A DNA stretch of 43,042 nucleotides, taken from positions 1 to 43,042 of IMG/VR virus record IMGVR_UViG_3300033153_008504, one strand, 5' to 3'. This DNA is from a virus (taxonomy: Duplodnaviria; Caudoviricetes). The notes beneath the pieces were generated by a model. The model was not told the origin of the DNA. It did no database searches and saw only the letters and a program-made list of their open reading frames with translations. The translations under genes and the position numbers were made by a program. Below, in pieces: positions 1 to 43,042 of this stretch; within the stretch, counting starts at the first letter, position 1, and each line of letters starts with the position of its first letter.

Positions 1-114
1 TATTGAATTCTTTTCTATTGCTTTCCCAGCAAATTCACCAGCAGCAATATCTTTTCCTGTAAGTGCTTGCCCCTTCTTCATTTTTTTATAAAGAGTAGCG
101 TTTATTCTCCAAGC
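1..114. repeat. Terminal direct repeat (circular assembly overlap), copy 1
   Basis: 1-114 is identical to 42929-43042. Confidence 0.97.
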
Positions 115-354
115 ATCTCCTTGGCTCATTTGGACGTCTAACGATTCTGGCAATTGCTTGCCAACTTCTATCATCTCTCTTATCTTTTTTTGAGCTATTT
201 CTGTTTTCTCTGGACTTAAACCCTCCCCAACCGTGAAAGTCATTCCTTTATCTTTACTGCCAAAAAACCACTCATCTCCCTTGAATAATTCAACAGTATC
301 CCGAACCTTATCGGTAATAAATGTTCCTATATCTTTTAGTGATGGTAATGGCAT
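1..354 (-). CDS. 5' part of the origin-spanning large virion/ejection-type protein (continues into 41234..43009)
   Basis: ATG at 354 (MPLPSLKDIG...) is in frame and open through position 81, which equals 43009; this adds 91 aa for about 682 aa total; starts just after the stop of 356..1783. Confidence 0.8.
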   Translation of the reverse strand, partial: MPLPSLKDIGTFITDKVRDTVELFKGDEWFFGSKDKGMTFTVGEGLSPEKTEIAQKKIREMIEVGKQLPESLDVQMSQGDAWRINATLYKKMKKGQALTGKDIAAGEFAGKAIEKNSI

Positions 355-355
355 A

Positions 356-1783
356 TTATTTTGTTAATTCTCCTCTTAAAACTTTTGGTAATTCTAATGG
401 ATTATAATTCCAAATCTGCCACCACTTAATAGTTTCTGGGAACAACTCATCTAAAATATCTTGTGTTATTGGAGTTAATTCTGTTGCATTATTGTCTGCT
501 TTCCATTGTTTTTCTATTTGTTCTCTTGTGTATCCGACATTTTTCATTTGCTCAAAAGTATTTCTTGTATCTTTTTTCACTGTTTCAAATGTAACTTCTT
601 TCTCCAATAAATTATTTATTGTTCCAGCGGTCAGCTTTGTATTTGTGTCTAGCCAAGCCCTTATATCTTTATCATTCATTCCAACTCCTCTCATTCTCTC
701 TATTGTAGCAGAGTTTATATTATTGATGTTTATTGGCAACGAAGCAGCACCGATTGGGGTTTGGTAAGAAACCATCTTAATATTCCCCAGTGTAGTTGTG
801 GTTGTTGGGGTTGTGACGGCAATTTCTCCCTGGCTTATCTTCCATTCTTCTGCCTTTTTAGTTGCTTCTTCTAAAGTATCGTCGATAGTTATTCCTGCTC
901 CTGCGTAATCAAGTTGAAGGTTAAGAACCGCCTCTTTTTCTTCTTGTGTTTGAACCCATTCATTATAAGCCGTTGTTTCTGCTTCATCCAAGGCATCTCT
1001 GTAATCTTGTCTTAAATCAGTTAATACTTCTTTGTTTTCCTCTTTAAACATTTCAAATTGGGTGTATTTTAGTTGTAGGTCGTAGGTGTAATCTTGAACC
1101 GCCCCCTTGATAAAGCTTCTTGCTTCTTGGAAGTTTCCTTGTTTCATTTCCATAACAGCTGACTGCGACTTTATTTTGGCGGCTATTTGGTTAAGCTCTA
1201 AATTATATTGTTTGTTTATCGCTTTTTGTTCTCCGCTTAATATAGCCCCAGGCATACCAGTTAACCTATCCTCTGTTCTGGCAAGGGCGGCATCTCTTTG
1301 GGCTTCTTTCTTGTTATAATTGTCCATCATTGCGTCCATTTCAGCTATATCAGCTTGCATTTCTGAAAAGTAATCTGCTGGTTTAATTCCAAGCTCTTCC
1401 CATAAGCTTTGTTGTTTTTCAGTTAGTGTCTGTTGTTTTGTTAGTTTATTTAGCCAGCTTTTGCTTTCTTCTTCATATTCAGCTAATTTCTGCTCGTATT
1501 CTTTTAGTTTGGCTTCTTTTTCCTTTTCTGCTTCTTCGGCTTTCTTTTTCCAATAGTTGTTTCTTCCATTAACTTTAGTTAAATCTGGTTCTTTGGCTTC
1601 TTCTTCTGGCATTTTTAAATCACCAGTTATTTCTAATTCCTCTGGTTTAACATAAGGCTCGGTATCGGGTTTTATATTCCCAACCTTTGAACTATAAAGC
1701 TGCCCAGTTTCTGGGTCAACCTTTTCTTGATACCAAGACTTACTAGGGTATAATACTCCTGTTTTTGGGTCTTTGAATGGCAT
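356..1783 (-). CDS. Coiled-coil-rich putative internal virion (DNA ejection) protein
   Basis: 475 aa, helical E/K/Q-rich; positioned after the tail genes as in podoviruses. Confidence 0.5.
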   Translation of the reverse strand: MPFKDPKTGVLYPSKSWYQEKVDPETGQLYSSKVGNIKPDTEPYVKPEELEITGDLKMPEEEAKEPDLTKVNGRNNYWKKKAEEAEKEKEAKLKEYEQKLAEYEEESKSWLNKLTKQQTLTEKQQSLWEELGIKPADYFSEMQADIAEMDAMMDNYNKKEAQRDAALARTEDRLTGMPGAILSGEQKAINKQYNLELNQIAAKIKSQSAVMEMKQGNFQEARSFIKGAVQDYTYDLQLKYTQFEMFKEENKEVLTDLRQDYRDALDEAETTAYNEWVQTQEEKEAVLNLQLDYAGAGITIDDTLEEATKKAEEWKISQGEIAVTTPTTTTTLGNIKMVSYQTPIGAASLPININNINSATIERMRGVGMNDKDIRAWLDTNTKLTAGTINNLLEKEVTFETVKKDTRNTFEQMKNVGYTREQIEKQWKADNNATELTPITQDILDELFPETIKWWQIWNYNPLELPKVLRGELTK

Positions 1784-1819
1784 ATTATTGTTTTATGTAT
1801 GTTAAATTAGTATTATTTA

Positions 1820-2578
1820 TTAAGCAAATGCTTCCCACATAAGATAAGCTGTCCCACCGGGAGTGCCATCTTTTGTCCATGTAAGGGTAATATTAGTAGA
1901 ACTTAAAGATATTACAGCCATATTGCTGGTGATTTGAAAACCAGCAGACTCATATACTACAATATAAGTGGTTGAACTTCCTTCATCAGGATTAGATATA
2001 TTATCTATTCCTGTATACACGCAAGCTGTAGAGTTACCATCATAAACACCAACCGAACTTATAGTTATACTTGACCCCCTAACCATTGTTATTCTTACAT
2101 ATTTTGGGGAAACTCCTAACCCATGAGCAATATTATCAGTAGTATCACTGGACATATCTTTACTTAATACGCCACTGGAAAAACTTTTTAATCCAGCATT
2201 ATCATCGTGATACTTTTTAATAGATTGCTGAGTAGCCAACATCGTAGCACTATTAGAAGCCATATCGTCTTCGTCTTTTACATCAGAGATATTAGCAGTT
2301 GAAGGGAAATCTATACTATGTCCATTAAGGTCTAAATCGCCGCCAAGCTGGGGAGTAGTGTCTTCTACAATATCGTGTTTATGTAAGGTAGTGGTAGACC
2401 CGCCAACTAAACCTTTTTTCTCGCTTCTTTTTAACTTGCTAAAATTAAAAGTATCTATACCATCGTGTTGGTGGTTTTTTAATAAGTTCTCAAAATCTTC
2501 AAACTTTTTAATATCAAATTGTTCTATTTGTTCTCTCAACTCTTTTATTTGTTCTTGTAGTTCTTCGTTTGTCGGCAT
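1820..2578 (-). CDS. Putative tail fibre/needle-like structural protein
   Basis: N-terminal coiled coil, HxH motifs, 'DTTPQLGGDLDLNG' segment typical of phage fibres, beta-rich C-terminus with 'IAHGLGVSP'. Confidence 0.55.
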   Translation of the reverse strand: MPTNEELQEQIKELREQIEQFDIKKFEDFENLLKNHQHDGIDTFNFSKLKRSEKKGLVGGSTTTLHKHDIVEDTTPQLGGDLDLNGHSIDFPSTANISDVKDEDDMASNSATMLATQQSIKKYHDDNAGLKSFSSGVLSKDMSSDTTDNIAHGLGVSPKYVRITMVRGSSITISSVGVYDGNSTACVYTGIDNISNPDEGSSTTYIVVYESAGFQITSNMAVISLSSTNITLTWTKDGTPGGTAYLMWEAFA

Positions 2579-2579
2579 A

Positions 2580-4031
2580 TTAGTAAATTATTATTTCTTG
2601 TAAATAAGGCGTATTTTTAGATGTTGCCCCCGTTGTTAATTCAACCCTTAATTGGAGGTTAACAATATCTTTCTTGCCAAATGGCATTTGATAAAATGTT
2701 TTTGCCCCGTGAGTAGCATAATCAAATGTTCCCAATGTAGTCCAACTGCTGTTTATATCTTCTCGGTATTTTATTCTTATCCCCTCGCCTGTTTGTAATG
2801 GTCTGGCTAATACAATATCCACTTTTCGGCTACTTTCTTTAAAAGTGGGAGTTCCTATTCTATAAAGTTGGGTTTCAAAATAAGCCCCATAACTAATAAC
2901 TCTATTGTGATTATCAGTTACTTGGTCAATAGCATATGTTGTATTCTCTTTATCATAATATCCAAATATAACAGTGTCGCCATCAACATTACCAATTACT
3001 GAATGAACGGTTGGTATATTTAATTGATTATCCCCAATTTCACCAGAAGCAATAGTAAACTCCAAATTAACTTTGCCGTCTTTAATTGAGTATATTCCAC
3101 AGGGACTAAATCTTGACGAACTATTGTATATTGATTGTCCAACGGCTACCAATAATCTGTCCTTATACCAAGTCATTCCATATTTTTCTACTTTCATTTG
3201 GTTAGCTTTATCATAATCATAAGGTATTTTAGCATAGGGAACTAAACCTGCTTCTGAAAATAAGTATATTTGACCTTCCATTCCAGCAGATATATAAACT
3301 CTATTTCCAACTTCAAGCATTGTATTTATAGATTTTTCTGGCACTTTAACTGGAAAATCAAATATATTATCGCTTCTGTCATAAATATAGATATAAGACC
3401 TTTTAATCCCTGATATGTTAGGATTTTGGTATGTTCCAAGCAATATATCTTCTTTTCTTTCCGCTATACAACTTATGTTCTCTCCCTCTGATAAAGTAAT
3501 GACATTTTCATTAACCGTATATGTACCAGCATCGTTGGCGTCAAAATCAGTATCCTCTTGAATTGTAGTAATATGATTATCGTGTCCTATATAAACCTTA
3601 TCATTATTCTTGCTAACATAAATAAAATCAGCAATCTCATCAGTAGAAGTATCCAAAGTATACCAAGTAGTATTTGATATTTTATAACAATTTATTGAAC
3701 CCGTTTGACCAACTGCGATAATATGTCCTTTCCATTCTACTATGTATGGCCCTTTATTGTCGCCTATCTTTGACCAAGTATCAGAACCATCTCCATCTGC
3801 TTTGTATATTTCTCCACCATAATCAGAAACATAAATAGTATTTTCTCCCACAATACAAATCGGCTTATTAGTAATAGTAGTTGAACTTTCTTTTATCGGC
3901 AAATAGTTAATTCTGGCTATCCCTTCCTGCCCGAATATATCTAAATTAATTGCTTTACTAAAAGCACCATCTATTGTATATGGCGAAGATGATAATCCTC
4001 TTTGAAAATTGTTTATTATTATTGGTTTCAT
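2580..4031 (-). CDS. Putative tail nozzle/tubular protein (beta-propeller, P22 gp10/T7 gp12-like position)
   Basis: 483 aa all-beta pattern, N-terminal 'INNFQRGL', located downstream of the adaptor gene. Confidence 0.55.
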   Translation of the reverse strand: MKPIIINNFQRGLSSSPYTIDGAFSKAINLDIFGQEGIARINYLPIKESSTTITNKPICIVGENTIYVSDYGGEIYKADGDGSDTWSKIGDNKGPYIVEWKGHIIAVGQTGSINCYKISNTTWYTLDTSTDEIADFIYVSKNNDKVYIGHDNHITTIQEDTDFDANDAGTYTVNENVITLSEGENISCIAERKEDILLGTYQNPNISGIKRSYIYIYDRSDNIFDFPVKVPEKSINTMLEVGNRVYISAGMEGQIYLFSEAGLVPYAKIPYDYDKANQMKVEKYGMTWYKDRLLVAVGQSIYNSSSRFSPCGIYSIKDGKVNLEFTIASGEIGDNQLNIPTVHSVIGNVDGDTVIFGYYDKENTTYAIDQVTDNHNRVISYGAYFETQLYRIGTPTFKESSRKVDIVLARPLQTGEGIRIKYREDINSSWTTLGTFDYATHGAKTFYQMPFGKKDIVNLQLRVELTTGATSKNTPYLQEIIIY

Positions 4032-4034
4032 ATT

Positions 4035-6149
4035 TTAATGTAATCTACTTGGGTATTTCCAAGCAGCTGTATTTTTAGGTTTATATTTCCAAGCAGCTGT
4101 ATTTTTAGGTTTATATTTCCAAGCAGCTGTATTTTTAGGTTGGTTAGTCCAACTGGCTGGCGAAGGTGAAGGACTGAAAGAAGGGCTGGGTGAAGGCGAT
4201 ATACTGGGTGAAGGGGAAGGCGATATACTCGGCGATAAAGAAGGTGAAATACTGGGTGATAATGAAGCAGAAGGTGAAATAGAAGAACTGATAGAAGGGC
4301 TTATACTGGGTGAAGATGATAAACTCGGACTAGCACTTGGGCTCAATGAAGCTGACGGGGATATACTTGGACTTAAACTGGGACTTGGCGATGGACTTAT
4401 ACTTGGCGATAACGAAGCAGATGGACTGATAGATGGTGAGGGGCTGGGACTGATAGAGGGACTGGCAGACGGGCTGGGGCTTGGGGATAAACTGGGCGAA
4501 ACACTGGGACTGGGTGACGAGCTGATAGAAGGAGATATAGAAGGCGATGAGGACGGACTTGGCGAAGGTGACAACGATAGTGATAAGGAAGCACTTGGGC
4601 TAACAGAAGGGCTGGGACTTGGTGAAATACTGGGGCTTTTTGAAGGTGATAGCGAGGGCGAGATACTTGGAGATAAGGACGCTGATGGACTTAAACTGGG
4701 GCTGGGACTGGGAGAAATTGACGGACTTAATGACGGAGAAGGAGAAGGAGAAATACTTGGACTTAAACTGGCACTAGGACTTTGGGAAGGACTGGGAGAG
4801 GGTGAAATAGAAGGCGATGGACTGGGAGAAAAAGAAGGACTGGGAGATGGACTTATGCTGGACGAGATAGACGGACTAATGCTTGGCGAAGGTGATGGAG
4901 AAATGCTTGGGCTTACTGATGGGCTAATGGAAGGTGATGTGCTTCCAGCACTTGGTGTATAGGTGGCGTAGATGGAGTATTTATCAGTATTATGCTCAGT
5001 TATGGTTATTGGTGTTGCTCCACCATAAACACTATCAGAAGTAATATGTCCTTGATTAGTGTCACCAGTATCAAATTTCATATAAAGAGTACTATTACTT
5101 CCTTCCATCAATAAGTATTCTTGTCCAGTTATTGGTGTATCAGCTATGTTGTAATTACCCCAACTATATGAACTCCCAACATCAAAAAATGCACCAACTA
5201 CTAATGTTAAATCACTATGTTTATAAATTGCAGCTTTACCCCATCCTTCAGGTGATTGACAATACGAACTTATAGTTGTCGCAGTCCCATTTCCACCAGT
5301 AAAAAGAGAACCCATACCAGTTTGATTTATACTATTACTACTTTCCCCTACACTTGTATATCCAAAAGTATCATTACTCCTAATAGGGTAAACAGCGTTA
5401 TCTAAAAAGTCCTGTGGGATAGTTACTATCCTCTCTCCGTTTTCTTCGCCTTGCCATATATAATCTAAATCACCCCACGCTTCTTTTCCTTCTGCGTCAA
5501 TAAAATGAGGTCTTTTATCGTGAAATGCCTTGCCAACTTTATAATCCTTGCCATCTTTATCGTTCATTCCGCCTTTTGTATCGTGATAGACAGCAAAAGA
5601 ATTAACAATATCAATCGGTCTTTGAGATACTACATTTCCGTTCTCGTCTTTAATTTCTGTTTCAGTGGCAGTCCAACCTTTGTTTTTTTGCTCTTGCGTT
5701 ATTTCGTCTGTTAAGGGTTTTTGTTTGAAAAACTTTAATCCTTTTCTTTTAACTGAAAATCTTATCTGGTTAGTTTTTGGTTTTGCCTTCAAAATGGGTA
5801 TCATTTTGTATCCACCCTTGCCTTCCTCATAATCATAAAACTCTATTTCTGTATTTCCTTTGCTCCATTTTATTTTATTTTGTAAGGTACTGACTTCCGC
5901 TTGTTCGTAATTTGTATCTTTTAAGCGGACACTAAAATTTGTTTCATTTGACCATCTTTCTAATTTAACCTGCGGGATAAAAGTATCTGGAACTTTATCA
6001 TCTCCAATGAAGACATTTATTTCATCTTTGGGTTTGCCATCATATTTGTCCAATTCGGGGTTCTTAATCTTATCTAATCTAAACGCATTATTCTCAATTG
6101 AATACTTATCGGTTATTTCTTTTGATAATTGTTTTGGTATTTCTGGCAT
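4035..6149 (-). CDS. Structural protein with a ~260 aa Ser/Pro mucin-like tract and three C-terminal 10-aa repeats
   Basis: Globular N-terminal ~400 aa followed by SPSISPSPSPS...; lies in the structural operon. Confidence 0.75.
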   Translation of the reverse strand: MPEIPKQLSKEITDKYSIENNAFRLDKIKNPELDKYDGKPKDEINVFIGDDKVPDTFIPQVKLERWSNETNFSVRLKDTNYEQAEVSTLQNKIKWSKGNTEIEFYDYEEGKGGYKMIPILKAKPKTNQIRFSVKRKGLKFFKQKPLTDEITQEQKNKGWTATETEIKDENGNVVSQRPIDIVNSFAVYHDTKGGMNDKDGKDYKVGKAFHDKRPHFIDAEGKEAWGDLDYIWQGEENGERIVTIPQDFLDNAVYPIRSNDTFGYTSVGESSNSINQTGMGSLFTGGNGTATTISSYCQSPEGWGKAAIYKHSDLTLVVGAFFDVGSSYSWGNYNIADTPITGQEYLLMEGSNSTLYMKFDTGDTNQGHITSDSVYGGATPITITEHNTDKYSIYATYTPSAGSTSPSISPSVSPSISPSPSPSISPSISSSISPSPSPSFSPSPSPSISPSPSPSQSPSASLSPSISPSPSPSLSPSISPSPSPSLSPSASLSPSISPSLSPSKSPSISPSPSPSVSPSASLSLSLSPSPSPSSSPSISPSISSSPSPSVSPSLSPSPSPSASPSISPSPSPSISPSASLSPSISPSPSPSLSPSISPSASLSPSASPSLSSSPSISPSISSSISPSASLSPSISPSLSPSISPSPSPSISPSPSPSFSPSPSPASWTNQPKNTAAWKYKPKNTAAWKYKPKNTAAWKYPSRLH
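4053..4141. repeat. Three ~30-bp tandem repeats encoding PKNTAAWKY(K)
   Basis: tatttccaagcagctgtatttttaggtt occurs three times in tandem. Confidence 0.9.
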
Positions 6150-6166
6150 TTAATATTTATCATAAA

Positions 6167-6889
6167 TTACTCGTATTGTCTCCAATACCTTTTATTTTTT
6201 GGTCTTATTCGGGTTGTTCTTTCTACATTTCTGTGAGAATAGAACTTTCTTAAACTTCTTATTAAGCTGTTTTTCATTTTAATGAACTTTGCCGAATTTG
6301 TTGGGTCTTGTTCAAACATAATTGTGGCATCTAAAGACAATATTCTGTGAAATGGCTTGGCAAACCCTGGACTTGCAGTAACTGCCGAAGCTGCGGTTGA
6401 TGTGCTAAACTCGGAAATATCCCTTGAAAAGCAAATCTTTAATCCGCTGGCAGTGGTTACATATCCCGAAGCTGGAGCTGGGTATAAAAAAATAGAATCT
6501 CCAACTAAATCATAATATCTTGGCAAGCCATCTGTGTCGCAATATTCAGATAAAGCCACTTCTATATCGTGCCAGTCCTTCTGGATTAACTTTTGGAAAT
6601 CCCCGTTGCTGTCTTTTACTTCTGCCCTTTCTACTTCTTGTGCCCCATCTGGCAAGGTATAATCTTGAACTCCATTAGACAAATCAGTATATCCAATAGG
6701 GTGGTCGGTTTTATTCAAATCATCATATTGCCAGCCATCTTCAACTTCACGAATAACTCGGCTTACTTCGTGGTAAGCTTGGTTTATATTCCTAACCTTA
6801 TCTTTAAAGGCATAGGTGCTTGAATTGGTCCCGCAAAGAAAATCTATATCTTGTATAAGACCTTGTGAATCTGTTGCCGATAATTGCAT
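6167..6889 (-). CDS. Putative head-tail adaptor / tail tubular protein A
   Basis: 240 aa with 'YTLP', 'GLPRYY' and 'IFLYPAP' segments typical of podovirus adaptors. Confidence 0.65.
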   Translation of the reverse strand: MQLSATDSQGLIQDIDFLCGTNSSTYAFKDKVRNINQAYHEVSRVIREVEDGWQYDDLNKTDHPIGYTDLSNGVQDYTLPDGAQEVERAEVKDSNGDFQKLIQKDWHDIEVALSEYCDTDGLPRYYDLVGDSIFLYPAPASGYVTTASGLKICFSRDISEFSTSTAASAVTASPGFAKPFHRILSLDATIMFEQDPTNSAKFIKMKNSLIRSLRKFYSHRNVERTTRIRPKNKRYWRQYE

Positions 6890-6890
6890 A

Positions 6891-7898
6891 CTATTTTATC
6901 CACTCACTATTTCTTTGTTGCCACTTAATAGTTTCCTTCATGCTTTCATCAAATGTTTTTGGCGGTTTCCATTCTAAAGCACGAAGTTTATTATCTTGTA
7001 GCCCATAATGAATATCGTGAGCAGGATTATTTTTATGAAAATCTATTAATTTATATTTAAGTTTTTTACCCATAAGTTTTGCTATCCTTTGAGCTAATTC
7101 CAAGTTAGACAAACATTCATCTCCTACAATATGATATTTATATGGCTCATCTATCTCTCCAATTTTATGGCAATACGCTCCTTTTTCAATTATTTTTAAT
7201 AAAGCATCAGCTGCATTTCTTGAATGAATATAATATCTTGTTCCTATTTCTTCTTTATTTCCGTGAATTTTTACTGCCTCTCCATTTTCTACCGCTTTTT
7301 GGATAATAACGGGAAATTTGGAAGAACTTTGCATTTCTCCAAAATTATTCATCGTATGGGTAATAATTAAAGGAATGCCATAACTTCTCCAATAACAATA
7401 GCAGATGTCTTCTGAAGCTGCTTTTGAAGCGGCATAAGCATTTGAGGGTCTATGGGTATCCCACTCTTTATGTGCTTCTCCTTTTTTAACAGGTCCATAT
7501 GTCTCATCTGTTGAAAAATATACAAATATCTCTGGTTTAATCTTTCTGGCATATTCAAGTATTACAATTGTAGAATTAACATTATTCTTAATTACATATT
7601 CTGGGTTCTCTACTGAGAAAAATACATCTGATAAGGCAGCTAAATGAAGAATATAATCTATTTTGCCGATTTCTTTTACCAATTCATCAGAAATATGACA
7701 GGTTAAATCTGTTTGGAACTCGCTAATTCTCGGCAACCAATCTGGATGATTTCTACAAATCCTTACAATTCTGTCCTTATATCCCTTATGATGAAAACTA
7801 TCTAAACAAACTATTTCCCAGTTAGTATTGTGCATTATATGGGCTATTATATGAACTCCTATTGAGCCCCCAGCCCCAGTTAATAAAACTTTTTTCAT
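6891..7898 (-). CDS. NAD-dependent nucleotide-sugar dehydratase/epimerase (dTDP-glucose 4,6-dehydratase-like)
   Basis: GAGGSIG Rossmann motif, HLAA, STDETYG, YAASK catalytic motif. Confidence 0.9.
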   Translation of the reverse strand: MKKVLLTGAGGSIGVHIIAHIMHNTNWEIVCLDSFHHKGYKDRIVRICRNHPDWLPRISEFQTDLTCHISDELVKEIGKIDYILHLAALSDVFFSVENPEYVIKNNVNSTIVILEYARKIKPEIFVYFSTDETYGPVKKGEAHKEWDTHRPSNAYAASKAASEDICYCYWRSYGIPLIITHTMNNFGEMQSSSKFPVIIQKAVENGEAVKIHGNKEEIGTRYYIHSRNAADALLKIIEKGAYCHKIGEIDEPYKYHIVGDECLSNLELAQRIAKLMGKKLKYKLIDFHKNNPAHDIHYGLQDNKLRALEWKPPKTFDESMKETIKWQQRNSEWIK

Positions 7899-7935
7899 AA
7901 TGTATCTCTTTTCTTTAAGGGTTTGACATACCCTT

Positions 7936-8505
7936 TTAATGAACTATTACTTTTGAACCTTTATTGAAAAAATCTTCACTATTTACCGCTTTATCGTCTG
8001 AAAGATATCTAGCGGCTTTTATTAACAATTCTTTTGAATCTTTAAAATATCCAATTCCCAAATTGCATTTAGAACATAATAATCCCCTTATTTCTCCCGT
8101 TTTATGATTATGGTCTATGTGAAAATTTGGTCTAACTCTTCCAACTTTATCTATTGACATATTATATTTTTCACCACATATCTTACATTTAAAATTTTGA
8201 GCATTTAACAATTTATTGAATTCATTTTGGGTGATTCCAAATTTAATTTTTAAATAGCTTCTTCTTGCCTGAAATGTTCTCTTTCCCCTATTCTTATTAG
8301 CCCACTCTAGTCTTTTTCTATTATATTCCTCTTTTGGTTCTTTCAATCCCTTATTCCAAGGTTCTCTTCCCTTTATTTTAAACGGATGATTATCTGGCAA
8401 TTTCCTTCCCTTTTTAGCGATACTCATTTTCTTTTTAGTTTCTTCCGAATGTTTCATGCCTTTATTCCATGGAGTATGTCCTTTTTTAAATATTTTTTTT
8501 GGCAT
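7936..8505 (-). CDS. NUMOD3 + endonuclease VII-type HNH homing endonuclease
   Basis: PWNKG / HSEETKKKMS repeats; CKIC...DHNHKTGEIRGLLCSKCN. Confidence 0.9.
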   Translation of the reverse strand: MPKKIFKKGHTPWNKGMKHSEETKKKMSIAKKGRKLPDNHPFKIKGREPWNKGLKEPKEEYNRKRLEWANKNRGKRTFQARRSYLKIKFGITQNEFNKLLNAQNFKCKICGEKYNMSIDKVGRVRPNFHIDHNHKTGEIRGLLCSKCNLGIGYFKDSKELLIKAARYLSDDKAVNSEDFFNKGSKVIVH

Positions 8506-8506
8506 T

Positions 8507-8806
8507 TTATTTGAAAAAGCTACTTGGATGACAACATTTATCGTCTATGATAAAGTCGGCATAATCTTTTGCTTTTATTGTATAATACTTAACTCCCCAC
8601 TCATCTAACTGGCTTCTTGTAAAGTCTATCCAATTCTTGCCAGATACCGACCCTCTAGCTGTCGCATAAATAATCCTATGCCCTTTATCATATAGTTTAT
8701 TCATTTTAGCTATTCTTCTCTTATATGGCTTGGCGTTTTCATAATCCTCGCCATTAGTTTTACAAATAGTGTTATCTACATCAATTATGTATATTTTGGC
8801 GTTCAT
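8507..8806 (-). CDS. Small HAD-superfamily phosphatase (capsule-biosynthesis type)
   Basis: DVDNTIC (DxD), TARG, IDDK motifs. Confidence 0.85.
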   Translation of the reverse strand: MNAKIYIIDVDNTICKTNGEDYENAKPYKRRIAKMNKLYDKGHRIIYATARGSVSGKNWIDFTRSQLDEWGVKYYTIKAKDYADFIIDDKCCHPSSFFK

Positions 8807-9485
8807 ATTGTTTTAAAAATTGTATAAAATCTTTCAACTCTGTTGGGTCAGCTGAACCATCTTGGTTATGTCCAGGCAACCTCTTGTCTAGCGTAAAATG
8901 TTTTTCAATAACTTTAGCCCCTCTTTCTATCGCTTTTTTAGCCCATTCTATTCCAATGGTATGGTCAGAAAATCCATAATACTCATCAAACTTTTTAGGA
9001 AATATCTCATTTGTAATATAAGCTGGATATTCAGCTACACAATACAGAAATTGGGCATTTTTTATTTCGGGGAATTTCTTTTTATCCCAATCGCCCAAAG
9101 ACGCTATAATAGGTTTTCCCGTCTTCTCCATAGTTTGTATCAACTTTTGGTCAAAAATGCTTCTGGAAGCTATTTTATGGCGTTTAACGCCTATCTGTTC
9201 CAGCCACCCGACCCTCTCTGGGTCAAAAGCCGACGCCATAAACTCTATTCCTACTTTGTCCGCATGCTTTTTTAAATCTACAACATTTTCATAAATAAGT
9301 TCAGAAAACTTTAATTCAGCATATCGGGACTGATACCATTTCTTAATTTTATCTGTGTCATATAATTGGAATTTAGCAATATCGGCTTTACATTTCTTGG
9401 CTTCTTCTATCATTGCCTTGGCTAGTTTTAAGTTTCCATTAAAATTATGTCCACATTCTGCTATTGTAATAATTCTATTTTCCAT
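8781..9485 (-). CDS. neuB: Nonulosonic acid (N-acetylneuraminate-type) synthase, short form without the C-terminal SAF domain
   Basis: IAECGHNFNG, AKFQ, KIAS, GFSDHTIG, IEKHFTLD motifs. Confidence 0.9.
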   Translation of the reverse strand: MENRIITIAECGHNFNGNLKLAKAMIEEAKKCKADIAKFQLYDTDKIKKWYQSRYAELKFSELIYENVVDLKKHADKVGIEFMASAFDPERVGWLEQIGVKRHKIASRSIFDQKLIQTMEKTGKPIIASLGDWDKKKFPEIKNAQFLYCVAEYPAYITNEIFPKKFDEYYGFSDHTIGIEWAKKAIERGAKVIEKHFTLDKRLPGHNQDGSADPTELKDFIQFLKQYERQNIHN

Positions 9486-10065
9486 ATTTCCATTTAAGTT
9501 TCTTTTTATATTCTCTATATTGATTATAGCTTTTCCACAGGTCTTCTATCGTGTGTATATCTACACTGAAATCTTTTATCCATACTTCTGGTTTGGAATT
9601 GTAGGGGTCTGGATAGTTTTTAAGCCGTTCTGCCGTCATCCCCCATATTGAACCATAATCAGTGCCGTCATAATGGCAAGTTTTTACTTCTTCATTTCCA
9701 ATTTGTAGCACATCTTTTGCATACTTTATAAGGGTAATTCCTGTTTCTGGGCTATTAGCTTGAACTGCCACAAAAGCGTCTGCTCCCATAAACTTCTGGG
9801 CGTGCCTATAACACTCTATATTTGTTGCTTCTAAAAGTTCTTCTGGTCTTTTTATTAGGATAGCCCCCATTTTCTTTGCTTGTTCTAATATCTCATCATC
9901 ATCAGAGCTGACATAAACTTCATTAAATAAATGTAAACACTTTTCTAAATTCCATTGGAACATCGGCTTGCCTTTATAATACCGCCAGTTTTTGTTTTTT
10001 AATCTACTGCTGTTTTTCTTTACCAGCATCAATGCTTTTAAAGTCATATGTTTTATAGCAGACAC
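9475..10065 (-). CDS. neuA: Acylneuraminate cytidylyltransferase (CMP-nonulosonate synthetase); start may be at the second Met
   Basis: SSRLKNKN...GKPM, VSSDDDEI, IKRP, SVDIHTIEDL; adjacent to neuB. Confidence 0.85.
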   Translation of the reverse strand: MSAIKHMTLKALMLVKKNSSRLKNKNWRYYKGKPMFQWNLEKCLHLFNEVYVSSDDDEILEQAKKMGAILIKRPEELLEATNIECYRHAQKFMGADAFVAVQANSPETGITLIKYAKDVLQIGNEEVKTCHYDGTDYGSIWGMTAERLKNYPDPYNSKPEVWIKDFSVDIHTIEDLWKSYNQYREYKKKLKWKYGK

Positions 10066-10963
10066 TGCACAATGTTAAACATTTATGTCCACCGTCTTTT
10101 AATACTTCTCTGAACATTTTTAATCTTTCGCTGTTATCCCAAATATCTTTTAATGTTTGCTTGTTAATGTCCCCAATTGTCATATAGTTATCCCAGTCGG
10201 CACAACAAGCAGAAACTTTCCCGTCCCAGTCAACACTTAACTTATTAAATACTTCTACACAGGGTTTATATTCTTTATTTATTCTTTCTTGCTTTTTAAG
10301 GACTTCTAACTTTTTGATATTCCTTAAAACATTGAACTGCCCGATAGATAACCTTGATAAATTGGTTTTACCTATTGTAACTAAATCGGCTATCCCATCA
10401 AATTGCTTCTTAAATTGTTCTATTTCCCATTCGCTTTCATCTGTCATTGTAGAAGTAATATGAATAAACGGATTATCTTTGCGTATCTTTGACAGCTTCT
10501 TTATGTTAGCAATTAACTCGTCATATCTGTTATTATTCCTCATTAACTGATAACCCTCTTTCGTAGCCCCTTGAAATGAAAAGATTATTGAATCTAACCC
10601 TGTTTTCGGCAATTCTTCTATCTGTCCCTTTCTAAATCCTAATCCATTTGTAGTTATATGAGCCAATAAACCCTTGCTTTTAATATATCTGACAAACTCT
10701 ATTATATTTGGGTGTAAAAATGGTTCTCCCCATCTAATCATTCTAATCGGAGTATTGTATTCACTGCATTCTTCCACTACCTTTTCAAAAACCTTTTTAG
10801 ACATAAACCCTCTTGTACGTTTCATTGTCTGCTGTCCACAGAATAAGCAATTATTGTTGCAGTAATTAGTTAGTTCAATATCTACAATTCTGGGAAACTT
10901 TGGAATTTCTGCTTCATTATTTATCTTTTTGTATATTTTTTGAAACGGATTCAATAAAGCCAT
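10004..10963 (-). CDS. Radical SAM protein with SPASM/twitch domain
   Basis: CNNNCLFC (CxxxCxxC), GEP, TNG, C-terminal PC...DGKVSACC..D...C..C. Confidence 0.9.
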   Translation of the reverse strand: MALLNPFQKIYKKINNEAEIPKFPRIVDIELTNYCNNNCLFCGQQTMKRTRGFMSKKVFEKVVEECSEYNTPIRMIRWGEPFLHPNIIEFVRYIKSKGLLAHITTNGLGFRKGQIEELPKTGLDSIIFSFQGATKEGYQLMRNNNRYDELIANIKKLSKIRKDNPFIHITSTMTDESEWEIEQFKKQFDGIADLVTIGKTNLSRLSIGQFNVLRNIKKLEVLKKQERINKEYKPCVEVFNKLSVDWDGKVSACCADWDNYMTIGDINKQTLKDIWDNSERLKMFREVLKDGGHKCLTLCSVCYKTYDFKSIDAGKEKQQ

Positions 10964-12152
10964 CTTTTTTCATCTTATTTGATAATTCATTCATCTTGTC
11001 ATAATCTAATTTACAGACATAGCATAATTCAATTAAACTTCTGTTACCGTCCATAAAATAGAAGAAATAATCATATTTCCTGTTATCCTCTTTGGTTAAT
11101 TGTTGGACATCATATCTGCTTCTCATTAAAGGTCCTTTAAATAATCTTTTAGGCGTCCAATTGGTCTCCATTATTTTTATGGTTTGCTTAACTATGCCTT
11201 CCATTTCTTTTATCCTTTCTAACTTAACTATTTCTGGCGTATCTAAATTGGTATGATATTCGTAATACAAGCTTCTGGAAAAGAATATCATCGGTATCTT
11301 TATCTGCGGGTCATTAAAAATATATTCATCTGCCCCAAGCGGTCCCCTAAATGGTCTTGATTGATACTCTTTTGAAAATTTGCTCAATGCCATAGTTCCT
11401 GCCTTGCTTATATCGTCATTATCAAAGAAACTTCTCTGAACTATCGGATTAGCGTCATTTCCCACCATATCAATAGCTATGCCAAAATCTATCTTGCTTA
11501 AATCCTGCGTATAAGCATAAGCCATTGCCCCTATCGTCTCTGGGGTAAAGATTATTCTAATAGTATGGTCGCACTTCAACGATTTGGCTAAATTAACAGC
11601 AGTTACTACTCCAGACAGATTATCGTTGGCTTGAAACGGGTGGTCTAAATGAACTGCTATTAAAATCTCCCTGTCTGATTTTCCTTTAATTGTATATTCT
11701 CCCACTTTTAATGTGCCATCAGTATATTCGGTATCTGCAAAAACTTCATATTTGCCTTTTTTTAGCTTATCAAACTTTTGTTTTGTCGTGCAAAAACCCC
11801 AGTTCTTTTCATAGTAGTTAAATACATAAGGAATAGCGTTTTCTTTTTTGGGCTCATAAAACAAGTGTCTTTTAAAATCATCTAAATCTACCTTTTTGTT
11901 AACGGGCAGTGAACCAACCACCAAACTCAATGGCTCTTTCTTATAATCTATAATCTTCTTGCCTTTGTATTTAACCCAAGCGTCTTTAACTTCCCATTTT
12001 TGGGGTATCTTCCAAGTTCCATATTCTTTGCCAGTGGGAAATTCCAATATCTTCATTTCTGGCAATTCTTCTTTTATTATTTGAAGGGCTTTATCAAAAC
12101 CATCTCCAACTAATGTCCTATTTAATTTGTAAAGTTTATTTAATAGTTCCAT
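10917..12152 (-). CDS. DUF4910-type aminopeptidase-like (M28 fold) polysaccharide-modification protein
   Basis: W.IP..W.V.DAW, AIPYV.NYY...WGFC, HLDHP.QANDNLSG, YHTNLD motifs. Confidence 0.8.
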   Translation of the reverse strand: MELLNKLYKLNRTLVGDGFDKALQIIKEELPEMKILEFPTGKEYGTWKIPQKWEVKDAWVKYKGKKIIDYKKEPLSLVVGSLPVNKKVDLDDFKRHLFYEPKKENAIPYVFNYYEKNWGFCTTKQKFDKLKKGKYEVFADTEYTDGTLKVGEYTIKGKSDREILIAVHLDHPFQANDNLSGVVTAVNLAKSLKCDHTIRIIFTPETIGAMAYAYTQDLSKIDFGIAIDMVGNDANPIVQRSFFDNDDISKAGTMALSKFSKEYQSRPFRGPLGADEYIFNDPQIKIPMIFFSRSLYYEYHTNLDTPEIVKLERIKEMEGIVKQTIKIMETNWTPKRLFKGPLMRSRYDVQQLTKEDNRKYDYFFYFMDGNRSLIELCYVCKLDYDKMNELSNKMKKDGFIESVSKNIQKDK

Positions 12153-13035
12153 AAATTACATTTATCATATTTTGTAATGGGTCTTTTATGTCTATCCCGC
12201 CTTCTAATAAAGCTATATCTGCTCTCTCTTTTTGAAGTTCCTGCGGGTTTTTTATTTGGCTTTTAATTGTTTCTTCCAACTTATCAAGGTTATCTACCTG
12301 TTTAACTGCTTTTGAATAAGTGCGGTAAAGTTCAAGATAAGCTGGGTTATTGTTCAGTTTTCTTTGCTTTATATTCGTATAACAAACCACAGGAACATCT
12401 GACGCTTCCGCCAATAATTCCAAAGTCATCTCGCTTAAACTTACAATCACATCTGCTTTTGATATTAAGCCGCAAACTATTTTTAAGTGGTCTGGCTGTC
12501 CTCTGTTCGTAAATACTGAATATCCTTTGTAATTCTCTGGTTCGTGCTTCTCAATTATTTTAGCCGTTAAGTTCCAATTGTTCTTCTTACAGATTTTCTT
12601 CAATTCGTCCATAACCTCTATGTTCTCCTCTATATCATAATCCCAATGTTCTGGGGAATATAATATGTTTATCCCGTCGTGCGGTTCTCTTCCTTTCAGG
12701 TTTTTAAAGATAGTAGTTCCCGTTATCTCTATTTTATTTTCTGGTATCCCGCATTTAATCATCTGCTCTTTATCAGAAACCGACCAGACGCAGATTTTAT
12801 CAAAAAGAAACGGGTTGCTTAATGGCGGGCAATAATCTTCCCCTACTCCTCTTCCGTGTTGGATAACAACGACTGGTTTTCTTAATCTTTTGGCGGTTTT
12901 AGCAGTTAATAACTCCAAACCCATTGTGTCTTGCCACAGCACCACAGCGTCTGCTTCTTGTATGCTGTTTGTTAGCTCAAAATGGGGTTTAAGTTCTGAT
13001 AAAACGCCATTATGATTTTTTAATAAGATTTTCAT
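12136..13035 (-). CDS. GT-B fold glycosyltransferase/epimerase-like protein (candidate nonulosonate transferase)
   Basis: VVVIQHG, KICVW, IEITG, ADVIVSLSEMTLELLA..DVPV pattern of the capsule/UDP-GlcNAc 2-epimerase-like superfamily. Confidence 0.6.
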   Translation of the reverse strand: MKILLKNHNGVLSELKPHFELTNSIQEADAVVLWQDTMGLELLTAKTAKRLRKPVVVIQHGRGVGEDYCPPLSNPFLFDKICVWSVSDKEQMIKCGIPENKIEITGTTIFKNLKGREPHDGINILYSPEHWDYDIEENIEVMDELKKICKKNNWNLTAKIIEKHEPENYKGYSVFTNRGQPDHLKIVCGLISKADVIVSLSEMTLELLAEASDVPVVCYTNIKQRKLNNNPAYLELYRTYSKAVKQVDNLDKLEETIKSQIKNPQELQKERADIALLEGGIDIKDPLQNMINVIYGTIK

Positions 13036-13610
13036 AATTCTCTTGATTTTTGATATTCATCTATTGGCATAGTCGGGGCGTCTTCTCTTCCCGTATCTAT
13101 TCTATTTTTGTTAGACCAAGAACGGAACTCTACCTCGTTTGATTCTTCGCTTATATTCACCAGCGATTCTATGGTTTCGTGTAAAACAATTTCAAAGTCA
13201 TACTTCTTAATCCAAGTCGGCAAACCTTTGTCTCTCAATAATTGGTCTAATTTTCTGCTAAATATATCTCTTTTTTGGGCGGTATCCGCCCCAAGAACAT
13301 TTGACGGCAAAAGGATAGCTTTAAACTCTTTTATCTCGCCTCTTTTAAATGCTTCTTTTAGGGCTTCTATTCTGTGAGAGCCGTCAACTATTAAATAAGG
13401 CGGTTCAAACTGATTATAGGTAAATACGGTAAGGTCGTATCTCTCTGGATATTCTGGCTTGCTGTTATTCCCCTTTTGAAAGTTCACTAACTCTTTTTCT
13501 AAATACTTTCTATCTTTAATAAACTTGGGGTGCTTCAACCTACGGTCAATTATCTTATATCTATCTATATTGTCAGGGATTATTTTGGTTTCTATAATTT
13601 CGTATTTCAT
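13032..13610 (-). CDS. ParB/sulfiredoxin-like N-terminal domain protein
   Basis: YLIVDGSHRIEAL motif. Confidence 0.6.
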   Translation of the reverse strand: MKYEIIETKIIPDNIDRYKIIDRRLKHPKFIKDRKYLEKELVNFQKGNNSKPEYPERYDLTVFTYNQFEPPYLIVDGSHRIEALKEAFKRGEIKEFKAILLPSNVLGADTAQKRDIFSRKLDQLLRDKGLPTWIKKYDFEIVLHETIESLVNISEESNEVEFRSWSNKNRIDTGREDAPTMPIDEYQKSREL

Positions 13611-14041
13611 TTCATTTTAGAAAGGATAAATATCAATTCTGAACCTTGTTTATCGTTTTGGACTATTAAGAAGTTTTCAAGTTCAGGCACTCTGGTTATC
13701 GCTTCAAGCCGAGCTTCGTTCCAAAATGATTTATGTCCCCAATAATAAGCTGTTGGATGTGTCTGGTGCGGGCATCGGTGATGGGTTCTTCCCTTCGGCT
13801 TTAATACCCGATAAATTTCTCTGAATAAATCAATGCTTTCATCGTCAGTCAAATGCTCTATAAAGTGGCAAGAATACACTTCTTCAACTGAATTATCTGG
13901 AAATGGTATTCCCTTTGTTAAATCCCAAACCATATCTTGTCCGCAGTCCCTTAAATCTATGTTAATAAAGCCGTCCATATGCTGGTCGCCGCAGCCAAGA
14001 TGAAGTCTTATGGGTTTTTTATATTCTGGAAACCTTCTCAT
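13607..14041 (-). CDS. Class I SAM-dependent methyltransferase
   Basis: LHLGCG, NIDL, IPFPDNSVEEVYSCHFIEHL, YRVLKPKG. Confidence 0.9.
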   Translation of the reverse strand: MRRFPEYKKPIRLHLGCGDQHMDGFINIDLRDCGQDMVWDLTKGIPFPDNSVEEVYSCHFIEHLTDDESIDLFREIYRVLKPKGRTHHRCPHQTHPTAYYWGHKSFWNEARLEAITRVPELENFLIVQNDKQGSELIFILSKMK

Positions 14042-15129
14042 TTGTTTTGTGGGTCAAAGGCGTCTTCCCATAGATGTATTACTTTCTTTATTGTCCTGTT
14101 TTCTTTAACCCAATCAGATTGTTTTTTGGCGACCTTTTTTCTGAAATCTTTATCAGCCAATAATCTTTCAAGTTTATTTATCCAATCTTTCACTTTGTTT
14201 TTAGCACAATATCCCACCTCTTCTTTGTAAGGAAGGGTTTTTGATGCTAATGTTGCCGCTCCGATAGTCGCATATTCGTAAAACTTCACGCAACTCTTTG
14301 AATGGTTAAACTCATTGTCATTTAACGGAGCAACACCTATATCTATATCCAAGCTGTTTAAAACGCTGGGATACATAACAGGCGGGTAAAACGGAATGTG
14401 AAAGAAGTTCAGATTTTGTATCCTTTTCCAAAAATCTAACGCACTTTTTAAATAAACGCTTTGTTCTGGCTGTAAGCCATATTGAACTATTCTCTCATAA
14501 CTCCACATTTCTGATTCCAGCGGTTTGGCACAAATTCCCTGAATGATAAAGCTGAAGTCATATTTCTTTTGAAGTTCTAAAATAACATCTGGAAGTATCG
14601 CTAAATCTTTCCAATGAGAGGCAGCACCAGCATAAGCCACTCTTAATTTGTCTTTTGGCGGCTTATCTTTGTTAAGAATAAATACCTCTGGGTTAATTGC
14701 ATTCGGGCAAACATAGACATTCTTATTAAATCTTCTTAACTTTTTAGCCAAATGTTTGGTAGTAGTTGTAATTGCATCGCATTCTGCCATTAAATGTTCG
14801 TATTGCCTTCTCTTTTCTTCCGATATTGTGAAGGACGGGTTTTCTGGGTTTACCGTCCATAAGTCATCATCAACTTCATAAACTACTTTTTTGCCCAATC
14901 TTTTAAACTTCCTTAATGTCATTAAGGGGTCAATGGGATATATTCTGCTAAATACAGCAGTATCGCACCACCTCATTATTTCTTCTTTAAGCCCTCTGCC
15001 AGAATTAAGGGCTATAAATTGGACTTCGTGCCCTCTCTTTGATAAAGCGGTTCCTGGCGTATGATTTCTATAATACCAGCATCCGTTATTAAAAGCGTAG
15101 GGCGAATCAAGGATATATAAAATTTTCAT
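14038..15129 (-). CDS. GT-B (GT4-like) glycosyltransferase
   Basis: YEVDDDLW, VCPNAI, DIGVAPL...FNHSKSCVKFYEY. Confidence 0.85.
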   Translation of the reverse strand: MKILYILDSPYAFNNGCWYYRNHTPGTALSKRGHEVQFIALNSGRGLKEEIMRWCDTAVFSRIYPIDPLMTLRKFKRLGKKVVYEVDDDLWTVNPENPSFTISEEKRRQYEHLMAECDAITTTTKHLAKKLRRFNKNVYVCPNAINPEVFILNKDKPPKDKLRVAYAGAASHWKDLAILPDVILELQKKYDFSFIIQGICAKPLESEMWSYERIVQYGLQPEQSVYLKSALDFWKRIQNLNFFHIPFYPPVMYPSVLNSLDIDIGVAPLNDNEFNHSKSCVKFYEYATIGAATLASKTLPYKEEVGYCAKNKVKDWINKLERLLADKDFRKKVAKKQSDWVKENRTIKKVIHLWEDAFDPQNK

Positions 15130-15362
15130 CTTATTTTTTCAGTAAATTTAATAAAACTTTTAAGTTCCCCAATTTTTGCCTGCATTTGGGCTAATTCTTT
15201 TCTTCTTTCGTCGTTTCCGCCTACCACTATCTCTGTCAGATATGCTTCTAAAATCTCAAAAATCTTTAAATCTTTTCTTTTTCTGTGAAGCAATGCTCTC
15301 CTGGCATACCAAGAATAGAATCCTTCTATCAGAAAGTATTTTATTTTTTTAATGAATTTCAT
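15126..15362 (-). CDS. Hypothetical protein
   Basis: 78 aa ORF tightly packed in the operon. Confidence 0.6.
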   Translation of the reverse strand: MKFIKKIKYFLIEGFYSWYARRALLHRKRKDLKIFEILEAYLTEIVVGGNDERRKELAQMQAKIGELKSFIKFTEKIR

Positions 15363-15372
15363 AAGCTTTAGC

Positions 15373-15399
15373 CCGACTGGGGCGATTAAACCCCAGCCG
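15373..15399 (-). terminator. GC-rich hairpin after the major capsid gene (weak terminator or mRNA stabiliser)
   Basis: cggctgggg-tttaatcg-ccccagtcg on the - strand; no U tract. Confidence 0.55.
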
Positions 15400-15412
15400 A
15401 ACGATTAACTGC

Positions 15413-16351
15413 TTAGTTAAGTCCTACAGTAGCTACAGTTAAGAACCTGCTTTGATTCTTGGTAAAGACCGTTGAACCATACACAACATAGGCAGAAATA
15501 TTATAACCGTGCTTGTCAGAAACCTTGTCAATTTGAATTGTCGGGCTTTTCTGAATAGCAAGGTCAATAGCACCTCTTTTGCCGAAATAAGCTATTTCGT
15601 AATTAGCGTCAATCTGAGCACTATTAGCAGCGGAAATAGCAGCATTTCCAGCAGAAGGAGATGTCCCTGTTGGAACGTTATTGGAAACATAGATTTTGAA
15701 ACCCATAAAGTCTCCAGCATAACCGTTCCTCAAGGTAGCATCTGCTACATTGTATCCTACAGAAGTGGCTTTGGTTTCAATCAACCCAGCAATTGACGGG
15801 TGAACAATTGAAATCCAATCTCCATTTTCTGCAACATTCAACTTTCTTAACTCAAGCCTCGCTTTAGAAAACATATCTATAACATTGGCAGTAGAAGCTG
15901 AAACAGCGTGAGCTGATGTTCCACCAGCAACCATCTCTTCAGCAGTTCTAACCGCACCGCTATACATGTTATTCAAAGCGTGGGTATCAATAGCATCCCT
16001 TAATTGGTAAGCAATTTCTTCTTGTAAGGCTGTTCTAAGGTTAATGTTAGTCTGCAACTGCTCGACATCATCAACGTAGATAGGAACTGTCTTATACTGG
16101 TCAACAGTGAGCTGGTCTTTGTGCCAGTCTTGGTCTTGAGCTGTAAAAGCTGTTCCTGGAGTGTAAGTAGTTGCTGATAAGCTGTCAAAATAGGGTTTGT
16201 TCAGAACATCTGCATACCTTATTTCGTCGTTCATATCAACATTACATACATCCATTGCTACTAATGTCTTATAAAGCGGGATTTGCACCGCATCCGACCA
16301 TAATTCAGGCTGGATGGCACTAACATCATTTGAAACTGTATCTGAAGCCAT
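15413..16351 (-). CDS. Major capsid protein (P22-coat/HK97-fold)
   Basis: 312 aa, 'IQPELWS', 'LTVDQYK', 'G.AGDFMGFKIYVSNNVP', 'YG' near the C-terminus; follows portal and scaffold. Confidence 0.85.
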   Translation of the reverse strand: MASDTVSNDVSAIQPELWSDAVQIPLYKTLVAMDVCNVDMNDEIRYADVLNKPYFDSLSATTYTPGTAFTAQDQDWHKDQLTVDQYKTVPIYVDDVEQLQTNINLRTALQEEIAYQLRDAIDTHALNNMYSGAVRTAEEMVAGGTSAHAVSASTANVIDMFSKARLELRKLNVAENGDWISIVHPSIAGLIETKATSVGYNVADATLRNGYAGDFMGFKIYVSNNVPTGTSPSAGNAAISAANSAQIDANYEIAYFGKRGAIDLAIQKSPTIQIDKVSDKHGYNISAYVVYGSTVFTKNQSRFLTVATVGLN

Positions 16352-16378
16352 CTTACTTGCTTGCCCTTCCTAAACAAG

Positions 16379-16921
16379 CTACTTGCGAGATTTCACTGTC
16401 GGGAACTTCTTTAAAAATCCCCTTTTAGCGAAATATTCGTTTTTCTCATCAAGGGTCATCTCGGAGTAAGGCTTTTCGCCTCCCTCTGTAGATTGCTTAG
16501 TTGTGGGCTCAGGAATGTTATCTTGAGCGACCTTTTCTTGATGAGCTTTTTGCCAAAGAACGAAGTTCTCATCTTTCCTTGCCTCTGATAAGGGTTTGTT
16601 CAAAATTTTAGCTCTATTTTTGAGCTCCGCCACTTCAGTTGAGTCAAGACCCTTAATGGCTTCTTGAATTTCTAAAATGGCATCTACATCTATATTTGGC
16701 TTTGCCTTTTGCAGCTCTTCTTTGGCTGCTTTGGCTTCTTCCTCGGCTTTTTTCATCCGAGCATATAGCCGTTTTTCCCTGTCAGTTGGCTCGTCTTGGT
16801 CTTTGGTTTCTTTTTTGGGAGTTTCCTTCTCCTCCTTTGGAGTTTGTTCAGAACCTTCTTCGGGTTCTTCAGGGGTCTCCTCTTCCTCTGGATTTTGTTG
16901 AGTTTTCTCTTCTTCAGTCAT
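16379..16921 (-). CDS. Capsid scaffolding protein
   Basis: Acidic disordered N-terminus, coiled coil, directly upstream of the capsid gene. Confidence 0.7.
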   Translation of the reverse strand: MTEEEKTQQNPEEEETPEEPEEGSEQTPKEEKETPKKETKDQDEPTDREKRLYARMKKAEEEAKAAKEELQKAKPNIDVDAILEIQEAIKGLDSTEVAELKNRAKILNKPLSEARKDENFVLWQKAHQEKVAQDNIPEPTTKQSTEGGEKPYSEMTLDEKNEYFAKRGFLKKFPTVKSRK

Positions 16922-16953
16922 ATAATTTTTTGCGATTATGACTTAATCGACCT

Positions 16954-17205
16954 TTACTCGTATTGCTCTTTTACCCTTGTGGGTAAAGTTTCCCGTTTTT
17001 TTAATTTGCTTTTTATTTCTATCAATTTTTTAATTGCTAATTGCCTGCCAGTAAGGATAATTGTTTTCTCTTCAGAAGGTATGCCTATAATTGTCCTAAC
17101 GGAATCAAGTTCGGCTATTTTCTCATCAATTAAATCTTTAACTGCTTCTCCTTGAGAAGTATTAGCCATATTTTTTAATATCTTTTCCCTCATTTCTTTT
17201 TTCAT
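16954..17205 (-). CDS. Small hypothetical protein between portal and scaffold
   Basis: 83 aa; overlaps the portal stop codon. Confidence 0.6.
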   Translation of the reverse strand: MKKEMREKILKNMANTSQGEAVKDLIDEKIAELDSVRTIIGIPSEEKTIILTGRQLAIKKLIEIKSKLKKRETLPTRVKEQYE

Positions 17206-18956
17206 ACTCTTGTTTCAGCCGAAGCTGGGGCTATTGTTGGTATTTGCGGTCGGCTTACTCCTCCCCCCACTCCTTTTTCTGGGATTAACCTTTCAATTCC
17301 TTTTTCCGTTTCTTCATCTAAATCTAAATCTGCTGGTCTAATTCCTCTTGCTTCCATTATCCTGAATAATATTTTTCTTTTAATTGGGTTAGTAAGAGCA
17401 GTCGGGTCAGCTGTTATTGCCTGTAAGATAAATATCAAGTCATTTGTGAAGGCGGTAATATCCTTTTGCTCTCCTGTAATAATGATATTTATATTATCCT
17501 TTAGGTTTTTGTAGAAGTTTTCTGGTATTTTAGCTAATATCTCTTTGCCTTGTTTTACTTTTTCTTCTATCGCCGCTTTTATAGTTTCAAACCTCTTTTT
17601 GTCTGGCAAACTCTTTTTCCTCTTAATAAAGTCAAACAGAGCTTCGGTAGCTTTATGGGAGATTATTGTTTTTCTAACCTTGTCTAAATCATTGCCAGCA
17701 ATTCTTAATATGTGTTCTTTGCTGTTTTCCTGCTCAAACCAAGGAAGTATTTTCTTAAACAGGTATTCTTTAACATCTATCGCTATGTCTTCCCTTAATT
17801 GGTTAAACCAACCGCCGCTCATAAAAGCAGCTAATTGGGCTGAACCTAATGGAGTTCCTGCTGGCAGACGTTCACCTTGAACAACATCATAAGCAAATGA
17901 CAATTCATCTCTGTTTTTCATCCATTTTTCCGTTGCCAGATTAAAGTAAGACAAGTTCCTTTCTGTCATATCTATCGGGTCTATGCGAGAATCAGATGTC
18001 AAAACCTGTCCGTCTACAACCTCGTCATTTAAGTTAATATTTACATCTTCGCCCCTTGTCTGCCAAACATGTAAAGCGGCATAATAATCGCCTTTTGCTT
18101 CTAAATTAGCTATTTCGTTATGCCTGACCTGCGGTTCAAACAAAGTTTCCACAACTCCAACTCCAAGCCATCTGCCCGGGATTTTTAATCTGTGGAATTC
18201 AAAATAAGGGTGATTTTCTATTGTTTCTTGCTGTAAAACTACCCCTGCGTGGGGAATTGTTTCTTTGGTAATCGAGTCTTCTTCATCTCTGCCCACATCA
18301 GCTATAATTATCCTTTGATATTTATAATCGCTGTTTTCGTCTGGATACTCCCCGTATCTTTCATAAACGGTTAAGTGGGTTTCATCGTTCATTTCCCTGA
18401 ATTTTTCCAAAGCTAAATCGGCTTTTTTCCAGCCGAGCTTTTTAGATAATCTCTTAAATTCAACAGGCGTGTAAAGATGAGTTTCTATTATGTAGTTAGC
18501 GGCGTCTAATGTATCTGTTGTTTGTTCAACAACGAAGTTCCTTAAATCAACGAAATACGGAACTCCTTTAATGGTCTTGATAACCACCGAACCAAACTTG
18601 GGTCTTTCGTCAAATATCCTATTTAATACTTTGCTGAAGTTTTTTTCCTTCATCCACGACTTTAAGTCCCTTTCCATATACCAAGTTTTATTGGGGTCTC
18701 CGCCGTGGGTTGTTTCCATTTTTATATCTTTTAAATCAAAGTCAGTTGCTTTCCTTTCCACCCCGCAGGGATTTAAGATAACATTATAGAAATGCTTTTT
18801 CTGCCCCTCGTTATCCCTGCTTCCCGTGCGAAACTTTGAATTCAAATAGCGGTATATTCTTTCTATGGTTTTCTTTTGGTTAAAAGAAAAGCCGTCAACT
18901 ATGTTGATTTCAGTATTTTGAAACTCCTCTATTTCCCGTTTAATCTGTTTAAGCAT
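17202..18956 (-). CDS. Portal protein
   Basis: 584 aa between terminase and scaffold; 'PGRWLGVGVVETL', 'VVQGE.LPAGT' segments. Confidence 0.8.
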   Translation of the reverse strand: MLKQIKREIEEFQNTEINIVDGFSFNQKKTIERIYRYLNSKFRTGSRDNEGQKKHFYNVILNPCGVERKATDFDLKDIKMETTHGGDPNKTWYMERDLKSWMKEKNFSKVLNRIFDERPKFGSVVIKTIKGVPYFVDLRNFVVEQTTDTLDAANYIIETHLYTPVEFKRLSKKLGWKKADLALEKFREMNDETHLTVYERYGEYPDENSDYKYQRIIIADVGRDEEDSITKETIPHAGVVLQQETIENHPYFEFHRLKIPGRWLGVGVVETLFEPQVRHNEIANLEAKGDYYAALHVWQTRGEDVNINLNDEVVDGQVLTSDSRIDPIDMTERNLSYFNLATEKWMKNRDELSFAYDVVQGERLPAGTPLGSAQLAAFMSGGWFNQLREDIAIDVKEYLFKKILPWFEQENSKEHILRIAGNDLDKVRKTIISHKATEALFDFIKRKKSLPDKKRFETIKAAIEEKVKQGKEILAKIPENFYKNLKDNINIIITGEQKDITAFTNDLIFILQAITADPTALTNPIKRKILFRIMEARGIRPADLDLDEETEKGIERLIPEKGVGGGVSRPQIPTIAPASAETRV

Positions 18957-19110
18957 TTTTTGTTTTTAGATGACCTTTATAGGTTTTACCGCTTTTAAGA
19001 AAACAAATATGGCGGTATTTTCCTTTTGGGACACCCCATCTTTTGCTGGGACCTGTAATAGTCCTTATTTTGCCTCCTTTTTTACGGCAGTTTTCGAAAC
19101 CTTTGGGCAT
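18949..19110 (-). CDS. Small basic hypothetical protein (53 aa, not in ORF track)
   Basis: Hand translation MPKGFENCRKKGGKIRTITGPSKRWG...; fills the gap between neighbouring genes. Confidence 0.6.
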   Translation of the reverse strand: MPKGFENCRKKGGKIRTITGPSKRWGVPKGKYRHICFLKSGKTYKGHLKTKNA

Positions 19111-19111
19111 A

Positions 19112-19267
19112 TTATAATTCTGTTATTTGCTTAATAAGAACTTCAACCTTTGCAGAATCAATAGTACCGACAGGAGCTACATCCCACGCTCTTGTCGCTT
19201 CTAAAACAATTCTGCGGGCTTCTTGCTCTTTTTTGGGTTTTTGCTCTTTTTTCTTTTTTTTAATCAT
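19112..19267 (-). CDS. Small hypothetical protein (51 aa, not in ORF track)
   Basis: MIKKKKKEQKPKKEQEARRIVLE...; overlaps the terminase stop. Confidence 0.5.
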   Translation of the reverse strand: MIKKKKKEQKPKKEQEARRIVLEATRAWDVAPVGTIDSAKVEVLIKQITEL

Positions 19268-20723
19268 ATTGATATAATCTTTTTTTAAATGATTTAGACC
19301 TTTCTACGGCTTTTGTAGCCATTGTTGTTGGGGTAATCCCCCAATATGCTAATAATGTGCTCATAATATCGTCATCGTGAAATCCTCTTTGAGCCCCCGC
19401 CCCCTTTTGGCGGGCTTCATCTGACCAAATAAATGTGTTTAGTTCGTCAATGGTCTCTTGGTCATATATTCTGGGAAATCCTTTTCTTAATAAATCTTGA
19501 AAGTGCGATATTAAAGCTTGTTTAGTTTGGTAATTAGTATTGAACCCGAGTTTTTCTGTTTCTCTCTTTTCTCGGTAATCCATCTGCATTCTTTTATATA
19601 TCCTTAAATCGGCTATTTGTTGGATTAACGCTGTTCCAGAAGCATTGCTCTCTGGAATAATCAGCGGTTTCTTGTATTTATAATAAAGATATTTTACTTT
19701 TTCAGCTAAACCTGGAATTGTCGTATATCCGTTAAACTTGGCAACTTTTCTTCCATCTAAACTAACAACTGATATTGATGAAGGGTCAACTGAACCCTCT
19801 GACGGGTCAACTCCCATTTGATATAAGCCCCATTTTGGCTGTTCGTAAATCTCGCATCCTTCTTCTACAGCTAATGGCGGCTTAACCAAACTTCTCATCT
19901 TTTTAATATATTCATCGGCAAACACCGCTCTGCTGGTTAAAACATCTGGTGTCCATTCCCCGTAAACATATCTCTTGATATAGTTTTCATCGTGCTGTAA
20001 TTGGTCTTCTAAATAATCATCTGGGAGATTGTCTTTGTTATCCATCATTGAACCCTGATAATAAGCTCTGTCTGTCGGCGGTTCTTTTGGAACAACCCAT
20101 TTTTCATTATAATAATTCTCTTTCTTTACAAAATAGTGGTATCCCCAATAATTAGCTGGGTTGGTGGTCATATTCCCTTGCCTAACAGGAACATTCCGCC
20201 TCATTCTGGTTCTCAATGTATTAAATACTTCGTATTCCACTTCTTCTAATTGGTCTATAAAGAACCCCCCTATGTTAATGCTCTTTAACTTCTGCTGGGC
20301 TTTCTTAATATCCGCCATATTCCCTTGTTGTAAGCTGTCTAACCCAAATAATATAATCTTTGAACCGTTATAAAAGTTAATCACAGCGTCTTTAACTCGG
20401 TGGTGATACCATTTTGCGGGCATTAAATCAAACAAATCTGGCAATATAGCCCTTTCTATGTCTTGAAGCGTCTTTCTGCCTAATACTAGGCTATTATTTG
20501 GAAAACACTTGCAGGACAGTATTAACTTAATGTAAAGAGCAAGCGATTTGCCGCAACCGTAACCGCCTGAATACAAACAAAACCTGTCTTTAAAGTTAGA
20601 AATAAACTCTCTTTGGTTTGTGGAAAACTTGTATTTCTTGCCATTAAGCTCAATTTCATCTAATTTAATCTCTCCTTTTACCAGCCCCTGCCCTAATTGT
20701 TCCCATTCGTTAGTTCGTGTCAT
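19260..20723 (-). CDS. terL: Terminase large subunit
   Basis: Walker A GGYGCGKS, Walker B FFIDQLEE, TTNP, nuclease GVDPS and HDDDIMS. Confidence 0.93.
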   Translation of the reverse strand: MTRTNEWEQLGQGLVKGEIKLDEIELNGKKYKFSTNQREFISNFKDRFCLYSGGYGCGKSLALYIKLILSCKCFPNNSLVLGRKTLQDIERAILPDLFDLMPAKWYHHRVKDAVINFYNGSKIILFGLDSLQQGNMADIKKAQQKLKSINIGGFFIDQLEEVEYEVFNTLRTRMRRNVPVRQGNMTTNPANYWGYHYFVKKENYYNEKWVVPKEPPTDRAYYQGSMMDNKDNLPDDYLEDQLQHDENYIKRYVYGEWTPDVLTSRAVFADEYIKKMRSLVKPPLAVEEGCEIYEQPKWGLYQMGVDPSEGSVDPSSISVVSLDGRKVAKFNGYTTIPGLAEKVKYLYYKYKKPLIIPESNASGTALIQQIADLRIYKRMQMDYREKRETEKLGFNTNYQTKQALISHFQDLLRKGFPRIYDQETIDELNTFIWSDEARQKGAGAQRGFHDDDIMSTLLAYWGITPTTMATKAVERSKSFKKRLYQYD

Positions 20724-21039
20724 ATTCCACGTCTTGAAATATCCATCTTGACGGTAGATGCCTTGTAATATCCAAAAGGTCTATCATTGCCTCTTCCTTG
20801 GTCTTTTTAACCTTCTTCCAGTTGGGTATCCAATATCCTTTTTCTTTTAATTCTCTTAAGGGCTTTTTATCTAAATCTTTAAATAACTGCTCTTGATTAT
20901 CTGTGACATTATCTGTGACATTTTTTCCTTTTCTAACCGAATTTTGGCGGCATTTGTCACAGCAATATAAGGCATCTTGTCTCTTACTTTCAAATCTCCC
21001 TCCGCATATTTTACACCTTTTTTCGTATATTTTCATCAT
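20710..21039 (-). CDS. Small Zn-finger protein
   Basis: CKICG...YCCDKC. Confidence 0.6.
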   Translation of the reverse strand: MMKIYEKRCKICGGRFESKRQDALYCCDKCRQNSVRKGKNVTDNVTDNQEQLFKDLDKKPLRELKEKGYWIPNWKKVKKTKEEAMIDLLDITRHLPSRWIFQDVEYDTN

Positions 21040-21197
21040 ATTTAAGTTAAAATTTAGTATGTGTAGAGGGGCTATATATACACATTTGAACCTAACTCGA
21101 CTTTGCTCCCCTCCCCCCCCTTTATATTCAAATTATGCTTATTTACGCTTATATCGCACCTTATCAGACATATATTTAAGTTATTTAAGGCAGTGTG

Positions 21198-21206
21198 TGT
21201 GGATAA
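21198..21206 (-). promoter_or_regulatory. Perfect DnaA box
   Basis: TGTGGATAA is the reverse complement of TTATCCACA. Confidence 0.55.
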
Positions 21207-21208
21207 AG

Positions 21209-21280
21209 TAAGTATATTTAAGTATATTTAAGTATATTTGGGCGTATTCAAGTATATTCAGGCGTATTATAAGTATATTA
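21209..21280. repeat. About seven imperfect AT-rich 10-bp tandem repeats
   Basis: agtatattta agtatattta agtatatttg ggcgtattca agtatattca ggcgtattat aagtatatta. Confidence 0.85.
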
Positions 21281-21429
21281 ATAGTTTATCTTTATATCTT
21301 TGTATCTTTCTTTTGGAGCCGATTTTTAAGATACTTTAACCTTGCTTTGCCTTTTTAACCGCCTTAAAAGGGATTAGAATAGCTTGTATTTTAACTCTAC
21401 CTTTATATTAGCCGATTTTAGCCGATTTC

Positions 21430-21780
21430 TTAATTATTTTTGCTTATCTTTATTATTACATCACCGGTATCTATTTCTTGGGGTTCTTGGGGTTCTAACT
21501 TATCTAACATTGTTTTAATGGCCGTGTTGCTTGCTCCTTTGTCTTTTTCTTGGCGGGCGTTTCTTGCTTGTATTTCTGCTATCTCTTCAAGGGTTATTTT
21601 GCCCGCTAAAACATCAGCATACCTTTGTTTTTGCTTTTGATATGTTTTGGTGTTTTCTATTCTGGTGCCGTGATTATTCTTTGTATTATATGCTTCTGCT
21701 TCAGCTTCCTCTTGGGTTTTGCCTTTTAACTCTCTTTCTTGAAAGTATTTTCTGATGCGCTTTTCTGTGTTTTTAATCAT
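21430..21780 (-). CDS. Putative terminase small subunit
   Basis: 116 aa helical protein upstream of terL; the call is mainly positional. Confidence 0.5.
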   Translation of the reverse strand: MIKNTEKRIRKYFQERELKGKTQEEAEAEAYNTKNNHGTRIENTKTYQKQKQRYADVLAGKITLEEIAEIQARNARQEKDKGASNTAIKTMLDKLEPQEPQEIDTGDVIIKISKNN

Positions 21781-21807
21781 AAAAAAACCCTGTCTCCTTA
21801 TGCAGGG
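21781..21807 (-). terminator. Terminator-like hairpin plus U7 directly abutting the start codon of 21430..21780
   Basis: ccctgc-ataaggag-acaggg-ttttttt-ATG on the - strand. Confidence 0.55.
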
Positions 21808-21847
21808 ATATGTTAGAGTTTATTTTAAAACCAATTGCCATTACATA

Positions 21848-21876
21848 TACATAGCATAGGTAATTTTAATTGTCAA
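21848..21876 (-). promoter_or_regulatory. Sigma70-type promoter facing the packaging/structural operon
   Basis: TTGACA-N17(..tatgc)-TATGTA. Confidence 0.55.
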
Positions 21877-21894
21877 TAGGATAGCCGTTTTTAG

Positions 21895-21903
21895 TTATCC
21901 ACA
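21895..21903 (+). promoter_or_regulatory. Perfect DnaA box between divergent promoters
   Basis: TTATCCACA. Confidence 0.55.
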
Positions 21904-21912
21904 TCTTTACTA

Positions 21913-21941
21913 TTGACATTGATGTTGGCTTTTGCTATAAT
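21913..21941 (+). promoter_or_regulatory. Consensus sigma70 promoter with extended -10
   Basis: TTGACA-N17-TATAAT, TG preceding the -10. Confidence 0.85.
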
Positions 21942-21947
21942 TTAATT

Positions 21948-22190
21948 AGAGGATAATCTTTTTTCCTCATTCAGCACATTATACATTCCTTTGTTTCGTG
22001 GTATAAGGTCGTGGACTTATAAGTATATTTTAAGCCCGCAAGGGTATTTTTTTATAGGTTAACTCTTTTAAGAGATATTTAACCGCCAAAACTCCTTGCT
22101 ATTATATACTCCTTTGTTCCCGCCATTCGTTAGGACCACGAAACTAACGGACAACGGACAGAGGAGTGTATAATGGCTGGGAGTTTATTA
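21948..22190 (+). ncRNA. Putative structured sRNA/leader RNA
   Basis: Hairpins at 21949-21968 and 22002-22021, ccc-gcaa-ggg plus U tract near 22035-22053, long hairpin 22089-22186; 21993-22002 is complementary to 22135-22144. Confidence 0.55.
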
Positions 22191-22210
22191 GTTTAACCAA
22201 TAACAATACT

Positions 22211-22324
22211 ATGGAAACAAAATATATGAGAGAGTTAAGAGATAAAAAAGAGCAAAACCTGCGGTCAATAGGATTTGCTCTATTCCTGATTATGGTTGTT
22301 TTAGGTGTAATGCTTGCTCTTTAA
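22211..22324 (+). CDS. 37-aa peptide with a C-terminal transmembrane helix (not in ORF track)
   Basis: METKYMRELRDKKEQNLRSIGFALFLIMVVLGVMLAL*, downstream of the + strand promoter. Confidence 0.6.
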   Translation: METKYMRELRDKKEQNLRSIGFALFLIMVVLGVMLAL

Positions 22325-22374
22325 TTGCGTCTATTGTATTAAAGAGGTATTTTGCCTTCAATAAAGATAATCTT

Positions 22375-22596
22375 TTACCAGCTCTGTGAAATATCAGGGC
22401 TGTTTTTTTCTTTAATAATCATCTGCTCTTTACACTTTTTACAATAATAAGTTCCCCAAACTCCAAATAATTCTTTTGTTATTCTATGATAGGGTTTGCC
22501 TTGTTTGCTTTCAATTAACTCGCCACCACATTCAGGACAAGTTATTTTTTGTTTTCTACTATTTCTCGCCATATTTCTATTATTTTTAAAAGCCAT
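22375..22596 (-). CDS. Small zinc-ribbon protein
   Basis: CPECGG...YYCKKC. Confidence 0.55.
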   Translation of the reverse strand: MAFKNNRNMARNSRKQKITCPECGGELIESKQGKPYHRITKELFGVWGTYYCKKCKEQMIIKEKNSPDISQSW

Positions 22597-22650
22597 TTTT
22601 CAAACTCCTGTTGACATTTATTACATAGATACATTTTAATTATCTTGTAG

Positions 22651-22962
22651 TCAATCTCTGCTCCCTTCTTCTTGTGGCATTTTTCGCAGTTTGTTAAAGA
22701 GTTTTTCATTATATTTTTTATAGTTTCTTTCTATTTCGCTATGGCATTTAGCACATACGAGTATAGTTTGATTAAAGTCGGTTAAGAGATGTTGTTGTTT
22801 GATATACCAATCTCTTTTGTGGCGGTGGTGAAAACTCATAGCAAATATTCCCATACAACCCTCTAATCTTGCTTCACAGCTTGTTATTCCTTTTTTGAGA
22901 TAGATTGGTTCTAATGCTTCGTTTATTTCTTTACTGCTTAATTTAGCTTTTTTTGATTTCAT
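22651..22962 (-). CDS. Small HNH-type nuclease-like protein
   Basis: CEARLEGC...HHRHKR...VCAKCH. Confidence 0.65.
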   Translation of the reverse strand: MKSKKAKLSSKEINEALEPIYLKKGITSCEARLEGCMGIFAMSFHHRHKRDWYIKQQHLLTDFNQTILVCAKCHSEIERNYKKYNEKLFNKLRKMPQEEGSRD

Positions 22963-23039
22963 CTATTTTTTCTTTTAATGATTTAATTGCTTCTTTTTTG
23001 GCCCGTTTTTTAGCTTGTTTATCTTCTTTGTTCATAGGC

Positions 23040-23438
23040 TCATCCTTTCAACCACAATATCTTTATTCTCTCACTATTTTTAATTTCCCAAATATCACTT
23101 ATTTCCCTTGCCTTCCCTTCTTTTACCTTTTTCCTTGCTTTATTTTCTGCTTTTTCAATATTTTCTGCTACAACAGTGGTGATAGTGTCATCTTCTAAAG
23201 AGCCTTGCCCATCAAATTTAAATATATATTCTTTCATAACCATCTCTTTTATTTTTTCTTTTTCTTTCACTTTCTTTAATAGGTCTTGTTTTTGCTGGTC
23301 TAATTTAGAGAGCCAGAAATCGGCTATTAAATCTAAATCTGGATTTACATAAATAGTTTCATATCCCAAATGTTTTGCCTTTACAAATTCATCATTATCA
23401 TACTTCTCTCTAAACTCTTTTATTATCTCTTTATTCAT
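23040..23438 (-). CDS. Hypothetical protein, 'MNKEIIKEFRE...FWLSKL' paralogue family
   Basis: Motifs shared with the neighbouring ORFs. Confidence 0.65.
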   Translation of the reverse strand: MNKEIIKEFREKYDNDEFVKAKHLGYETIYVNPDLDLIADFWLSKLDQQKQDLLKKVKEKEKIKEMVMKEYIFKFDGQGSLEDDTITTVVAENIEKAENKARKKVKEGKAREISDIWEIKNSERIKILWLKG

Positions 23439-23742
23439 AGTTATTTAATAAATCAAGAATTTCTTTGTTCCTTTCATCATAGCCATCTGCCCTACCTCTA
23501 TTATACTCACTTCCTTGTCCTGTAAAACAAGAGATGTTGTTTCTTATTTTCCATTGTATCTTCTCTCTTTCTTCTTGGCGGGCTTGGTCTAATTTAGAGA
23601 GCCAGAAGTTTTCTGTTGCTAAATAATAATCAGCTAATTGACATTGAGAACATCTTGTATCTCCAATTAGTCCTGTTTCTTCACATCTCCCACACTTTCC
23701 AAACCTCTCTCTAAACTCTTTTATTATTTTTTCTTTGCTCAT
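23431..23742 (-). CDS. Hypothetical protein, same paralogue family, with a Cys-rich insert
   Basis: MSKEKIIKEFRERF-(CGRC..CSQC)-FWLSKLDQ. Confidence 0.65.
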   Translation of the reverse strand: MSKEKIIKEFRERFGKCGRCEETGLIGDTRCSQCQLADYYLATENFWLSKLDQARQEEREKIQWKIRNNISCFTGQGSEYNRGRADGYDERNKEILDLLNNYE

Positions 23743-23753
23743 ACTATTTTAGT

Positions 23754-23999
23754 TTAAAAGGTTTTTAATCGTTCAATAAGCTTGTCGATATACCAACAAT
23801 CATTTCCTCCCTCGTCTGTAAAAGTTCCTTCTTGATTTTGTTGGACTTCCTTTATTATCTTCTCTAATAATTCTTGTTTTTGGGCTTGTAATTTAGAGAG
23901 CCAGAAGGTTTCTATTCTATCCAGCCGAGAACCATAAAGCGGGTCATTAAAATCAGGAAACCTCTCTCTAAACTCTTTTATTATTTTTTCTTTATTCAT
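23754..23999 (-). CDS. Hypothetical protein, same paralogue family
   Basis: MNKEKIIKEFRERF...FWLSKLQAQKQELLEK. Confidence 0.65.
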   Translation of the reverse strand: MNKEKIIKEFRERFPDFNDPLYGSRLDRIETFWLSKLQAQKQELLEKIIKEVQQNQEGTFTDEGGNDCWYIDKLIERLKTF

Positions 24000-24077
24000 A
24001 TCTTATTTATTAAGGGCTGGCTTTATGCGAAAGAGCCATTTAAAATACGACCGCTTTGTATTCACCCTTTTTTTATA

Positions 24078-24332
24078 TTATTTTAATAATTGTTTAATAT
24101 CTTCTAATGCTTGATTAACTAAGTCAGCTAAATCACTATCACTCCATTTTTCGCCACAATCACATATACAAACATCAAGTTCTAATTTAAATCTTTCTAA
24201 CAATTTCTTTTCCTTCTCTAATAGGTCTTGCTTTTGGGATTGGAGAATAGGAATAAGCACTCGTTCAAATAATTCAGCGTCTTTACGAGGATATTTCTTG
24301 TATAGGTCTTTTATTATTTCTTTTTTATTCAT
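24078..24332 (-). CDS. Hypothetical protein, diverged member of the same family
   Basis: MNKKEIIKD...QSQKQDLLEK. Confidence 0.6.
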   Translation of the reverse strand: MNKKEIIKDLYKKYPRKDAELFERVLIPILQSQKQDLLEKEKKLLERFKLELDVCICDCGEKWSDSDLADLVNQALEDIKQLLK

Positions 24333-24344
24333 AGATTTATATTA

Positions 24345-24557
24345 TTATTGGTTTTCTAAAAATTTAACTATTAAATCATCTCTATGTCCACACTTTTCGT
24401 TCCAACTTCGCATATAGCCACTTCCACACTGTCTAAACTCGCCACGCCAAACATTTTCTTTACCTTCAAACATTTTCAAAACTTTCTCTTCAAAATCATT
24501 TTCGGGTGTTAAAATTAACCATTGTTCTTTTTCTCTTGTAAGTATTTGAGATTTCAT
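24345..24557 (-). CDS. Hypothetical protein
   Basis: 70 aa ORF in the early-gene run. Confidence 0.55.
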   Translation of the reverse strand: MKSQILTREKEQWLILTPENDFEEKVLKMFEGKENVWRGEFRQCGSGYMRSWNEKCGHRDDLIVKFLENQ

Positions 24558-24601
24558 ATTATTTATATTATTAGTTGATTACTTCTTCTTTATTCATAGT
24601 T

Positions 24602-24763
24602 TTATTTTTTAGTTTTCTTATCTAACCATTTCCAAAAATTCCAAGCGGTTTTATCAAACTTTCCGTCTTTATTATATTCAGCAATAAAATCGGCTAATTC
24701 ATTTAAAGAAAATTTAATTCTATCCCTATATTTAGTTAGTTTATTCTCTTTTTCTTTATTCAT
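24602..24763 (-). CDS. Small hypothetical protein (53 aa, not in ORF track)
   Basis: MNKEKENKLTKYRDRIKFSLNELADFIAEY...WNFWKWLDKKTKK*. Confidence 0.5.
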   Translation of the reverse strand: MNKEKENKLTKYRDRIKFSLNELADFIAEYNKDGKFDKTAWNFWKWLDKKTKK

Positions 24764-24775
24764 TTGTTTCTCACC

Positions 24776-24805
24776 TATGATACACTAAAATATTAGTGTA
24801 TCATA
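24776..24805. repeat. Perfect 13-bp inverted repeat with a 4-nt spacer
   Basis: tatgatacactaa-aata-ttagtgtatcata. Confidence 0.8.
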
Positions 24806-24829
24806 TTTCTATATTTATGAGATACTAAA

Positions 24830-25216
24830 TTAGCCGAAGATACCCGATTTGCCCATTTTTTCAATCTGTTCTTCATCATCTTTGCCGAATACTCTTTCAA
24901 ATTGGTCGTTATCTTTTTTATTTAGATTGCTTTTAAACCGCTGGAATGAAGACATCTTTTCATATCGCTTGGCGTCTGCTTCTTGTTCTGGTTTAAACTC
25001 TTCTTCTTTAAGTATTTCTCTAACTGACCTTTCTATGCCCGCAAAGTCCTTAAAGAAGCTCATTAGTTGGTTTTTAGTGGCATAAATCTTAAAACCATAA
25101 AACTCTTCTCCAAACTTCCAATAGGCATTAGCTCGGTTGTATCTGGCTTCTGGGTGTTTTCTAAATACCAGACGCCATTTTTCTTCTTTGCTCATTTTAT
25201 ATGAGTAGAAAGCCAT
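24830..25216 (-). CDS. Hypothetical protein
   Basis: 128 aa ORF (start may be MSKEEK). Confidence 0.6.
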   Translation of the reverse strand: MAFYSYKMSKEEKWRLVFRKHPEARYNRANAYWKFGEEFYGFKIYATKNQLMSFFKDFAGIERSVREILKEEEFKPEQEADAKRYEKMSSFQRFKSNLNKKDNDQFERVFGKDDEEQIEKMGKSGIFG

Positions 25217-25446
25217 TGACCCATTGCGTCAATCCTTTCGTTTAAATCCTTGAAACCTTTTTGTAATTCATCTAATATAATAGCATTGCCATTTCCAGCT
25301 GAAGGCATTGATGTTTGAACTTTGGGTGGGTGGTTCTTATAATTCGGGCAAGACATAAATGCTTGATATGGCTTACCTGTTTTTTTTGATATTCCAGGCG
25401 GGCGAAGAACCATTTCTTCCCCGCATATAGGACATTTTTTATTCAT
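25192..25446 (-). CDS. Zinc-ribbon protein
   Basis: CPICG.EM..R...KKTGKPYQAFMSCPNY. Confidence 0.65.
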   Translation of the reverse strand: MNKKCPICGEEMVLRPPGISKKTGKPYQAFMSCPNYKNHPPKVQTSMPSAGNGNAIILDELQKGFKDLNERIDAMGQWLSTHIK

Positions 25447-25497
25447 ACTATTTTAATAAGTTAGGGTTTTGATAGATATTGATAATTATTGGTCATA

Positions 25498-26691
25498 TTA
25501 TGTTTCTACTTTTAATGTTTGATATTCCTCAATAGATATGTGGTGTTTCCAAGCCATACATTCATCGGCATTTTTGTTTTTCCCGATTTTTGGGTCTATC
25601 CCAGACATATATTCTCTGCCTGTGCTTGGGTCTTGATACTTTAAAAAATAAGCGGGGATATTAAACACATCTTCTACTAACCATAATTCATTGCCTCTTT
25701 GGGATTTATCTAATAATTTGCCTTTTTCCTTTAAGAACTGATTAGGCGGGCAATAATTCATCGCTTGGGTTCTTTGGTCTATGTCTTCTATTTCCATTAC
25801 TTCTTTAAATGACATTTTTCTACTAACTACTTTTTCCCATAAGTCCTTTGGAAATTTTATCCCGTTTAAAAAATATATCCCCGTATTATCTTTCCATTTT
25901 ACTGCTGGATAGTGTTCAGAGTGTAAATTGCCGTTATTCCAACTACATTGGGGTTTTTCGCATACAAATACTACATTACCGCTAAATAGACAAATTGGGA
26001 GATTTAATAAAATATCAAAGTATTGTTGTAATTTGTCCTCATCAAACTTAACTCCAACATACTTTCCATAATCATACCAGCCAGCATAATCATACAAAAA
26101 ATAAGAAACATAGCTACAAAGCTGGCTGTAAAGCTGGGTATCAAGCTGGCTGTAAAGCTGGGCATCAAGCTGGCTGCGAAGCTGGGCATCAAGCTGGATA
26201 TCAAGCTGGGTATCAAGCTGGTTGCGAAGCTGGGCATCAAGCTGGATATCAAGCTGGGTATCAAGCTGGCTATCAAGCTGGTTGCGAAGCTGGGTATCAA
26301 GCTGGGCATAAAGCTGGTTACAAAGCTGGCTGTAAAGCTGGGTATCAAGCTGGCTGTAAAGCTGGGCATCAAGCTGGCTGCGAAGCTGGTTGCGAAGCTG
26401 GGCATCAAGCTGGATATCAAGCTGGGTATCAAGCTGGCTGCGAAGCTGGCTACAAAGCTGGGTATCAAGCTGGGTATTACATTTCAACTTCTTTCCGTTG
26501 GTAGCAACCTTAATCAAATCAATAGTATTTTGTAAGCTTTCTCCTATAATTACTATTTTATCTTCTTTAAAAACTTTCTTAACTATTTTTTTAACCCGAC
26601 TTCTATCTATTGGTTTAGAAGCCAAATCTACCCATTTTTGGACATAAACGGGGATTTGGGCTTCTTGTTCTGGGGTTAACTTAGTAATCAT
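25498..26691 (-). CDS. DUF6745-like protein with an internal QLxx tetrapeptide repeat
   Basis: MITKLTPEQEAQIP N-terminus; 'CEKP...GNLHSE..PAVKWKD..GIYFLNGI' domain; 'DPSTGREY' C-terminus. Confidence 0.7.
   Translation of the reverse strand: MITKLTPEQEAQIPVYVQKWVDLASKPIDRSRVKKIVKKVFKEDKIVIIGESLQNTIDLIKVATNGKKLKCNTQLDTQLCSQLRSQLDTQLDIQLDAQLRNQLRSQLDAQLYSQLDTQLYSQLCNQLYAQLDTQLRNQLDSQLDTQLDIQLDAQLRNQLDTQLDIQLDAQLRSQLDAQLYSQLDTQLYSQLCSYVSYFLYDYAGWYDYGKYVGVKFDEDKLQQYFDILLNLPICLFSGNVVFVCEKPQCSWNNGNLHSEHYPAVKWKDNTGIYFLNGIKFPKDLWEKVVSRKMSFKEVMEIEDIDQRTQAMNYCPPNQFLKEKGKLLDKSQRGNELWLVEDVFNIPAYFLKYQDPSTGREYMSGIDPKIGKNKNADECMAWKHHISIEEYQTLKVET
26117..26478. repeat. About 30 tandem 12-bp units (aagctgg + 5 variable nt)
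   Basis: aagctgggtatc / aagctgggcatc / aagctggctgta / aagctggttgcg ... Confidence 0.95.
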
Positions 26692-26693
26692 AT

Positions 26694-27038
26694 TTAATCT
26701 ACCACACGCTTTGCCTTTTTTGCAAAATAATCATATTCCTGCTCGTGGCTTATAAAGTAAAGACCTTTTTCAATAGTAATTGGCTTATGTTCTTGGTGGG
26801 TTAATTGAGTAGGTTCTTTTAATTGAAGATGTTTATTGCCCGAATTGTCTTCTAAAATATCAAATTGGTCTTCTCTTCCCTTTACAAGCTTGTGATGATG
26901 GCCCGTTGCTTCCCCATAAGCCAAAATAGGGTTGTTTATCTTTTTTAAGTTTTTTGGCAGTTCGGTTATTTCTCTGATGAGAATATCCCCCTGCCTGTAT
27001 ATTTTTTTATCGGTCATTATATTGTGAGCAATATTCAT
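26694..27038 (-). CDS. 'RQGD...GEATGHHH' protein, the usual partner of DUF6745-like genes (start probably MTDKK at 27017)
   Basis: YRQGDILI, LAYGEATGHHH, LTHQEH, QEYD motifs. Confidence 0.7.
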   Translation of the reverse strand: MNIAHNIMTDKKIYRQGDILIREITELPKNLKKINNPILAYGEATGHHHKLVKGREDQFDILEDNSGNKHLQLKEPTQLTHQEHKPITIEKGLYFISHEQEYDYFAKKAKRVVD

Positions 27039-27176
27039 CCCATAGTTCTTGGGCTGTTCTCTGCTCTTTATCTTTATTTATTAAGTGCCCGCAAGTTTCT
27101 GCGAACTCGTCCATCGTTTCGCAGTTTTGGAGGCATTCTTCTATATCTATAAATTGTTTATCTTTTTTATTCATAA

Positions 27177-27587
27177 TTAAAAGGGCTCATTTTTTCTATC
27201 CGTGTCAATATCTTCATCTAATTCTTCTGTTTCCATTTGGAGTTGATTATTTATTTCATTTACTTCGCCGTCTTTTATTTCTTCATTTAATTGTTGGTTA
27301 GCATTCATTTTTTGGGCGAATTCTTTATTAGCACTTTCAGCTTGGTCCGTGGATATTGTTCTATCTAATAACGACCTTTTTTTATCTTCGGCTATTTCCC
27401 ATAAAGCATCTATCCACTTTTTAATGTGTTCTATATTCTTTTTATCGGCGGGATAGCCATTAGATACTAATTGAGAAGCATCGTGGAAATAGCCACCAAT
27501 TCTGATTGGGATTTCTCTCTTATATCTGATTTCGTCCCATTCTGCCTCTGTTTTTTTAGAATAGTTGTTGTCTTTTTTATATGCCAT
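27177..27587 (-). CDS. Hypothetical protein with an acidic tail ending in PF
   Basis: 136 aa; C-terminal acidic ...NEPF recalls SSB-type tails. Confidence 0.55.
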   Translation of the reverse strand: MAYKKDNNYSKKTEAEWDEIRYKREIPIRIGGYFHDASQLVSNGYPADKKNIEHIKKWIDALWEIAEDKKRSLLDRTISTDQAESANKEFAQKMNANQQLNEEIKDGEVNEINNQLQMETEELDEDIDTDRKNEPF

Positions 27588-27606
27588 AATTTTATTTAGG
27601 TGGCGT

Positions 27607-27816
27607 TCACTTACTTGGGTTTTCCTTTAAATCTTCCCCAGTGTTGCCTTGTACTTCGGCTTCACTTTGGATACCACTTTTAATTACTCTATAAAATGTA
27701 GCTAATGGTATATCTAAAACATCCGCCAAGTCTTTCATTGTTATTTCATTCTTCATTTCCGCCCATACCTTACATATTATTTTATTTCTTATTGCTTTTC
27801 TTGTTTTTTTATCCAT
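27607..27816 (-). CDS. Small helix-turn-helix DNA-binding protein
   Basis: ITMKDLADVLDIPLATFYRVIK. Confidence 0.75.
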   Translation of the reverse strand: MDKKTRKAIRNKIICKVWAEMKNEITMKDLADVLDIPLATFYRVIKSGIQSEAEVQGNTGEDLKENPSK

Positions 27817-27839
27817 AAATTGTTTCCATTTCTATTATC

Positions 27840-27867
27840 ATTTTAGCATACCCAGAGATAATGTCAA
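27840..27867 (-). promoter_or_regulatory. Sigma70-type promoter for the HTH/early operon
   Basis: TTGACA-N16(..ggtatgc)-TAAAAT. Confidence 0.7.
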
Positions 27868-27878
27868 GATGTTAATAA

Positions 27879-28067
27879 CTATAAATCTATCACCGTATTA
27901 TATTCCACCTCGTTTTCCTTTTGGAATTTATTAGCCTCTTTGGCCGCTTCCTCTAAAGTATCAAATTCAGGAAACTTATCGCCATACTTCCCACCACTTG
28001 CATCTCGGTGTTCTATTATCCACTTGTTGTTTTTTTTGGCTATTAAAATGTAGTTATTGGAGGACAT
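27879..28067 (-). CDS. Hypothetical protein
   Basis: 62 aa with 'FDTLEEA' motif common in small phage proteins. Confidence 0.6.
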   Translation of the reverse strand: MSSNNYILIAKKNNKWIIEHRDASGGKYGDKFPEFDTLEEAAKEANKFQKENEVEYNTVIDL

Positions 28068-28082
28068 ATCTTTTATTAGGTG

Positions 28083-28208
28083 TTAATTTAATGGGGCTTC
28101 TAAATAGATATCTTTACTAATATCATAAACCGCCCAACCAGATAAACCTCCAAGTATTCCTAAAATAGCCAGAACTATTAAGATTAGAAATGTTTTAAGT
28201 ATTTTCAT
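28083..28208 (-). CDS. 41-aa peptide with an N-terminal transmembrane helix (not in ORF track)
   Basis: MKILKTFLILIVLAILGILGGLSGWAVYDISKDIYLEAPLN*. Confidence 0.6.
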   Translation of the reverse strand: MKILKTFLILIVLAILGILGGLSGWAVYDISKDIYLEAPLN

Positions 28209-28219
28209 ATTATTATTTA

Positions 28220-28651
28220 GTTATTATCTTACCTTTGCAAAGAGGGTCTTTCTTTTACCGTCTAAGCAAAAGATTATTATCTCACCTTTCCCCAGCATTA
28301 GAGGACTGGGTTCCTCAGTATGGCATATAGGATTTGGTTATAGTGAGCGTAGACCCTCAAGAAAGCACCAACCAATTTAAGTCGTTCCTATAATTTGACT
28401 TTCTACGACTGTGAAAATTATTTCCTCGGTTCTGGGCGGGATTTCAGCTTAATGCCGAGACAGGGCTTTCGCCCTCCTACCCAGAACCCAAGAAATAATC
28501 TTGGGTAGTTTGCTTTGCTATGCTTTGCTCGGCTCTGCTTTGCTATACTAAGCTAAGCTCCGCTCTGCTTTGACTTAAAAGCCCCCTACCGATGAAGGCT
28601 GGGGGCATAAGTTTGAATTCAAGCTTATAATGATGATACCTTCATCGGATA
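28220..28651 (-). ncRNA. Putative multi-domain structured RNA region
   Basis: About 430 nt with no ORF in the track, downstream of a consensus promoter; contains pseudoknot-type elements, a three-way junction with a GAAA tetraloop and a pentamer array. Confidence 0.6.
28511..28570. repeat. Twelve tandem 5-bp units (nGCTn)
   Basis: tgctt tgcta tgctt tgctc ggctc tgctt tgcta tacta agcta agctc cgctc tgctt. Confidence 0.85.
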
Positions 28652-28656
28652 TTCCC

Positions 28657-28684
28657 ATTATAGCATACCAAGAAGTAATGTCAA
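28657..28684 (-). promoter_or_regulatory. Consensus sigma70 promoter with extended -10
   Basis: TTGACA-N16(..ggtatgc)-TATAAT. Confidence 0.8.
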
Positions 28685-28690
28685 TAGCTA

Positions 28691-28717
28691 AACAAAACCT
28701 GCCCAATTAAGGGCAGG
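28691..28717 (-). terminator. Intrinsic terminator after the lysis genes
   Basis: cctgccc-ttaatt-gggcagg-ttttgtt. Confidence 0.7.
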
Positions 28718-28857
28718 AATTACTTGTAGCCAATCCTTCCTTTCTCATAACTTCTATGGGTTTATTGGAAAATCCTGTTCCCCCTTTGAAATTTCCTCTA
28801 AACTTCAAATAAGGGCGGTAGCCATTATCCCAAAGTTATAAGCAGGTGAGGTTTCGC

Positions 28858-29316
28858 TTAAATACAATTATCTTTTGTGCCCCATCTCCACAACTGTCCA
28901 TCAGTTATGAGGCGGTCAGCACATTCTATTTGCAAAGAACAATCCATTATGTCATCTAACAATCCATATTCTTCCACGCATTTTTCTTGCCAAGTTATTT
29001 TACCAAATTGTAAACACCCAAATTTCGGCAAACCATCTATATCACAAGGATTTATAGCATTGTGGTTTCCACTGCTTTCTTTCATTATCAGACATTCTAT
29101 TAAATCGCCATTAGTATAAACATAAGGCAGGTAAGTCGGAGAAATAGAAATTAAGGTGTTAAAACCTAAATAAATACCTTCTAATTCCCGTTTTAAGGGC
29201 TCTCTCGCTGGTTTTTGGGCAAAAATGGTAGTAGACACCATAAGCCATAATAATAGCACCAAAATCAACAAAAGGATATACAAGAAAAAGCGTCTATTAT
29301 ATGGTTCTTCTAACAT
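28858..29316 (-). CDS. Lytic transglycosylase/lysozyme-fold protein with an N-terminal TM segment (putative endolysin)
   Basis: LIMKESSGNHNAIN (catalytic ES), GCLQF; hydrophobic N-terminus; next to the holin. Confidence 0.75.
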   Translation of the reverse strand: MLEEPYNRRFFLYILLLILVLLLWLMVSTTIFAQKPAREPLKRELEGIYLGFNTLISISPTYLPYVYTNGDLIECLIMKESSGNHNAINPCDIDGLPKFGCLQFGKITWQEKCVEEYGLLDDIMDCSLQIECADRLITDGQLWRWGTKDNCI

Positions 29317-29549
29317 TATTTCTTAACTACTTTGGTGATGTCAAATAATCCAGAAGCGGAAAGTCCGCAGGCAAGTCCTGTCAATATCGTCAAAGGAGTA
29401 AAAGTTAGTGTTCCGATAAGATTTAATCCAAAGCCAACAACTAATGCGACTAATGGAAGGAACCTTCTTGGGCAACCCACTCTCTTGATTATTTCGGTAA
29501 CGCCAGTTGTAATAAGAACTAACGCACTGAATGATAAGAGTTCACTCAT
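29316..29549 (-). CDS. Putative holin
   Basis: 77 aa, 2-3 TM helices, 'TEIIKR.G.P.RFLPL', 'GLSASGLFD', basic C-terminus. Confidence 0.75.
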   Translation of the reverse strand: MSELLSFSALVLITTGVTEIIKRVGCPRRFLPLVALVVGFGLNLIGTLTFTPLTILTGLACGLSASGLFDITKVVKK

Positions 29550-29582
29550 AATATTTCCTCTGTTAAGTTAATAATATGACCT

Positions 29583-30098
29583 TTAGCCCAGTTTCATTGA
29601 AAGGGGCTCATATCTCCATTTATCTATTGTAAACTTACTACCGTCATATAGCTTACAGCTATCTTTAATAGCGTCGTAAAAATAAATGTTATAATCAGGC
29701 GTTATCAAACAATTCCAAAAGTGCCCAGACTTCCACCTGCCCGTATTAACATCATAAATGTGCCCGTGAACAGAGCCAGCCGAGTTTATCCCAAATATCT
29801 CTGACATTCTGGCTGAAAAGGAATGCGTAAAATTGTCGCAATCGTGGCGTTCCTTTCTATATTTCTGTTCTTTTGTCCAATCATATTCTATTATTTCTGT
29901 CCAATCACTTAAAGGAATTAAATAATATGTCCCGTCGTGGAAAGTTATGTTTTTGAAATACTTGCCGATTTTCGCCTCTATTTCAAAAGCACCAACCTTA
30001 ATTGGCTTTAAGTTAAAAGATTTCCTAAGTATGGACATTCCATTGGTTATTAATGTCCTACCAAGTTTGCGTCCTATTAAATCTATTTTAGTAGCCAT
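29583..30098 (-). CDS. Papain/transglutaminase-like Cys-His protein; start moved to MATKIDL
   Basis: Y....HDCDNF, GHFWNC, YFYDA; the track's upstream 29 codons overlap a structured element. Confidence 0.6.
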   Translation of the reverse strand: MATKIDLIGRKLGRTLITNGMSILRKSFNLKPIKVGAFEIEAKIGKYFKNITFHDGTYYLIPLSDWTEIIEYDWTKEQKYRKERHDCDNFTHSFSARMSEIFGINSAGSVHGHIYDVNTGRWKSGHFWNCLITPDYNIYFYDAIKDSCKLYDGSKFTIDKWRYEPLSMKLG

Positions 30099-30104
30099 GA
30101 TAAT

Positions 30105-30194
30105 AGCGGGGGAGTAGTTGCGAATAGCCCGCTTTTTTGAAGTTGTCCTATCAGGACATCTTGTTTTTGTTGAACTTTCGCCCAACTACTCCCC
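30105..30194. promoter_or_regulatory. Hairpin whose loop is complementary to a segment ~50 nt away (pseudoknot/switch); terminator-like on the + strand
   Basis: agcggg(30105-10)/cccgct(30128-33) followed by T tract; ggagtagttg(30111-20) pairs with caactactcc(30183-92). Confidence 0.55.
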
Positions 30195-30248
30195 TTTGGA
30201 TTAAGCCCCTTAACGGAGCAAAGAACGATAGGTAGGACAGGGACTTTG

Positions 30249-30554
30249 TTAGTGTATCCTACCCGTTGACCATAAGACAGCCTGTTGGTGATGGCGTTTC
30301 TTGATGCGAACTCTGATACGGAGGTCATCTATTCCACAATGGTGCAGAAGATATGAATGAAAACGGGTTATCTTATCTCTGCTGTTGAGAACGTGTTTCC
30401 TCATATCGTCTGAACAAATACTGATGGCCTCTATGCTTGCGGATTGGTAAACATCCATTAATTTCAGGTAAATTTCTCCTACTTGAATTGCGTCGCTGAT
30501 GTGAAACCAAATTCCCTGTTTTGGACAAATGGTTTGCCATAATTCACCTTTCAT
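30249..30554 (-). CDS. Hypothetical protein with its own promoter and SD
   Basis: 101 aa; GAGGT upstream of the ATG; promoter at 30582-30610. Confidence 0.5.
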   Translation of the reverse strand: MKGELWQTICPKQGIWFHISDAIQVGEIYLKLMDVYQSASIEAISICSDDMRKHVLNSRDKITRFHSYLLHHCGIDDLRIRVRIKKRHHQQAVLWSTGRIH

Positions 30555-30581
30555 TTCGCACCTCTACTTTCTGGCTGTCTT

Positions 30582-30610
30582 ATTGTATCACACATAAAGA
30601 GCAATGTCAA
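30582..30610 (-). promoter_or_regulatory. Sigma70-type promoter
   Basis: TTGACA-N17-TACAAT with TG extended -10. Confidence 0.7.
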
Positions 30611-30752
30611 GTTGAAAACTATTGTCTTTTATTCTATCTCCTATTCTACTGGCTAATATTTTGTGGTGCCATTATCAGAATTAATCTGTATTCCCACTGG
30701 ATTTTCAACCAGCATATAACCAGCAGAGTAAGAGACAGAATATTTAAAAGAA

Positions 30753-31007
30753 CTATTTACTTAACAATATATTTATAAGACCTGCGATTAAAGCTCCTAC
30801 AGAAGCTCCTGCTACTAACCAGTAGTTTTTCTTTAACCAGTTTAAATCGGTTTTCACCTTTGCCATATCTGTTTGAATTTTTCCCATCTCGTGGTTCATA
30901 GTAGCGATATGACCTTCTACCGTAGCTATTCTTCTGTCTTGTTCTTCGTTTTTAACTCTATTTCCGTTGTTATTTTCCATTGGCTTTTTATTGTTTATTA
31001 TTGACAT
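30753..31007 (-). CDS. Coiled-coil plus C-terminal TM protein (XhlA/haemolysin-like lysis-associated)
   Basis: RRIATVE...DLNWLKK followed by a hydrophobic helix. Confidence 0.6.
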   Translation of the reverse strand: MSIINNKKPMENNNGNRVKNEEQDRRIATVEGHIATMNHEMGKIQTDMAKVKTDLNWLKKNYWLVAGASVGALIAGLINILLSK

Positions 31008-31013
31008 AGACCT

Positions 31014-33494
31014 TTATAAACTTTCCCCTAATTTATTGCTAATATAATTAAAACATACCCCGTGAAGCTCTACTGTATCTGTAATGGTGTCTTGGACATC
31101 AGCTGAAAGACGGGTTAATTTGAAAGAAATAGTAGCATCAGTATCGCTTGGAGCGTTTATTCCTGCAACATTAGCGACTACTAATCCGTTAGCAGTAGCG
31201 GACGCTGAACTGACTATCGTAATGGTTTCTTCCCCGTCTTGGGTTAAATCTTCATTTTCTGAAAACCAGCGGTATTTTAATTGCCATTTTACATTTCCTG
31301 TTGAAGCCGAACTCCACCCAATTCTTAATGTTGGAGGTTCACTTCTATCCATACTGTAAGGAATAGCAATTCTCCAGCTTACGCTTTCTTGGTTTGCCTC
31401 TACTCCCTCATCAGAGAATTCCCACGCCGAAGTTTCTAATGTTCCAAATGATACTTCAGTAGCTGGTTTAGCGCCCGGCGCTTTTATTCCTGCCGCATCT
31501 ATCCATAAGTCCTTGGTTACTCTGGCTGTTCCGTGTAGATTTATTTCGCCATCTGTTTTTATTTCAGTATAATTAGTTTCTCCGCCAATTGTGGCTTCTC
31601 CAGCGATAATGCCATGTGCTCCTAAATCTAAATCGGTTGTAGCTCCTGTGTAGGGGACATAGCCAGATAAATCTGGCACGAGACGCCACTCTGCTCTGTC
31701 CCAGTATTTTAATACCCCTGACGGTGCTTCACTGGGGCTTGGGCTTGGGCTTACCGAAGGCGAAGGGCTTGGGCTTAATGAAGCACTAGGCGAAACGCTT
31801 GGCGACGGGCTTGGCGAGACAGAGGGGCTTAATGAAGGCGATAATGATGGAGAGAGAGAAGCCGATGGGCTAACAGACGGGGATACGGACGGACTGGGAC
31901 TTGGTGAAATACTGGGGCTTAAACTGGGGCTTTCTGACGGAGATGGTGAAGGAGACAAGCTGGGAGAGATAGATGGACTTAATGAAGCTGACGGGCTAAC
32001 ACTGGGAGATACGCTTGGACTAGGGCTGGGAGACAAGCTGGGCGAAAGCGAAGGACTAGGGCTTGGACTAACGCTTGGGCTTAAGCTAGGGCTGGGTGAA
32101 GGACTAATAGATGGTGATAACGATGGGCTTGGTGATGGTGATAACGATGGAGAAGGACTTTCTCCGATTGACGGAGAAGGACTAGGCGATATACTGGGGC
32201 TTATAGAAGGACTATGACTGGGCGATAAACTTGGGGACAAAGAAGCGCTTGGACTTATAGATGGTGAAACACTCGCACTTTCACTTGGGGAAGGACTTGG
32301 CGACAGGGACGGACTAACGCTCGGGCTTGGCGATGGTGAAATACTGGGAGAAAGAGAAGCTGAAGGACTTAAACTTGGACTAGGAGATGGTGAAATGCTG
32401 GGTGATAAGCTGGCACTTGGGCTGATAGAGGGTGATGGACTTGGCGAGACAGAGGGGCTAATAGAAGCAGATGGGCTTTGAGAGGGCGAGGGAGAAGGAG
32501 AAATACTTGGTGAAACTGAAGGCGAAGCACTAGGCGAAGGGCTAGGCGATATACTCGGACTTAATGAAGGACTAGCGCTTGGACTAGGGCTTGGGGATAG
32601 CGAAGGGGATAAACTCGCACTAGGGCTTACAGACGGAGAAACACTTGGAGATGGCGATGGGCTTAAACTCGGTGATAAAGAGAGCGATAAAGAAGGACTT
32701 GGCGACGGGCTGACAGACGGGCTAAGAGATGGGCTGGCAGAACCAACCGCTGGCACCCAGAATATCCCTTGTTTTTTAAACATCTGAAAGGGATTTGTAT
32801 AAAGAGCTTTTATTTCATCAGCACTCAACGCCCTATTATATATCATTACATTGTCGAGTTCGCCGTTCCAAGAATTACTACCAGTGAAAGAAATCGAAAA
32901 GTCGAAATCGCTATTCGTTATATCCTTACCGTTAAACGAGCTAATACTGAAAGAGCCTACATTCTGCCCGTCCAAGTAGAATGTGACATTAGCACTTCTG
33001 TCAGCCACAGCCATCACATGATGCCAATTGTTATCTTGAATCCCTAATGAACTGTTTGAAACAGGATATATCCTTGTTGAACCATCTGAGATAGAAAGAG
33101 ACAACCTGTCATTTGTATTATTATAAAAAAACCAATATCCCTCAGTGGTTACAGTATTTCCTCCTTTAATAACAATAGTCTGAAATTCGTTGGCCTGTGT
33201 CTTTATCCATGCTGAAATAGTTATATCTGAAACACCCATTTCTAAGATTGAGGGATTTCCACAATCAACATAATCCGAAGTTCCATCAGAGTTTAGGCAA
33301 GAGCCGTATTTGCCAGCAGTAAAATGTGTATCTGCTTGTAAAGTGCCTGTATTCCCGTATCCACTTAAATCATAGACCTTACTACCTCTCCCCTCATTCA
33401 TTAGCCACCACCCAACTAAACCTTTAATTAAAGGGTGGTTTTTATCATACTTTGCCCCTAAATGAGGTTTTTTTATTCGGTGATAAGGGAACAT
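31014..33494 (-). CDS. LamG/ConA-like domain + ~335 aa Ser/Pro mucin-like tract + C-terminal fibre-like domain
   Basis: GLVGWWLMNEG.G..VYDLSGYGN.GTL, TISAWIK, WHHV, GELDNVMIYNRALSADEI..LY; 'YVPYTGATTDLDLG' fibre motif. Confidence 0.85.
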   Translation of the reverse strand: MFPYHRIKKPHLGAKYDKNHPLIKGLVGWWLMNEGRGSKVYDLSGYGNTGTLQADTHFTAGKYGSCLNSDGTSDYVDCGNPSILEMGVSDITISAWIKTQANEFQTIVIKGGNTVTTEGYWFFYNNTNDRLSLSISDGSTRIYPVSNSSLGIQDNNWHHVMAVADRSANVTFYLDGQNVGSFSISSFNGKDITNSDFDFSISFTGSNSWNGELDNVMIYNRALSADEIKALYTNPFQMFKKQGIFWVPAVGSASPSLSPSVSPSPSPSLSLSLSPSLSPSPSPSVSPSVSPSASLSPSLSPSPSPSASPSLSPSISPSPSPSASPSVSPSISPSPSPSQSPSASISPSVSPSPSPSISPSASLSPSISPSPSPSLSPSASLSPSISPSPSPSVSPSLSPSPSPSESASVSPSISPSASLSPSLSPSHSPSISPSISPSPSPSIGESPSPSLSPSPSPSLSPSISPSPSPSLSPSVSPSPSPSLSPSLSPSPSPSVSPSVSPSASLSPSISPSLSPSPSPSESPSLSPSISPSPSPSVSPSVSPSASLSPSLSPSLSPSVSPSPSPSVSPSASLSPSPSPSVSPSPSPSEAPSGVLKYWDRAEWRLVPDLSGYVPYTGATTDLDLGAHGIIAGEATIGGETNYTEIKTDGEINLHGTARVTKDLWIDAAGIKAPGAKPATEVSFGTLETSAWEFSDEGVEANQESVSWRIAIPYSMDRSEPPTLRIGWSSASTGNVKWQLKYRWFSENEDLTQDGEETITIVSSASATANGLVVANVAGINAPSDTDATISFKLTRLSADVQDTITDTVELHGVCFNYISNKLGESL

Positions 33495-33937
33495 TAGAAT
33501 TCAAAATTAACTGCTCTATCTTCGTCTTCTGCATCCGTGCTCATTGTGAGAACCGCCACAGGAGTGCAATCTTCTGTTATATCAAAATCTGCTTGGTCAG
33601 AAGGCCAGTTTGAATTATCTGGGCTTTCTTCCAAATAGAGGACAAAGTCCCCGTCAGTTGAGGTTACATCTGCGGTTATCTCAAATATACCCTTAACTCC
33701 AATATAGAGGTTAGAAGAATTATCTTGAATTGTTCCTTCTGTACTTGCTCCAGCATTACCTAATGTCTCTCCCGTATTCAAAAAGGCAGTATTATCGGTT
33801 ATATTAGTTCCATAAGCCATTGCTCCAGAAGTCATCTTCCAAGGGGTCATAATAACAGATATTCTCGCTGCGTTATCATAGGTTAAGGTCTGGTCTGAAT
33901 TATTAACTACATGTAATCTCCAATATTTACTAAGCAT
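33494..33937 (-). CDS. Hypothetical beta-rich structural protein
   Basis: 147 aa; its stop overlaps the start of the LamG gene. Confidence 0.6.
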   Translation of the reverse strand: MLSKYWRLHVVNNSDQTLTYDNAARISVIMTPWKMTSGAMAYGTNITDNTAFLNTGETLGNAGASTEGTIQDNSSNLYIGVKGIFEITADVTSTDGDFVLYLEESPDNSNWPSDQADFDITEDCTPVAVLTMSTDAEDEDRAVNFEF

Positions 33938-33948
33938 TTTTCTTTTAT

Positions 33949-34323
33949 TTATTTAAGTTTATATTTTTTTAGATAGTCCAACACACTATCTATTATTTCT
34001 ATATCATCATGTAAAAGACCAAGGGCAAAATTACAATTCCTGCAAAGCAATCCTCTTACTATTTTGGTTGTATGACAATGGTCAACTCCTAGTCCACCTT
34101 TTACTTTGGACTGATGTTTTCCACAAATAGCACAACAACCATTTTGTTCATTAAACAACTCATTATACTCCTCTATCATTATACCGTATCTTCTTCTTAA
34201 TCTGCTTCTTTTAGACGCTATTTTAAATTTATTGGTTTTTCTATACCTTTTAATAGTATCTTTATATTTTTTACTATTACGATATTTTTTGCCTCTTTCT
34301 TTTTCTTTTTTTTTATCAAGCAT
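33949..34323 (-). CDS. Endonuclease VII-type HNH homing endonuclease
   Basis: QNGCCAICG...VDHCHTTKIVRGLLCRNCNFALG. Confidence 0.9.
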   Translation of the reverse strand: MLDKKKEKERGKKYRNSKKYKDTIKRYRKTNKFKIASKRSRLRRRYGIMIEEYNELFNEQNGCCAICGKHQSKVKGGLGVDHCHTTKIVRGLLCRNCNFALGLLHDDIEIIDSVLDYLKKYKLK

Positions 34324-34338
34324 AATAAGCTGGTAATA

Positions 34339-34599
34339 TTACTCTCTCGCTTCTAAATTGGACACCCCTGAACTTTCAAGGTCGCCTATCATAGAAGCTA
34401 TATTAGTTTGTCTTGTGCTATACTTCTGCCAGTCCGACCAAATGGCATCTAAAATAGCTGTCTTATTAGCCGCTGTATCTACTTTTCCTGTGGTTGTAGT
34501 TGTAAATGTGCTTTCATCTGTGTCGTCTGTTCTGGTTGCAGATACTTTAACTGTCTTTTCCGATATGCTTATCGGTGTTATGGTTAATTTCCAAGCCAT
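34339..34599 (-). CDS. Hypothetical protein
   Basis: 86 aa, tightly packed in the operon. Confidence 0.6.
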   Translation of the reverse strand: MAWKLTITPISISEKTVKVSATRTDDTDESTFTTTTTGKVDTAANKTAILDAIWSDWQKYSTRQTNIASMIGDLESSGVSNLEARE

Positions 34600-34600
34600 A

Positions 34601-35569
34601 TTATTTTAATTTGTTTAAATCTTCCTCTTTCCAACCTTTAACTGGCATAAACTTTTTAACCAGCCAAGAAAGAGGTTTTATTTGTTTTTTGTATTTGTTA
34701 TTCCAAAATAAATCTTTAATATATTGTTTTGTTTTAACCACATCTTTGCCCTTATTTGGATAAGGAAAGCCGAAATCTCCACCTTGCGTCCTGAACATAT
34801 GGGCATACCAAGTATTGTGGTTTACCAACACCCTGTGCCCTGATAACCACGCCTTACAAGCCAATTCTACGCCTTGATTTCCCCAGCTACCCGCCTTTTC
34901 ATCACATAGATTTAATTCACTATACAGCTTCTTGGTGCACATAAAACAACTTCCCTGCAAACTCATTGTTTCTGTAAAGCCCGTTTTTCTTTGTTTCTTA
35001 TAAGTATCAGTTTTCTTCCATTCGTTAAAGTATTGAAAGTGGGGTTCTGTGTCAAAGCAATACGATACGCTTTGGGGTCGTTCCTTTCCTATCCATTTCA
35101 TATCTTTATAAACTTTACCCCCGCAGTTAGGACATTTTTCTGGGGTTGGTCCTTGATATTTCTTCCATTCGCACTCCTTACATTTCCAGTCAAAAGCCCA
35201 CAAGTTCCTCATAACAGGCACTATCATAGCATCTTCTCTGCCTTTAAATCCTTTTATCATTTTGCGGTCAAATCCCTTATCAAAGCTACAATGGGCGTCT
35301 ACTTTCATTACATATCTGCCCCTCGCTAATCTCCAACCTATGTTAGCTCCGCCCCTCTGTCCTACGGGAGTTTTAGAATAAAATATATTTACCCTTTCGT
35401 GCTGGGGGATTGGCGGGTTAGGGAAGCTCTCATCACAAACTGCTATTATTTCCGTGTCTGCTTCTATGTTTTTTAAGATATCTTCTATTGTTTCCCGCAA
35501 AAATATCTCATTTCTGCTTGGTATAATTATACTCAATTCGCAAGGTTCCATAACATTTTTGTATCCCAA
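34601..35569 (-). CDS. GT-A glycosyltransferase (GT2/ppGalNAc-T-like) with a Zn-ribbon insert
   Basis: LSIIIPSRNE, DAHC, QGSCF, WGNQGVEL..KAW..G, YAHMFR; CKEC..CPNC insert. Confidence 0.85.
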   Translation of the reverse strand: MGYKNVMEPCELSIIIPSRNEIFLRETIEDILKNIEADTEIIAVCDESFPNPPIPQHERVNIFYSKTPVGQRGGANIGWRLARGRYVMKVDAHCSFDKGFDRKMIKGFKGREDAMIVPVMRNLWAFDWKCKECEWKKYQGPTPEKCPNCGGKVYKDMKWIGKERPQSVSYCFDTEPHFQYFNEWKKTDTYKKQRKTGFTETMSLQGSCFMCTKKLYSELNLCDEKAGSWGNQGVELACKAWLSGHRVLVNHNTWYAHMFRTQGGDFGFPYPNKGKDVVKTKQYIKDLFWNNKYKKQIKPLSWLVKKFMPVKGWKEEDLNKLK

Positions 35570-36234
35570 ACTGGGATATCTTTTAATTCATATTCTTTAA
35601 AGTTTTTACAATTTCTCTTGTCCCTAAAATGTTCTATCTTCGTTCTGCCAGTGCCTGATAGGTTCTTCCCGTGCCTTATGTCTATATTTGGATACTTGCT
35701 TATAAAGTTAGCAAATCCGTAATCATCTACATTCCTGCTGTGTCCTGTTCCTGGTTCATATCCATAGAACTTTCTTTCTCTCCCGTTTTCTATTATTTTA
35801 ATCTTCTTCTCATAATGTTGGATTAAGAGCTCCCTATTGGCACATAATTGGGACAGCCATCGGCAGTCATATTTAACAACTATTCTGCCCTTTAATTTAT
35901 ATTTATAAACATTGTTGTTGTAATAGTAGGTATCATCTCTGGGCGGGTCAAACTCAAAATGCGATGGGTGATATAAAACATCGTGTTCTGCCATAAAGAT
36001 ATAATCTGCTTTGCTTTTCTTTAATCCGTATAATATCTGCTTAAACATCATTAGGTATCCCCTTTCTCCTTTTAGGACATAGTTCTGTCCTATATCAACT
36101 GGCTTGTTTAATGACACGGACACAATGGGAAGCCCTATCTTTTTAAGTAATTCTTGAACAAGATTAAATACTTCCTTGTTCTTCATTTTGTTGTCTGTGT
36201 AGTATAAGATTGATTTCATTTTACCCAGAACCAA
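35533..36234 (-). CDS. GT-A-like glycosyltransferase
   Basis: ADYIFMAEHDVLY (DxD-equivalent); located between GT genes. Confidence 0.65.
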   Translation of the reverse strand: MVLGKMKSILYYTDNKMKNKEVFNLVQELLKKIGLPIVSVSLNKPVDIGQNYVLKGERGYLMMFKQILYGLKKSKADYIFMAEHDVLYHPSHFEFDPPRDDTYYYNNNVYKYKLKGRIVVKYDCRWLSQLCANRELLIQHYEKKIKIIENGRERKFYGYEPGTGHSRNVDDYGFANFISKYPNIDIRHGKNLSGTGRTKIEHFRDKRNCKNFKEYELKDIPVWDTKMLWNLAN

Positions 36235-37664
36235 GAAGCGTGCCTGTCGGCTCTATACACTTTAGCGTTGGTATCAGTTAAATATACAGGGGATATGTGA
36301 TGAGTTTTGGTAAAGTCATCTACTGCTTTTTTAACCTGCCTTATATGTTTGGGGTAGCCGTGAGTATTATAATCATGCCCAGATATTATACCGCCTTTTT
36401 TTACCTTTCTTTCCCAGAGAATTATATCCAGCATTACCCAGTTATATTCGTGGTTACCGTCTATATAAACAAAGTCCAAAGATTTATCTGGTATCTTGTT
36501 AAAAGCAGTTTCTGATTTTTCTTCTAACCAAACAATATCTCGCCCTTTCATTAGTTTGTGGGACATTTTCTTCATTTCGGGGTGTTCTCTGGCATATTTT
36601 TTGCCGCCAGGATAATCATAATACGGGTCAACTAAATACATCTTCAAACAGGGAATGCCCTTAAACATTAAATCACTAAACTCTCCTTTTGCCACCCCTA
36701 TTTCAGCACCAACCTTATAGCCCAGCTCTTTCCATAGTTTTACCAGCCCAATTCTGTTTAATCCTTTAATAACTCTTGGATATTCTGACGCTTGATTTAA
36801 ATTATATTTATCTAATATAAACCTGTTAGTTTTTAATCTATCCCATCTTCTGTCCCAACCTGGAATTGGCTTAAACTTCTTTAAAACCATATCAAGGGTT
36901 GGTCTTCCTTCTCCTTTAACCCAGTATTGTATGGCATATTTACGGGATTTTTTCCACTCATTGCCTGGCTTCTTATAACCTCTGTCGTTTCCTCTTTTTC
37001 CTACCCTCTTCTTTTTATGGGCATACCAAGTATTTCTATTAAGAATATATCTGCCACCTGCTTGGTAGGTTTTTAAGCATACTTCTTGGGCTTCTGCCCC
37101 CATAGTTCCATAGTTCTTGTCATCTAACCCACCTATTTTCTCAAAGAACTTTTTATGCATAAACCAGCAACTTCCTTGTGATGTCATTAAATCAATTATC
37201 TTTTGGTCTTTTGGAACTCTTGCCGAGTATTCTGCCCAGTCAACTCCTTTAAAAGTGTAATTCGGGTCTTTGGGGTGGCTTATGTATTGGAAGTCATAGT
37301 ATATTTCTTCTGGATGTTTAGTCCAATTTGCCTTATCTATCGCATATCTTCTTGGAACTATCACCCAATTTTCTTCACAGTCAGTTTTTAATTTGGTATC
37401 AAACCCTTTATCAAAGGCACAATGGGCATCGCACTTCATTAAGTATTTCCCTGTTGCCTTTTTAGCCCCCGCATTTATAGCACTTCTCATTCCTTTAACT
37501 TCTTTTCTGTGGATATTTATTACTCCTTTGGGCAACTTGGGCTTTACTTCATCTGATACCACTATTACCTCTATTTCCCCTTCGGCTTTATTTAAAAGGT
37601 CTTGCACAGTTTGTTGCAGATAAACCTCATTTCTGCTTGGTATTATTATAGATACTTTTTCCAT
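36216..37664 (-). CDS. GT-A glycosyltransferase (ppGalNAc-T-like) fused to a class I SAM methyltransferase
   Basis: VSIIIPSRNE, DAHC, QGSCWFM, TWYAH; C-terminal GAEIGVAKG, DFVYIDGNH, VKKGGIISGHDY. Confidence 0.88.
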   Translation of the reverse strand: MEKVSIIIPSRNEVYLQQTVQDLLNKAEGEIEVIVVSDEVKPKLPKGVINIHRKEVKGMRSAINAGAKKATGKYLMKCDAHCAFDKGFDTKLKTDCEENWVIVPRRYAIDKANWTKHPEEIYYDFQYISHPKDPNYTFKGVDWAEYSARVPKDQKIIDLMTSQGSCWFMHKKFFEKIGGLDDKNYGTMGAEAQEVCLKTYQAGGRYILNRNTWYAHKKKRVGKRGNDRGYKKPGNEWKKSRKYAIQYWVKGEGRPTLDMVLKKFKPIPGWDRRWDRLKTNRFILDKYNLNQASEYPRVIKGLNRIGLVKLWKELGYKVGAEIGVAKGEFSDLMFKGIPCLKMYLVDPYYDYPGGKKYAREHPEMKKMSHKLMKGRDIVWLEEKSETAFNKIPDKSLDFVYIDGNHEYNWVMLDIILWERKVKKGGIISGHDYNTHGYPKHIRQVKKAVDDFTKTHHISPVYLTDTNAKVYRADRHASWFWVK

Positions 37665-38437
37665 TTTGGTTTTATTATTTTACGATAATAATCTTCCCAG
37701 TCATCAAAGAACACTTGAACCGCTTTTTGTGCCTCTGATGTGGGGTAGTTGTGGGTTCTTGAAAAGCTGACGTGTTTGTGGGCAAACCAAGTATTCTTGT
37801 TAACTATCATTTTACCGCCTGCTTTCCAAGTTTTAAATATCATCTCGTGGCTGTCTTGTAATAAATGTCCATATTTTATATCTAACTTCTTAATAACCTT
37901 CTGCCACCAGCGTCTTCTCATAAACCAGCAAGAGCCCTGCATTCCCATTGTTTCGTCTATATTTGGGCGGTTTGGTCTTTCCCAAGACATACCCGTAAAC
38001 TTCCTGCCATTGCCTATTTTTTGTATTCCTAATCTCTCATAATCAACAGGTGGTATATCCATTACTTCCCATTTTTCGGGGTCTAAACAATATCTTCTGG
38101 GCGTTACTATCCAATTCTTTTCCATATTCTCGGTAATTATTCGGTCAAACCCTTTGGCAAATATACAATGGCTGTCTGTTCTCATTAAATATCTGCCCCT
38201 TGCCACTGATACTCCTGCATTTATTGCTTCTCTCATTCCCCTTGTTTTTCCTAAATGTAAGTATTTTACTCTCGGGTCATCTACTATCCTATCTGAACTT
38301 TCCCACCAACCATCTAAAATCGCTATAATTTCAAGTTCTGTTTCAGCGTTCTTTAATATGTCTTCAATTGTGGGTTTTAAATACTTTTCTTTATAACTTG
38401 GTATTACTATTGACAGGTTCATATTAAAATAATACAA
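37646..38437 (-). CDS. GT-A glycosyltransferase (ppGalNAc-T-like)
   Basis: LSIVIPSYKE, DSHC, QGSCWFM, TWFAH. Confidence 0.85.
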   Translation of the reverse strand: MYYFNMNLSIVIPSYKEKYLKPTIEDILKNAETELEIIAILDGWWESSDRIVDDPRVKYLHLGKTRGMREAINAGVSVARGRYLMRTDSHCIFAKGFDRIITENMEKNWIVTPRRYCLDPEKWEVMDIPPVDYERLGIQKIGNGRKFTGMSWERPNRPNIDETMGMQGSCWFMRRRWWQKVIKKLDIKYGHLLQDSHEMIFKTWKAGGKMIVNKNTWFAHKHVSFSRTHNYPTSEAQKAVQVFFDDWEDYYRKIIKPKWKKYL

Positions 38438-38468
38438 TTAAGATAGTTCATTAGAAAGGAGGTGAATT

Positions 38469-38852
38469 ATGGGTTTCCCATCCCCAAAGTCAGGAACTGT
38501 ATTCTATGAAGACGAATTGTTTTATGCTTGCCTTGCTTTTCACCCAATGTATGAAGGACATGTGATGGTAGTTGTAAAGACTAATTTTCATGATTTGAGC
38601 GAACTTCCAGAAAATATTTACTGCCGCTACATGAAACTCATATTTCGCGTTAGAAAAGCGATGCAAAAAGTTTATCAAATCGATAAAGTATATCTCTGTT
38701 ATCTTGATGAGGCAAATCATGTTCATTGTCATTTAATCCCTAGATTACTTGATGGAAGACCAATAAAAGATGGCTTCAATATGCTTTGTGATAAACACTT
38801 TGATTTAACAGACTTTTCTAAAGTTCCTCTCCTGGCTCAAGCCTTGCAATAG
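38469..38852 (+). CDS. HIT-family nucleotide hydrolase
   Basis: P...GHVMVV and HVHCHLIPR triad; strong SD AAAGGAGGTGA. Confidence 0.9.
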   Translation: MGFPSPKSGTVFYEDELFYACLAFHPMYEGHVMVVVKTNFHDLSELPENIYCRYMKLIFRVRKAMQKVYQIDKVYLCYLDEANHVHCHLIPRLLDGRPIKDGFNMLCDKHFDLTDFSKVPLLAQALQ

Positions 38853-38864
38853 CGAGGCTTTTTT
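38839..38864 (+). terminator. Intrinsic terminator of the HIT gene
   Basis: aagccttgc-aata-gcgaggctt-tttt. Confidence 0.7.
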
Positions 38865-38890
38865 AATGAAAGGGGGCAAGGAGAAACCCC

Positions 38891-39373
38891 CTATTTAGTT
38901 TCATCTTCTGTTATTAAATGTTCCATCTCTTCTGTTTTGAAATTATCCAAGATGTATTTGATAATCCTTGATGAGGAACGGAAGCGTGAACCTGGCTGTC
39001 GGTCAAGCACCACCATATCTATGTGAAGTTCTTGGCAGAGTTTAATCTCTTCTTTTAAAGTATCGTGGTTAACCTCGGAAGTCCTCACATAAATATCTGG
39101 CTTTACTAACCGAATGCCTCTTAAAGCGATATTCTTGTCTGGCTCATCGTGAACCACTATTGCCTCATCAACCGCTTTCAAATTGCTGATAACGGTTAAT
39201 CTCTCCTTTTCTGAATAAATAGGCAACGCTTTGTGTTTCTTACTTCTTATCCTCTCATCAGAGGTTATCATTACAACCAGATAATCTCCAAATGTTTTGG
39301 CTTTGTTAATAACTTCAATATGCCCCGAATGAAACATATCAAAGCTACCGCCAAATAATACTTTTTTAAACAT
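38891..39373 (-). CDS. Cytidylyltransferase/adenylyltransferase (TagD/RfaE-type); start moved to MFKKVLFGG
   Basis: GSFDMFHSGH (HxGH), K...PIYSEKER, SSSRII; SD AAGGAG upstream of 39373. Confidence 0.85.
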   Translation of the reverse strand: MFKKVLFGGSFDMFHSGHIEVINKAKTFGDYLVVMITSDERIRSKKHKALPIYSEKERLTVISNLKAVDEAIVVHDEPDKNIALRGIRLVKPDIYVRTSEVNHDTLKEEIKLCQELHIDMVVLDRQPGSRFRSSSRIIKYILDNFKTEEMEHLITEDETK

Positions 39374-39392
39374 AATTTTCTCCTTAAAAGAA

Positions 39393-40163
39393 CTATGATG
39401 TATCCACCCATAAATCCCCAACCGAAGGATTTGAGGGTTCTGTGTCTGATACGGTTATTTTCTTTGTGGGGTCTCCTATTATTCTTGTATCTATTTGTTG
39501 TTGTAAACCCATACCCAGCTTTCTGAAATCTGGCATTCCCATTATGTCCATATTCTTTTCAAAGTTCTCTGAAAAACTATCCGAGAAATTCTTTTCAACT
39601 TCTTTAACTATCTCTTTAAACTTCGGAATGTCATTTAACCTATTATACACCTCTGCGTGGCTTTCTTGCAACGCATAAAGGTCTTTTCTTAATTCGCTTA
39701 ACTTGCTTGGGTCTATTTCTTTAATTCTTTCAATGGTCTTTATAACTTTGGTAATCGGCTTTTCTTTAACTATCTGTTCAACTACTTCCCTTTTAACAAT
39801 GGTTTTAGGTGGCTTTTTTTTTAATACTTCTAATGCGTCTAATATAACTTTGTGGGAACTCCTTATTTCTTCTCTAACGCTGTCTATATCTGGCTTAATA
39901 ATTGAAATAACATCTTCTTTGACTTTATTAAAGGATTGTTCTTTCTTTTGTTCTTTTTCTTTTTTTAATTGCGTTTTTATTTCTTCATATTCGGCTATTG
40001 TTAACCCCTTTCCTCTTAACAAGGTTTCTTTAACTTCTTTTAATTTATTTTGAAAATCGGGAGTAGTTATATCTACGCCCTCTTCAATAGCTTCCTTTTC
40101 CATCTTATTTAAGATGGTCATTATCATTTTTTGGATTTTTCTAAATTCTTCTATTGAAATCAT
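39393..40163 (-). CDS. Coiled-coil protein with a C-terminal 'EPSNPSVGDLWVD' fibre-type motif; start moved to MISIEEF
   Basis: ORF track 39393..40217; the ATG at 40163 follows the HNH stop. Confidence 0.6.
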   Translation of the reverse strand: MISIEEFRKIQKMIMTILNKMEKEAIEEGVDITTPDFQNKLKEVKETLLRGKGLTIAEYEEIKTQLKKEKEQKKEQSFNKVKEDVISIIKPDIDSVREEIRSSHKVILDALEVLKKKPPKTIVKREVVEQIVKEKPITKVIKTIERIKEIDPSKLSELRKDLYALQESHAEVYNRLNDIPKFKEIVKEVEKNFSDSFSENFEKNMDIMGMPDFRKLGMGLQQQIDTRIIGDPTKKITVSDTEPSNPSVGDLWVDTS

Positions 40164-40164
40164 T

Positions 40165-40710
40165 TTAATGTCCCCAATGTATTCTATGATGACATAAAAT
40201 ACAAAGAGTAATACCATTATTAATATTATATCTTAATTCTGGATATTTAGTATATGATTTAATGTGATGCGGGTGAATTATTACTGGATTACCTTTTTTA
40301 CTTTTGTTCCCACATTCTTGGCAAGTATAATTATCTCGTTCAAAAACTAATTTACGCCATTTTCTATAGTCAATATTATTATAATGTTTATATCTTTTTA
40401 ATTTAGAAACTCCGCCTTTCCAAAAATGACTTTTTTCTCCCCGATTTGCTAATCCTATCTTTTTTTTAGTTTTCTCTGAAAGCTTCTTACCTCTTTGGCT
40501 TATCTTATTAGAAGCCCCTATCTTTTTTTTAGTTTCTTCAGAATGGTGTTTACCTTTATTCCATCCAGCCACCTTGGGTATTTTCCCAATTCTAAATAAG
40601 CTCATTTTCTCCTTTGTCTTAACTGAAAGATTCCAATGCTTTCCTTTGTTTAATCCGCAATTTACTCCTATTGTTCTTTTATAAATACCTTTTGGCATAA
40701 CTATTGACAT
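40165..40710 (-). CDS. NUMOD3 + HNH homing endonuclease
   Basis: HSEETKKKI repeats; WRKLVFERDNYTCQECG...HHIK...NGITLCILCH. Confidence 0.9.
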   Translation of the reverse strand: MSIVMPKGIYKRTIGVNCGLNKGKHWNLSVKTKEKMSLFRIGKIPKVAGWNKGKHHSEETKKKIGASNKISQRGKKLSEKTKKKIGLANRGEKSHFWKGGVSKLKRYKHYNNIDYRKWRKLVFERDNYTCQECGNKSKKGNPVIIHPHHIKSYTKYPELRYNINNGITLCILCHHRIHWGH

Positions 40711-40732
40711 GGGTCTTTGGGTATGCTAATAT
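40704..40732 (+). promoter_or_regulatory. Sigma70-type promoter, divergent from the HNH gene
   Basis: TTGACA-N17(..ggtatgc)-TAATAT. Confidence 0.65.
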
Positions 40733-40739
40733 GGAATAA

Positions 40740-41030
40740 TCTTGTTTGGGGAGATTACACCCTCAATTTAGGCATAAATATTCGGTAAACCCCTGCTTCC
40801 CAAACAAGTGGGGGTTTGACTTTTTAAATCCACTATCAGAGCCTTAGTGGTAGAGTGAGCAAGTGTAAGGATACGCCCTGAATTACAACGCACGTTTGGC
40901 AACTATACCGTGCGGCTTGCGAAGGGATGGTAAGGTTGGTTACCTTAAACACGGCGGTAAGTGAGGCGATAGCTGTTTATAAGATATGGCGTTTATAAGG
41001 ATGCTTATAAACTGATATGCTTATAAATCC
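40740..41030 (+). ncRNA. Putative structured RNA region
   Basis: Pseudoknot/terminator element 40741-40825, then ccacta/tagtgg hairpin, three-way junction gcaag..cttgc, nested tttataag/cttataaa hairpin. Confidence 0.55.
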
Positions 41031-41147
41031 ACAATTCTTCTAACATTCCCTTCTGTTATGAAGAAGTCATAACTATAACATATCTTAGTGTTTCTCTAAG
41101 AAAGTTGCTTAATACAAAATAAATCTAATTAAATCTTTAAAAGAACT

Positions 41148-41237
41148 ATGCGTGAAACTTTATATTTTATACTTTGTTCTGTGGGGGTTTTCTTATTTAT
41201 CCTTATTAGTTATCATAGTATTAAAAGCCAATTTTAA
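41148..41237 (+). CDS. 29-aa hydrophobic peptide (not in ORF track)
   Basis: MRETLYFILCSVGVFLFILISYHSIKSQF*; its stop meets the stop of the convergent large gene. Confidence 0.45.
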   Translation: MRETLYFILCSVGVFLFILISYHSIKSQF

Positions 41238-43042
41238 TAAATTCCAACTCCTTTTAAGCTTGGCATTTTTTTTGTTGGTGTTTTTAAAGAAGGCGTTCCG
41301 CTTGGTGTTGGCGATACTCTACCCTTATAAGTTTGTAGTCCCACTCCAAATATCCCCAAAACTCCTATTGGCAATAAATCTGGATTATCTTTTGCAATTT
41401 CTACTATGTCTTGTATAACCATAGGCACAAACCTTGAAGCTATCTCATCTGTTACCCTTATTGGTTCTCCCACATAATTCTGTCCTTTTAATAGGTCTGT
41501 GGCAAAGGAAAATATTGGTGCTTCTTTTCCTTCTATTTGTCTGAACAATATATCATATCTTGTTAATGGTCTATATCCTTCACCTAATGTCATTAACTTT
41601 CCTGTAGTTGAGCTAATATATTGACCACTCACCAATTGTGTTGCTGACCTAATATATTGTTGAAAACCAGCTCCGATATCTATTCTAGTATTTCCTATTT
41701 TAATTTTAGCAAAATCAGAACTCCTTGGGTCGGTTTCTACTTCTGCTCCCCCTAATTTAGCTAATGTCAAAATACTAGCTGCGACCCCACTAAAAGTCAA
41801 CAATGATTTCAATGCTTCTTTTCTAACAAATGGGTGTTGGGTTAAATAATATCCAGGGTTTAATAAAGTTAATCTTGAACTCATTAAGCGAGGTGAAAAG
41901 AAAAATGTATTTAACGCTGTGGCTGCTCTTTCCAAACTACCCAAAGAACCCCTACCTGTAGCGGCATTCACAAAGTTAGCAATTTGTTTAGTCAAATCTT
42001 TATTCGTTTTAGGGCTTAATCCTTGTTTAGTAGCTTTTGCAATTAAATCATCAAATACATCTGCTCTTAACTTATTAAGAAATGAAGTATAAGCTCTTTC
42101 AGAAGCTCTAATACCTTTTCCAATAAGTGGTATTTTCTCTGCCCAAGTTGACATAAATGCCTCTTCTCTTTTACTTAATCCCTTTCCAAGCTCGGTAATA
42201 GACAATTTAGCTTCTTTCATTAGCTTATGAGAAGGTCTTTTTATAATATCGTCTTGCAAAGATTTGAATACCTTTTCACTGGCAAAAGGTTTAAGCATTA
42301 CTTTAAACGACTGTATAAATCTTCTAGGGTGGTTTATTAGAAAAGCTCCCTGTCTAAATGGGGCAGATAAATCAAAAGAGGACAGAATAGAACGAGGAAT
42401 ATTAACAAGTTGTAATACTCCTTCTTTAAATCTTTCTAACAAAGGTCTTTTGCTTAATATGGTTTTAGTAAAATCATCTCCAAAAACATTGGTTAATAGG
42501 TTAATCTCTCCTTGGGTTGGAACCTTCCCACCAGCTTGTCCTAACATTTTAGTTAATCCTTCTCTTGCAGTTAACTTTTCCCATTCAGTTAATACTGGAT
42601 TATTCTTAACAGCAATAAATAAGTCATCTATGTTGCTTTGGGTCAATGCTGGTCTAATAGATTCAAACTGAACTTTTGGCAACTCTCCTTTTAGTGCGGC
42701 TTTCTCTGCAAAAAATCCAGCTTCTCCCTTAACTTTCTGTCCAACTTTAAGAGATTTTGCTAGTCTCTTTGCCCTTTCAGCCGCATATAAGGTTTCCTGC
42801 TTTCCTCTAATTGGTTTAGCTTTTTTTAATACTTCAACAAACTTTTTAGCTGGACTAGCTTCTTTTAACACTTTAACTGCGTCATCACTCATTCCACTTG
42901 TTGGTTGCATAAATCCTGCCACCATATTTATTGAATTCTTTTCTATTGCTTTCCCAGCAAATTCACCAGCAGCAATATCTTTTCCTGTAAGTGCTTGCCC
43001 CTTCTTCATTTTTTTATAAAGAGTAGCGTTTATTCTCCAAGC
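41234..43042 (-). CDS. 3' part of the large putative internal virion/ejection protein (starts at 354 across the origin)
   Basis: Long helical ORF; C-terminal 'DLLKGQNYVGEPI...GIFGVGLQTY' resembles large ejection/polyvalent protein tails. Confidence 0.7.
   Translation of the reverse strand, partial: AWRINATLYKKMKKGQALTGKDIAAGEFAGKAIEKNSINMVAGFMQPTSGMSDDAVKVLKEASPAKKFVEVLKKAKPIRGKQETLYAAERAKRLAKSLKVGQKVKGEAGFFAEKAALKGELPKVQFESIRPALTQSNIDDLFIAVKNNPVLTEWEKLTAREGLTKMLGQAGGKVPTQGEINLLTNVFGDDFTKTILSKRPLLERFKEGVLQLVNIPRSILSSFDLSAPFRQGAFLINHPRRFIQSFKVMLKPFASEKVFKSLQDDIIKRPSHKLMKEAKLSITELGKGLSKREEAFMSTWAEKIPLIGKGIRASERAYTSFLNKLRADVFDDLIAKATKQGLSPKTNKDLTKQIANFVNAATGRGSLGSLERAATALNTFFFSPRLMSSRLTLLNPGYYLTQHPFVRKEALKSLLTFSGVAASILTLAKLGGAEVETDPRSSDFAKIKIGNTRIDIGAGFQQYIRSATQLVSGQYISSTTGKLMTLGEGYRPLTRYDILFRQIEGKEAPIFSFATDLLKGQNYVGEPIRVTDEIASRFVPMVIQDIVEIAKDNPDLLPIGVLGIFGVGLQTYKGRVSPTPSGTPSLKTPTKKMPSLKGVGIY
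42929..43042. repeat. Terminal direct repeat, copy 2
   Basis: Identical to 1-114. Confidence 0.97.

Follow-up and report, generated by a model that had tools for sequence, protein, structure and literature searches.

Self-pairing RNA leaders behind the best promoters of a putative Patescibacteria phage: candidate transcription attenuators

The window, i.e., the whole stretch of 43,042 nt of phage DNA analysed here, contains three loci at which a promoter-proximal RNA leader may act as a self-pairing transcription attenuator, its own finished RNA shutting off the genes behind it. We hold this reading to be as easily right as wrong. That the leaders are attenuators of some kind is probable; for the leader's own RNA as the trigger in trans, the case appears slightly short of balanced. 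The three loci represent two structural types and not a single RNA family.

Promoters, leaders and paired segments

The X segments and their complements (X′) are located behind the best promoters of the phage. Near-consensus sigma70 promoters, as initially annotated, were found at all three loci, with 10–12 of 12 matches and a TG before each −10 (Table 1). The position of the locus 1 promoter is matched in the related phages L001, G001 and L170. The 9-mer just 5′ of it is presumably a DnaA box; the same motif precedes all three switch promoters of the distant phage G001 and four of the nine switch promoters overall. The locus 2 promoter heads an early gene block, and lysis-type genes with their terminator end just before it; the locus 3 promoter overlaps the start codon of a divergent NUMOD3-HNH gene. 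Two loci had been described as antisense, which holds for loci 1 and 3, opposing nearly all genes; locus 2 is co-directional with the early block.

Table 1 Features of the three loci in the window
Feature	Position	Strand	Details
DnaA-box-like perfect 9-mer	21895..21903	+	just 5′ of locus 1 promoter
Locus 1 promoter	21913..21941	+	TTGACA-17-TATAAT, 12/12, TG upstream of −10; divergent from small-terminase-like gene
boxA-like 13-mer	21973..21985	+	weak match (PWM 5.1 bits); at start of segment Y
Segment Y	21977..21993	+	complementary to 3′ arm of long hairpin; alternative partner to 5′ arm
X1	21993..22002	+	complement of hairpin loop
X/X′ locus 1	21993-22002 / 22135-22144	+	exact 10-nt complement
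Short hairpin	22003..22020	+	loop holds second, partial X copy
t1	22034..22053	+	small GNRA-type hairpin and U7, weak terminator-like; kept in 4/4 copies
Long irregular hairpin	22089..22191	+	−52 kcal/mol; X′ in loop 22135-22144, 3′ arm 22159-22175, U-rich tail
37-aa single-TM ORF	22211..22324	+	cargo
Terminator-like hairpin	22379..22402	+	closes locus 1 cassette
Locus 2 promoter	28657..28684	-	TTGACA-16-TATAAT, 12/12, TG upstream of −10
X locus 2	28638..28648	-	at about +3 of transcript; 11 bp with one G-U
X/X′ locus 2	28648-28639 / 28598-28589	-	exact 10-nt complement
Locus 2 terminator-like hairpin	28577..28606	-	X′ 28599-28589 spans loop and inner stem; then U4
5-nt array	28511..28570	-	12 units NAG-NN, immediately 3′ of hairpin
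Three-way junction	28414..28502	-	on long stem, GAAA-capped arm (folding)
41-aa single-TM ORF	28083..28208	-	cargo
Locus 3 promoter	40704..40732	+	TTGACA-17-TAATAT, 10/12, TG upstream of −10
X locus 3	40741..40753	+	13 bp including one G-U; near +3
X/X′ locus 3	40741-40750 / 40799-40808	+	exact 10-nt complement
Locus 3 terminator-like hairpin	40786..40825	+	X′ 40796-40808 spans loop and inner stem; then U-tract
9-nt repeats	40975..41028	+	two direct and two inverted, form hairpin
29-aa single-TM ORF	41148..41237	+	cargo

The first-pass annotation had reported a 10-nt X with its exact complement in a downstream hairpin loop, and this was recovered at each locus. With one G-U pair included, the helices at loci 2 and 3 lengthen as given in Table 1, and both invade the stem. 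When the entire window was scanned blind for exact complements of at least 9 nt to the loops of stable hairpins (input 74 inverted repeats of at least 9 nt, plus strand), five matches emerged, namely the three loci, locus 3 in mirror image and a 9-nt match in coding sequence. Among 216 promoter leaders from the window and 138 loci, a 10-nt kiss was present in three, all of them the window loci, a 7–8-nt kiss in four and none in 209. The shuffle check suggested at the outset was run on dinucleotide shuffles of the upstream segment (2000 each), of which 2, 1 and 2 attained a helix as long as the observed one at loci 1, 2 and 3; the observed duplex energy was reached by 5, 0 and 0 of 2000 shuffles, respectively.

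We identified the layout in a total of nine copies, three each in the window and in G001 and one each in L001, L170 and G235. Four of them (window, L001, G001 and L170) form the locus 1 family and five are of type II. G001 carries the layout at three equivalent positions with three other codes, so the earlier observation that X varies under a constant topology extends to covarying codes in relatives. By duplex energy, 9 of 2000 shuffles reached the observed value at G001 position 2, 3 at G001 position 3 and none in G235; the kiss is weak in L001 (7 Watson–Crick bp, 393 of 2000 shuffles) and in L170 (65 of 2000 by energy). For each of the eight leaders tested, its own loop was the best partner. 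Searches found no sequence homolog of loci 2 and 3, and an Rfam scan, likewise suggested earlier, gave nothing at gathering score.

At locus 1, segment Y repeats the 5′ arm of the long hairpin in direct orientation, with patterned differences, and can displace that arm from the whole 3′ arm. The Y:3′ arm pairing was reached by 0, 0, 4 and 6 of 2000 shuffles in the four family copies (0 in the window). Across 12 in-register columns from three lineages, the only independent ones in this comparison, there were six both-sided and two one-sided changes, three constant columns and one broken pair. The leader:hairpin duplex (−45 to −51 kcal/mol) is close to the hairpin itself (−45 to −52 kcal/mol) in all four copies. 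G001 uses a copy of X equivalent to the partial one in the short-hairpin loop. Further hairpin-rich RNA had been described behind all three X′ elements; it was borne out at locus 2 (z −4.40, 0/100 shuffles) and not at locus 3 (z −1.55, 6/100), and the large structure of locus 1 is the X′ hairpin itself. For the three-way junction of locus 2, homolog searches were negative and no complement to its own 5′ leader was detected.

A possible attenuation circuit

The pseudoknot-type element of the first-pass annotation survives as X:X′ pairing and not as a stand-alone pseudoknot, X′ being placed in terminator-like hairpins and including stem bases in every type-II copy. With X′ extending across both loop and inner stem of a hairpin with a U-tail, the most plausible role of X:X′ is that of a toehold-nucleated antiterminator, of which the pseudoknot would be the intermediate. 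Folding predicts mutually exclusive antiterminators and terminators. At the point where transcription is about to reach the outer 3′ arm, the minimum free energy structure is the X:X′ helix in all five type-II copies, and in stepwise folding X:X′ reaches P 0.99 once X′ has emerged. The terminator stem has P 0.99–1.0 at loci 2 and 3 at equilibrium, computed, like all equilibrium probabilities here, without pseudoknots; X:X′ beats the hairpin even in the full transcript in G235 and G001 position 3. As X:X′ forms first and the completed hairpin is more stable at loci 2 and 3, the choice would be kinetic there. At locus 1, the long hairpin is a predicted terminator and candidate trans-acting RNA. 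At equilibrium, Y lowers its base-stem probability only to 0.81 in the window and 0.99 in L001 (0.23 in G001 and 0.53 in L170). When Y/X was blocked in folding, t1 was restored only in L001 (from 0.0 to 0.84) and lowered in the other three copies. The equilibrium stems of loci 2 and 3, the small effect of Y in the window and L001 and this behaviour of t1 speak against the attenuator reading.

The candidate hosts are Patescibacteria. In 41 candidate-host genomes, NusB and RNase III were each found in 37 and Rho in none; intrinsic hairpins are therefore the expected stop signals, and the leader hairpins presumably terminate transcription, with a U-tail that is short at locus 2 and broken at locus 1 (U at 5 of 8). 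We built a boxA position weight matrix from nine rRNA leaders of candidate-host relatives, whose sites, picked with a pattern composed after Y had been seen, score 10.0–18.4 bits. A good match opens Y in two of the three locus 1 lineages, L001 (13.4 bits) and G001 (13.1 bits, the top site of that genome), and the score is 5.1 bits in both the window and L170, against a window background of 192 of 86,058 positions with at least 4 bits and 85 with at least 6. The 5′ arms score −3 to −17. A second boxA-like copy lies 3′ of the hairpin in L001 and L170; type-II leaders have no boxA-like site.

In the proposed ON state, X would capture X′ emerging from the polymerase and so prevent closure of the terminator; at locus 1, Y could additionally take the whole 3′ arm. 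In the OFF state, leader RNAs finished in earlier rounds would offer their X′ loop in trans and occupy X on new transcripts, so that the terminator forms. In locus-1-type leaders, the hairpin RNA may also mask boxA and thereby expose t1. In a naive cell, early genes would thus be expressed in a burst and then shut off, after which the cell would have code-specific immunity. However, X might be engaged in cis by the finished RNA that carries it, which would leave that RNA inert. In its fullest form, the proposal is a repressor-free, one-molecule RNA circuit at the early promoters of Patescibacteria phages: the leader is both target and regulator, a loop barcode silences transcripts of the same code, each genome holds three orthogonal codes, and the terminase-divergent hairpin invades boxA and evicts the host Nus antitermination complex. 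In this entirety we consider it rather unlikely.

To our knowledge, almost nothing is known of gene control in Patescibacteria phages. The leaders offer a concrete, cheaply testable candidate RNA mechanism at main early promoters, one of them before a replication initiator, through which lysogeny, copy control or superinfection immunity might work with no repressor protein involved. Should the leaders indeed act in trans, we know of no smaller self-repressing attenuator (a single transcript of 70–100 nt), and their orthogonal codes would be a natural set directly useful for RNA synthetic biology. Antisense masking of boxA, if true, would be a new way of switching Nus antitermination.

Other triggers, stand-alone RNAs and cargo peptides

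The attenuators might instead be switched by opposite-strand transcripts, a pT181-like small countertranscript, a protein of phage or host, or the speed of the polymerase, which we regard as unlikely. Loci 1 and 3 run antisense to the main gene blocks and would be crossed by late and early RNAs, whereas locus 2 is co-directional, as is its equivalent in G001. An extended −10-like site at 28541 faces back over locus 2, but this motif is frequent by chance; opposite-strand −35/−10 motifs inside the leaders stay at chance level, none above 8/12, and no separately transcribed countertranscript was found. The pentamer array of locus 2 could bind a protein: TRAP binding sites have about 11 NAG triplets at a 5-nt period, and the array, with 12 NAG units at this period, fits the pattern. 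TRAP itself, however, was found in 0 of the 41 candidate-host genomes, and the other loci have no equivalent array apart from a looser one in L157. Moreover, leaders within a genome have different codes, a diversity that regulation by a single protein would not require.

It is no likelier that the hairpin ends a stand-alone small RNA of 70–240 nt, with X:X′ as a true pseudoknot that protects the 5′ end or forms a protein-binding fold and the downstream genes served by leaky read-through. In G235 and at loci 2 and 3, X begins close to the transcript start (about +1 to +3), the terminator stems of loci 2 and 3 prevail at equilibrium, and the 11-nt linker of G235 is long enough for X:X′ and the outer stem to coexist. 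Against this, the linkers flanking X′ at loci 2 and 3 and G001 position 3 are only 0–2 nt, which by helix geometry appears too short for a 10–13-bp helix in a closed stem. The stem bases within type-II X′ segments and the displacement of the whole 3′ arm by Y also argue against such an RNA, as does the absence of a sequence common to the copies, which a protein ligand would require. In addition, essential-looking genes follow closely; the initiator-type gene directly behind one G001 copy begins 8 nt after the stem. Five other members of this initiator family lack the same 5′-end/loop kiss directly upstream of the gene, which counts against the self-pairing attenuator and not against the stand-alone RNA.

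The initial interpretation combined RNA-level control, which the covariation in relatives supports, with a membrane-peptide module of the type I toxin–antitoxin, exclusion or lysis-timing kind, which is not supported. That a leader pseudoknot governs how a small membrane peptide is translated, as for timP or tisB, is improbable here. The hydrophobic peptides of 37, 41 and 29 aa were confirmed (best 19-residue hydropathy 2.7, 2.5 and 2.2), and such an ORF (29–41 aa) comes first in four of nine copies, the three of the window and G235. The 37-aa peptide differs from that of L001 by seven synonymous and two non-synonymous codon changes, indicating purifying selection, and timP needs a covarying 7-bp SL1–SL3 pseudoknot according to PMC11228461. 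The other five copies, however, lead a replication-initiator-like protein or soluble proteins of 57–90 aa, and in L001 the same 37-aa peptide lies about 800 nt away behind three other ORFs. At loci 2 and 3, 326–372 nt separate hairpin and start codon, which, with the peptide first in only four of nine copies, speaks against a fixed leader–toxin link with a hairpin over the initiation region. A search for an antitoxin gene at the loci found none. No Pfam or PHROG family above cut-off was assigned to the 37-aa peptide and no Pfam family to the 29-aa peptide, and the 41-aa peptide matched only itself. The peptides are exchangeable cargo and no part of the switch unit.

Least probable are ligand-sensing riboswitches, which share the guanidine-IV topology (PMC11611296) but would have conserved ligand-pocket bases and an Rfam match, neither of which was found across the copies, or repeats maintained at the DNA level through duplication and gene conversion, to which the direct repeat Y would fit, against which stand many G-U pairs, hairpins weaker on the opposite strand in 6/7 and the patterned differences between Y and the 5′ arm.

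Comparison with known systems

We return to the self-pairing attenuator. In pT181 and pIP501, as predicted here, the leader folds as antiterminator or terminator, and the G001 copy before the initiator matches their setting; unlike there, X itself is the antiterminator strand and its complement lies in the terminator loop. CI and C4 RNAs have a multi-stem fold, unlike the single irregular hairpin or the terminator itself found here without Rfam match. The leaders further differ from P4, IsrK and C4 in having three separately coded switches per genome, a target that overlaps a boxA-like site and a host apparently without Rho. No downstream second target resembling seqC or a2b2 was found; the best duplexes in all four locus 1 copies were irregular (−15 to −23 kcal/mol). 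As outlined in PMC4825925 and PMC3632133, P4 seqA-CI-seqC, Gifsy-1 IsrK/STnc1160 and P1/P7 C4 combine regulator and target on one transcript from an early promoter, as here. In these accounts, the leader has an upstream segment complementary to a structured RNA farther downstream and a terminator lies between regulator and target, both matched by the locus-1 type; the output, premature termination of early or replication genes (PMC4825925, PMC3632133), is a likeness that we propose.

In guanidine-IV riboswitches, read-through results when an upstream segment kisses the terminator loop during transcription and hinders completion of the terminator (PMC11611296). The present leaders share this contact but differ in a self-sufficient helix of 10–17 bp, copies unrelated in sequence and the lack of a ligand pocket. 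Like rrn leaders and lambda nut sites, L001 and G001 have a boxA-like 13-mer near the transcript start, and such a motif, resembling the B. subtilis consensus as given in PMC13753749, is present in 9/9 candidate-host rRNA leaders; unlike there, the site is degenerate in the window and absent from type-II leaders. We found no description in the literature of a boxA paired by an antisense arm on the same RNA. Long-range loop pairing in a 5′ leader ahead of a small membrane peptide is common to these leaders and to timP/TimR and tisB/IstR-1 (PMC11228461). In those systems, translation depends on the pseudoknot and is blocked by a separate sRNA, whereas here X′ lies in a terminator-like hairpin, the peptide is exchangeable and a search for an sRNA gene found none.

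The closest logic is that of phage P4 seqA/CI, where the CI RNA is cut from the transcript that it terminates and pairs with the upstream seqA according to PMC4825925, and of pT181-type attenuators, where the kissing contact sets specificity and can be swapped to yield orthogonal pairs (PMC3753616). Most likely, the leaders represent a new variant of RNA-controlled transcription attenuation.

Leader types in the phage genome

RNA leader switches at early promoters of probable Patescibacteria phages are real and recurring. The three promoters of the window, the paired segments X (a code of ~10 nt near the leader start) and X′ (its complement in a downstream U-tailed hairpin) and the small hydrophobic peptides all lie where the first-pass annotation had placed them. 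Besides the three loci, a blind scan of the window picked up only one mirror image and a 9-mer in coding sequence, the 10-nt pairing was confined to these loci among 216 promoter leaders, and just 1–2 of 2000 shuffles matched the observed helix length. X′ is the sole complement of X in the genome in matching orientation; the best helices for cross-talk among the three loci (−10.6 to −13.0 kcal/mol) were patternless.

The leaders are of two types (see table). The 98-nt hairpin of type I carries X′ in its loop and has a U-rich tail, and the type II helices reach 11 bp at locus 2 and 13 bp at locus 3, each with one G-U pair.

Leader types and associated features in the window.
Feature	Position	Strand	Description
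Type I leader (locus 1)	promoter at 21913	+	X at ~45 nt from the transcript start; small hairpin holding another, partial X; t1 (weak terminator-like hairpin); 98-nt hairpin
Type II leaders (loci 2, 3)	promoters at 28684; 40704	−; +	X from ~+3; short, GC-rich, U-tailed hairpin whose loop and inner stem hold X′
NAG-NN array	28511–28570	−	12 pentamers right after the locus-2 hairpin
Three-way junction	28414–28502	−	Strong; GAAA-capped arm; outline C4-like
Perfect DnaA-box-like 9-mer	21895–21903		Also upstream of all three switch promoters of G001, a distant phage

The claim of further hairpin-rich RNA behind the first hairpin held at locus 2, where folding is significant, and lapsed at locus 3, where it is not. 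The NAG-NN array of locus 2 has TRAP-like spacing; a TRAP protein was found in none of 41 candidate hosts. No homolog was found for the adjoining junction, and its fold was absent from all 20 matches to the junction pattern. The terminator arm of locus 2 (28585–28573) is complementary to 28105–28093 (−) in the peptide ORF (raw −17.8 kcal/mol) and that of locus 3 (40787–40796) to 41181–41190 (+), likewise in the peptide ORF (raw −13.6 kcal/mol). Perfect DnaA-box-like 9-mers, located 18–30 nt upstream of the −35 element in four of nine switch promoters, are a possible host cell-cycle input.

Rfam assigned no known RNA class, nothing scoring above threshold: all four matches in the whole window were chance, all eight in the three loci and the related locus L142 were sub-threshold, and L170, L181, L190 and L249 gave none. 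Hammerhead, HDV-like and intron readings were discarded by eye on consensus features. Locus 3 as the remnant of a Rep-origin cassette was rejected as well, being unlike five post-initiator regions (43–134 of 300 shuffles).

Relatives and recurrence

Type I copies in L001, G001 and L170 each lie divergent from a small-terminase-like gene. X and X′ vary jointly over three type I lineages, in agreement with the proposal that X changes under a kept topology. In 4/4 type I copies, a segment of 17–20 nt directly 5′ of X (Y) is complementary to the long hairpin's 3′ arm, and the resulting leader:hairpin duplex equals the hairpin in strength; 0–6 of 2000 shuffles matched this pairing. Pairs were counted by script because the MAFFT alignment misregisters Y. 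In 12 in-register columns from three lineages, both sides change in six, one side in two, three are constant and one is broken, a count that omits column 7 and columns 20–24 (L001 shifts register); all 18 columns give 8, 3, 4 and 3, respectively. The comparative case for locus 1 is good, and that for loci 2 and 3 is positional.

No sequence homologs of type II were found, loci 2 and 3 yielding chance matches only against phage records. In G001, however, the layout recurs twice. At the position equivalent to locus 3 it precedes, by 8 nt, a gene that is replication-initiator-like and has iteron-like repeats; at the equivalent of locus 2 it comes behind the lysis genes, and X′ there covers a bulge plus the 3′ strand. 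G235 contains an integrated element with a 17-bp version that begins at +1; next come a hydrophobic ORF of 36 aa and a serine recombinase.

A uniform scan of 919 kb gave 162 promoters, 45 of them with a U-tailed hairpin. Of these, 29 had no qualifying helix and seven had one of at least 10 bp, of which six were real and one was dropped; helices in the remainder, the three other type I copies among them, measured 4–9 bp. These counts do not equal prevalence because the sequences were partly chosen for holding known copies. For each of eight out of eight leaders the best partner was its own loop (narrowest margin 0.4 kcal/mol). No further 10-nt pairing appeared in a promoter-pattern scan of 121 loci, which was limited to Watson-Crick pairs and missed the L001 copy. 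The exact locus-1 loop pattern had no matches, and true copies numbered 1/7, 1/9 and 0/7 for locus-1 patterns; a further pattern had nine matches, one a known copy and eight others, of which the four inspected were coding. A covariance model (R1) run on 150 genomes and on 49 sources found no convincing new member, with two matches at 26–27 bits.

Several candidates were set aside: L275 (559 of 2000 shuffles), L192 +2267 (promoter-like match inside a leader, ordinary helix), and L235, L191 +3750 and L195 −14017, all with weak hairpins, L235 being coding. Attenuator-like leaders or long hairpins precede initiator operons at L192 2173–2450 (+), L191 2490–2570 and L196 9890–9990; in L192, the final terminator has a 13-nt complement that covers its 5′ arm and loop. 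LOOT RNA (RF03000) lies at L191 2182–2298 (−) and L192 1967–2080 (−); the early operon divergent from it belongs to small integrative elements that reside in Ca. Nealsonbacteria genomes and have an initiator, a terminase-like gene and a serine recombinase.

Proposed switching and a boxA-like signal

The function of the leader switches is read from folding predictions. In stepwise folding, X:X′ forms with P 0.99 once X′ is made; with the 3′ arm complete, loci 2 and 3 go over to the hairpin (P 0.99–1.0), while G235 and position 3 of G001 keep X:X′. Since X′ reaches into the stem and most linkers measure 0–2 nt, the two should exclude each other, and X:X′ probably acts as a kinetic antiterminator with a toehold. 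Because Rho was found in none of the 41 candidate hosts, and NusB and RNase III in 37 each (nusB adjoins rnc in genomes G007–G050), transcription probably stops at intrinsic hairpins.

That the codes vary and are mutually orthogonal suggests an RNA, rather than a ligand or protein, as the OFF signal. As X′ is also the sole complement of X, we infer that the finished leader RNA would act in trans on X, by analogy with the P4 CI RNA and seqA (passages of PMC4825925 and PMC3632133). Alternatively, the finished leader might neutralise itself in cis. In the P4 model for trans action, CI RNA reportedly acts also at a t1 terminator.

The 16 candidate-host loci yielded nine rRNA leaders, all with a boxA-like motif that resembles the B. 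subtilis consensus (sections of PMC13753749, which also describe how the E. coli complex interferes with intrinsic termination; PMC5725501 gives the E. coli consensus). The start of Y matches boxA at 13.4 bits in L001 and 13.1 bits in G001, where it is the top site, and at just 5.1 bits in the window and L170; the 5′ arms, near-identical to Y, score below zero. That the hairpin 3′ arm masks boxA is a fair reading family-wide and a weak one for the window genome. Such masking would explain why RNA structure leaves t1 unopened in 3/4 type I copies.

Host, peptides and known systems

With a 114-bp overlap of its ends and 100% completeness, the window represents a whole circular phage genome; it has terminase, capsid and portal genes, and nearly all of its genes are on the minus strand. 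The host is probably a member of the Patescibacteria, since a terminase 58% identical to that of the window occurs in a Patescibacteria genome and relatives of the G001 initiator occur in records of Ca. Nealsonbacteria and other Patescibacteria. The complete genome gave no replication initiator by HTH_36 match or by tblastn with 34 proteins related to the G001 initiator, no relatives via the small terminase in metagenomes or the large terminase in genome contigs, and no tRNA or tmRNA. It also holds two long tail-type proteins with Ser-Pro repeats and a large block of sugar-modifying genes (4035–6149, 31014–33494, 6891–15129, 34601–38437), a 12-nt repeat in 30 copies in a DUF6745 gene (26119–26477), a tandem array of 10/20 nt between the terminase genes (21209–21279) and a fourth antisense cassette without an X/X′ pair (38410–38860, +; promoter, boxA-like 13-mer of 8.3 bits, HIT-family gene, terminator).

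The proposed type I toxin-antitoxin-like module fails on linkage: a hydrophobic peptide is the first ORF in only 4/9 leader copies, and in L001 three ORFs separate the locus-1 peptide from the leader. The codon changes of that peptide (7 synonymous versus 2 non-synonymous) are those of a genuine gene; all ESM Atlas matches to this 37-aa peptide were below 0.9. Small hydrophobic ORFs also close the early cassettes of G001, and the peptides look like cargo of such cassettes.

Literature consulted included PMC11228461, PMC2864571 (c4-a1b1 in its supplement), PMC7430163 and PMC3753616. A pT181-type countertranscript was not found here, and unlike riboswitches the leaders have no conserved bases. 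They differ from P4/C4 in fold, have no Rfam match and lack a downstream target. The guanidine-IV platform, as covered in part of PMC11611296, shares the topology, but here the sequence varies freely. A shallow literature search, with thin coverage of subscription and original P4 papers, found no description of these leaders or of antisense boxA masking. The leaders work like P4/C4, pT181 and riboswitch attenuators yet belong to none of them, and are apparently a so far undescribed form of RNA-controlled attenuation.

Follow-up and report, generated by a model that had tools for sequence, protein, structure and literature searches.

A tailed-phage cluster of GT27-like transferases predicted to O-glycosylate the phage's own Ser-Pro-Ser-X tracts

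Introduction

Mucin-type O-glycosylation is regarded as belonging to the secretory pathway of animals and protists. The genome of an uncultivated tailed phage (IMG/VR record IMGVR_UViG_3300033153_008504; the window, i.e. the whole stretch of 43,042 nucleotides analysed here) raises the question of whether viruses of bacteria encode a comparable pathway. A preliminary description of this DNA recognized three paralogous GT-A enzymes with motifs reminiscent of the polypeptide GalNAc-transferases (ppGalNAc-Ts; family GT27) and proposed that they could act as peptide O-glycosyltransferases on Ser/Pro tracts. The reading favored here, drawn from the sequences and their distribution and given a probability of about 0.62, is that four adjacent, anchor-less enzymes work in the cytoplasm as an O-glycosylation assembly line acting on the phage's own Ser-Pro-Ser-X (SPSx) tracts; the Zn-ribbon enzyme would prime, and the other three would extend and methylate. 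No description of a phage GT27-like/Ser-Pro tract system was found in the literature.

The phage genome and its transferase cluster

The genes for a major capsid protein, portal, and terminase large subunit, together with a terminal repeat of 114 bases, identify the window as a circularly complete tailed-phage genome (Table 1). The three paralogs were found where they had been placed, and two of them are each 36% identical to the third, the Zn-ribbon enzyme, referred to below as the initiator after its predicted role; the others are termed the methyltransferase-fused and the short paralog. The earlier account of the interval 34601..38437 was correct as to these genes but overlooked a fourth within it. 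The product of this fourth gene has no Pfam family and matches no PDB entry by sequence (best E 0.45), and its fold is about equally similar to GT-A enzymes (Z 12.4) and nucleotidyltransferases (Z 12.3).

Table 1. Coordinates of the features discussed in the text.
Feature	Position	Strand	Remarks
704-aa protein, predicted acceptor	4035..6149	-	directly after SU10-type adaptor gene
Second sugar block	6891..15129	-	between capsid and adaptor genes; context
Major capsid protein, portal, terminase large subunit	15413..20723	-	phage structural block
826-aa protein, predicted acceptor	31014..33494	-	LamG domain, SPSx tract, C-terminal phage domain
Zn-ribbon GT27-like transferase, predicted initiating (serine-priming) enzyme	34601..35569	-	322 aa; likely start ATG 35551
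Fourth gene, GT-A-like fold	35533..36234	-	E-H-D motif; likely start ATG 36219, overlapping the upstream gene's stop
GT27-like transferase fused to class I methyltransferase, predicted extender and capping enzyme	36216..37664	-	482 aa
Short GT27-like transferase, predicted extender	37646..38437	-	263 aa; likely start ATG 38419
Cytidylyltransferase-like nucleotidyltransferase	38891..39421	-	upstream of transferase genes

Most of the motifs attributed to the three enzymes are present. D(A/S)HC replaces DxD in all of them, and QGSCWF occurs in two, with QGSCF in the initiator. The segment SWGNQGVELACKAWLSG...WYAHMFR, thought to be common to the three, belongs to the initiator alone; the matching segments of the other paralogs (TMGAEAQEV...WYAHKKK and HLLQDSHEM...WFAHKHV) lack its Trp, Phe, and Arg. 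The reported methyltransferase fusion corresponds to a Pfam Methyltransf_24 match (residues 321–432, E 1.5e-11), and the Zn-ribbon insert is a genuine CxxC...CxxC element (C130, C133, C146, and C149; Cys4 at 35123–35182). A metal triad, DxH...H, is found in all three paralogs (D91/H93/H257 in the initiator) and by column counts is kept in 84/84 Zn-clade, 60/60 short-clade, and 106/107 other domains.

Hydropathy analysis detected no membrane segment in any of the four enzymes, the maximum 19-residue value being 0.59–0.75 for the three paralogs versus 2.24 for a holin-like gene of the phage. A family scan likewise detected no ricin-type lectin domain in the three paralogs, in which nothing follows the catalytic domain except, in one, the methyltransferase.

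The two predicted acceptors bear long tracts, spanning residues 253–590 of the LamG protein (nt 31725–32738; 167 Ser) and residues 403–664 of the 704-aa protein (nt 4158–4943; 136 Ser and 1 Thr). Proline occupies the +3 position for 169 of the 304 Ser/Thr residues in the two tracts. Gene position and a PHROG hit predict that both proteins are located on the virion.

Relationship to polypeptide GalNAc-transferases

Pfam assigns all three paralogs to GT2. The GT2 matches, however, stop near residue 100–130 and cover only the N-terminal, nucleotide-binding half, whereas GT27 spans the whole domain; an identity as ordinary GT2s is rejected for this reason. GT27 profile matches reached E-values of 3e-13 and 5e-11, far beyond chance, with the likeness of the methyltransferase-fused paralog coming from a single-sequence search only and the fold having been modelled for the short paralog. 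With the AlphaFold2 model of the latter (pLDDT 95), the Foldseek matches listed from ranks 1–50 were all ppGalNAc-Ts. When the same model was searched against 48,161 chains, GalNAc-T1 was retrieved at Z 24.8 (rmsd 2.8, 250 residues aligned) and Toxoplasma T3 at Z 23.7, followed by a non-GT27 enzyme at Z 20.6. By profile and structure alike, GT27 is the best match, as the preliminary description had anticipated, and the closest solved relatives of the paralogs are ppGalNAc-Ts rather than ordinary GT2s, namely GalNAc-T1 (8V9Q/1XHB), GalNAc-T2 (2FFU/4D0T), and Toxoplasma T3 (8UHV).

The likeness extends to the DxH motif and C-terminal His of the paralogs, to the aromatic pocket, gate Trp, and flexible-loop Arg of the initiator, and to the Ser/Pro tracts, which resemble GT27 acceptors in having Pro at +1 and +3. 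Yet the paralogs are not members of GT27. They share only 16–20% identity with it, lack the lectin domain and membrane anchor, have changed GalNAc-contact residues and, in the initiator, a Zn-ribbon insert, and two of them lack the pocket. Also unlike GT27, they are phage-encoded beside their presumed substrate, whose tracts are almost purely Ser. In being DxH enzymes without a lectin domain, they also recall the GT60 polypeptide alpha-GlcNAc-transferases of Dictyostelium and Trypanosoma cruzi, a family reported to include soluble cytosolic members such as the Skp1 enzyme (PMC8724618, PMC7185993). The GT60 family PF11397 gave weak matches in 10 of 58 relatives (E up to 0.1, best 0.0014) and none for the window protein.

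A peptide pocket in one paralog

Profile alignment to T1, T3, and PGANT9 places a peptide pocket (F178/Y180/F259), a gate Trp (W229), and a loop Arg (R260) in the initiator; the register of F178/Y180 is uncertain by two residues, since the range reported for GalNAc-T2 puts it two residues off. The metal triad, pocket, gate, and loop align to D209/H211/H344, F265/W267/F346, W316, and R347 of GalNAc-T1, equivalent to D224/H226/H359, F280/W282/F361, W331, and R362 of GalNAc-T2, in which F280, W282, and F361 are reported to be key to Pro-x-Pro recognition (PMC4432651). The triad, pocket, gate, and loop positions are all invariant in 84/84 Zn-clade domains, a figure that is partly circular because 57 of the loci went into the profile defining the clade, and that includes related, non-independent loci. 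None of the 60 short-clade domains retains the residues at the W229, F259, and R260 positions, and of the 107 other domains 9, 10, and 7, respectively, do so; the corresponding W331, F361, and R362 columns read M/K/K in the methyltransferase-fused paralog and L/H/gap in the short one. As judged from these alignments, the pocket residues are confined to the Zn-ribbon clade among the three paralogs.

This distribution makes one initiator with extenders likelier than three peptide O-transferases. The two other paralogs, which retain the metal triad without the pocket, are predicted to extend the glycan. The idea of a division of labor is supported, with a single pocket-bearing predicted initiator set against pocket-less paralogs, one of which carries a methyltransferase. 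The broader proposal that all three glycosylate peptides on the Ser/Pro tracts holds insofar as the enzymes are nearest to ppGalNAc-Ts and travel with the tracts in both search directions (see below), and falls short where the pocket is concerned.

A version of that proposal, in which the initiator primes Pro-flanked serines and the other paralogs fill neighboring serines or serve other virion proteins in the manner of follow-up GalNAc-Ts, is unlikely but merits consideration. The modelled fold of the short paralog has GT27 as its nearest match, and both non-Zn paralogs combine DxH...H with an acidic residue in the E334 column. Pro at +3 is missing for about half of the serines in the tracts, and GalNAc-T7 and T10 are described as peptide transferases that do not use the T/SPXP motif, so that loss of the pocket is no proof of a sugar acceptor. 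Against this stand the missing pocket, gate, and loop equivalents, the variation of the non-Zn paralogs in number and sequence compared with an invariant, single-copy initiator, their positions, which are not directly upstream of tract genes, and the methyltransferase fusion, which fits glycan capping.

The donor is a separate matter. G309 and E334 (of WGGEN) are reported as GalNAc-contact residues of GalNAc-T2 (PMC6994419). The initiator has S207 and Gln (WGNQG) in these columns, and across its clade G309 is replaced by S/A, E334 mostly by Q, and N335 by G. Because Ser and Gln align with Gly309 and Glu334, the suggestion of GalNAc as donor is unsupported, and from the sequence it is doubtful that the initiator uses this sugar. 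The E334 column holds E or D in 60/60 short-clade and 102/107 other domains, and both non-Zn paralogs of the window have Ser at the G309 column and E/D at 334.

Co-occurrence of the enzymes and the tracts

A strict DNA pattern overlooked one genuine tract (G019) and falsely matched RPRP sequence (G020, forward strand), so tracts in relatives were checked by translated scans. The initiator is single-copy in 85/85 loci, and GT27-like copies number up to four per locus. Of the 44 loci with room for a tract gene downstream of the initiator, 22 have one that begins no more than 0.5 kb away, compared with 0/50 and 0/77 for the other two clades (0/127 together). Among 77 viral loci, 56 have a tract no farther than 10 kb away, and the number rises to 60 with whole records searched; 16 of the 17 records in which no tract was found are 5–48% complete. 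In the reverse direction, of eight contigs chosen solely because they hold a long SPSx tract, six carry the enzymes, which were not found on the remaining two (18% and 38% complete). Exactly one initiator was present in four of five tract-picked records searched whole, and no enzyme was found in the fifth (14% complete). All five members of another set of fragments, four of them with tracts, have non-initiator copies only, and genome loci centred on the short paralog have a tract within the fetched DNA in only 16/54 cases. The lineage control consisted of terminase (17 loci) and capsid (6 loci) relatives, mostly fragments, 5 of the 17 terminase loci being searched whole; the within-lineage negative control is one near-complete genome, a 99% complete terminase relative without enzymes and without tracts.

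The cassette also resides in chromosomes of Patescibacteria, and in 5/5 of the genomes found by means of the initiator a tract lies downstream. The possibility that the bacterial copies are all prophages was ruled out for four of five genomes examined. The terminase of the window phage had no match in a host search of 401 genomes of a Patescibacteria sample, and the initiator had none among 50,697 deposited phage records.

The bacterial copies lie near cell-envelope genes, a context that would suit enzymes that synthesize or modify a surface polysaccharide of the host, or that glycosylate phage DNA, with the tracts being unmodified flexible spacers in the same operon. Phage glycosyltransferases acting on DNA and host serotype are indeed on record (PMC12619734), and the Pfam GT2 assignment would agree. 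Such a role is nevertheless very unlikely, given the half-domain reach of the GT2 matches, the invariance of the peptide-pocket residues in one clade, the company of tracts that the initiator keeps in phages and chromosomes alike, and the lack of a membrane segment in all four enzymes.

A further alternative is that the tracts are glycosylated but primed by another enzyme (the fourth gene product, a host enzyme, or the GT4-like product of 14038–15129 acting as GtfA does), the GT27-like paralogs serving only to extend. GtfA itself is a GT4 enzyme. The fourth gene is tightly linked to the initiator, 68 of the 85 initiator loci containing a close homolog of it and 37 having it fused to the initiator, and GtfA/B are reported to prime serine-rich adhesins (PMC6973325). 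This alternative is nonetheless improbable: no close fourth-gene homolog was found in 17 of the 85 loci, a homolog of the GT4-like gene could be detected in just 1/131, and the peptide pocket sits in the Zn-ribbon enzyme.

In favor of the assembly line, two relatives (P0241 and P0244) have the initiator, a second GT27-like domain, the fourth-gene domain, and the methyltransferase fused together. Complex prediction for the initiator and fourth gene product gave a median of 0.00 (runs 0.00, 0.62, and 0.00) and is given no weight here in either direction.

Comparison with other glycosylation systems

Mycobacteriophages Che8 (gp108–110), Corndog, and Myrna carry a transferase cluster thought to modify their own particles (PMC12363180, PMC12619734, PMC11256854, citing Freeman et al. 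2023). The present system resembles theirs as a cluster of phage-encoded glycosyltransferases, and the GT2-like plus Methyltransf_24 architecture of the methyltransferase-fused paralog recurs in Che8 gp108. Unlike the paralogs of the window, gp110, the essential transferase of that system, matches Pfam GT25; a comparison with four family profiles, by sequence profile only, revealed no similarity (E 0.4 or no match). The mycobacteriophage glycans, as far as these reports describe them, sit at the C-termini of capsid and tail-tube proteins rather than on long repeat tracts.

The serine-rich repeat adhesins of Gram-positive bacteria (GtfA/B, GtfC, dGT1) provide another parallel, being described as having Ser at every second residue and clustered cytosolic priming and extending transferases. 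The phage system differs in its priming enzyme family, Pro-rich repeats, and structural context, and in having no signal or membrane segment by hydropathy. No GtfA/GtfB or accessory Sec (SecA2/SecY2/Asp) protein was found among 34 window proteins searched with Pfam or 23 searched with NCBIfam, sets that took in few of the small ORFs of 20.7–30.7 kb.

A predicted assembly line and its implications

In the assembly line favored here, the initiator would use a nucleotide sugar and Mn2+ as in GT27, grip a proline near the acceptor serine, and add the first sugar to serine, with about 300 serines available in the two tract proteins. The other three enzymes would carry out extension and methylation, the methyltransferase presumably capping the glycan. 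Glycosylated before assembly, the tract proteins would form mucin-like brushes on the particle, where their most likely predicted benefit would be to provide a hydrated coat that resists proteases or to act as stiff spacers for lectin-like LamG tips.

If this is true, mucin-type O-glycosylation extends to viruses of bacteria and to Patescibacteria by way of a soluble, lectin-less, and anchor-less initiator, and phage virion glycosylation has its first dense-array form. It is enticing to speculate, if only tentatively, that GT27/GT60 have a third branch in the Zn-ribbon clade, carried by phages and Patescibacteria, which builds methyl-capped mucin brushes of hundreds of serines (perhaps with nonulosonic acid here) on virions, that ultra-small bacteria took the cassette into their chromosomes to serve tracts as long as 2,000 residues, and that the clade is a prokaryotic relative, still extant, of the ancestor of mucin glycosylation in animals. 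The phage initiator would also bear on the origin of GT27 and GT60. With a predicted priming enzyme and its key residues now named, the four soluble enzymes, together with a substrate of defined repeats, make up a small system amenable to E. coli, and a cytoplasmic kit for Ser-Pro O-glycosylation would be useful in glycoengineering.

As to donor supply, the cytidylyltransferase-like protein is a possible candidate for the donor-activating enzyme. The second sugar block, a type that in relatives rarely adjoins the transferases, encodes a dehydratase, a HAD phosphatase, NeuB-like, CMP-transferase-like, radical SAM, and DUF4910 proteins, a methyltransferase, and two weakly GT4-like proteins.

A transferase cassette and its predicted acceptors

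The system described here joins a cassette of glycosyltransferase genes to proteins that carry long tracts of a Ser-Pro-Ser-X repeat, and the cassette is predicted, with a probability of roughly 0.85, to glycosylate these tracts. The system itself is real; fold, residue pattern, linkage, fusions and the lack of anchors are established for the cassette, and the enzymatic roles are predictions. The window represents the circularly complete genome of a tailed, probably short-tailed, phage, as a 114-base terminal repeat at the ends of its 43,042 bases and genes for a terminase, a SU10-type portal (weak match), a major capsid protein and a SU10-type adaptor attest; almost every gene lies on the minus strand.

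Features of the window that bear on the predicted glycosylation system, with other elements
Feature	Coordinates	Strand	Remarks
LamG tract protein	31014-33494	(-)	LamG domain and long Ser-Pro-Ser-X tract; PHROG "virion structural protein" match, E 4e-13
Second tract protein	4035-6149	(-)	Long Ser-Pro-Ser-X tract; directly after adaptor gene; N-terminal domain in clusters 94-100% viral
Exact 30-base repeats	4054-4141		Three copies, ending the 704-aa second tract protein
Second sugar block	6891-15129	(-)	Between capsid and adaptor genes
Initiator (Zn-ribbon enzyme)	34601-35569	(-)	Predicted serine-priming enzyme
Fourth gene	35533-36234	(-)	Between paralogs
Third paralog	36216-37664	(-)	Fused to methyltransferase
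Short paralog	37646-38437	(-)	
HIT-family gene	38469-38852	(+)	Opposite to genome direction; between short transferase and nucleotidyltransferase
Endonuclease VII or HNH genes	33949-34323; 7936-8505; 40165-40710		Three, free-standing; two within sugar blocks
12-base repeat, ~30 copies	26119-26477		Within 25498-26691

The preliminary description recognized three paralogs sharing D(A/S)HC and QGSC(W)F, one fused to a methyltransferase and another with a Zn-ribbon insert; its coordinates are correct, and the motifs, the methyltransferase fusion and the insert, which has four cysteines, are borne out by the sequence. The SWGNQG...HMFR segment, also thought to be shared, occurs among the paralogs solely in the initiator, which is 36% identical to each of the other two, and NTW(Y/F)AH is common to all three. 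The probable ATG of the fourth gene overlaps the stop of the preceding gene. Its product matches no Pfam family; the model (pLDDT 96.6) retrieves GT-A enzymes with Foldseek (best E 2.6e-6) and scores Z about 12 against GT-A enzymes or nucleotidyltransferases. Membrane segments were found in none of the four proteins. Distant homologs of the fourth gene, several per locus in many of L001-L077 and L202-L255 (profile scores 50-130), indicate that it forms a family of several paralogs, for which Pfam has no entry.

The tracts of the LamG and second tract proteins contain 167 and 137 Ser/Thr residues. Pro stands at +3 of 96 and 73 of these, and 39 and 29 of them begin an S-P-x-P motif, described as the consensus GalNAc-T sequon (bioRxiv 2020.06.25.171371). 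All six Ser codons are in use, and Tandem Repeats Finder detects no array in the LamG protein tract and, in the other, a pair of arrays that are short and weak; the repeat is thus maintained at the protein level. Summed over loci, Ser far outnumbers Thr in the tracts (14,469 against 418). The exact 30-base repeats that end the second tract protein encode a Trp/Lys-rich 10-residue unit and contrast with the codon-scrambled tract preceding them.

Linkage of the predicted initiator to tract genes

The initiator and its relatives (the Zn clade) are single-copy in all 85 loci that have them; 68 of these carry a close fourth-gene homolog, which is fused to the Zn-clade gene in 37. Where the downstream sequence extends for 3 kb or more, a tract gene starts within 0.5 kb of the Zn-clade gene in 22/44 loci and within 3 kb in 35/44, the corresponding counts being 0/50 and 4/50 for the short clade and 0/77 and 10/77 for all others. 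In the window, initiator and tract gene are 1.1 kb apart, and two small genes and one for endonuclease VII lie in between. P0241 and P0244, found among the best 150 of 416 protein matches at E up to 1e-30 (drawn from 1.84 billion representatives), each combine in a single chain the domains of an initiator, a further GT27-like enzyme and the fourth gene with Methyltransf_24, which points to one pathway.

A scan of viral contigs gave 165 relatives, from which 77 loci were kept, and the fetched DNA contained an S/T/P tract in 57 at a loose threshold and 56 at a stricter one. For 20 of the 21 tract-less loci the whole record was searched, and a tract lay elsewhere in four; tract and enzymes occur together in 60 of the 77 records, and 16 of the remaining records are 5-48% complete. 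In the reverse direction, a Ser-Pro-repeat DNA pattern run against three of the collection's 64 parts gave 124 loci (the tool estimated about 3,000 stretches). Long tracts (at least 200 residues, about half serine) lay on eight distinct contigs, six of them with the enzymes; the two in which none were found are 18% and 38% complete. Ten of the 80 pattern loci with flanks had long tracts, one of mixed Ser/Thr, and the remaining 70, for the most part short runs of (SP)n, yielded no enzyme match above 25 bits. Tract-picked records searched whole held exactly one initiator in four of five cases, the fifth record being 14% complete; five fragments (18-48% complete) picked for an initiator-less locus had no initiator elsewhere in the fragment. 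Both features were present in one of five terminase relatives, and neither a close enzyme nor the tract pattern in the other four, one of which is 99% complete.

Copies in bacterial genomes

A genome scan yielded 54 loci, 16 with a tract in the fetched DNA; most of the named records belong to Patescibacteria, many others bear the title "uncultured Gammaproteobacteria", and two are archaeal bins. Five genomes with long contigs, in which 87 of 98 flanking ORFs of at least 250 aa were scanned, have one initiator each, with tract proteins after it; one tract is 2,032 residues long. In G006 (L261-L262) the cassette belongs to a prophage with a SU10-type portal and an integrase, and by eye its tract protein has an N-terminus like that of the second tract protein of the window. 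In the Patescibacteria-type genomes G007 (L259), G008 (L256-L257), G009 (L263) and G010 (L265) the cassette lies between housekeeping genes, and at E 1e-5 none of the scanned flanking ORFs matches a structural family of phages. Tract proteins of these four reach 2,372 aa (2,032-residue tract); three share a similar short C-terminal motif, and inspection by eye found no obvious signal peptide. An even sample of 400 Patescibacteria genomes held the initiator in five, all with a tract downstream; one of these contigs was already among the loci.

Likeness to GT27 and predicted roles

Pfam assigns all three paralogs to GT2. A short-paralog profile (120 relatives) has GalNAc-T4 as its top match (E 5e-11, positions 3-252), and GT2 structures align to just its first 80-130 positions; with a Zn-ribbon profile (58 proteins), 15 GalNAc-T sequences rank above every GT2 (best E 3e-13). 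The short paralog was modelled with AlphaFold2 (pLDDT 95), and the model retrieved only polypeptide GalNAc-transferases (GT27) among the Foldseek matches listed from ranks 1-50. Against 48,161 representative chains it matched GalNAc-T1 (Z 24.8, rmsd 2.8, 250 aligned) and Toxoplasma T3 (Z 23.7), followed by a fucosyltransferase (Z 20.6). According to PMC7185993, DxH instead of DxD is a specific feature of GT27 and of GT60, the polypeptide alpha-GlcNAc-transferases.

Profile alignment, by residue count, equates the metal triad D91/H93/H257 of the Zn-ribbon protein with D209/H211/H344 of GalNAc-T1, W229 with W316, F259 and R260 with F346 and R347, and F178/Y180 with F265/W267; an offset of 15 converts these to GalNAc-T2 numbering (D224/H226/H359, W331, F361, R362, F280/W282). 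In GalNAc-T2 the key residues for recognizing Pro-x-Pro are described as F280, W282 and F361; W331 is listed as a key residue in catalysis, and the flexible loop is said to begin at R362 (PMC4432651). The aligned range of T2 itself implies a register shifted by two residues, which would pair Y180 with Y284, also listed in the proline pocket (PMC4432651). In an alignment that covered the window and the fetched loci (251 distinct domains), F178, Y180, W229, G230, H257, F259 and R260 are kept in 84/84 Zn-clade domains, an invariance that is partly circular because 57 loci built the profile defining the clade. None of 60 short-clade domains keeps any of W229, F259 and R260, and 9, 10 and 7 of the remaining 107 domains keep them; four divergent WG...HWFR proteins counted among the 107 are placed with the Zn clade at a support of 0.87 (89 sequences). 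The metal triad is retained across all clades. The main alternative, in which the other paralogs act as follow-up transferases on peptide, appears improbable to us; we favour a role for the two pocket-less paralogs, with the fourth gene, in glycan extension or branching.

During infection the Zn-ribbon enzyme would act in the cytoplasm, moving a sugar from a nucleotide donor onto tract serines with Mn2+, its aromatic pocket engaging a nearby proline; the fused methyltransferase may cap the glycan, and the modified tract proteins would form mucin-like brushes on the particle. The complete division of labour among initiator, extenders and methyl cap is predicted with moderate confidence, lower than that for glycosylation of the tracts as such. 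G309 and E334 are described as GalNAc contacts (PMC6994419); in the Zn clade, Ser or Ala stands at the first of these positions and Gln, in most cases, at the second. GalNAc as the first sugar is rated less likely than not.

Comparison with known systems

Initiation would, by analogy, follow a logic like that of GT27 and GT60. The Zn-ribbon system falls outside GT27 in lectin domain, anchor and donor residues. GT60, too, is described as having no lectin domain and as including cytosolic relatives (PMC8724618), but the GT60 family PF11397 matches just 10 of 58 members, and these weakly. Virion glycosylation is reported for mycobacteriophages (Freeman et al. 2023, as cited in PMC11256854, PMC12363180 and PMC12619734); gp108 of mycobacteriophage Che8 shares the GT plus Methyltransf_24 architecture, and gp110 is unrelated to the cassette enzymes by profile. 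Serine-rich adhesin systems are described with a similar logic of priming and extension but different enzymes (PMC6973325). A literature search whose coverage excluded most subscription journals found nothing published on GT27-like enzymes of phages or Patescibacteria that are paired with Ser-Pro tracts.

A second sugar block and minor observations

The second sugar block encodes dTDP-glucose-dehydratase-like, HAD phosphatase, short NeuB-like synthase (234 aa) and CMP-transferase-like proteins, along with radical SAM/SPASM, DUF4910, two weakly GT4-like proteins and a methyltransferase; the block resembles a nonulosonic acid gene set carried by the phage. No NeuB/NeuA homologs were found next to the transferases in 131 related loci. 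Three initiator relatives, P0252, P0262 and P0272, carry a GIY-YIG nuclease fused in frame behind the initiator. The 12-base repeat of the window encodes QLDTQL-like units in a DUF6745-like protein.
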